Source: Dimorphilus gyrociliatus (taxonomy: Eukaryota; Animalia; Annelida). Taken from it: DNA of 46,856 nt. The translations under genes were made by a program, and so were the position numbers. The notes below the pieces were generated by a model. That model worked only from the letters and a program-made list of their open reading frames with translations, was not told where the DNA came from and ran no database searches. Of this stretch, positions 1 through 46,856 are shown piece by piece; within the stretch, counting starts at the first letter, position 1, and every line of letters begins with the position of its first letter. The stretch spans positions 1-46,856 of the forward strand of contig CAJFCJ010000086.1 in NCBI GenBank assembly GCA_904063045.1. The letters are read 5' to 3'.

Positions 1-327
1 CTAAATAATAAATAAAATTCTCTAACTCAGCATATTGTTCCTTTTTAAGCATATTTAGCTATCTTCTATTGCGGTAATTAAGAAACATTTTTAATGATTA
101 TCTCTTCCTTTTCTAGGCTATTTGGGTTCAAAAAACACTTTTTTATCATAACTCATAAACTTTTCAATTAATTCCTGAGGATTAATTGAGGTATCCTCAA
201 CAAGTTGACTTCTTTCAATCAATTGTTCGCCTAGACTTTGTATTTTCTTATTAATTAAACTGTGAAGCGACACTTCTACAGAGTCAGCTGAGAATACAGT
301 GCTTAATAGATTAAACATGATTAGCAT
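1..327 (-). CDS. 5' part of the 345-aa putative secreted acidic protein (third copy, cut by the window edge, with an indel)
   Basis: Same N-terminus as 16198..17235 and 40641..41678. The frameshift near 120 is probably a consensus error. Confidence 0.8.
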
Positions 328-867
328 GGGCTGCTATAAGTTTCTATACTTTATACTTTTTCTGTAAAAGGACAATTTGATTTTTATATCTCATCAAAAT
401 TACTTCAATCTTATAAATATTTGTTTTAAAAAATAATTATTCTATTTCAATTTAGCTAAATTACTAGAAACACTATTTAAATTAAAATATTATGTTATAC
501 ATTTTTTGATAAATTATTCCCATTTGGTGTTACACGTCAGTTTTTACTTATTTGACAAAAGACAAAAGTTTATAAGAAATAGTTATTGAATAATTTCCAC
601 TGAAACATTTATATCATAAAATTTACTTAAAAAAATACAAGTTGAAAATAAATTCTATAACCAAAGAGAATTAAAAATTAGTGAAGTATTTAGTTTTAAA
701 TACTATCTTATTTAAAATATAAGTATATCTCTTGCTTAACTGAATTAATGGCTAGACTAGCAATTTATGATAATATAACATAAATTTATAACAAGTTATA
801 GCTTAAATTTTAATTATGAATAGAAAATTAATAAAGGTTGACTTTGTGTCTTCTTTATATTATTTAA

Positions 868-2786
868 GTAGGGTCGAACAATACACCCCTCAAAGAATAA
901 ACGCGCCCTAGTTTTCTATTAATTTACTACAAAAAAAACATTTTTTTATTATTTTTGAACTCTTTTTGTTATTTTGGTAACGACAAATAAACACCCCTAC
1001 CAAAATAGCACAAATCGCTTAGGGTGGGATAAGTAAATCAATAGGATTTTTGATTTTTTTGTCAAAAAAACAATGAACAAACGCCTCTACCAAATTACTA
1101 CAAAAAATTCCTAATAATTAAATATAAAATTTTTCCTTAAATATTTTTAATTATTAATCAATAAATTTGTCAGTAATCTTAAAAAATTACCTTTATTTAA
1201 AATATTATATCAATACATTTTTCAATTCTTAAAACTATAACAATTTTAATTTATTTATTATTTTTTGTACATTTGTGATATATCATATATTTAATTGTTT
1301 TGATACGATCTTTATAGTAAAAATAATGTTTTAAAAGTTTTTGACATTTTTTGTCCCATGCCAAAAATTCCTAATATTAATACTTCTACCGAAAAAGATC
1401 AATTAATTGCTTATTTAAGAAATACGATATACCCTAATGGTCTTAGTAAATACCAAAAACGTACATTTAAAACCAAAGCACAACAGTTTTTAATAAAAAA
1501 CAATGAGTTATATTTAAAGAAAGGGCCAGAAATCAGAAAGTATATAAGCAGCTATGATGAAGAAGGAAGAAACACTATAATCTAACAATTTAATTTACCA
1601 CGCCATGCTTGTTCTAGAAAAATAAAGCAGAATATAGAAGCCCACTATATTAATATTACAGAGTCTTATATAAAAAATTATATTTCATCATGTGAATGAT
1701 GTCAGAAAGTAGTCCCTATATCTAGTATGCGCCAATTAGACCTATAGTCGTATATAGTGTGTATGAAAGATTACAAGCTGATATAATCGATTTATCTAGA
1801 TATGCAGAGCTTAATGAAGGATATAAGTACATACTTAGTTTGATAGATTGTTTCTCAAAATATGTATTCAGCTAAAAATTAAAAAATAAACAAGCTTCAA
1901 CAGTATACAATATTTTTGCAAATATATTCAGAATTGAAGGACCATGGATTATACTACATACGTATAATGGTCGTGAGTTTATAAATAATAATATGCTTGG
2001 ATTAGTAGTAAATATAATATATCTCACATAACAGGTAGACCCAAACATCCTCAATACCAGGAGTAATAGAGAGGCTTAATAGAACCCTAAAACTGAGGTT
2101 AAGGAAAGGATTAGAAGGAACAGAAAAATGGATTAACTTACATGATGATATTGTTTATCAATATAATAATACAATAAATAGCGCTACAACCTTCAAACCT
2201 TATGTGTTGTTCAGAGGAAAAGATCCGAACAATGTTAATTTTGACAATATAAAGAACATAATAGACGAATTAGAGATAATAGAGAATTAAATATAGCAGA
2301 TAAATGTATTCTTGCAGAGATAATAGAGAATTAAATATAGTAAATGTATTCTTGCAAAGGATTTTAGTACAAATATAAATACAAGACGCCATCCTTTAGT
2401 TTTATTATATTATAGTGAAATTTATACAGTTATTGATATCTCTAATAACAATTTCACTATTAAAGATGATCTACAAAATCAAAAAATCGTAGACAAATCC
2501 CTATTAAAAATATTTATTGAAAAATTTTATATTAAATTAGTAGAAATTTTTGTGGTAATTTGATAGGGGCGTTTATTCGTTAATGTTTGACAAAAAAATC
2601 AAAAAATCCTATTAATTTACTTATCCCGCCCTAAGCGATTTGTGCTATTTTGGTATGGGCGTTTATTCGTCCTTACCAAAATAACAAAAAAGGGTTCAAA
2701 AATAATTAAAAAAAATTTTTTTTGTGGTAAATTAATAGGAAAACTAGGGGTGTTTATTCGTTGAGGGTGTGTTATTCGTTCTAACA
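868..2786 (+). mobile_element. Ginger-like DNA transposon with retroviral-type (rve) integrase, defective, copy 1
   Basis: ~280-bp imperfect TIRs (868-~1150 and ~2503-2786) with TGT...ACA-type ends; the first T is missing in this copy but present in copies 2 and 3. Contains a disrupted integrase ORF. Confidence 0.75.
1358..2250 (+). pseudogene. Integrase pseudogene (H2C2-like region plus rve core)
   Basis: Fragments LQADIIDLS, LSLIDCFSKY, HT(Y/D)NGREF, GRPKHPQYQGVIERLNRTLK, YQYNNTI(N/H)SAT. In-frame TAA at 1583 and TGA in CE*CQ are shared by all three copies. Confidence 0.85.
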
Positions 2787-3099
2787 CAAATTATAATTTA
2801 AATTTCAATTATGAACAGAAAATTAATAAAGATTAGCTTTGTCTCTTCTTTATATTATTTAATGTCTAGTAATTATTAAATATGTTTATAATATGAGTTA
2901 TATGTTGAATTTATAAAAATTACTCATATCTTCTTTTTATAAGACAAAAATTGTAATAAATAAAATATTATAAACATTTTACTCCTTTTCAAGTTATCAA
3001 TGTTATATAACTCAAAGGAAAGTCTATTCGTTAATTACTTCCCTAAAGAAATATAAATGAAATAACTAAAACCTTTAATATAAATAAAAATTGTTTAAT

Positions 3100-4306
3100 C
3101 TAAACAACATCACCACTTATGTTCTCATTTAATAGCTTCACTTTATTAAAAACATCATTCATAATAGATTCTAGATAATTGGAATAACCATTATTAGCGA
3201 TGTTTTCATCGTCTTCTATTCCTTTTTAATGTATAGATTTCTTAAGCCATCACCTCCACCGTTTTTAGCTGCAAATTTATCAGAGTCAGAATATAACAAT
3301 GAAATAATATAAAATTTAATAGGAAAAAACAATTTAAACGCAATGTTAAACATTAAACATATATAAATCATGTTTTTTGTTATACTAGTGAAATCGTAAT
3401 AAATCATGAGATCAAACATATTTCCAAAATAGCCAATAAACAGCGCAATTAATAAATTAAATACTGAATAAAGAATATCGATAATAAAATTATACCCTGA
3501 ATTAATAAAGTTAATACCAAATAAAATGATTCCGTTATGGTCTTCCATTTCCTCAGAATTTTTAATTAATATTACTTTTTTACTAATAGTTCTGAAGGTA
3601 GTGAAAGTAGAAAATTCCGTAGGTGATTCATAAACTTCTATAGATCCTAACATATCTCTTGTTTTTTTATTAATTTTTAAATCAATATTTTAACAGCCAC
3701 ATCGGGATTTCCAAAGAAAATGTCATATATTGGATAAAAAATGCAAATAGTAGAAATAACTGCAAGAACATATATATTCATAATAAATACATAAATGAAT
3801 AGAAAAAAGAACCAAAATAAGGCATAAAAAAGAAAAAATATTATTAAATTGCCACCTATAGTGTTTAGTATATTAAAAAAGGTTGTAAAACAAAATATAG
3901 GAGCAACTAAACTATAAAAAATAAGAAGTATAATTATAGTACTGCTTTTATGACTAAGTTTGGATTCTAAAAATGTTTGTATTTTATCAAAATAATTATA
4001 TTTTAGAACCGCTATCTCCATTAGAAATGACAAAAAATGAAGAAAGATATAAGTTACTTTTTGAAGCTTCCTTTTAAATAAATCTGTCTTTATCTTCTCT
4101 TCTGATATGTCTGTATCTTTATAAATGTTTATTGCTTCTTTTTTATTAATTGTAAGAATATCATAAAGATAGATACAAACTCTAACTGTAAAATTAAAGT
4201 ATATCATGTAATGTAGTAAATCTTTCATTGGGGTAGACTCAATCACACTTTTATGAATACCTCCTTTTTTATATTCAAAAAAAGCATAAATTAATACTAT
4301 AACCAA
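3100..4306 (-). CDS. M48/Ste24-like multi-pass membrane protein, copy 1 (split by homopolymer indels)
   Basis: Mirror of 12208..13398; ORFs 3216..3653 and 3677..4306 join to give the same protein. Confidence 0.6.
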
Positions 4307-4933
4307 TTTTTGACTTTTTCTAAAAAAAATTGTATTTAACTGATTTCCATTTTAGTTTTTATAATATTCCATTTTGAAAAAAATCTCGAAAAATACGCCT
4401 ATAGCCAATTTTAGATTCTTTCCAAAAGTGTAATATTAATAATAAAAAAATCATGAGCACCCGCCATTCTGAATAAATAAATAAACAACTTTGTTAAAAA
4501 TTAATATTGTAATAGTATTAAAATCAGTTCAAGTCTGTTATAAGTGGCTTTTAAATTTTTTATTATATACATACCCCTGACAAAACCCCCTAAAATTTAC
4601 CAAACAGAAAAAAACTTATAGAGATTTAAAAATACATATTTTTGATTGGTTAAAAAGACAGAAAAAAATATGAACATCAATCTCTTAATTTTAATAATAA
4701 ATAATTAGCAGGTATAAAGGATACTACACCCCCTTCGATCAATAAAATGATTTTTCAAAAAATAGAGGAAATCTAGGAGAAGGGATTATTAAGTTTTTTT
4801 AAAACTTTTTTTTCTTCAAAATTTGGTTATAATAAAAACTAATTGAATAAATTTATTAAAAATACATTGTAAGCTTCAATTACATAGTATTTTATAAATA
4901 AATGTTTTGATGTTATTAATTTCATATCTTTGT

Positions 4934-5239
4934 TAATATTTATGTTATTTCTCCTAATGCATCTTTTTAAAACCGACCATTGGTCTTCAATATTTCGAGT
5001 ATTTGCAACAGTGTCAGGATCTATAAATTTATTCTATGATTTACTTTGTCATGAATAAATCCCTTTTCTGTTAATCCATCATATCCTGCCCAAGAGTCTG
5101 TATAAGTTAGTATAGTATCTTGCTGTACATATTTATCAACTATATCATTTATAGTTTGCTTTCTTCTATTATTTACCTCTACAAACCCCTTTTTTTTAGT
5201 CATTACAGTGGGATGTGAAGTTATAGCATCCTTTTTCAA
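4934..5239 (-). pseudogene. Merlin (IS1016/IS1595-like) transposase relic, mirror copy
   Basis: YTDSWAGY...HDKVNH...F/IDPDT...NTRNIEDQWS motifs; mirror of 11255..11560. Confidence 0.8.
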
Positions 5240-5489
5240 AAAGCGTGTGATGAAAAATTAATTTAATGAGGAATTAAAACTTTTGTTAATGTATTCTTTT
5301 TTGGTTGGAAAAAAATTTGGTATCTATTTTTTGTTTCAAAGCCATAAAATCTACATAAGATTCATATTTGTGCTCAAGTAATATTTTAATTACCTCGTTT
5401 ATTTTTATAATTGCATCTTTATATTCTGTTTTTAATTCTTTAAAGTCAACTGCTTGACTTTCTTTTACTTCTATCTCATCAGAATTTGA

Positions 5490-6661
5490 ATTTTCTGTTT
5501 CATCTTTTATATCGTCTTCTCTGGTCGTTATTTTTTTACCTTTGTAAATCGGACTTGCTTTATTTCAGTAATTCAAAACTATTTTTGTGGGAATTGATTT
5601 TATTGCTTGAGAATTCCAAGTAAATACTTCATATATACTTACTTTTTTTTATTGAATCGCAATAGTTCATGTCTAACATTCCATGTTTATTTACCATATA
5701 AGTTTTTAAGTAATTATAACATTTTTCTTTGAATGACTTTATTATTACCATATCAAGAGTTTGTAATAAATTTGTTGCGTTAGCAGTTATAAATAAAAAT
5801 CTAACATGAGAGAAACTGTTGATCTTGTCTCCCAAAAATTTATCTTAAACAACGCATATTTTTCGTTTTGATCGTTTCATTTCTTTATTTATATCCTAAA
5901 AATACAAAAAAAGTTTTCTTTAGTGCCCAAGTTGTTTTATTTGTAGTGTATTTTATCTTAATGCTGTTTAATGGTTTGTTCTTTAGTTTTCTAGGCTTTT
6001 TTGAGTTTTCTACAATTAACGTGCCCAAAAAATCTCCATTTATATTTACTGGCGCTATAACCGATATCCTTGTTTTAGTTTTCGAAATTCCTTTTGAACT
6101 TTATTTTTTATCTTTTTGTATATAAGATCTGTTGTTTGGTTGCTTATAAAAAGACTTGTTTCATCACTATTAAAAATATTTTCTGAAGAATATGATTGTT
6201 TTACTGATTCAAACTCTTTCAAAAAAATTTCAACTTCTGATTCGTTAGCTTTTGATATTGTCTGATGAATTTTAACACTTTTTAATTGATTTTCTTCGAT
6301 AAACTTGCTTATAGAATAATCTTTATACTTATATCCTCAAATTGTAGATTGTTTTTTTAATAGTTTTTAGTGGTTGTTTTAGCCGGTTTTTCGATAAAGG
6401 AAATCCACTTTTTGCTAGGTTTTTAAATTTTCTCTAGAATGTGTTTATCGAACTCTTGATATTTATTAATTCTTGTTTTATTTTCTGGTAAATTTTTTTG
6501 TTCTAATATAAAGTGTAGATTATTTTAATGATTTAACTTGGAAAATAGTAACACCAAAGTTGTTGGCTATATTTTTATATCCCCATTTTGGATTTTCTAC
6601 AATCTTCCGCGTAATTTCCTCTTTCTTTTTAATTATCAGTTTTTTTTTCCAGAGTTTCCAT
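5490..6661 (-). pseudogene. pogo/Tigger-like (CENP-B/DDE_1) transposase relic, mirror copy
   Basis: Mirror of 9831..11000; end approximate. Confidence 0.7.
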
Positions 6662-6899
6662 AGGTGCGCTAGAATTTATATTGTAAAATAACATATTATA
6701 TATTTGATAAATAGGAAAATTTTAGTATAAATAAAAAAAATAAAATGCGTGCGATGACTCTTAAAGTAGAATTAAACATGTAATAATTTAGAAACTATTA
6801 AAATTTATCAAATGAAGCTTTAGTTCCGTCTAAACAACATAATTTAATGTTATAGACTGTTTTATAGAAAGTTTACAACGTTTTTCATGTTTATTGCTG

Positions 6900-7505
6900 G
6901 GGGAAAGTTCGCCCAGTGTATTAAATTCTTTTTTTGAATCATAAAGCCGGAGGTCACATAGTTTATGTAGTATATTGTGCCATACATGGATTATTGCTGT
7001 TTTAAGGTCTGCTATTTCTTGGGATTATACTTTTAAATTTCACATTTAATATATTCCCATAGATTTTCTATTAGATTAAGACCTGGAGATTGGGAGGACC
7101 AAGAAAGCACTTTAATAATTTAAAATTCTTTTGTTATACTGCCTGGATGCTTAGGATCATTGTCGTGTAATGAAATTGAAGTTTTTTCTTCTATTAATCT
7201 CCTAGCTGGTGTTATTAGTTCATCTTTCAACCCCTCAAATTAGTCGAGAACATTCATTCTTTGATATATTATTTTAACTTTTACAAATCCATTATAAGTA
7301 AACCATCCCCAGTCCAAAATATTGCTTCTGCCAATCTTTAATGTTTCTTACGAATTCTTTTTTATATATCCTTTCCCAGTTTCTCTTTAGACTTTGACAT
7401 TTTCATCTGAATGGAATAAATTAAATTTACTTTCATCCGTGAAAAGCTGTTTTTAAGCTCATTAATTTAGCTAAAAAAATACTTTTAAATATTGCAAGTC
7501 TTCGT
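6900..7505 (-). pseudogene. Older Tc1 transposase relic, mirror copy
   Basis: Mirror of 8987..9590; boundaries approximate. Confidence 0.75.
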
Positions 7506-7509
7506 TATA

Positions 7510-8982
7510 CAGTGGTGTGCAAAAAAAATGGGCCACCCCTTTTTTCATAAATATAATACATATAAGACTATTTTAGAAATGAAGTGTAATAAGCGACTTT
7601 ACTAGTTAATAAACTCTTAAATATTTATATGGGTGTTTTTTCTTAAAACCTTTTTTCGTTTATTTTTAATTAAATTGTAAAAAACTAGTGTTCAAAAAAA
7701 ATGGGCCACTAAAATTTAATAATCTGTATGTCTTCCTTTAGCATTATATATAGCCAATACCCTTTTATGAAAACTCATTATATATGGTTGTAATATTTCT
7801 GGTGTAATAGAGTTCCATATTTTAAGTATTTCTTCTTTTAACTCTGCCTTCTTAAGTTTCCCTTTTTTCTTTAAACAACTCTTAATATATGCCCATATAT
7901 GCTCTATTGGATTTAAATTAAGGCTCTGAGCAGGCCATTCTAGTGTTTCGATATTTTCTTCCTCTAACCATTGGGTCACAAGCCTAGATGTGTGCTTTGG
8001 ATCATTATCATGTTGAAAATAAACTGATTAAGACCCATTTTAGATGCAGAGGAACGGAGATTTTGTGCTAACACTTGTTTATATGCTGCTCCAGTCATTG
8101 TATCCTCAATAAAAACTAATTTTCCAGTGCCTCTATATGATATTGCACCCCATACCATAATGTTTCCACCGCCATGTTTAACAGTGGGAACAATATTCTT
8201 ACTATGATGTCTTTCACCTTTATAATACCTTACATATCTTGCTCCATCGCTACTAAAAAGATTAAATTTAACTTCATCTGAAAAAATAATAGTCTTTAAA
8301 GTTTCATTAGACATGCCTAAAAACTTCTCTGATAACTCGAACCATTTTTTGATATTTTTTGGTCTTAATAAAGGCTTCTTTATAGCTATATCAGTTAGTA
8401 ACCCTATGCTTTAAGTGTTCTTGACGCAGTTGATCTTGATATCATGATATCGAACACTTTACTTACCTTTTTTGTTATTTCTAGTGACGTTATAAAAGGA
8501 TTTTCTTGGTGTTTACGCCTAATAAAGTCTTTAATGGTATTACAAAGGATAGGTTTTCTTCCAGAACCATATTTTCGGTTTATAGGAGATCCTGTTCTGT
8601 ATAGTTTGGCTATTCTTTGTACTGTATATCTCCCAATGTTTCTCTTAATAGAAATAGAGTTTCATGTCATTCCATTTTTTAAATCTTCAACTATCAGGGC
8701 CTTTTCTAGATTACTGAGATGTTTAGACATAGGGCAAGAAAAAATTACACTCTATGAGTCAAAATGGAGGGAAATTTTCAGGTGGCCCATTTTTTTTGAA
8801 CACTAGTTTTTTACAATTTAATTAAAAATAAACGAAAAAAGGTTTTAAAGAAAAAACACCCATATAAATATTTAAGAGTTTATTAACTAGTAAAGTCGCT
8901 TATTACACTTCATTTCTAAAATAGTCTTATATGTATTATATTTATGAAAAAAGGGGTGGCCCATTTTTTTTGCACACCACTG
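7510..8982 (-). mobile_element. Tc1 transposon T1 (IR/DR type), defective transposase
   Basis: TA|CAGTGGTGTGC...GCACACCACTG|TA. ~200-bp TIRs (7510-7709, 8782-8982), each with outer and inner direct repeat CAAAAAAAATGGGCCAC. Confidence 0.95.
7716..8730 (-). pseudogene. Tc1 transposase of T1 (one in-frame TGA plus frameshifts)
   Basis: ATG at 8730 (MSKHLSNLEK), then GSGRKP, KKPLL, IFSDEVKF, TVKHGGGNIMVWG, WPAQSLNLNPIEHIW, KGRHTDY. Confidence 0.9.
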
Positions 8983-8986
8983 TATA

Positions 8987-9590
8987 ACGAAGACTTGCAA
9001 TATTTAAAAGTATTTTTTTAGCTAAATTAATGAGCTTAAAAACAGCTTTTCACGGATGAAAGTAAATTTAATTTATTCCATTCAGATGAAAATGTCAAAG
9101 TCTAAAGAGAAACTGGGAAAGGATATATAAAAAAGAATTCGTAAGAAACATTAAAGATTGGCAGAAGCAATATTTTGGACTGGGGATGGTTTACTTATAA
9201 TGGATTTGTAAAAGTTAAAATAATATATCAAAGAATGAATGTTCTCGACTAATTTGAGGGGTTGAAAGATGAACTAATAACACCAGCTAGGAGATTAATA
9301 GAAGAAAAAACTTCAATTTCATTACACGACAATGATCCTAAGCATCCAGGCAGTATAACAAAAGAATTTTAAATTATTAAAGTGCTTTCTTGGTCCTCCC
9401 AATCTCCAGGTCTTAATCTAATAGAAAATCTATGGGAATATATTAAATGTGAAATTTAAAAGTATAATCCCAAGAAATAGCAGACCTTAAAACAGCAATA
9501 ATCCATGTATGGCACAATATACTACATAAACTATGTGACCTCCGGCTTTATGATTCAAAAAAAGAATTTAATACACTGGGCGAACTTTCC
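8987..9590 (+). pseudogene. Older Tc1 transposase relic (catalytic half only) directly abutting T1
   Basis: FTDESKFNLFHSDE at ~9050, HDNDPKH at ~9325, WSSQSPGLNLIENLW at ~9390; many stops. Confidence 0.75.
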
Positions 9591-9830
9591 CCCAGCAATA
9601 AACATGAAAAACGTTGTAAACTTTCTATAAAACAGTCTATAACATTAAATTATGTTGTTTAGACGGAACTAAAGCTTCATTTGATAAATTTTAATAGTTT
9701 CTAAATTATTACATGTTTAATTCTACTTTAAGAGTCATCGCACGCATTTTATTTTTTTTATTTATACTAAAATTTTCCTATTTATCAAATATATAATATG
9801 TTATTTTACAATATAAATTCTAGCGCACCT

Positions 9831-11000
9831 ATGGAAACTCTGGAAAAAAAAACTGATAATTAAAAAGAAAGAGGAAATTACGCGGAAGATTGTAGAAAAT
9901 CCAAAATGGGGATATAAAAATATAGCCAACAACTTTGGTGTTACTATTTTCCAAGTTAAATCATTAAAATAATCTACACTTTATATTAGAACAAAAAAAT
10001 TTACCAGAAAATAAAACAAGAATTAATAAATATCAAGAGTTCGATAAACACATTCTAGAGAAAATTTAAAAACCTAGCAAAAAGTGGATTTCCTTTATCG
10101 AAAAACCGGCTAAAACAACCACTAAAAACTATTAAAAAAACAATCTACAATTTGAGGATATAAGTATAAAGATTATTCTATAAGCAAGTTTATCGAAGAA
10201 AATCAATTAAAAAGTGTTAAAATTCATCAGACAATATCAAAAGCTAACGAATCAGAAGTTGAAATTTTTTTGAAAGAGTTTGAATCAGTAAAACAATCAT
10301 ATTCTTCAGAAAATATTTTTAATAGTGATGAAACAAGTCTTTTTATAAGCAACCAAACAACAGATCTTATATACAAAAAGATAAAAAATAAAGTTCAAAA
10401 GGAATTTCGAAAACTAAAACAAGGATATCGGTTATAGCGCCAGTAAATATAAATGGAGATTTTTTGGGCACGTTAATTGTAGAAAACTCAAAAAAGCCTA
10501 GAAAACTAAAGAACAAACCATTAAACAGCATTAAGATAAAATACACTACAAATAAAACAACTTGGGCACTAAAGAAAACTTTTTTTTGTATTTTTAGGAT
10601 ATAAATAAAGAAATGAAACGATCAAAACGAAAAATATGCGTTGTTTAAGATAAATTTTTGGGAGACAAGATCAACAGTTTCTCTCATGTTAGATTTTTAT
10701 TTATAACTGCTAACGCAACAAATTTATTACAAACTCTTGATATGGTAATAATAAAGTCATTCAAAGAAAAATGTTATAATTACTTAAAAACTTATATGGT
10801 AAATAAACATGGAATGTTAGACATGAACTATTGCGATTCAATAAAAAAAAGTAAGTATATATGAAGTATTTACTTGGAATTCTCAAGCAATAAAATCAAT
10901 TCCCACAAAAATAGTTTTGAATTACTGAAATAAAGCAAGTCCGATTTACAAAGGTAAAAAAATAACGACCAGAGAAGACGATATAAAAGATGAAACAGAA
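9831..11000 (+). pseudogene. pogo/Tigger-like (CENP-B/DDE_1) transposase relic
   Basis: HTH-like start (METLEKK...), IFNSDETSLFYK at ~10315, FLFITANATNLLQTLDMVIIKSFK (compare the pogo QPLD-GII-SFK motif); frameshifted. Confidence 0.7.
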
Positions 11001-11254
11001 AATTCAAATTCTGATGAGATAGAAGTAAAAGAAAGTCAAGCAGTTGACTTTAAAGAATTAAAAACAGAATATAAAGATGCAATTATAAAAATAAACGAGG
11101 TAATTAAAATATTACTTGAGCACAAATATGAATCTTATGTAGATTTTATGGCTTTGAAACAAAAAATAGATACCAAATTTTTTTCCAACCAAAAAAAGAA
11201 TACATTAACAAAAGTTTTAATTCCTCATTAAATTAATTTTTCATCACACGCTTT

Positions 11255-11560
11255 TTGAAAAAGGATGCTATAACTTCACATCCCACTGTAATGACTAAAA
11301 AAAAGGGGTTTGTAGAGGTAAATAATAGAAGAAAGCAAACTATAAATGATATAGTTGATAAATATGTACAGCAAGATACTATACTAACTTATACAGACTC
11401 TTGGGCAGGATATGATGGATTAACAGAAAAGGGATTTATTCATGACAAAGTAAATCATAGAATAAATTTATAGATCCTGACACTGTTGCAAATACTCGAA
11501 ATATTGAAGACCAATGGTCGGTTTTAAAAAGATGCATTAGGAGAAATAACATAAATATTA
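11255..11560 (+). pseudogene. Merlin transposase relic (C-terminal DDE part)
   Basis: TDSWAGY, VNH, DPDT-ANTRNIEDQWSVLKR motifs typical of DDE_Tnp_IS1595/Merlin. Confidence 0.8.
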
Positions 11561-12207
11561 ACAAAGATATGAAATTAATAACATCAAAACATTTATTTAT
11601 AAAATACTATGTAATTGAAGCTTACAATGTATTTTTAATAAATTTATTCAATTAGTTTTTATTATAACCAAATTTTGAAGAAAAAAAAGTTTTAAAAAAA
11701 ACTTAATAATCCCTTCTCCTAGATTTCCTCTATTTTTTGAAAAATCATTTTATTGATCGAAGGGGGTGTAGTATCCTTTATACCTGCTAATTATTTATTA
11801 TTAAAATTAAGAGATTGATGTTCATATTTTTTTCTGTCTTTTTAACCAATCAAAAATATGTATTTTTAAATCTCTATAAGTTTTTTTCTGTTTGGTAAAT
11901 TTTAGGGGGTTTTGTCAGGGGTATGTATATAATAAAAATTTAAAAGCCACTTATAACAGACTTGAACTGATTTTAATACTATTACAATATTAATTTTTAA
12001 CAAAGTTGTTTATTTATTTATTCAGAATGGCGGGTGCTCATGATTTTTTTATTATTAATATTACACTTTTGGAAAGAATCTAAAATTGGCTATAGGCGTA
12101 TTTTTCGAGATTTTTTTCAAAAATGGAATATTATAAAAACTAAAATGGAAATCAGTTAAATACAATTTTTTTTAGAAAAAGTCAAAAATTGGTTATAGTA
12201 TTAATTT

Positions 12208-13398
12208 ATGCTTTTTTTGAATATAAAAAAAGGAGGTATTCATAAAAGTGTGATTGAGTCTACCCCAATGAAAGATTTACTACATTACATGATATACTTT
12301 AATTTTACAGTTAGAGTTTGTATCTATCTTTATGATATTCTTACAATTAATAAAAAAGAAGCAATAAACATTTATAAAGATACAGACATATCAGAAGAGA
12401 AGATAAAGACAGATTTATTTAAAAGGAAGCTTCAAAAAGTAACTTATATCTTTCTTCATTTTTTGTCATTTCTAATGGAGATAGCGGTTCTAAAATATAA
12501 TTATTTTGATAAAATACAAACATTTTTAGAATCCAAACTTAGTCATAAAAGCAGTACTATAATTATACTTCTTATTTTTTATAGTTTAGTTGCTCCTATA
12601 TTTTGTTTTACAACCTTTTTTAATATACTAAACACTATAGGTGGCAATTTAATAATATTTTTTCTTTTTTATGCCTTATTTTGGTTCTTTTTTCTATTCA
12701 TTTATGTATTTATTATGAATATATATGTTCTTGCAGTTATTTCTACTATTTGCATTTTTTATCCAATATATGACATTTTCTTTGGAAATCCCGATGTGGC
12801 TGTTAAAAATATTGATTTAAAAATTAATAAAAAAACAAGAGATATGTTAGGATCTATAGAAGTTTATGAATCACCTACGGAATTTTCTACTTTCACTACC
12901 TTCAGAACTATTAGTAAAAAAGTAATATTAATTAAAAATTCTGAGGAAATGGAAGACCATAACGGAATCATTTTATTTGGTATTAACTTTATTAATTCAG
13001 GGTATAATTTTATTATCGATATTCTTTATTCAGTATTTAATTTATTAATTGCGCTGTTTATTGGCTATTTTGGAAATATGTTTGATCTCATGATTTATTA
13101 CGATTTCACTAGTATAACAAAAAACATGATTTATATATGTTTAATGTTTAACATTGCGTTTAAATTGTTTTTTCCTATTAAATTTTATATTATTTCATTG
13201 TTATATTCTGACTCTGATAAATTTGCAGCTAAAAACGGTGGAGGTGATGGCTTAAGAAATCTATACATTAAAAAAGGAATAGAAGACGATGAAAACATCG
13301 CTAATAATGGTTATTCCAATTATCTAGAATCTATTATGAATGATGTTTTTAATAAAGTGAAGCTATTAAATGAGAACATAAGTGGTGATGTTGTTTAG
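12208..13398 (+). CDS. Peptidase M48 (Ste24/CAAX protease)-like multi-pass membrane protein, apparently lacking HExxH; true start uncertain
   Basis: Several TM segments. STFTTFRTISKKVILI resembles the Ste24 NAYF-G---KRIVL segment and SDSDKFAAKNGGGDGL resembles E-EAD-FA---GY---L. Family assignment is by motif recall only. Confidence 0.6.
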   Translation: MLFLNIKKGGIHKSVIESTPMKDLLHYMIYFNFTVRVCIYLYDILTINKKEAINIYKDTDISEEKIKTDLFKRKLQKVTYIFLHFLSFLMEIAVLKYNYFDKIQTFLESKLSHKSSTIIILLIFYSLVAPIFCFTTFFNILNTIGGNLIIFFLFYALFWFFFLFIYVFIMNIYVLAVISTICIFYPIYDIFFGNPDVAVKNIDLKINKKTRDMLGSIEVYESPTEFSTFTTFRTISKKVILIKNSEEMEDHNGIILFGINFINSGYNFIIDILYSVFNLLIALFIGYFGNMFDLMIYYDFTSITKNMIYICLMFNIAFKLFFPIKFYIISLLYSDSDKFAAKNGGGDGLRNLYIKKGIEDDENIANNGYSNYLESIMNDVFNKVKLLNENISGDVV

Positions 13399-13712
13399 AT
13401 TAAACAATTTTTATTTATATTAAAGGTTTTAGTTATTTCATTTATATTTCTTTAGGGAAGTAATTAACGAATAGACTTTCCTTTGAGTTATATAACATTG
13501 ATAACTTGAAAAGGAGTAAAAATGTTTATAATATTTTATTTATTACAATTTTTGTCTTATAAAAAGAAGATATGAGTAATTTTTATAAATTCAACATATA
13601 ACTCATATTATAAACATATTTAATAATTACTAGACATTAAATAATATAAAGAAGAGACAAAGCTAATCTTTATTAATTTTCTGTTCATAATTGAAATTTA
13701 AATTATAATTTG

Positions 13713-15653
13713 TGTTAGAACGAATAACACACCCCTCAACGAATAAACACCCCTAGTTTTCCTATTAATTTACCACAAAAAAAATTTTTTTTAATTATTT
13801 TTGAACCCTTTTTTGTTATTTTGGTAAGGACGAATAAACGCCCATACCAAAATAGCACAAATCGCTTAGGGCGGGATAAGTAAATTAATAGGATTTTTGA
13901 TTTTTTTGTCAAACATTAACGAATAAACGCCCCTATCAAATTACCACAAAAAATTTCTACTAATTTAATATAAAATTTTTCAATAAATATTTTTAATAGG
14001 GATTTGTCTACGATTTTTTGATTTTGTAGATCATCTTTAATAGTGAAATTGTTATTAGAGATATCAATAACTGTATAAATTTCACTATAATATAATAAAA
14101 CTAAAGGATGGCGTCTTGTATTTATATTTGTACTAAAATCCTTTGCAAGAATACATTTATCTGCTATATTTAATTCTCTATTATCTCTAATTCGTCTATT
14201 ATGTTCTTTAGTGTATTGTCTAACATAATTTATGATCTATCTCTTGCTAACTATAGAACATCCATATTGTCAAAATTAACATTGTTCGGATCTTTTCCTC
14301 TGAACAACACATAAGGTTTGAAGGTTGTAGCGCTATTTATTGTATTATTATATTGATAAACAATATCATCATGTAAGTTAATCCATTTTTCTGTTCCTTC
14401 TAATCCTTTCCTTAACCTCAGTTTTAGGGTTCTATTAAGCCTCTCTATTACTCCCTGGTATTGAGGATGTTTGGGTCTACCTGTTATGTGAGATATATTA
14501 TATTTACTACATAATCCAAGCATATTATTATTTATAAACTCACGACCATTATACGTATGTAGTATAATCCATGGTCCTTCAATTCTGAATATATTTGCAA
14601 AAATATTGTATACTGTTGAAGCTTGTTTATTTTTTAATTTTTAGCTGAATACATATTTTGAGAAACAATCTATCAAACTAAGTATGTACTTATATCCTTC
14701 ATTAAGCTCTGCATATCTAGATAAATCGATTATATCAGCTTGTAATCTTTCATACACACTATATACGACTATAGGTCTAATTGGCGCATACTAGATATAG
14801 GGACTACTTTCTGACATCATTCACATGATGAAATATAATTTTTTATATAAGACTCTGTAATATTAATATAGTGGGCTTCTATATTCTGCTTTATTTTTCT
14901 AGAACAAGCATGGCGTGGTAAATTAAATTGTTAGATTATAGTGTTTCTTCCTTCTTCATCATAGCTGCTTATATACTTTCTGATTTCTGGCCCTTTCTTT
15001 AAATATAACTCATTGTTTTTTATTAAAAACTGTTGTGCTTTGGTTTTAAATGTACGTTTTTGGTATTTACTAAGACCATTAGGGTATATCGTATTTCTTA
15101 AATAAGCAATTAATTGATCTTTTTCGGTAGAAGTATTAATATTAGGAATTTTTGGCATGGGACAAAAAATGTCAAAAACTTTTAAAACATTATTTTTACT
15201 ATAAAGATCGTATCAAAACAATTAAATATATGATATATCACAAATGTACAAAAAATAATAAATAAATTAAAATTGTTATAGTTTTAAGAATTGAAAAATG
15301 TATTGATATAATACTTTTAAATAAAGGTAATTTTTTAAGATTACCTGACAAATTTATTGATTAATAATTAAAAATATTTAAGGAAAAATTTTATATTTAA
15401 TTATTAGGAATTTTTTGTAGTAATTTGGTAGAGGCGTTTGTTCATTGTTTTTTGACAAAAAAATCAAAAATCCTATTGATTTACTTATCCCCACCCTAAG
15501 CGATTTGTGCTATTTTGGTAGGGGTGTTTATTTGTCGTTACCAAAATAACAAAAAAGAGTTCAAAAATAATAAAAAAATGTTTTTTTTGTAGTAAATTAA
15601 TAAGAAAACTAGGGCGCGTTTATTCTTTGAGGGGTGTATTGTTCGACCCTACA
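13713..15653 (-). mobile_element. Ginger-like integrase DNA transposon, copy 2
   Basis: Ends TGT (13713) and ACA (15653); ~280-bp TIRs; integrase fragments 14251..14523 and 14931..15158. Confidence 0.75.
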
Positions 15654-16197
15654 TTAAATAATATAAAGAAGACACAAAGTCAACCTTTATTAATTTTCTA
15701 TTCATAATTAAAATTTAAGCTATAACTTGTTATAAATTTATGTTATATTATCATAAATTGCTAGTCTAGCCATTAATTCAGTTAAGCAAGAGATATACTT
15801 ATATTTTAAATAAGATAGTATTTAAAACTAAATACTTCACTAATTTTTAATTCTCTTTGGTTATAGAATTTATTTTCAACTTGTATTTTTTTAAGTAAAT
15901 TTTATGATATAAATGTTTCAGTGGAAATTATTCAATAACTATTTCTTATAAACTTTTGTCTTTTGTCAAATAAGTAAAAACTGACGTGTAACCACCAAAT
16001 GGGAATAATTTATCAAAAAAATGTATAACATAATATTTTAATTTAAATAGTGTTTCTAGTAATTTAGCTAAATTGAAAATAGAATAATTATTTTTTAAAC
16101 AAATATTTATAAGATTGAAGTATATTTTGATGAGATATAAAAATCAAAATTGTCCTTTTACAGAAAAAGTATAAAGTATAGAAACTTATAGCAGCCC

Positions 16198-17235
16198 ATG
16201 CTAATCATGTTTAATCTATTAAGCACTGTATTCTCAGCTGACTCTGTAGAAGTGTCGCTTCACAGTTTAATTAATAAGAAAATACAAAGTCTAGGCGAAC
16301 AATTGATTGAAAGAAGTCAACTTGTTGAGGATACCTCAATTAATCCTCAGGAATTAATTGAAAAGTTTATGAGTTATGATAAAAAAGTGTTTTTGAACCC
16401 AAATAGCCTAGAAAAGGAAGAGATAATCATTAAACAATGTTTCTTAATTACCGCAATAGAAGATACGCTAAATATGCTTAAAAAGGAACAATATGCTGAG
16501 TTAGAGAATTTTATTTATTATTTAGATAGCAAACTTTCAGATCCAGATACTTTTGTTCATAATAAACCATGGATTTTAAATGAAAACCATTTACAAAGAA
16601 AAGATGATAGTATTGATTCTAAAAAAAAAACTAGAAAACTAAAAGAAACTATGCAAAATAAGTCTAAATTGAGATCAGAAAATGACTCGATGTTTGATGA
16701 ATCTTCTAAATCAATTCATGTCAAAAATTTAAGGTTAGGTAAGATTGTTATTCGGAACTTCCATTGTAATTCCATATTCAACGAAGAACCTAAAAATTCT
16801 ATAGGAAAGGAGATTTTAAGTTCATTGGAGGTTGATATAAATCCCTCTTCCGAAGATGAATATTCATCTAATACAGTTGATTCTACAGAGCTATCTTCAG
16901 ATGATAAAGATATATCAAGAACTTCTAAGCAAACAGACCAAGATAGTAGCTCTAGTGATGATGATTACCAAAAGGAAGATCTAGAAGAAGGAATTAACAA
17001 TAGTGAAGAAACCAAACCATTGCTAGAGGACTTTAATAGGGAGTTCAAAGAAAACGGTGAAGTAGTTACGAAGTATTACACTAATAATAAGTATGAAACA
17101 CTAAAAGAAGATGAAGCTTGTAATAGTACTAAGCGAAATGATGAAAAACAGCCAGAAACCGAAGTTATAAAGTCTGGTTTGAATAAAGAAAATGAACGAA
17201 TAATTTCAGAGTCGCATGAAATTAATAGTAATTGA
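16198..17235 (+). CDS. Hypothetical 345-aa protein with predicted signal peptide and acidic Ser/Asp/Glu-rich C-terminal half
   Basis: Long intact ORF; CCC directly before ATG; hydrophobic leader MLIMFNLLSTVFSA; identical mirror copy. Confidence 0.85.
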   Translation: MLIMFNLLSTVFSADSVEVSLHSLINKKIQSLGEQLIERSQLVEDTSINPQELIEKFMSYDKKVFLNPNSLEKEEIIIKQCFLITAIEDTLNMLKKEQYAELENFIYYLDSKLSDPDTFVHNKPWILNENHLQRKDDSIDSKKKTRKLKETMQNKSKLRSENDSMFDESSKSIHVKNLRLGKIVIRNFHCNSIFNEEPKNSIGKEILSSLEVDINPSSEDEYSSNTVDSTELSSDDKDISRTSKQTDQDSSSSDDDYQKEDLEEGINNSEETKPLLEDFNREFKENGEVVTKYYTNNKYETLKEDEACNSTKRNDEKQPETEVIKSGLNKENERIISESHEINSN

Positions 17236-18145
17236 TTTAATCTTCTAATTAATTAAAATTATTAATGGAAAATGTAATTTAATGTAGTTTTTAATAGTTT
17301 TAGATTTTATTCGTGCCTTTTGTTGATTTTATTAAATCAATATCCTATTGGTTAAATACATCCTCTATATAAATAAGTTACTTTTAATCACCTTTGATGG
17401 TCTTAGTTAATATAAAACTAAACTTATGATAAAATAGAGTGATTTTAAGGAACTAAAAAAATGTTACCAAAAAGTAACAACAATAATCTGACTGTATATA
17501 TAAATTAAAAGCGCTCTTTAATTATTAGGATATATTGAGTATAATAATAGCATTTCTATTATTTCTATTTCGAAACTCTTGGAAACATAAAATTCTTTAT
17601 TTAATATTAAAAAAATTCTATTTTAGGATTATCACTATTTCTAACTTAAATTAAGTTTATATATTGCAAACTATAAATAAACAATGAATACTGTTCTGCA
17701 ATAACCTTGAACTTTAGTGAACCCCTCATTTCATCTCTAATGCCTTAATTTGGTGCTTATTTCAAATATTTGTTTTATTATCAAATTCATTTAATAGGCT
17801 TTTTATAAAATGTGGGAAAATTATAAATGTTTTGCTATAAATTTCACGACTTTGACCTATTTTTTTATTAGTTTAGCCCCGCAATTCTGACGAATTAAGA
17901 AAAGTTTTATGAATAAAAAATCAAAAAAGTCAATTTAAAGCTATTTTCAACAAAAATATAGTTTAAAGTTTTCTGTTTAGTTGTTTAACATATAAACCGA
18001 TTATTTTTTTTGAGCTAATAAAAATTATAAGTCATTGTTCAATTTCATAAAAAAAAACTTAAATAGATATTTAGTATAAATGAGAAATACCACTTTAATT
18101 TAAAAATAATATAAATTTACTGATATCCCGACAATTATTAAAAAA

Positions 18146-19381
18146 TCAAAAGGTCGATCTCTTTGCATTAAATACTCTTGAAAATAGATTTTTAAGTGGA
18201 TAATATTCTGTTTTTCCATTTAAATAGTTTTTATAATGTTCTACACCATCCTTGTAAGCTCTTATATATTTTTTTTTATACTTGATTTGCTGTTTATCTG
18301 AAACTTTTATCGCATTTAATCTTACCATATTATGACCGTCGAGCTCTTTAATGTTAAAAGGTGGGTCAACATCAGCATCCGTTGAATCTGAGTAATCCAC
18401 AATCGATTTCATTGTTCTTTCAATAATACATTTTATTGTTTTTGTTTCTGGAAAAAAAGATGTCATTAATTTATCACAAATAGTAAGACTTAGCTTATTT
18501 TCTACGATTAAACTACCTAATAAATAAACGTTATAGTCCAAATGAATAGTAAATCCATATAATGGTTGGCCTAAATAATTATAATCATAGATATTATATG
18601 TAATGATCTCCTTAAAGTATTTGATGAAGGTGAAAGGCGGGGTTAAATGCTGGATAATATCTATATCGTCAATATATTGCTCAACATCACTATGTACCCC
18701 TGTTGGTGATATTAAGTTTACGGCATTTGACACTATTTTATCATTCTTACAAATTATACACTCAATTTCTGGATTTTCTGTAGAAAAATAAAGAGGATTA
18801 AAATTTAAAATACATGGCTTGGCATGGAATTTATGTTTACACGAAAATATTACCTTGAATGTATCATCTGTAAAATGCTTGTTACAATAATCACACATGT
18901 TAATACTCAATGCATCATTTAATTGCTTCAAATCATATAAAACATTCCTTATTGTACCATCTTCTTTTATATGATCCGTATATAAATGAAATTTCATTGA
19001 ATTTTTTAAAGCGGATAGACTCTTAATGACTTCATCAACTTTCATACTATTAATTTTTCGAACTAATACATATAACCTCTTTTTGAAGCTAGATAAATCA
19101 TCTCTAAACATATTCAGTCTTAAATACAAAATATATTCATCATATAAAGAAATTATATCATCACTTCTATTCCCAAGTCGCTCTTTCAGTTCGTAATTGT
19201 CTAATGCTTTTTTTAGAAACTTCATCTTAATGTTTAGATCGGCCACAAGCTTTTCTTCACTTTGCTGAAATCTTTTTGTTTTTAACTCTAGCGTCGAATT
19301 CATATCTTTAATTCTCGAAAAAACATGCGCTTTGTTATAACCAATTAAAAAGTTAATCATATAATTAAAGAAAGAAATCAT
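18146..19381 (-). CDS. RING-H2 zinc-finger protein (putative E3 ubiquitin ligase), 411 aa
   Basis: CDYC-x14-CKHKFHAKPC-x16-CIIC pattern (C3H2C3-like); CC before ATG; helical N-terminal region. Confidence 0.75.
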   Translation of the reverse strand: MISFFNYMINFLIGYNKAHVFSRIKDMNSTLELKTKRFQQSEEKLVADLNIKMKFLKKALDNYELKERLGNRSDDIISLYDEYILYLRLNMFRDDLSSFKKRLYVLVRKINSMKVDEVIKSLSALKNSMKFHLYTDHIKEDGTIRNVLYDLKQLNDALSINMCDYCNKHFTDDTFKVIFSCKHKFHAKPCILNFNPLYFSTENPEIECIICKNDKIVSNAVNLISPTGVHSDVEQYIDDIDIIQHLTPPFTFIKYFKEIITYNIYDYNYLGQPLYGFTIHLDYNVYLLGSLIVENKLSLTICDKLMTSFFPETKTIKCIIERTMKSIVDYSDSTDADVDPPFNIKELDGHNMVRLNAIKVSDKQQIKYKKKYIRAYKDGVEHYKNYLNGKTEYYPLKNLFSRVFNAKRSTF

Positions 19382-19413
19382 GGATACAAAAATAAATTCT
19401 TTTAAATTTTGTT

Positions 19414-19423
19414 AACACGTGTT
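19414..19423. promoter_or_regulatory. Palindromic AACACGTGTT (E-box core) 32 nt upstream of the RING gene ATG
   Basis: Same motif at identical spacing upstream of the 245-aa gene. Confidence 0.5.
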
Positions 19424-21279
19424 TTTACTCTGTTTGTTAAAAGTGATAAATTGTTATAAAAACTCTTAATAAAATAAGAAAACATCTTACAATATTGAAT
19501 CTATTAGCCTTTCTTATTAAATATAAAAAAATAGGCTCTAGTCAATAAACAATCAACACTCATTTATATATTTTTAGTAACGTTATATTTTTGATCAACC
19601 TTCCCTAAATAGCATGGAATTTGGAAATTAGTTTACAACTTGTTTTTCACCAGAACCTCCATATTATTTAAATATTAGAATATTTATTGAAAATCATTTT
19701 ACGCTTTATTTCAACTAAAGTCATATTTATTTACAAAAAGGAGATCTTTTTTCTTAAGATGTAAAAAGCTAAAAGTTTTACAAATATTAGATAAATAGAT
19801 GTTTTGATAAACTTAAGCTTTGTTGAAACCAATCTAAAATTTAGTAAATATAAATTTTAAAATTTTCTTTCTATTATTACACTATTGAAAGTGAAGTTAG
19901 GTATTCTAAAAAAAAAGCTTCCAAGATTAAAATAACTAAAAAGAGTTTATTGAATATCATATAATACATATTTGTTTTTATACAAAATTTTCTATAAATT
20001 GAATTCTCATTCTATATTAGTATAAGTTTTATATAAAAATCCCCTCTTATATTGGATAAGCACTAGTTACAAGAAATAAAATATTCTGTTTTAAGATTAA
20101 AGTTAGAGAAATAATAACATTATTAGTAATAGCAACGAAAAGACAGCGTTTTTTAATCTAAAATCTAGATATCATCTCAAAAAGTTATAAAATAGGAATT
20201 ATCGAAAGAATACCGAATTCTAGTAGAAGAAACTCTTTTTTCGTATATCTATAAAGATTTTATTAAGGACCGTTTAAAAAATTCACTTTTGTCATCAAAA
20301 TAGGTGTTAAAATTTATATCAGTCAATGTTTTTACAAATACTATAAGAAAAACATTAAATAAGCTCCAGTACTAAACATTATTTATCTAGATTAATCAAT
20401 CAATACGGGAACCATTAAGGGAGTAAAGACTAGATATTAATGAAACAATGTTATATGGGGATAAATTTAGATTCCTACTATGTGAATGTGATAGAAAGGA
20501 GTTGTTATGAATAAAATAATAAGAGGTTTAAAACCCAAAACGATTTAATCTAAACAAACCATACTTTTGAAGAGAAATTAATATACGGGAATGTATGTAT
20601 TAAAAGGCCTAGGAAACCATGTCCAGAACATTTCAAATTATACTATCTTAATATTAAAAATGCATTGATAAAGGCTAATCTAGCAGATTTATTTTTCAAT
20701 AAGACAATACTTTTTGTCACGTGTCTAAAGTCAAAAAACAACTTAAAAAAAATGAAATAGGGGAAATAAGCTTTTTCATAAGATCACAATATCTAAACCT
20801 ATAGATGTTATTTTTTTGAACTATTAGTAAAAGTAAATTGAAAAAGTACATAAAATCACTGATTATATCAGATATGTAAACTAACGAATTATGGAATAAT
20901 ACAATAGAAGAATTCAAGTCTAAATATTTAAAATCAATAAAAATAGTTTTAAGCTACATTAACAAATAAAATACCTTTAATTAATTATTAAATATAATTT
21001 TCTAAATCCTATAATTTTTTTCACAAAATATCTAAAAATTATAAAAAAAAATAAAATAACAAACATTTATTATAAAACATCCAATAAAACTTTATCAATT
21101 ATATAAATTCATTCTTTTTATAGTATTTGTTTTTCAGAGAATCATAAAAAGATAAATTTTTTAAAAAAATTATATAAATTTATATTCAATTTTATAAAAC
21201 AATTTCAATATTAAAGCTTTTTTAAAAAACAATTTTATTTTCAAAATTGAATCTAAAAAAAACACTTTTAATAATTTTT

Positions 21280-22367
21280 TTACAAATTTTCTGTAAATTC
21301 TAACAATTTATCCACCTGTCTAGCTTCAACAATATTTTCATCTTTGACATTTTCACTAATAATTAAAGCTTCCATGCTTTGATCTATATTTCCATGAATT
21401 TTACCATCTAATATTAATAACCTAAGCTTATTCTCTACTAAGCTTTTATCAAAGTTTAGTTTATCTGCGATAAATTGTATCTTAAGTTGTGAATAAGGTT
21501 TGACTATTTTTAAAATGTTAGCATTTAAGGTTAAGTCGTATAAATACTCTAAATGTTTCTTTAAAAAGTCATCTAAAATTTCATAATTCTCACTTAAAAG
21601 TTCATTAAAACTTTTAAGATTTTTATTTTCACAAGATTTTTTAATTTTCATCATAAATTCTATTATTTTTTCATTTATGCAAATTCTATAATTTTTATTT
21701 TCAAAAATTCCATTAATTTCTTCAAATTTTTTTAAAATAATTTTACATAAAATTAAGTAACTCAAACATTTCAAATATTCATTATTTTTATAGTCTTTTG
21801 AGATGTCTAGAGCTTCTAAAAAGTAGGCAGTTGCAGCCAAATAGCTTCTATCATCACAAGAGTACATACCACTCCTCATATCTATCTCTGACATAATCTT
21901 AGGATTATACAAACCTAGTGCTAATGCTCTCGCACTTGTCAATGCACTTTTAGCTTTTGAACTGTTTTTAATAGAATAATAAACCTTACTTTCAATTACA
22001 TACAAAGTTATTAACTTTATTTTACATCAATCTTCTTTAATTTTTTTACTAATTTTTTAGTGACTCTTAAACATTTCCTATAGTTCTTATTAAGCATTAA
22101 CAATTCACAAATTTTTATTTTAACTTCATTACAAATAAATTTTCTTTTATGCTTTTTTAAATATTTTTTTAGTTTTTTTAAAAATTCTAAAATTTCATCT
22201 TTTGATGACTTTTTTAAATTTTGTTCTTCAAAAAGACTTTGTAGTAGTATTTTTATTAGTTTATCAGAGTTGTGTTGTGGTTCTGGTGAAGACTTAACCA
22301 TGTTTAAGAGTTCATCGTAGTTGAAATTTGATATTAGTATTTCAATTTGTTGGTTTTCTGTTTGCAT
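21280..22367 (-). CDS. RPN6: 26S proteasome regulatory subunit Rpn6 (PCI domain), left copy with a 1-bp deletion near 22025
   Basis: Mirror of intact 35525..36613; the frameshift is probably a consensus error. Confidence 0.85.
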
Positions 22368-22440
22368 TGATGGGTTCAATTATTTTATTTAATAAATAAA
22401 TTAAAAAATATTAATTAATTAAAAAAAATAAATTTTTAAA

Positions 22441-22800
22441 AAAATTATGCATAAACAAAAGAGTTATAAATTAAAAAAGAGAATTTAAAAAAAAATTTAA
22501 AAAAATTATGCATGAACAAAAGAGCTATAAATTAAAAAAAAGAGAATTTAAAAAAATTATGCATGAACAAAAGAGCTATAAATTAAAAAAAAGAGAATTT
22601 AAAAAAATTATGCATGAACAAAAGAACTATAAATTAAAAAAAAATAAAAAAAATAAAATAAAAGAGAATTTAAAAAAAATAAATAAATTTTTAAAAAAAT
22701 AATGCATAAATCCAAGAATTTATAAAATAAAATAAATTTTTAAAAAAATAATGCATAAATCCAAGAATTTAAAAAAAATAAAATAAAATAAAAGAGAATT
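22441..22800. repeat. Tandem ~51-bp units (ATGCATGAACAAAAGAGCTATAAATT...) plus two ~49-bp variants in the divergent Rpn6/cullin intergenic region
   Basis: ATGCAT at 22447, 22508, 22559, 22610, 22702 and 22751; three near-perfect 51-bp units. Confidence 0.9.
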
Positions 22801-22812
22801 TAAAGACCCTAA

Positions 22813-24798
22813 ATGAAACATGAATGTTTAACAATGGAACCTATCCTTATACAAAAGAATCTTAACAAATCAATACTACTTAAAACTTATAAAACATTCA
22901 TAGATGATCTTTTAAGTCAACTAAAAGAATCTTTAGAAGGCAAAATAGAAGTAGAAAATCTACCAAGAATTTACAAGAACTATAAAAAAACAACTTATAA
23001 GTTAAAAAGAGTGATTTCCCCAGTTTTTATAAAAATGTCTAGAAAGAAAATATCACAAAGAATGAAATCAATTTTTAGAAACTTTTTAACAAATAACAAA
23101 ACAACATTTCAAGGAGTGAATTTAAAAACTAAAAATTTAGCAGAGATATTCAAAGTATTACAAAAGAATCCAAAGTTAAACACAAGTGTATTTTCTGTGT
23201 TTAAAGAAAGAAGTATAATTTATTTAAAAAGATTGTATTATGAGAGAATTGAAAGAACAGAAGCGAATACTACAAATACAAAAGGAATTAATACTACAAA
23301 TACAATAGAAAATGATGATAATACAAGAGAAATTAATATAAATAATAAGTATAAGAATTTACAAACAATTGATGAAATTTTAAATAAATATAGAAAACCA
23401 GGAATTCAATTTATAGAAATTGAAAAAGAATTTTTAAATTTTTATTTAAAAAAAATAAATTCAAATGATTACATAAACACAGAAGAAGAAGATTTATTTA
23501 GAAGATTTTATAAAACAGCAGAATTTAACCTAACTGAAGTTTATAGAGAATACTATTCTAAACAAAAATTTAATATTTATAATATTTTTAATTATAAAGT
23601 ATTTGAAGAGAGTAGAAAAGTATTAAAAGATCTTTTACAAGAGAATGAAGAAATAATAATAAATTTTATACCTAATTTTATAGATTTATATGATTATCAT
23701 ATCAACAACCATATAAATAATATAAGTAACATAAATGATGATATCAATATGAGTGATAATATAAATAATAATAATATAAATAACATAAATAATAATATAA
23801 ATAACATAAATAGTATGAGTGATAAGTATTTGGATTTGAATTTTTTAGTTAATTCTTTTAAAAATTTAAATTTTTTTGAAGAAAATTATAGATTCAATTT
23901 AATTAATAGATTAATTTCTGATAGAATTGATAAAAATAAAGAAAATTGGTTAATTAATAAATTTAATAATATTACATTTAGAAGATGTAAACAAATTATT
24001 AATTACAATAGAGAAATAATAGAAAACTATGAAATTACAGTACTCTCTTCTTGTAATTCAATTAACTTTGAAGAAATTAATTTTGAAATTCCAAATGAAA
24101 TTAAAAAAATACAAAAAAGTTATAAAATTGATTATTTTGATAAAAAAAATATAAAAAATAATAAAAAATTAAGATTTATTGATACGATTAGTAATTGTTT
24201 AATTTATTTTAATAATATTAAACTAAGAATTACTTTAATTCAATTTAATATTTTAAATTTAATTATTGAAAATTGGGATGATTTTATTAAAAAAATAAGA
24301 TTTAGAATTAAAAAAATAAAAACTAAAGATTTAAATTTACAAGGTGATTTTTATGACTATAAAAGAATTTATAAATTATTTTTAAGTTATCATTGTATTC
24401 ACAATACAAATAAAAATAAAGAATTTATAAATAAATCTATAAATGATAATAATAATAGAGAATCTATAAATAAATCTATAAATGATAATAAGAGCTTGAA
24501 TGTACTCTTAAATCATTTTCATCCACTTTCTATATTTATTAATGAATTTATAGAAAATAAAAATTTAAATCAGTTTTATAATTTAATTCCTATTTTTAAC
24601 AAAAAAAATACAAAGAAAGTTTTAATAAAAAGTGATAATTCAGATTCAATTGATGCCAAAATAATGTATATATTAAAAAGAAGAAAATATATTAAAATTA
24701 ATGAATTATTAGTTGAAGGTAAAGATAAAAGACTAAAAGTTTTAGAAAAGAGAGGTTATTTAAAGATAAGAGGTGATTTTGTAGAATATATACCTTAG
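22813..24798 (+). CDS. Divergent cullin-like protein, 661 aa, with Asn-rich insertions
   Basis: C-terminal SIDAKIMYILKRRK...KRLKVLEKRGYLK...VEYIP resembles the cullin winged-helix/neddylation motif IDAAIVRIMKARK...KKRIE-LIE-EYL. KKLRFIDTISN...LRITLIQFNILNL resembles the cullin RKL-W...VS--Q--IL segment. Confidence 0.65.
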   Translation: MKHECLTMEPILIQKNLNKSILLKTYKTFIDDLLSQLKESLEGKIEVENLPRIYKNYKKTTYKLKRVISPVFIKMSRKKISQRMKSIFRNFLTNNKTTFQGVNLKTKNLAEIFKVLQKNPKLNTSVFSVFKERSIIYLKRLYYERIERTEANTTNTKGINTTNTIENDDNTREININNKYKNLQTIDEILNKYRKPGIQFIEIEKEFLNFYLKKINSNDYINTEEEDLFRRFYKTAEFNLTEVYREYYSKQKFNIYNIFNYKVFEESRKVLKDLLQENEEIIINFIPNFIDLYDYHINNHINNISNINDDINMSDNINNNNINNINNNINNINSMSDKYLDLNFLVNSFKNLNFFEENYRFNLINRLISDRIDKNKENWLINKFNNITFRRCKQIINYNREIIENYEITVLSSCNSINFEEINFEIPNEIKKIQKSYKIDYFDKKNIKNNKKLRFIDTISNCLIYFNNIKLRITLIQFNILNLIIENWDDFIKKIRFRIKKIKTKDLNLQGDFYDYKRIYKLFLSYHCIHNTNKNKEFINKSINDNNNRESINKSINDNKSLNVLLNHFHPLSIFINEFIENKNLNQFYNLIPIFNKKNTKKVLIKSDNSDSIDAKIMYILKRRKYIKINELLVEGKDKRLKVLEKRGYLKIRGDFVEYIP

Positions 24799-24980
24799 AT
24801 ATATTTTTTATTAAAAAATTTAGTTCTAATATTTTTATAGAATATAAATAATTGTAAGATAATATAAATAATTATTTCTTTTATGATATATTTTTTTACT
24901 AAAAAATTTAGTTTTAATAATTTTATTTTTATCTTATAATAATATTTTTATAGAATATAAATAATTAAAAATATAATTAA

Positions 24981-25093
24981 TTGCACGGTCATATCTGCTA
25001 GGTACACCGGATCCCGTCCGATCTCCGAAGTTAAGCTAGTAAGAGCTTGGTCAGTACTGAGGGGCACCCTTGGGAAATCCAAGTACTGTGTTT
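24981..25093 (+). rRNA. 5S ribosomal RNA
   Basis: Conserved GATCCCGTCCGATCTCCGAAGTTAAGC and GTACT...TGGGAA; 5' GCACGGT pairs with 3' ACTGTGT; followed by a T-run. Confidence 0.93.
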
Positions 25094-25097
25094 TTTT
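25091..25097 (+). terminator. Pol III terminator (T7) of the 5S gene
   Basis: TTTTTTT immediately after the 5S 3' stem. Confidence 0.75.
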
Positions 25098-25833
25098 ATT
25101 TTTTAGATAAGACATTACAAATTTTATTTGCTACTCTAATAATCAAATTACAAACTTCAATTGGGAATTGATCTACTAGACTTTCTATGTATTTATGTCT
25201 TTCTTTTGTTATATCACTTACATCCCCGAATATACTTTTACTCTCTGTATTTTTATTAGCAGTGTCTGTATCATCAGATATTGTATTATTAGTAGTGTCT
25301 GTATCATCAGATATTGTATTATTAGCAGTGTCTGTATCATCAGATATTGTATTATTGTTATTGAAGTTCGTACTCTTAATATCTAAATTGGTTTTATTAA
25401 ACATCCTTTCTTTTTTTGCTTCTTTAATTTCTTCTTTTATTCTCTTATTTATATTTATATTGAAACTACGACTTTCTTTTTGTATATAAAGTGGATTATT
25501 GTATCCATTTATCGTTAACTCGTCTAACATTTTGTCGTATAGATTATCAAAACAGTCAAAACTACATCCAGAATTGACATTTTTTCTAATATTTTTAACT
25601 GCTTTCAAATAAACTAATTGTAAATTTAAATAATAAGGTACATTCCTACCTTTATCACTTTCATTTAATAATTTGTTATAACAATAGAGTAAATTTTTCA
25701 TACCAAATTTGTCATATTTTTCTATGTTCTCAAAGTTTGTACTATTTAGGTTATTTAATGTTATATTGTATAGTATTTTAGAACTATTTTTTGTTATGGA
25801 ATGGTTGAATATAAATAAAATTAAAAAAATCAT
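25096..25833 (-). CDS. Hypothetical 245-aa protein with predicted signal peptide and 11-aa repeats
   Basis: Leader MIFLILFIFNHSIT; CC before ATG; NNTISDDTDT(A/T) x3; identical mirror copy. Confidence 0.8.
   Translation of the reverse strand: MIFLILFIFNHSITKNSSKILYNITLNNLNSTNFENIEKYDKFGMKNLLYCYNKLLNESDKGRNVPYYLNLQLVYLKAVKNIRKNVNSGCSFDCFDNLYDKMLDELTINGYNNPLYIQKESRSFNININKRIKEEIKEAKKERMFNKTNLDIKSTNFNNNNTISDDTDTANNTISDDTDTTNNTISDDTDTANKNTESKSIFGDVSDITKERHKYIESLVDQFPIEVCNLIIRVANKICNVLSKK
25253..25356. repeat. 33-bp coding tandem repeat x3
   Basis: TTATTAG(C/T)AGTGTCTGTATCATCAGATATTGTA at 25253, 25286 and 25319. Confidence 0.95.
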
Positions 25834-25865
25834 GGTATATAAAAAAAATTCTCTTTTATTCTAAA

Positions 25866-25875
25866 AACACGTGTT
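25866..25875. promoter_or_regulatory. Palindromic AACACGTGTT 32 nt upstream of the 245-aa gene ATG
   Basis: Identical motif and spacing to the RING gene. Confidence 0.5.
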
Positions 25876-26369
25876 CTGTATCATAGAGGATGTCTATTAT
25901 AAATTTTTTTGATGTAAAAGATTAAAAAACAAAAAAAATAATATTTAATTTAAAATAGTATTGTAATGGTCTTTTGGCTGTAGCAATTTCTATATAAAGC
26001 ATTTCTGATTTTGGAAATAAATGATTGTCTAGAAAATTACTTTTTATGGAGCCAAAGTGAGTTTAGTATCTATATTCTGCTATATTATTTGGTTTATAAT
26101 ATTTTAGATGGAATATCCCGTATATGTATATTTCTTAGAATGATTTTATGCTTAACTTTTAAATGACTATATTCTTGGTGTTTAATTTTATCATATCAAT
26201 GCTATTAATAGTTCTTAACAATGACTTCCTAGATATTTAACATCATTCTTTTTCTGGAGCTTTTTAGAAACATCTTTTTTTGATGCTAAAAAATCACCAA
26301 TAAGCATAGTTATTCATTAAATCAGCATACACTCTATAATGGTTTGTTGAAAGTGCTTTAATTTATTTT

Positions 26370-27354
26370 GGTAAAAATTGCTTTCGGGCCCCTTAAAATT
26401 TAATATTAGAAAGAAATAAAAATATAATTAAATTTAAAATGACATTTCATAATTTTCATCCGAAACAAAATGTCTAAAAATGGATTTTCTTTTTTTAGAA
26501 ATAAATAATCGTTTATATGTGCGTTCATATTATTTTATATATTACTACCACGACTTTTTAGGTAGTGTTTCAACCATCTCCATTGATTTTCAATGTTTTG
26601 TGTGTGAATTTCTGGTACATTTTTGTCTTTAAAGTTAGTTTTATGTTTAATTGTAAAATGCCCATAATCATGATATTTTATGTTATTATATCCTTTCCAT
26701 TCATCGGTTATAATAACGGAAAGTTCTTCTATATGTTTATTGATAATTCTCTGAAGAGTTAATGAATCTCTTTTTTCTACAACTTCAAAAAAGCATCTTT
26801 TTGTGGTTCTACAAAGACCACCAACCACCCACAATTGCTCATTACACCTTCCTACATTATATTTTCGCTTAGTCACAGCACTTTCATCAATCTCTATGAC
26901 TAAACCAGGACCTCCTATTTTAGCTGAACTGTCAGATGTAATTTTACTCCTTATTAGTGATATAACCGTCTTATAAAGTTTATAGTTTACACCATATTGT
27001 TCAAATAAATCCATTTACGGAGTTTTTTTGGACCATTCAAAGATTATAAAAATTATTTTTTTTAGTGATGCTTTTATTTTAATGAAAATAGAGCCATCAC
27101 GAATTGAACCCTTACCTTTACCACATTTTTTTGATTTACACATTCAAATCAAACCATCTATGTTATGATGTGCTACTAAATTTCTATCAATTTTACATTT
27201 TTTACAGAATGATTTTTTCTCAAAATATTTAATTCAGCTAACCAAGAAAACAAAGTGCTCGGATCAATCATTTTTTCTTGCAATTGCAACCTTGTTATTG
27301 ACATTAGGGGGGGATATAATCCAATTTTAAGGGGGCCTGAAAGCAATTTTTAAC
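26370..27354 (-). mobile_element. Merlin transposon, defective (left copy)
   Basis: ~31-bp imperfect TIRs (GGTAAAAATTGCTTTCGGGCCCCTTAAAATT). Transposase has EIDES, ITDEWKGY and HTQNIENQW; the N-terminal Zn-ribbon part has a TGA and frameshifts. No TSD recognisable. Confidence 0.85.
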
Positions 27355-28196
27355 AAAAATCCTTTTTAAAAAATTTATGTACTTAATTCTGGAAGTGTAA
27401 ACACAAAAAAATGGTACAAATTCCTATTTATTTTTTTTTTGGGGGGGTGACAGGAAAATCCCTATCAATTTACCATTTACTTAATTATACCTTACCTATA
27501 TCAACGAAAAGGGTTCAAAAATAATAAAAAAAAATTTATACTAATTTAATAGGAAAAATTTATGTACTTAATTATATCTAACAATAAATACTTAACAAAG
27601 ATATATTCCATATAGTTATTATATGCTAAACAACCTCTACAAATATTTATTTTTAACGAATTCCATTGATCCTATACTAATTGGGGATGCCTATATATGG
27701 ACTAATGAATGTATCGCATTGCAATAGGACCTTGGGAATCTGGCCATTCATCAATATAAACAATTTACCGTTTCATATATTTTTTTTCATATCGTTTATT
27801 GTTTGCTTTTTTCTGTTCTCTACTTTCGCAAAGAGACTCTTTCCTGTGTTGTATCAATTCCCTGTATCGCCTATTTATTCTTATACAATCTTCCGATATT
27901 ATATTTTCTTCTGAGGAAAGAATCTCATCTATTTCAACTATATGGTCAGCGCTTCCGATCTACCAATGTAATCTATGTATCGTTAAGAAATATATATTAG
28001 AATATAACGGTTTATGCCATTTTGCTAATATCCTGGTTGATATTGATTGTAATTCGTCAGATAATTCTAATTTGTTCATATTAGTATTGCAAAAAAAGAT
28101 AATGTAAGCTAAAAGCAAAAATTGTTTAATCTGATGCGTTTTATCACCGTATCTTAGAAAAATTATATATAATTTTACATTTATAACACTTATATA

Positions 28197-29690
28197 CAGT
28201 AGGGGAAAAAAAAATGAAAAAAAAATAATTGAATGAAAAGTCATATTTTACGATGTAATTAAAGCAATATTTATATTATGTTTTCATTTATATATGGATA
28301 AGCTATTCAAATAAATTTTTCTCCTTGGTTCTAGTATTGTTTTTTAATCAAAACATCATAAAAATATCAACGAATTGCTCCTGATGGGGAAAAAAAAATG
28401 AAAAATTTTAAATTAATAAGAAATATGGTGTCCTTTATTTCTAATACATTCTATTATTCTTTTATTCATTGAAAGACATAGATTTTTGCACAAATCACTG
28501 CTTATATTATTCCAAAGCTCCATAATTTTTGACTTTAATTCATCGCCAGTAGAGAAGGATAAACCTCTTAATTTGTACTTGAGAATAGACCAAAGGTTTT
28601 CAATAGGATTCAAATCAGGAGACTGAGAGGGCCAATCTAACACATCAATATCGTTTGTCTTAAAATACTCCTTTGTCAGTCGACTTGTGTGTTTTGGATC
28701 ATTATCCTGTTGAAATTTTAACCTGTTTACACCTAGTTTTTCTTTTATAAAAGGTAAATTAGTAGCTAGTATATGTACGTACTGTACTGCATCCATTATT
28801 CCATCAACAAAATGTAACCTTCCTACACCTTCATAGCTAAATGATCCCCAAACCATCAATTTCTTAAATCCAAATTTTTTAGTAAAGTTTAGAGGTGTCT
28901 TATCAGAGCTTTCTTTCCATACTTTGAACCGACCAGAGTCATTATAGTAAGAAAATGATGTTTCATCGCTAAAAAAAACATCATTCCAGTAATTTTGACC
29001 AAGAAACAACCACTTTTTTGTTACCTCCAATCTTCTCTTTATATGAATGGGTTTGAGAAAAGGTTTTTTTACTGGGATAACAGCTTTAAACCCATTTTTA
29101 TTTAAAAAGTTTCTTATTGTTCTGGGATTCACAGCCAAACCTGTATTATTTTCTATATTTCTAGCTATTTTAGGACTAGAAATCAAACTATCATTTTTGA
29201 TCAAAGACTTAATCATTGATAAATGCTTTGATTTAAGAACTTTGGGCCTGCCAGAACCAAGTTTTCTATCAGTATTATTATGCTGTTGAAATTTAGTGAC
29301 TATTCTACTGATAGTCGATACACTAACACCTGTTTTTATCGAAATTTCTTTATAAGTAAACCCCTCGTTTCTTAGTGTAAGAACCTGACCCTTGACTACA
29401 GAAGAATAGTGATTTTTCATAAGGGTCATATATACGAAGTTTTTTCATATGATTATGGAGGGAAATTTGACTTTTTTTAAATTTTTCATTTTTTTTTCCC
29501 CATCAGGAGCAATTCGTTGATATTTTTATGATGTTTTGATTAAAAAACAATACTAGAACCAAGGAGAAAAATTTATTTGAATAGCTTATCCATATATAAA
29601 TGAAAACATAATATAAATATTGCTTTAATTACATCGTAAAATATGACTTTTCATTCAATTATTTTTTTTTCATTTTTTTTTCCCCTACTG
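28197..29690 (-). mobile_element. Tc1 transposon T2 (IR/DR type) with intact transposase
   Basis: TA|CAGTAGGGG...CCCCTACTG|TA. 212-bp TIRs (28197-28408, 29479-29690) with outer and inner repeat GGGGAAAAAAAAATGAAAAA. Confidence 0.96.
28413..29429 (-). CDS. Tc1 DD34E transposase, 338 aa (likely start at the second Met, 29420, after CCC)
   Basis: HTH, GSGRPK, KKPFL, FSDET, FQQDNDPKH, WPSQSPDLNPIENLW; 34 residues counted between the second D and E. Confidence 0.96.
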   Translation of the reverse strand: MTLMKNHYSSVVKGQVLTLRNEGFTYKEISIKTGVSVSTISRIVTKFQQHNNTDRKLGSGRPKVLKSKHLSMIKSLIKNDSLISSPKIARNIENNTGLAVNPRTIRNFLNKNGFKAVIPVKKPFLKPIHIKRRLEVTKKWLFLGQNYWNDVFFSDETSFSYYNDSGRFKVWKESSDKTPLNFTKKFGFKKLMVWGSFSYEGVGRLHFVDGIMDAVQYVHILATNLPFIKEKLGVNRLKFQQDNDPKHTSRLTKEYFKTNDIDVLDWPSQSPDLNPIENLWSILKYKLRGLSFSTGDELKSKIMELWNNISSDLCKNLCLSMNKRIIECIRNKGHHISY

Positions 29691-30531
29691 TATATAAGTG
29701 TTATAAATGTAAAATTATATATAATTTTTCTAAGATACGGTGATAAAACGCATCAGATTAAACAATTTTTGCTTTTAGCTTACATTATCTTTTTTTGCAA
29801 TACTAATATGAACAAATTAGAATTATCTGACGAATTACAATCAATATCAACCAGGATATTAGCAAAATGGCATAAACCGTTATATTCTAATATATATTTC
29901 TTAACGATACATAGATTACATTGGTAGATCGGAAGCGCTGACCATATAGTTGAAATAGATGAGATTCTTTCCTCAGAAGAAAATATAATATCGGAAGATT
30001 GTATAAGAATAAATAGGCGATACAGGGAATTGATACAACACAGGAAAGAGTCTCTTTGCGAAAGTAGAGAACAGAAAAAAGCAAACAATAAACGATATGA
30101 AAAAAAATATATGAAACGGTAAATTGTTTATATTGATGAATGGCCAGATTCCCAAGGTCCTATTGCAATGCGATACATTCATTAGTCCATATATAGGCAT
30201 CCCCAATTAGTATAGGATCAATGGAATTCGTTAAAAATAAATATTTGTAGAGGTTGTTTAGCATATAATAACTATATGGAATATATCTTTGTTAAGTATT
30301 TATTGTTAGATATAATTAAGTACATAAATTTTTCCTATTAAATTAGTATAAATTTTTTTTTATTATTTTTGAACCCTTTTCGTTGATATAGGTAAGGTAT
30401 AATTAAGTAAATGGTAAATTGATAGGGATTTTCCTGTCACCCCCCAAAAAAAAAATAAATAGGAATTTGTACCATTTTTTTGTGTTTACACTTCCAGAAT
30501 TAAGTACATAAATTTTTTAAAAAGGATTTTT

Positions 30532-31516
30532 GTTAAAAATTGCTTTCAGGCCCCCTTAAAATTGGATTATATCCCCCCCTAATGTCAATAACAAGGTTGC
30601 AATTGCAAGAAAAAATGATTGATCCGAGCACTTTGTTTTCTTGGTTAGCTGAATTAAATATTTTGAGAAAAAATCATTCTGTAAAAAATGTAAAATTGAT
30701 AGAAATTTAGTAGCACATCATAACATAGATGGTTTGATTTGAATGTGTAAATCAAAAAAATGTGGTAAAGGTAAGGGTTCAATTCGTGATGGCTCTATTT
30801 TCATTAAAATAAAAGCATCACTAAAAAAAATAATTTTTATAATCTTTGAATGGTCCAAAAAAACTCCGTAAATGGATTTATTTGAGCAATATGGTGTAAA
30901 CTATAAACTTTATAAGACGGTTATATCACTAATAAGGAGTAAAATTACATCTGACAGTTCAGCTAAAATAGGAGGTCCTGGTTTAGTCATAGAGATTGAT
31001 GAAAGTGCTGTGACTAAGCGAAAATATAATGTAGGAAGGTGTAATGAGCAATTGTGGGTGGTTGGTGGTCTTTGTAGAACCATAAGAAGATGCTTTTTTG
31101 AAGTTGTAGAAAAAAGAGATTCATTAACTCTTCAGAGAATTATCAATAAGCATGTAGAAGAACTTTCCATTATTATAACCGATGAATGGAAAGGATATAA
31201 TGACATAAAATATCATGATTATGGGCATTTTACAATTAAACATAAAACTAACTTTAAAGACAAAAATGTACCAGAAATTCACACACAAAACATTGAAAAT
31301 CAATGGAGATGGTTGAAACACTACCTAAAAAGTCGTGGTAGTAATATATAAAATAATATGAACGCACATATAAACGATTATTTATTTCTAAAAAAAGAAA
31401 ATCCATTTTTAGACATTTTGTTTCGGATGAAAATTATGAAATGTCATTTTAAATTTAATTATATTTTTATTTCTTTCTAATATTAAATTTTAAGGGGCCC
31501 GAAAGCAATTTTTACC
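30532..31516 (+). mobile_element. Merlin transposon, defective (right copy; 7 substitutions versus the left copy)
   Basis: Mirror of 26370..27354; ORF 30872..31351. Confidence 0.85.
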
Positions 31517-32052
31517 AAAATAAATTAAAGCACTTTCAACAAACCATTATAGAGTGTATGCTGATTTAATGAATAACTATGCTTATTGGTGATTTTTTAG
31601 CATCAAAAAAAGATGTTTCTAAAAAGCTCCAGAAAAAGAATGATGTTAAATATCTAGGAAGTCATTGTTAAGAACTATTAATAGCATTGATATGATAAAA
31701 TTAAACACCAAGAATATAGTCATTTAAAAGTTAAGCATAAAATCATTCTAAGAAATATACATATACGGGATATTCCATCTAAAATATTATAAACCAAATA
31801 ATATAGCAGAATATAGATACTAAACTCACTTTGGCTCCATAAAAAGTAATTTTCTAGACAATCATTTATTTCCAAAATCAGAAATGCTTTATATAGAAAT
31901 TGCTACAGCCAAAAGACCATTACAATACTATTTTAAATTAAATATTATTTTTTTTGTTTTTTAATCTTTTACATCAAAAAAATTTATAATAGACATCCTC
32001 TATGATACAGAACACGTGTTTTTAGAATAAAAGAGAATTTTTTTTATATACC

Positions 32053-32790
32053 ATGATTTTTTTAATTTTATTTATATTCAACCATTCCATAACAAAAAAT
32101 AGTTCTAAAATACTATACAATATAACATTAAATAACCTAAATAGTACAAACTTTGAGAACATAGAAAAATATGACAAATTTGGTATGAAAAATTTACTCT
32201 ATTGTTATAACAAATTATTAAATGAAAGTGATAAAGGTAGGAATGTACCTTATTATTTAAATTTACAATTAGTTTATTTGAAAGCAGTTAAAAATATTAG
32301 AAAAAATGTCAATTCTGGATGTAGTTTTGACTGTTTTGATAATCTATACGACAAAATGTTAGACGAGTTAACGATAAATGGATACAATAATCCACTTTAT
32401 ATACAAAAAGAAAGTCGTAGTTTCAATATAAATATAAATAAGAGAATAAAAGAAGAAATTAAAGAAGCAAAAAAAGAAAGGATGTTTAATAAAACCAATT
32501 TAGATATTAAGAGTACGAACTTCAATAACAATAATACAATATCTGATGATACAGACACTGCTAATAATACAATATCTGATGATACAGACACTACTAATAA
32601 TACAATATCTGATGATACAGACACTGCTAATAAAAATACAGAGAGTAAAAGTATATTCGGGGATGTAAGTGATATAACAAAAGAAAGACATAAATACATA
32701 GAAAGTCTAGTAGATCAATTCCCAATTGAAGTTTGTAATTTGATTATTAGAGTAGCAAATAAAATTTGTAATGTCTTATCTAAAAAATAA
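32053..32790 (+). CDS. Hypothetical 245-aa secreted-type protein, mirror copy
   Basis: Identical translation to 25096..25833; AACACGTGTT at 32011-32020. Confidence 0.8.
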   Translation: MIFLILFIFNHSITKNSSKILYNITLNNLNSTNFENIEKYDKFGMKNLLYCYNKLLNESDKGRNVPYYLNLQLVYLKAVKNIRKNVNSGCSFDCFDNLYDKMLDELTINGYNNPLYIQKESRSFNININKRIKEEIKEAKKERMFNKTNLDIKSTNFNNNNTISDDTDTANNTISDDTDTTNNTISDDTDTANKNTESKSIFGDVSDITKERHKYIESLVDQFPIEVCNLIIRVANKICNVLSKK

Positions 32791-32792
32791 AA

Positions 32793-32905
32793 AAACACAG
32801 TACTTGGATTTCCCAAGGGTGCCCCTCAGTACTGACCAAGCTCTTACTAGCTTAACTTCGGAGATCGGACGGGATCCGGTGTACCTAGCAGATATGACCG
32901 TGCAA
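32793..32905 (-). rRNA. 5S ribosomal RNA, mirror copy
   Basis: Reverse complement of 24981-25093. Confidence 0.93.
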
Positions 32906-33087
32906 TTAATTATATTTTTAATTATTTATATTCTATAAAAATATTATTATAAGATAAAAATAAAATTATTAAAACTAAATTTTTTAGTAAAAAAATATAT
33001 CATAAAAGAAATAATTATTTATATTATCTTACAATTATTTATATTCTATAAAAATATTAGAACTAAATTTTTTAATAAAAAATATAT

Positions 33088-35091
33088 CTAAGGTATATAT
33101 TCTACAAAATCACCTCTTATCTTTAAATAACCTCTCTTTTCTAAAACTTTTAGTCTTTTATCTTTACCTTCAACTAATAATTCATTAATTTTAATATATT
33201 TTCTTCTTTTTAATATATACATTATTTTGGCATCAATTGAATCTGAATTATCACTTTTTATTAAAACTTTCTTTGTATTTTTTTTGTTAAAAATAGGAAT
33301 TAAATTATAAAACTGATTTAAATTTTTATTTTCTATAAATTCATTAATAAATATAGAAAGTGGATGAAAATGATTTAAGAGTACATTCAAGCTCTTATTA
33401 TCATTTATAGATTTATTTATAGATTCTCTATTATTATTATCATTTATAGATTTATTTATAAATTCTTTATTTTTATTTGTATTGTGAATACAATGATAAC
33501 TTAAAAATAATTTATAAATTCTTTTATAGTCATAAAAATCACCTTGTAAATTTAAATCTTTAGTTTTTATTTTTTTAATTCTAAATCTTATTTTTTTAAT
33601 AAAATCATCCCAATTTTCAATAATTAAATTTAAAATATTAAATTGAATTAAAGTAATTCTTAGTTTAATATTATTAAAATAAATTAAACAATTACTAATC
33701 GTATCAATAAATCTTAATTTTTTATTATTTTTTATATTTTTTTTATCAAAATAATCAATTTTATAACTTTTTTGTATTTTTTTAATTTCATTTGGAATTT
33801 CAAAATTAATTTCTTCAAAGTTAATTGAATTACAAGAAGAGAGTACTGTAATTTCATAGTTTTCTATTATTTCTCTATTGTAATTAATAATTTGTTTACA
33901 TCTTCTAAATGTAATATTATTAAATTTATTAATTAACCAATTTTCTTTATTTTTATCAATTCTATCAGAAATTAATCTATTAATTAAATTGAATCTATAA
34001 TTTTCTTCAAAAAAATTTAAATTTTTAAAAGAATTAACTAAAAAATTCAAATCCAAATACTTATCACTCATACTATTTATGTTATTTATATTATTATTTA
34101 TGTTATTTATATTATTTATGTTATTTATATTATTATTATTTATATTATCACTCATATTGATATCATCATTTATGTTACTTATATTATTTATATGGTTGTT
34201 GATATGATAATCATATAAATCTATAAAATTAGGTATAAAATTTATTATTATTTCTTCATTCTCTTGTAAAAGATCTTTTAATACTTTTCTACTCTCTTCA
34301 AATACTTTATAATTAAAAATATTATAAATATTAAATTTTTGTTTAGAATAGTATTCTCTATAAACTTCAGTTAGGTTAAATTCTGCTGTTTTATAAAATC
34401 TTCTAAATAAATCTTCTTCTTCTGTGTTTATGTAATCATTTGAATTTATTTTTTTTAAATAAAAATTTAAAAATTCTTTTTCAATTTCTATAAATTGAAT
34501 TCCTGGTTTTCTATATTTATTTAAAATTTCATCAATTGTTTGTAAATTCTTATACTTATTATTTATATTAATTTCTCTTGTATTATCATCATTTTCTATT
34601 GTATTTGTAGTATTAATTCCTTTTGTATTTGTAGTATTCGCTTCTGTTCTTTCAATTCTCTCATAATACAATCTTTTTAAATAAATTATACTTCTTTCTT
34701 TAAACACAGAAAATACACTTGTGTTTAACTTTGGATTCTTTTGTAATACTTTGAATATCTCTGCTAAATTTTTAGTTTTTAAATTCACTCCTTGAAATGT
34801 TGTTTTGTTATTTGTTAAAAAGTTTCTAAAAATTGATTTCATTCTTTGTGATATTTTCTTTCTAGACATTTTTATAAAAACTGGGGAAATCACTCTTTTT
34901 AACTTATAAGTTGTTTTTTTATAGTTCTTGTAAATTCTTGGTAGATTTTCTACTTCTATTTTGCCTTCTAAAGATTCTTTTAGTTGACTTAAAAGATCAT
35001 CTATGAATGTTTTATAAGTTTTAAGTAGTATTGATTTGTTAAGATTCTTTTGTATAAGGATAGGTTCCATTGTTAAACATTCATGTTTCAT
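33088..35091 (-). CDS. Divergent cullin-like protein, mirror copy, 667 aa (+6 aa in the Asn-rich tract)
   Basis: Same protein as 22813..24798 except for an in-frame 18-bp expansion. Confidence 0.65.
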   Translation of the reverse strand: MKHECLTMEPILIQKNLNKSILLKTYKTFIDDLLSQLKESLEGKIEVENLPRIYKNYKKTTYKLKRVISPVFIKMSRKKISQRMKSIFRNFLTNNKTTFQGVNLKTKNLAEIFKVLQKNPKLNTSVFSVFKERSIIYLKRLYYERIERTEANTTNTKGINTTNTIENDDNTREININNKYKNLQTIDEILNKYRKPGIQFIEIEKEFLNFYLKKINSNDYINTEEEDLFRRFYKTAEFNLTEVYREYYSKQKFNIYNIFNYKVFEESRKVLKDLLQENEEIIINFIPNFIDLYDYHINNHINNISNINDDINMSDNINNNNINNINNINNINNNINNINSMSDKYLDLNFLVNSFKNLNFFEENYRFNLINRLISDRIDKNKENWLINKFNNITFRRCKQIINYNREIIENYEITVLSSCNSINFEEINFEIPNEIKKIQKSYKIDYFDKKNIKNNKKLRFIDTISNCLIYFNNIKLRITLIQFNILNLIIENWDDFIKKIRFRIKKIKTKDLNLQGDFYDYKRIYKLFLSYHCIHNTNKNKEFINKSINDNNNRESINKSINDNKSLNVLLNHFHPLSIFINEFIENKNLNQFYNLIPIFNKKNTKKVLIKSDNSDSIDAKIMYILKRRKYIKINELLVEGKDKRLKVLEKRGYLKIRGDFVEYIP

Positions 35092-35103
35092 TTAGGGTCT
35101 TTA

Positions 35104-35460
35104 AATTCTCTTTTATTTTATTTTATTTTTTTTAAATTCTTGGATTTATGCATTATTTTTTTAAAAATTTATTTTATTTTATAAATTCTTGGATTTATGC
35201 ATTATTTTTTTAAAATTTATTTTTTTTTTAAATTCTCTTTTATTTTATTTTTTTTTAATTTATAGTTCTTTTGTTCATGCATAATTTTTTTAAATTCTCT
35301 TTTTTTTAATTTATAGCTCTTTTGTTCATGCATAATTTTTTTAAATTCTCTTTTTTTTAATTTATAGCTCTTTTGTTCATGCATAATTTTTTTAAATTTT
35401 TTTTTAAATTCTCTTTTTTAATTTATAACTCTTTTGTTTATGCATAATTTTTTTAAAAAT
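35104..35460. repeat. Mirror copy of the 51-bp ATGCAT tandem repeat region
   Basis: Reverse complement of 22441-22800 with small length differences. Confidence 0.9.
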
Positions 35461-35524
35461 TTATTTTTTTTAATTAATTAATATTTTTTAATTTATTTAT
35501 TAAATAAAATAATTGAACCCATCA

Positions 35525-36613
35525 ATGCAAACAGAAAACCAACAAATTGAAATACTAATATCAAATTTCAACTACGATGAACTCTTAAACATGGTTAAGT
35601 CTTCACCAGAACCACAACACAACTCTGATAAACTAATAAAAATACTACTACAAAGTCTTTTTGAAGAACAAAATTTAAAAAAGTCATCAAAAGATGAAAT
35701 TTTAGAATTTTTAAAAAAACTAAAAAAATATTTAAAAAAGCATAAAAGAAAATTTATTTGTAATGAAGTTAAAATAAAAATTTGTGAATTGTTAATGCTT
35801 AATAAGAACTATAGGAAATGTTTAAGAGTCACTAAAAAATTAGTAAAAAAATTAAAGAAGATTGATGATAAAATAAAGTTAATAACTTTGTATGTAATTG
35901 AAAGTAAGGTTTATTATTCTATTAAAAACAGTTCAAAAGCTAAAAGTGCATTGACAAGTGCGAGAGCATTAGCACTAGGTTTGTATAATCCTAAGATTAT
36001 GTCAGAGATAGATATGAGGAGTGGTATGTACTCTTGTGATGATAGAAGCTATTTGGCTGCAACTGCCTACTTTTTAGAAGCTCTAGACATCTCAAAAGAC
36101 TATAAAAATAATGAATATTTGAAATGTTTGAGTTACTTAATTTTATGTAAAATTATTTTAAAAAAATTTGAAGAAATTAATGGAATTTTTGAAAATAAAA
36201 ATTATAGAATTTGCATAAATGAAAAAATAATAGAATTTATGATGAAAATTAAAAAATCTTGTGAAAATAAAAATCTTAAAAGTTTTAATGAACTTTTAAG
36301 TGAGAATTATGAAATTTTAGATGACTTTTTAAAGAAACATTTAGAGTATTTATACGACTTAACCTTAAATGCTAACATTTTAAAAATAGTCAAACCTTAT
36401 TCACAACTTAAGATACAATTTATCGCAGATAAACTAAACTTTGATAAAAGCTTAGTAGAGAATAAGCTTAGGTTATTAATATTAGATGGTAAAATTCATG
36501 GAAATATAGATCAAAGCATGGAAGCTTTAATTATTAGTGAAAATGTCAAAGATGAAAATATTGTTGAAGCTAGACAGGTGGATAAATTGTTAGAATTTAC
36601 AGAAAATTTGTAA
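35525..36613 (+). CDS. RPN6: 26S proteasome regulatory subunit Rpn6 (PSMD11), 362 aa, intact
   Basis: SKAKSALTSARALALGLY-PKIMSEIDMRSG...YLAATAYFLEAL and KIVKPYSQLKIQFIADKL...VENKLRLLILDGKIHGNIDQ match Rpn6/PCI motifs. First ATG at 35525 follows CCC (the ORF track starts earlier at a TTG). Confidence 0.92.
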   Translation: MQTENQQIEILISNFNYDELLNMVKSSPEPQHNSDKLIKILLQSLFEEQNLKKSSKDEILEFLKKLKKYLKKHKRKFICNEVKIKICELLMLNKNYRKCLRVTKKLVKKLKKIDDKIKLITLYVIESKVYYSIKNSSKAKSALTSARALALGLYNPKIMSEIDMRSGMYSCDDRSYLAATAYFLEALDISKDYKNNEYLKCLSYLILCKIILKKFEEINGIFENKNYRICINEKIIEFMMKIKKSCENKNLKSFNELLSENYEILDDFLKKHLEYLYDLTLNANILKIVKPYSQLKIQFIADKLNFDKSLVENKLRLLILDGKIHGNIDQSMEALIISENVKDENIVEARQVDKLLEFTENL

Positions 36614-38505
36614 AAAAATTATTAAAAGTGTTTTTTTTAGATTCAATTTTGAAAATAAAATTGTTTTTTAAAAAAGCTTTAATATTGAAATTGTTTTATA
36701 AAATTGAATATAAATTTATATAATTTTTTTAAAAAATTTATCTTTTTATGATTCTCTGAAAAACAAATACTATAAAAAGAATGAATTTATATAATTGATA
36801 AAGTTTTATTGGATGTTTTATAATAAATGTTTGTTATTTTATTTTTTTTTATAATTTTTAGATATTTTGTGAAAAAAATTATAGGATTTAGAAAATTATA
36901 TTTAATAATTAATTAAAGGTATTTTATTTGTTAATGTAGCTTAAAACTATTTTTATTGATTTTAAATATTTAGACTTGAATTCTTCTATTGTATTATTCC
37001 ATAATTCGTTAGTTTACATATCTGATATAATCAGTGATTTTATGTACTTTTTCAATTTACTTTTACTAATAGTTCAAAAAAATAACATCTATAGGTTTAG
37101 ATATTGTGATCTTATGAAAAAGCTTATTTCCCCTATTTCATTTTTTTAAGTTGTTTTTTGACTTTAGACACGTGACAAAAGTATTGTCTTATTGAAAAAT
37201 AAATCTGCTAGATTAGCCTTTATCAATGCATTTTTAATATTAAGATAGTATAATTTGAAATGTTCTGGACATGGTTTCCTAGGCCTTTTAATACATACAT
37301 TCCCGTATATTAATTTCTCTTCAAAAGTATGGTTTGTTTAGATTAAATCGTTTTGGGTTTTAAACCTCTTATTATTTTATTCATAACAACTCCTTTCTAT
37401 CACATTCACATAGTAGGAATCTAAATTTATCCCCATATAACATTGTTTCATTAATATCTAGTCTTTACTCCCTTAATGGTTCCCGTATTGATTGATTAAT
37501 CTAGATAAATAATGTTTAGTACTGGAGCTTATTTAATGTTTTTCTTATAGTATTTGTAAAAACATTGACTGATATAAATTTTAACACCTATTTTGATGAC
37601 AAAAGTGAATTTTTTAAACGGTCCTTAATAAAATCTTTATAGATATACGAAAAAAGAGTTTCTTCTACTAGAATTCGGTATTCTTTCGATAATTCCTATT
37701 TATAACTTTTTGAGATGATATCTAGATTTTAGATTAAAAAACGCTGTCTTTTCGTTGCTATTACTAATAATGTTATTATTTCTCTAACTTTAATCTTAAA
37801 ACAGAATATTTTATTTCTTGTAACTAGTGCTTATCCAATATAAGAGGGGATTTTTATATAAACTTATACTAATATAGAATGAGAATTCAATTTATAGAAA
37901 TTTTGTATAAAACAAATATGTATTATATGATATTCAATAAACTCTTTTTAGTTATTTTAATCTTGGAAGCTTTTTTTTTAGAATACCTAACTTCACTTTC
38001 AATAGTGTAATAATAGAAAGAAAATTTTAAAATTTATATTTACTAAATTTTAGATTGGTTTCAACAAAGCTTAAGTTTATCAAAACATCTATTTATCTAA
38101 TATTTGTAAAACTTTTAGCTTTTTACATCTTAAGAAAAAAGATCTCCTTTTTGTAAATAAATATGACTTTAGTTGAAATAAAGCGTAAAATGATTTTCAA
38201 TAAATATTCTAATATTTAAATAATATGGAGGTTCTGGTGAAAAACAAGTTGTAAACTAATTTCCAAATTCCATGCTATTTAGGGAAGGTTGATCAAAAAT
38301 ATAACGTTACTAAAAATATATAAATGAGTGTTGATTGTTTATTGACTAGAGCCTATTTTTTTATATTTAATAAGAAAGGCTAATAGATTCAATATTGTAA
38401 GATGTTTTCTTATTTTATTAAGAGTTTTTATAACAATTTATCACTTTTAACAAACAGAGTAAAAACACGTGTTAACAAAATTTAAAAGAATTTATTTTTG
38501 TATCC

Positions 38506-39736
38506 ATGATTTCTTTCTTTAATTATATGATTAACTTTTTAATTGGTTATAACAAAGCGCATGTTTTTTCGAGAATTAAAGATATGAATTCGACGCTAGA
38601 GTTAAAACAAAAAGATTTCAGCAAAGTGAAGAAAAGCTTGTGGCCGATCTAAACATTAAGATGAAGTTTCTAAAAAAAGCATTAGACAATTACGAACTGA
38701 AAGAGCGACTTGGGAATAGAAGTGATGATATAATTTCTTTATATGATGAATATATTTTGTATTTAAGACTGAATATGTTTAGAGATGATTTATCTAGCTT
38801 CAAAAAGAGGTTATATGTATTAGTTCGAAAAATTAATAGTATGAAAGTTGATGAAGTCATTAAGAGTCTATCCGCTTTAAAAAATTCAATGAAATTTCAT
38901 TTATATACGGATCATATAAAAGAAGATGGTACAATAAGGAATGTTTTATATGATTTGAAGCAATTAAATGATGCATTGAGTATTAACATGTGTGATTATT
39001 GTAACAAGCATTTTACAGATGATACATTCAAGGTAATATTTTCGTGTAAACATAAATTCCATGCCAAGCCATGTATTTTAAATTTTAATCCTCTTTATTT
39101 TTCTACAGAAAATCCAGAAATTGAGTGTATAATTTGTAAGAATGATAAAATAGTGTCAAATGCCGTAAACTTAATATCACCAACAGGGTACATAGTGATG
39201 TTGAGCAATATATTGACGATATAGATATTATCCAGCATTTAACCCGCCTTTCACCTTCATCAAATACTTTAAGGAGATCATTACATATAATATCTATGAT
39301 TATAATTATTTAGGCCAACCATTATATGGATTTACTATTCATTTGGACTATAACGTTTATTTATTAGGTAGTTTAATCGTAGAAAATAAGCTAAGTCTTA
39401 CTATTTGTGATAAATTAATGACATCTTTTTTCCAGAAACAAAAACAATAAAATGTATTATTGAAAGAACAATGAAATCGATTGTGGATTACTCAGATTCA
39501 ACGGATGCTGATGTTGACCCACCTTTTAACATTAAAGAGCTCGACGGTCATAATATGGTAAGATTAAATGCGATAAAAGTTTCAGATAAACAGCAAATCA
39601 AGTATAAAAAAAATATATAAGAGCTTACAAGGATGGTGTAGAACATTATAAAAACTATTTAAATGGAAAAACAGAATATTATCCACTTAAAAATCTATTT
39701 TCAAGAGTATTTAATGCAAAGAGATCGACCTTTTGA
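38506..39736 (+). CDS. RING-H2 protein, mirror copy broken by several 1-bp deletions
   Basis: Mirror of 18146..19381; AACACGTGTT at 38464-38473; the indels look like consensus errors. Confidence 0.7.
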
Positions 39737-40640
39737 TTTTTTAATAATTGTCGGGATATCAGTAAATTTATATTATTTTTAAATTAAAGTGGTATTTCTC
39801 ATTTATACTAAATATCTATTTAAGTTTTTTTTATGAAATTGAACAATGACTTATAATTTTTATTAGCTCAAAAAAATAATCGGTTTATATGTTAAACAAC
39901 TAAACAGAAAACTTTAAACTATATTTTTGTTGAAAATAGCTTTAAATTGACTTTTTTGATTTTTTATTCATAAAACTTTTCTTAATTCGTCAGAATTGCG
40001 GGGCTAAACTAATAAAAAAATAGGTCAAAGTCGTGAAATTTATAGCAAACATTTATAATTTTCCCACATTTTATAAAAAGCCTATTAAATGAATTGATAA
40101 TAAACAAATATTTGAAATAAGCACCAAATTAAGGCATTAGAGATGAAATGAGGGGTTCACTAAAGTTCAAGGTTATTGCAGAACAGTATTCATTGTTTAT
40201 TTATAGTTTGCAATATATAAACTTAATTTAAGTTAGAAATAGTGATAATCCTAAAATAGAATTTTTTTAATATTAAATAAAGAATTTTATGTTTCCAAGA
40301 GTTTCGAAATAGAAATAATAGAAATGCTATTATTATACTCAATATATCCTAATAATTAAAGAGCGCTTTTAATTTATATATACAGTCAGATTATTGTTGT
40401 TACTTTTTGGTAACATTTTTTAGTTCCTTAAAATCACTCTATTTTATCATAAGTTTAGTTTTATATTAACTAAGACCATCAAAGGTGATTAAAAGTAACT
40501 TATTTATATAGAGGATGTATTTAACCAATAGGATATTGATTTAATAAAATCAACAAAAGGCACGAATAAAATCTAAAACTATTAAAAACTACATTAAATT
40601 ACATTTTCCATTAATAATTTTAATTAATTAGAAGATTAAA

Positions 40641-41678
40641 TCAATTACTATTAATTTCATGCGACTCTGAAATTATTCGTTCATTTTCTTTATTCAAACC
40701 AGACTTTATAACTTCGGTTTCTGGCTGTTTTTCATCATTTCGCTTAGTACTATTACAAGCTTCATCTTCTTTTAGTGTTTCATACTTATTATTAGTGTAA
40801 TACTTCGTAACTACTTCACCGTTTTCTTTGAACTCCCTATTAAAGTCCTCTAGCAATGGTTTGGTTTCTTCACTATTGTTAATTCCTTCTTCTAGATCTT
40901 CCTTTTGGTAATCATCATCACTAGAGCTACTATCTTGGTCTGTTTGCTTAGAAGTTCTTGATATATCTTTATCATCTGAAGATAGCTCTGTAGAATCAAC
41001 TGTATTAGATGAATATTCATCTTCGGAAGAGGGATTTATATCAACCTCCAATGAACTTAAAATCTCCTTTCCTATAGAATTTTTAGGTTCTTCGTTGAAT
41101 ATGGAATTACAATGGAAGTTCCGAATAACAATCTTACCTAACCTTAAATTTTTGACATGAATTGATTTAGAAGATTCATCAAACATCGAGTCATTTTCTG
41201 ATCTCAATTTAGACTTATTTTGCATAGTTTCTTTTAGTTTTCTAGTTTTTTTTTTAGAATCAATACTATCATCTTTTCTTTGTAAATGGTTTTCATTTAA
41301 AATCCATGGTTTATTATGAACAAAAGTATCTGGATCTGAAAGTTTGCTATCTAAATAATAAATAAAATTCTCTAACTCAGCATATTGTTCCTTTTTAAGC
41401 ATATTTAGCGTATCTTCTATTGCGGTAATTAAGAAACATTGTTTAATGATTATCTCTTCCTTTTCTAGGCTATTTGGGTTCAAAAACACTTTTTTATCAT
41501 AACTCATAAACTTTTCAATTAATTCCTGAGGATTAATTGAGGTATCCTCAACAAGTTGACTTCTTTCAATCAATTGTTCGCCTAGACTTTGTATTTTCTT
41601 ATTAATTAAACTGTGAAGCGACACTTCTACAGAGTCAGCTGAGAATACAGTGCTTAATAGATTAAACATGATTAGCAT
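40641..41678 (-). CDS. Hypothetical 345-aa secreted-type acidic protein, mirror copy
   Basis: Identical translation to 16198..17235. Confidence 0.85.
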   Translation of the reverse strand: MLIMFNLLSTVFSADSVEVSLHSLINKKIQSLGEQLIERSQLVEDTSINPQELIEKFMSYDKKVFLNPNSLEKEEIIIKQCFLITAIEDTLNMLKKEQYAELENFIYYLDSKLSDPDTFVHNKPWILNENHLQRKDDSIDSKKKTRKLKETMQNKSKLRSENDSMFDESSKSIHVKNLRLGKIVIRNFHCNSIFNEEPKNSIGKEILSSLEVDINPSSEDEYSSNTVDSTELSSDDKDISRTSKQTDQDSSSSDDDYQKEDLEEGINNSEETKPLLEDFNREFKENGEVVTKYYTNNKYETLKEDEACNSTKRNDEKQPETEVIKSGLNKENERIISESHEINSN

Positions 41679-41860
41679 GGGCTGCTATAAGTTTCTATAC
41701 TTTATACTTTTTCTGTAAAAGGACAATTTTGATTTTTATATCTCATCAAAATATACTTCAATCTTATAAATATTTGTTTAAAAAATAATTATTCTATTTT
41801 CAATTTAGCTAAATTACTAGAAACACTATTTAAATTAAAATATTATGTTATACATTTTTT

Positions 41861-42838
41861 GGCTGGAGTACCAATCTGTTCTACCCATTGGTGTGTGTCA
41901 AAAAAAAAAATTTAACCCTTGTAAAATGAATAATTTTTTGAATAATGAAACATTAAAAACCTTATTAAAGAGTTTATTGTCCCAAAATTCCCCAAGATAT
42001 TGTGAATTATGTAATGGTAGTGTATCTATTACACTAAAAAACAACCTTAACTTTACATATAAGTGTAAAACACGCTCATGTAGGAAGGAAAATGGTGTAT
42101 TTAAAAATACTATTTTTTATAGAACAAATTACCTGCTGTTTTTTAAAGTAATATGGTTATGGTTGCGTAATTATAACATAGATCAAATCATAGAGATATC
42201 AGGTTCAAATAAAAAAACCATACATAAATTTATTAAGTTATTTCTACCTAAAATGGAAAAATTTTATCTAAAAGCATTTGGGAAGATTGGAGGTGAAGGT
42301 GTTGTAATTGAAGCTGACGAATCTAAATTTGGGAGAACTAAGTACAATGTAGGTAGGACTGTAGAAGGTGTATGGGTGGTTGGTTTAGTAGAAAAAACGG
42401 AGCAAAGAAAAATCATACTAGTTCCAGTAGTTAAAAGGGACAGTATCACTATGAACACAATATTTGATGCATATGTCAAATCAGGATCTGTTGTAAATAC
42501 TGATCTTTGGAAAGGATACAGTAACATCAAAGAAAATTACAAACATTATACTGTTAATCATAAGCAGAACTATAAAGATCCTATAACAGGAGCTCACACA
42601 AACACAATTGAGGGGAATTGGAGGGCTATTAAAACTGAAGTACCTAATCATTGTAGAAAATTCACTGAGATTTTACCATACTTATCAAAGTTTATGATAA
42701 AAAGATGGTTTTCAGACAATTATTTCGAGGTTTTATTAAAATTTTTGATTTGTTAATTGTTTTTTTGTAAAAATAAACAAGGGTTAAATTTTTTTTTTTG
42801 ACACACACCAATGGGTAGAACAGATTGGTACTTTAGCC
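41861..42838 (+). mobile_element. Complete Merlin transposon (978 bp), present only in this arm
   Basis: 62-bp TIRs GGCT(GG/AA)AGTACCAATCTG... with 2 mismatches; perfect 8-bp TSD CATTTTTT (41853-41860 and 42839-42846); empty sites near 500 and 16020. Confidence 0.97.
41926..42756 (+). CDS. Merlin DDE transposase, 276 aa, intact
   Basis: Zn-ribbon CELC...CKTRSC; GGEGVVIEADESKFG, VNTDLWKGY, VNHKQNYKDPITGAHTNTIEGNW. First in-element ATG at 41926. Confidence 0.95.
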   Translation: MNNFLNNETLKTLLKSLLSQNSPRYCELCNGSVSITLKNNLNFTYKCKTRSCRKENGVFKNTIFYRTNYLLFFKVIWLWLRNYNIDQIIEISGSNKKTIHKFIKLFLPKMEKFYLKAFGKIGGEGVVIEADESKFGRTKYNVGRTVEGVWVVGLVEKTEQRKIILVPVVKRDSITMNTIFDAYVKSGSVVNTDLWKGYSNIKENYKHYTVNHKQNYKDPITGAHTNTIEGNWRAIKTEVPNHCRKFTEILPYLSKFMIKRWFSDNYFEVLLKFLIC

Positions 42839-43206
42839 CATTTTTTTGATAAATTATTCCCATTTGGTGGTTACACGTCAGTTTTTACTTATTTGACAAA
42901 AGACAAAAGTTTATAAGAAATAGTTATTGAATAATTTCCACTGAAACATTTATATCATAAAATTTACTTAAAAAATACAAGTTGAAAATAAATTCTATAA
43001 CCAAAGAGAATTAAAAATTAGTGAAGTATTTAGTTTTAAATACTATCTTATTTAAAATATAAGTATATCTCTTGCTTAACTGAATTAATGGCTAGACTAG
43101 CAATTTATGATAATATAACATAAATTTATAACAAGTTATAGCTTAAATTTAATTATGAATAGAAAATTAATAAAGGTTGACTTTGTGTCTTCTTTATATT
43201 ATTTAA

Positions 43207-45133
43207 TGTAGGGTCGAACAATACACCCCTCAAAGAATAAACGCGCCCTAGTTTTCTTATTAATTTACTACAAAAAAAACATTTTTTATTATTTTTGAAC
43301 TCTTTTTTGTTATTTTGGTAACGACAAATAAACACCCCTACCAAAATAGCACAAATCGCTTAGGGTGGGGATAAGTAAATCAATAGGATTTTTGATTTTT
43401 TTGTCAAAAAACAATGAACAAACGCCTCTACCAAATTACTACAAAAAATTCCTAATAATTAAATATAAAATTTTTCCTTAAATATTTTTAATTATTAATC
43501 AATAAATTTGTCAGGTAATCTTAAAAAATTACCTTATTTAAAAGTATTATATCAATACATTTTTCAATTCTTAAAACTATAACAATTTTAATTTATTATA
43601 TTTTTTTGTACATTTGTGATATATCATATATTTAATTGTTTGATACGATCTTTATAGTAAAAATATGTTTTAAAATTTTTGACATTTTTTTGTCCCATGC
43701 CAAAAATTCCTAATATTAATACTTCTACCGAAAAAGATCAATTAATTGCTTATTTAAGAAATACGATATACCTAATGGTCTTAGTAAATACCAAAAACGT
43801 ACATTTAAAACCAAAGCACAACAGTTTTTAATAAAAAACAATGAGTTATATTTAAAGAAAGGGCCAGAAATCAGAAAGTATATAAGCAGCTATGATGAAG
43901 AAGGAAGAAACACTATAATCTAACAATTTAATTTACCACGCCATGCTTGTTCTAGAAAAATAAAGCAGAATATAGAAGCCCACTATATTAATATTACAGA
44001 GTCTTATATAAAAAATTATATTTCATCATGTGAATGATGTCAGAAGTAGTCCCTATATCTAGTATGCGCCAATTAGACCTATAGTCGTATATAGTGTGTA
44101 TGAAAGATTACAAGCTGATATAATCGATTTATCTAGATATGCAGAGCTTAATGAAGGATATAAGTACATACTTAGTTTGATAGATTGTTTCTCAAAATAC
44201 GTATTCAGCTAAAAATTAAAAAATAAACAAGCTTCAACAGTATACAATATTTTTGCAAATATATTCAGAATTGAAGGACCATGGATTATACTACATACGG
44301 ATAATGGTCGTGAGTTTATAAATAATAATATGCATGATTATGTAGTAAATATAATATATCTCACATAACAGGTAGACCCAACATCCTCAATACCAGGGAG
44401 TAATAGAGAGGCTTAATAGAACCCTAAACTGAGGTTAAGGAAAGGATTAGAAGGAACAGAAAAATGGATTAACTTACATGATGATATTGTTTATCAATAT
44501 AATAATACAATACATAGCGCTACAACCTTCAAACCTTCGTGTTGTTCAGAGGAAAAGATCCAAACAATGTTAATTTGACAGATGGATGCTCTATAGTTAG
44601 CAAGAGATAGATCATAAATTATGTAGACGATACACTGAAGAACATAATAGACGAATTAGAGATAATAGAGAATTAAATATAGTAGATAAATGTATTCTTG
44701 GAAAGGATTTGTACAATATTAATACAAGACGTCATCCTTTAGTTTTATTATATTATAGTGAAATTTATACAGTTATTGATACTCTAATAACAATTTCACT
44801 ATTAAAGATGAATTAGAAAATCAAAAAATCGTAGACATAATAAGTCATATTAAAAATATTTATTGAAAAATTTTATATTAAATTAGTAGGAATTTTTTGT
44901 GGTAATTTGGTAGAGGCGTTTATTCGTTAATGTTTGACAAAAAAATCAAAAATCCTATTAATTTACTTATCCCGCCCTAAGCGATTTGTGCTATTTTGGT
45001 AGGGGCGTTTATTCGTCCTTACCAAAATAACAAAAAAGGGTTCAAAAATAATTAAAAAAAATTTTTTTTGTGGTAAATTAATAGGAAAACTAGGGGTGTT
45101 TATTCGTTGAGGGGTGTGTTATTCGTTCTAACA
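43207..45133 (+). mobile_element. Ginger-like integrase DNA transposon, copy 3 (variant sequence)
   Basis: TGT at 43207, ACA at 45133; same TIRs and 76-bp flanking repeats as copies 1 and 2. Confidence 0.75.
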
Positions 45134-45447
45134 CAAATTATAATTTAAATTTCAATTATGAACAGAAAATTAATAAAGATTAGCTTTGTCTCTTCTTTAT
45201 ATTATTTAATGTCTAGTAATTATTAAATATGTTTATAATATGAGTTATATGTTGAATTTATAAAAATTACTCATATCTTCTTTTTATAAGACAAAAATTG
45301 TAATAAATAAAATATTATAAACATTTTTACTCCTTTTCAAGTTATCAATGTTATATAACTCAAAGGAAAGTCTATTCGTTAATTACTTCCCTAAAGAAAT
45401 ATAAATGAAATAACTAAAACCTTTAATATAAATAAAAATTGTTTAAT

Positions 45448-46636
45448 CTAAACAACATCACCACTTATGTTCTCATTTAATAGCTTCACTTTATTAAAAA
45501 CATCATTCATAATAGATTCTAGATAATTGGAATAACCATTATTAGCGATGTTTTCATCGTCTTCTATTCCTTTTTTAATGTATAGATTTCTTAAGCCATC
45601 ACCTCCACCGTTTTAGCTGCAAATTTATCAGAGTCAGAATATAACAATGAAATAATATAAAATTTAATAGGAAAAAACAATTTAAACGCAATGTTAAACA
45701 TTAAACATATATAAATCATGTTTTTTGTTATACTAGTGAAATCGTAATAAATCATGAGATCAAACATATTTCCAAATAGCCAATAAACAGCGCAATTAAT
45801 AAATTAAATACTGAATAAAGAATATCGATAATAAAATTATACCCTGAATTAATAAAGTTAATACCAAATAAAATGATTCCGTTATGGTCTTCCATTTCCT
45901 CAGAATTTTTAATTAATATTACTTTTTTACTAATAGTTCTGAAGGTAGTGAAAGTAGAAAATTCCGTAGGTGATTCATAAACTTCTATAGATCCTAACAT
46001 ATCTCTTGTTTTTTTATTAATTTTTAAATCAATATTTTTAACAGCCACATCGGGATTTCCAAAGAAAATGTCATATATTGGATAAAAAATGCAAATAGTA
46101 GAAATAACTGCAAGAACATATATATTCATAATAAATACATAAATGAATAGAAAAAAGAACCAAAATAAGGCATAAAAAAGAAAAAATATTATTAAATTGC
46201 CACCTATAGTGTTTAGTATATTAAAAAAGGTTGTAAAACAAAATATAGGAGCAACTAAACTATAAAAAATAAGAAGTATAATTATAGTACTGCTTTTATG
46301 ACTAAGTTTGGATTCTAAAAATGTTTGTATTTTATCAAAATAATTATATTTTAGAACCGCTATCTCCATTAGAAATGACAAAAAATGAAGAAAGATATAA
46401 GTTACTTTTTGAAGCTTCCTTTTAAATAAATCTGTCTTTATCTTCTCTTCTGATATGTCTGTATCTTTATAAATGTTTATTGCTTCTTTTTTATTAATTG
46501 TAAGAATATCATAAAGATAGATACAAACTCTAACTGTAAAATTAAAGTATATCATGTAATGTAGTAAATCTTTCATTGGGGTAGACTCAATCACACTTTT
46601 ATGAATACCTCCTTTTTTTATATTCAAAAAAAGCAT
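45448..46636 (-). CDS. M48/Ste24-like membrane protein, copy 3 (indel-broken)
   Basis: Same translation as 12208..13398 up to a frameshift near 45775. Confidence 0.6.
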
Positions 46637-46856
46637 AAATTAATACTATAACCAATTTTTGACTTTTTCTAAAAAAAATTGTATTTAACTGATTTCCATT
46701 TTAGTTTTTATAATATTCCATTTTTGAAAAAAATCTCGAAAAATACGCCTATAGCCAATTTTAGATTCTTTCCAAAAGTGTAATATTAATAATAAAAAAA
46801 TCATGAGCACCCGCCATTCTGAATAAATAAATAAACAACTTTGTTAAAAATTAATA

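What the first reader, a model, noticed from the sequence alone, without database searches (positions are those of the whole stretch)
1..46856. Both giant palindrome centres are Tc1 transposons: an A'-T1-A-T2-A' inverted amplicon of a 19.2-kb gene unit
Seen: each mirror axis lies inside a Tc1 element, and the two elements belong to different families. In both cases the arms run outward from the inner edge of the ~200-bp TIR, leaving a ~1.07-kb unique spacer (7710-8781; 28409-29478). The unit between them (8983-28196) alternates in orientation, and 1-4506 recurs directly at 41351-46856 (period 41,350 bp). Known: fold-back or template switching at interrupted inverted repeats makes such structures (yeast ODIRA inverted triplications with dog-bone intermediates, human DUP-TRP/INV-DUP, Tetrahymena rDNA palindrome). 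Inference: paired long-TIR transposons could define a hairpin-ended or 41-kb inverted-dimer circular amplicon carrying Rpn6, cullin-like, RING, 5S and secreted-protein genes. Equally plausible: phi29/MDA fold-back chimeras primed at TIRs, or an assembler leaving each element through the wrong TIR.
Basis: partly seen in the sequence, partly recalled or inferred. Interest (0 to 1): 0.85.

Follow-up and report, generated by a model that had tools for sequence, protein, structure and literature searches.

The report
Twin palindromes centred on Tc1 transposons
A 47-kb contig, which belongs to an unnamed microsporidian parasite hidden in a marine worm genome assembly, carries a 19-kb block of housekeeping genes in alternating orientation, with each turn-round point inside a different Tc1 transposon; this looks like fold-back copying at the transposons' inverted ends, but no raw reads could be checked, so it is not yet proven to exist in the living cell.

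Summary
Arms 1-7717 and 16525-8772, and arms 16016-28412 and 41860-29475, are mirror copies. Each axis is the roughly 1.05-kb interior of a TA-flanked Tc1 element of the IR/DR type: T1 at 7510-8982 and T2 at 28197-29690. Their transposases are only 24-37% identical. Outside transposon-derived stretches the arms show no real substitutions, only homopolymer indels.

Three things are new. The window is a whole contig, and its genes are microsporidian, not annelid. The published library was not amplified, so MDA chimeras are out. The two contig ends differ (a 977-bp Merlin insertion and about 30 substitutions), so a uniform 41.35-kb circle is too simple.

My best reading (0.5) is that palindromic DNA really existed. 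A break at one Tc1 end let the 3' end snap back on the other terminal repeat and copy its own flank. This happened at both elements, giving a closed inverted-dimer amplicon or an inverted triplication. A technical origin (0.35) is not excluded.

The single read-laying run gave only RNA-like contigs and foreign T1 copies, so no junction was tested. The scan noted similar Tc1-centred palindromes on two other pieces of this assembly (s1-080500, s1-083166), which I did not test.

The parts
1..7509 (-). Left, partial copy of unit A in inverted orientation (arm of palindrome 1); it runs to the contig start.
   Evidence: it mirrors 16525-8983 with no substitution outside the repeat edge and 31 homopolymer indels. 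It also carries one 54-bp deletion plus a 40-bp tandem duplication at about 2250-2340.
7510..8982 (-). T1, a Tc1 element of IR/DR type. Terminal repeats are 7510-7717 and 8772-8982; the unique interior 7718-8771 is the axis of palindrome 1; TA lies on both sides.
   Evidence: The transposase reads in three frames. Both frame breaks fall at or near (8015, and about 10-20 bp from 8409) two single bases that T1-family copies in runs X8 and X13 have and the window lacks, so they are probably consensus errors.
8983..28196 (+). Unit A, middle copy, 19.2 kb. The genes sit in the centre and transposon debris at both ends.
   Evidence: Contents: 396-aa membrane-like ORF 12208-13398; 345-aa ORF 16198-17235; 411-aa ORF 18146-19381 (weak RING); Rpn6 21280-22379 (frameshifted in this copy); cullin-like ORF 22813-24798; 5S rRNA 24981-25094; 245-aa ORF 25096-25833; IS1595/Merlin-like fragment 26535-27014.
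28197..29690 (-). T2, a second, unrelated Tc1 element of IR/DR type. Terminal repeats are 28197-28412 and 29475-29690; the interior 28413-29474 is the axis of palindrome 2; TA lies on both sides.
   Evidence: The 338-aa transposase ORF 28413-29429 (-) is intact. A 97-98% identical copy lies on an unrelated Logan contig (L001).
29691..46856 (-). Right copy of unit A in inverted orientation (arm of palindrome 2); it runs to the contig end.
   Evidence: Against the middle copy it has 8 substitutions, 7 of them clustered at 26684-27000, plus 18-bp and 9-bp indels and about 30 substitutions at 43536-45002. Rpn6 is intact only here (35513-36613).
41862..42838 (+). Merlin/IS1595-type transposon present in the right copy only. 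It is flanked by a target-site duplication, CATTTTTTG.
   Evidence: One search shows the ends, about 36-bp terminal repeats, and empty sites at about 505 and about 16020. One search gives DDE_Tnp_IS1595 at E = 4e-13.
32792..32905 (-). Second copy of the 5S rRNA gene, the mirror of 24981-25094.
   Evidence: RF00001, 83 bits, for both copies.

Best explanation
The contig comes from an undescribed microsporidian living in the Dimorphilus gyrociliatus culture. In that parasite, DNA molecules existed in which a 19.2-kb gene block is joined to its own mirror image through each of two Tc1 elements.

The likely route has four steps, all inferred:
1. A double-strand break forms at one outer end of a Tc1 element. 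Cleavage of one end by the transposase would leave a 3'-OH exactly at the element's last base.
2. After the 5' strand is resected, that 3' end anneals to the other 208-216-bp terminal repeat on the same strand, leaving the roughly 1.05-kb interior as a loop.
3. Fill-in synthesis copies the flank, giving a hairpin-capped end.
4. Replication turns the hairpin-capped end into a palindrome: flank', TA, whole element, TA, flank.

The same event at T1 and at T2 closes the block. The product could be a dumbbell, an inverted-dimer circle of about 41-42 kb, or, after reintegration, an inverted triplication.

What the sequence shows directly: the two mirror junctions sit at intact Tc1 elements, the contig closes on itself without any exit, and the copies are distinguishable. 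Which of the three topologies exists is not resolved.
For: Structure. The junction sequence is what priming from within the terminal repeat predicts: TA, then a complete element with a single interior in one orientation, then TA, then the mirrored flank.

Two unrelated Tc1 families serve as axes, so the shared property is the long-repeat architecture, not a particular sequence.

The contig covers more than one full period and never leaves into unique flank. This suggests that mirror-junction molecules were the main form in the data.

The copies are not one molecule read twice. Differences include Merlin in one copy only, with a target-site duplication; an 18-bp in-frame indel; a 54/40-bp variant; and clustered substitutions.

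The library was unamplified (PMC7854359).

The element boundary is independently supported. T1-family contigs in two foreign metagenomes stop at 8986, 4 bp past the repeat end.

Background from papers. Fold-back priming at inverted repeats next to a break gives hairpin-capped chromosomes and then inverted duplications. Mre11-Sae2, which opens such hairpins, works poorly on loops over 12 nt (PMC10622511). Microsporidia lack classical end joining (PMC6635534), so transposase breaks need another outlet.
Against: No raw read spanning a junction was seen. The only read-laying run returned RNA-like contigs with zero depth on T1 (X1, X2) and foreign T1 copies without the flanks (X8, X13).

The contig has a poor consensus: about 1-2 homopolymer errors per kb per copy, with different genes frame-broken in different copies. 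That points to low coverage, where a few odd molecules can shape a contig.

The block carries Rpn6 and a cullin-like gene, with no evident reason for amplification.

Substitutions between copies lie only in transposon-derived stretches. They could therefore be alleles or polishing cross-talk rather than differences between true copies.

The normal chromosomal junctions (other flank-T1, T2-other flank) that most in-vivo models require are not in this contig.
Confidence: 0.5

Rival explanations
1. Technical origin. The mirror junctions come from a few fold-back molecules made during DNA extraction or SMRTbell preparation of very AT-rich DNA, or from an assembly or haplotype-merging error. The true locus is a single copy, other flank-T1-A-T2-other flank, and its two haplotypes (with and without Merlin) were laid out as opposite arms.
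For: This is a low-coverage contaminant contig with many indel errors, built with PBcR, Quiver, Pilon and HaploMerger2. The left and middle copies are substitution-identical, as expected if one fold-back read supplied both, while the right copy looks like a second haplotype. Other Tc1-centred palindromic pieces are noted in the same assembly, one apparently filling its whole window (s1-080500, s1-083166; untested).
Against: No amplification step was used. From my own knowledge, the standard 20-kb protocol removes single-stranded tails with exonuclease VII before any polymerase is added, and repair polymerases would not copy 7-17 kb. Missed-adapter reads are centred on fragment ends, not on a complete single-orientation transposon interior, and no adapter is present. 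An overlap-layout assembler places each read once, so it cannot mirror a single-copy locus without reads that carry the mirror junction. The contig passes through both elements without breaking, which argues that mirror junctions were not a small minority.
Confidence: 0.35
2. ODIRA in the strict sense. At two diverging stalled replication forks the leading strand switched to the lagging-strand template at the Tc1 terminal repeats. This expelled a dumbbell that replicated into an inverted-dimer circle and may have reintegrated as an inverted triplication.
For: The A'-T1-A-T2-A' order with an inverted centre copy, and junctions at pre-existing interrupted inverted repeats, are the ODIRA hallmarks (PMC10766183; PMC4689423). 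The structure is shown.
Against: ODIRA junction repeats are 2-14 bp long and mostly 40-80 bp apart, a spacing attributed to the size of the lagging-strand gap. Here the repeats are 208-216 bp long and 1,054-1,062 bp apart. No origin can be shown inside A.
Confidence: 0.08
3. Two different Tc1 elements each inserted into the central TA of a pre-existing perfect giant palindrome.
For: Removing each element and one TA leaves a perfectly symmetric sequence with TA at its centre. Tc1 elements favour AT-rich symmetric targets (my own knowledge).
Against: This needs two independent hits on the exact centre base pair of 15-kb and 25-kb structures. Spacer-less palindromes of that size are not stably maintained. 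It also leaves the origin of the palindromes unexplained.
Confidence: 0.03

Closest known systems
Break-induced fold-back priming giving hairpin-capped chromosomes and inverted duplications (yeast sae2/mre11 mutants; human fold-back inverted duplications) - PMC10622511, PMC3907307
   Same: There is an interrupted inverted repeat at the axis. The spacer is kept once, and the arms are identical and run outward from the repeat. Long loops escape hairpin opening.
   Different: The repeats there are 3-15 bp natural repeats or engineered palindromes, and the product is a dicentric that breaks. Here the repeats are the 208-216-bp ends of a transposon with a roughly 1-kb loop. Two such events bound one block so that it closes on itself. 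The break could be made by the element's own transposase.
[quoted passage not shown]
   Same: An inverted-dimer circle or dumbbell and an inverted triplication, with junctions at pre-existing interrupted inverted repeats.
   Different: Repeat size and spacing lie far outside the ODIRA range. No origin is shown and no selection is known.
Repeat-mediated extrachromosomal amplicons of Leishmania, and the Tetrahymena rDNA palindrome (recalled from my own knowledge, not read here)
   Same: In a unicellular eukaryote, dispersed or short inverted repeats seed large palindromic extrachromosomal DNA.
   Different: Those amplicons are linear with telomeres, or are developmentally programmed. Here there are no telomere repeats and the seeds are intact DNA transposons.
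Palindromic chimeras of whole-genome amplification (PMC6218980) and missed-adapter PacBio reads
   Same: They produce long mirror-image sequence in long reads.
   Different: They need amplification or are centred on fragment ends. Neither explains two axes that are complete Tc1 elements in an unamplified library.

Membership tests
Tc1/mariner, IR/DR subgroup (T1 and T2) | TA target duplication and CAGT termini | tested here: met
   TA|CAGTGG...CCACTG|TA for T1 and TA|CAGTAG...CTACTG|TA for T2.
Tc1/mariner, IR/DR subgroup (T1 and T2) | DDE transposase with paired-like HTH domains | tested here: met
   T2 matches HTH_Tnp_Tc3_2 (3e-15) and DDE_3 (3.5e-13). T1 aligns to T2 over residues 4-338 in three frames.
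Tc1/mariner, IR/DR subgroup (T1 and T2) | Long terminal repeats (about 200 bp) with an outer and an inner direct repeat | tested here: met
   the repeated 17-20-mers start at 7520 and 7693 in T1, and at 28202 and 28386 in T2.
ODIRA amplicon | Junctions at short interrupted inverted repeats whose arms lie within about 100 bp | tested here: not met
   The arms are 208-216 bp long and 1,054-1,062 bp apart. ODIRA uses arms of 2-14 bp, mostly 40-80 bp apart.
ODIRA amplicon | The amplified segment contains a replication origin | not testable with these tools
   Only AT-rich 51-bp tandem repeats at 22417-22790 were seen. This is no evidence of origin function.
ODIRA amplicon | Inverted triplication or inverted-dimer circle | tested here: inconclusive
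   The order A'-T1-A-T2-A' and the end overlap fit. Copy number, topology and chromosomal flanks are unknown.
Fold-back-primed palindrome | The interrupted inverted repeat lies at the axis, with the spacer present once | tested here: met
Fold-back-primed palindrome | The mirror junction is present in native DNA molecules | tested here: inconclusive
   the runs available hold no DNA of this locus across T1. Runs X1 and X2 have zero depth on 7600-9199.
MDA or phi29 chimera | The library was made from amplified DNA | tested here: not met
   Methods of PMC7854359: genomic DNA went directly into a 20-kb PacBio library. That the window belongs to this assembly rests on the scan's notes.
Missed-adapter SMRTbell read | The axis lies at a fragment end, with an adapter or no spacer | tested here: not met
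   Each axis is a complete transposon interior.
Microsporidia (origin of the contig) | Housekeeping proteins are closest to microsporidian orthologues | tested here: met
   the named Rpn6 hits are all microsporidian (Astathelohania contejeani, Nosema granulosis and Ecytonucleospora hepatopenaei, 37-41% identity); unnamed hits reach 43%; the nearest cullin-like cluster is microsporidian. GC is 18-29% and the ORFs are intron-free and N/K/I-rich.

The most novel reading that the evidence does not exclude
The block is a self-contained small replicon of a microsporidian. It would be a hairpin-ended linear molecule or an inverted-dimer circle whose two turn-rounds are Tc1 transposons. The transposon terminal repeats would then act like hairpin telomeres, and the replicon would carry essential genes (Rpn6, a cullin-like gene, 5S rRNA). 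The same process would recur at other Tc1 copies in this genome, making active DNA transposons a routine source of palindromic gene amplification in an organism without classical end joining.
Probability: 0.15. Interest if true: 0.8.

Novelty: new variant of a known kind. Interest (0 to 1): 0.5.

Why it matters
If the junctions are real, this is a natural case in which intact DNA transposons supply the inverted repeats that seed giant palindromes. It would have happened twice, around one gene block, so that the block closes on itself. That would tie transposase-made breaks to the fold-back route of gene amplification known from yeast mutants and tumours. It would do so in a parasite lineage that has lost classical end joining, and it would give a testable source of copy-number change in microsporidia.

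If the junctions are technical, the finding still matters in two ways. It flags parasite contigs left in a published animal assembly. It also flags a failure mode at long-repeat transposons that would affect other long-read assemblies.

Tried and rejected
Read-level test. X1 and X2 behave like RNA: short contigs, depth 60-210 on the gene at 12043-13199, and zero on T1. X8 and X13 hold only other copies of the T1 family.

Exact-protein look-ups found no second contig carrying genes of unit A. Transposon proteins of this assembly are not on record, so other T1 or T2 copies in the assembly could not be fetched.

The findings look-up by sequence was blank.

No paper links Dinophilus or Dimorphilus with microsporidia. 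No paper was found on transposon-repeat-primed palindromes.

Rejected ideas:
- Telomere-bearing linear palindrome: no telomere-type repeats.
- Missed adapter.
- A giant fold-back transposon with 7-12-kb repeats: the arms carry housekeeping genes.
- Dating the duplication from arm divergence: substitutions lie only in transposon-derived stretches and are not clock-like.
Full report
OBSERVATION

A blastn self-comparison and the repeat finder confirm two giant palindromes. Palindrome 1 pairs 1-7717 with 16525-8772 around a 1,054-bp spacer (7718-8771). Palindrome 2 pairs 16016-28412 with 41860-29475 around a 1,062-bp spacer (28413-29474). The start of the window recurs directly at its end: 1-508 = 41351-41861 and 502-4506 = 42842-46856. 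A 977-bp insertion interrupts this recurrence, so the offset changes from 41,351 to about 42,340.

Both axes are Tc1 elements. T1 (7510-8982) and T2 (28197-29690) each begin and end with CAGT...ACTG and have TA on both sides. Their terminal repeats are 208 and 216 bp, each containing an outer and an inner copy of a 17-20-nt direct repeat, which is the IR/DR layout. T2 has an intact 338-aa transposase matching HTH_Tnp_Tc3_2 and DDE_3. T1 encodes the same kind of protein in three frames, 24-37% identical to T2, with no nucleotide similarity. They are different families.

The mirror symmetry simply continues outward from each terminal repeat through the TA into 7.5 kb and 12.2 kb (17 kb counting past the insertion) of flank.

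WHOSE DNA IT IS

The window is a whole contig: the Rpn6 protein it encodes is on record on one contig of 46,856 bp. The scan's notes name the assembly as Dimorphilus gyrociliatus. The genes, however, are microsporidian:
- The named hits of the Rpn6 protein are all microsporidian: Astathelohania contejeani, Nosema granulosis and Ecytonucleospora hepatopenaei, at 37-41% identity; unnamed hits reach 43%.
- The 661-aa ORF resembles a microsporidian cullin-like cluster in a feature search (a lead only).
- GC is 18-29%.
- The ORFs are long, intron-free and rich in N, K and I.

Earlier notes of the scan had already flagged microsporidian contigs in this assembly.

A JGI contig (L002) carries the same Rpn6 gene at 99.0% identity without gaps. 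Runs X1 and X2 hold pieces of the window at 100% identity. The organism is therefore real and recurs in independent samples.

HOW THE COPIES DIFFER

Global alignments show that nearly all differences are 1-3-base homopolymer indels: 31 in 7.7 kb for palindrome 1 and 20 in 12.4 kb for palindrome 2. These break different genes in different copies:
- Rpn6 is intact only at 35513-36613.
- The 411-aa ORF is intact only at 18146-19381.
- The 396-aa ORF is intact only at 12208-13398.

This is the signature of a low-coverage PacBio consensus. T1's two frameshifts fall at or near (8015, and about 10-20 bp from 8409) two single bases that T1-family copies in X8 and X13 have and the window lacks. T1 is therefore probably intact in reality.

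Differences that are not of this type:
- A Merlin/IS1595-type transposon (41862-42838) with about 36-bp terminal repeats and a CATTTTTTG target duplication, present only in the right copy. The empty sites are at about 505 and about 16020.
- An 18-bp in-frame indel in the cullin-like ORF (661 against 667 aa).
- A 9-bp indel.
- Seven transitions clustered at 26684-27000 in an IS1595-like ORF.
- About 30 substitutions at 43536-45002, inside an integrase-bearing transposon, in the right copy against both others.
- A 54-bp deletion plus a 40-bp tandem duplication in the left copy only.

Outside transposon-derived stretches there is no substitution apart from one mismatch at the inner edge of each terminal repeat. 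At least two, and probably three, versions of unit A were therefore present in the DNA. The pattern is not clock-like, though. It could reflect true copies, alleles, or polishing cross-talk from other transposon copies.

READ-LEVEL TEST

All runs offered are kept as Logan contigs. Unit A is held by X1-X5. T1 is held by a marine sediment metagenome (X8), a coral metagenome (X13) and runs of a third organism, but not by X1-X5.

The single read-laying run showed two things. X1 and X2 give short perfect contigs with depth 60-210 on the gene at 12043-13199, a few-fold on intergenic parts and zero across T1, which is RNA-like and uninformative for the junction. X8 and X13 give T1-family copies at 95-99% identity that stop at 8986, 4 bp past the repeat end, and no high-identity flank.

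This supports the element boundary but tests neither mirror junction.

WEIGHING THE EXPLANATIONS

The published methods describe unamplified genomic DNA, a 20-kb PacBio RS II library, and then PBcR, Quiver, Pilon, HaploMerger2 and SSPACE-LongRead. MDA chimeras are therefore out.

Missed-adapter reads are mirrored at fragment ends.

An overlap-layout assembler places each read once. It cannot mirror a single-copy locus unless reads carry the mirror junction, and this contig runs through both elements without breaking or leaving into other flanks. An in-vitro snap-back followed by fill-in would need kilobases of single-stranded DNA and 7-17 kb of synthesis. From my own knowledge, the standard protocol removes single-stranded tails with exonuclease VII before any polymerase is added.

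I therefore think palindromic molecules were probably present in the DNA sample. The arguments in this section are reasoning, not tests, and the low coverage means that a few molecules could have decided the layout.

MECHANISM (INFERRED)

Fold-back priming next to a break is established in yeast. Inverted repeats exposed by resection anneal within one strand, Pol delta fills in, a hairpin-capped end forms, and replication makes an inverted duplication. Mre11-Sae2 normally opens such hairpins but acts poorly on loops longer than 12 nt (PMC10622511).

A Tc1 element supplies a 208-216-bp repeat pair with a 1-kb loop. One-ended transposase cleavage would leave a 3'-OH on the last base of the element. 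Annealed to the opposite repeat, that end is positioned to copy TA and then the flank. This reproduces the observed junctions exactly.

Microsporidia lack classical end joining (PMC6635534), which removes the usual repair route for excision breaks.

Two such events, at T1 and at T2, close the 19.2-kb block into one of three forms: a dumbbell, an inverted-dimer circle of about 41-42 kb, or, after recombination with the chromosome, an inverted triplication.

The contig's 5.5-kb self-overlap and lack of exits fit a closed or endlessly repeating form. The difference between its two ends excludes a single uniform circle.

Strict ODIRA fits less well, because its junction repeats are 2-14 bp long and mostly 40-80 bp apart (PMC10766183).

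Insertion of two elements into the exact centres of pre-existing perfect palindromes is formally compatible with the sequence but very unlikely.

VERDICT

In-vivo fold-back at Tc1 terminal repeats is my best reading (0.5). A technical origin remains a serious rival (0.35).

If true, this is a new variant of a known kind: fold-back or ODIRA-type palindromic amplification seeded by intact transposons, in a microsporidian. The scan noted similar Tc1-centred palindromes on two other pieces of this assembly (s1-080500, s1-083166). I could not inspect them. They could mean either a recurrent biological process or a recurrent artefact.

Noticed in passing
window 1-46856 (whole contig): The contig is microsporidian DNA left in an annelid genome assembly despite four rounds of decontamination. 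Its Rpn6 is only 37-43% identical to any microsporidian protein on record, so the parasite appears to be unsequenced.
   Followed up: partly
L002:8-1124 against window 35521-36637: A JGI contig (sample 3300019033) carries the same Rpn6 gene at 99.0% identity with no gaps. It supports the right copy's reading frame and shows the parasite, or a sister strain, in an independent sample.
   Followed up: partly
window 7680-8986; L001: T1-family copies at 95-99% identity occur in a marine sediment metagenome and a coral metagenome. A T2-family copy at 97-98% identity occurs in run SRR23162985. Both Tc1 families are young and present outside this culture.
   Followed up: partly
window 8015 and 8409: Two bases that T1-family copies elsewhere have and the window lacks lie at or near T1's two frameshifts. 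The apparent decay of the T1 transposase is probably a consensus error.
   Followed up: partly
window 26684-27000 against 31202-30886: Seven transitions cluster within 320 bp of an IS1595/Merlin-like ORF, inside otherwise identical arms. This could be gene conversion from another copy, an allele, or polishing cross-talk.
   Followed up: no
window 23770 against 34134: An 18-bp in-frame indel lies in the N-rich repeat of the cullin-like ORF (661 against 667 aa).
   Followed up: no
window 875-1151 and 2503-2781 (also 13721-13997/15367-15645 and 43215-43492/44849-45125): A transposon of about 1.9 kb has 279-bp terminal inverted repeats 88% alike and integrase-like ORF fragments (14251-14523). It has long inverted ends too, but it is not a palindrome axis.
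   Followed up: no
window 22417-22790 (mirror 35117-35457): Tandem repeats of 49-51 bp fill the divergent intergenic region between Rpn6 and the cullin-like gene.
   Followed up: no
window 2250-2340: The left copy alone has a 54-bp deletion next to a 40-bp tandem duplication. It lies near the contig end, so it may be a consensus fault.
   Followed up: partly
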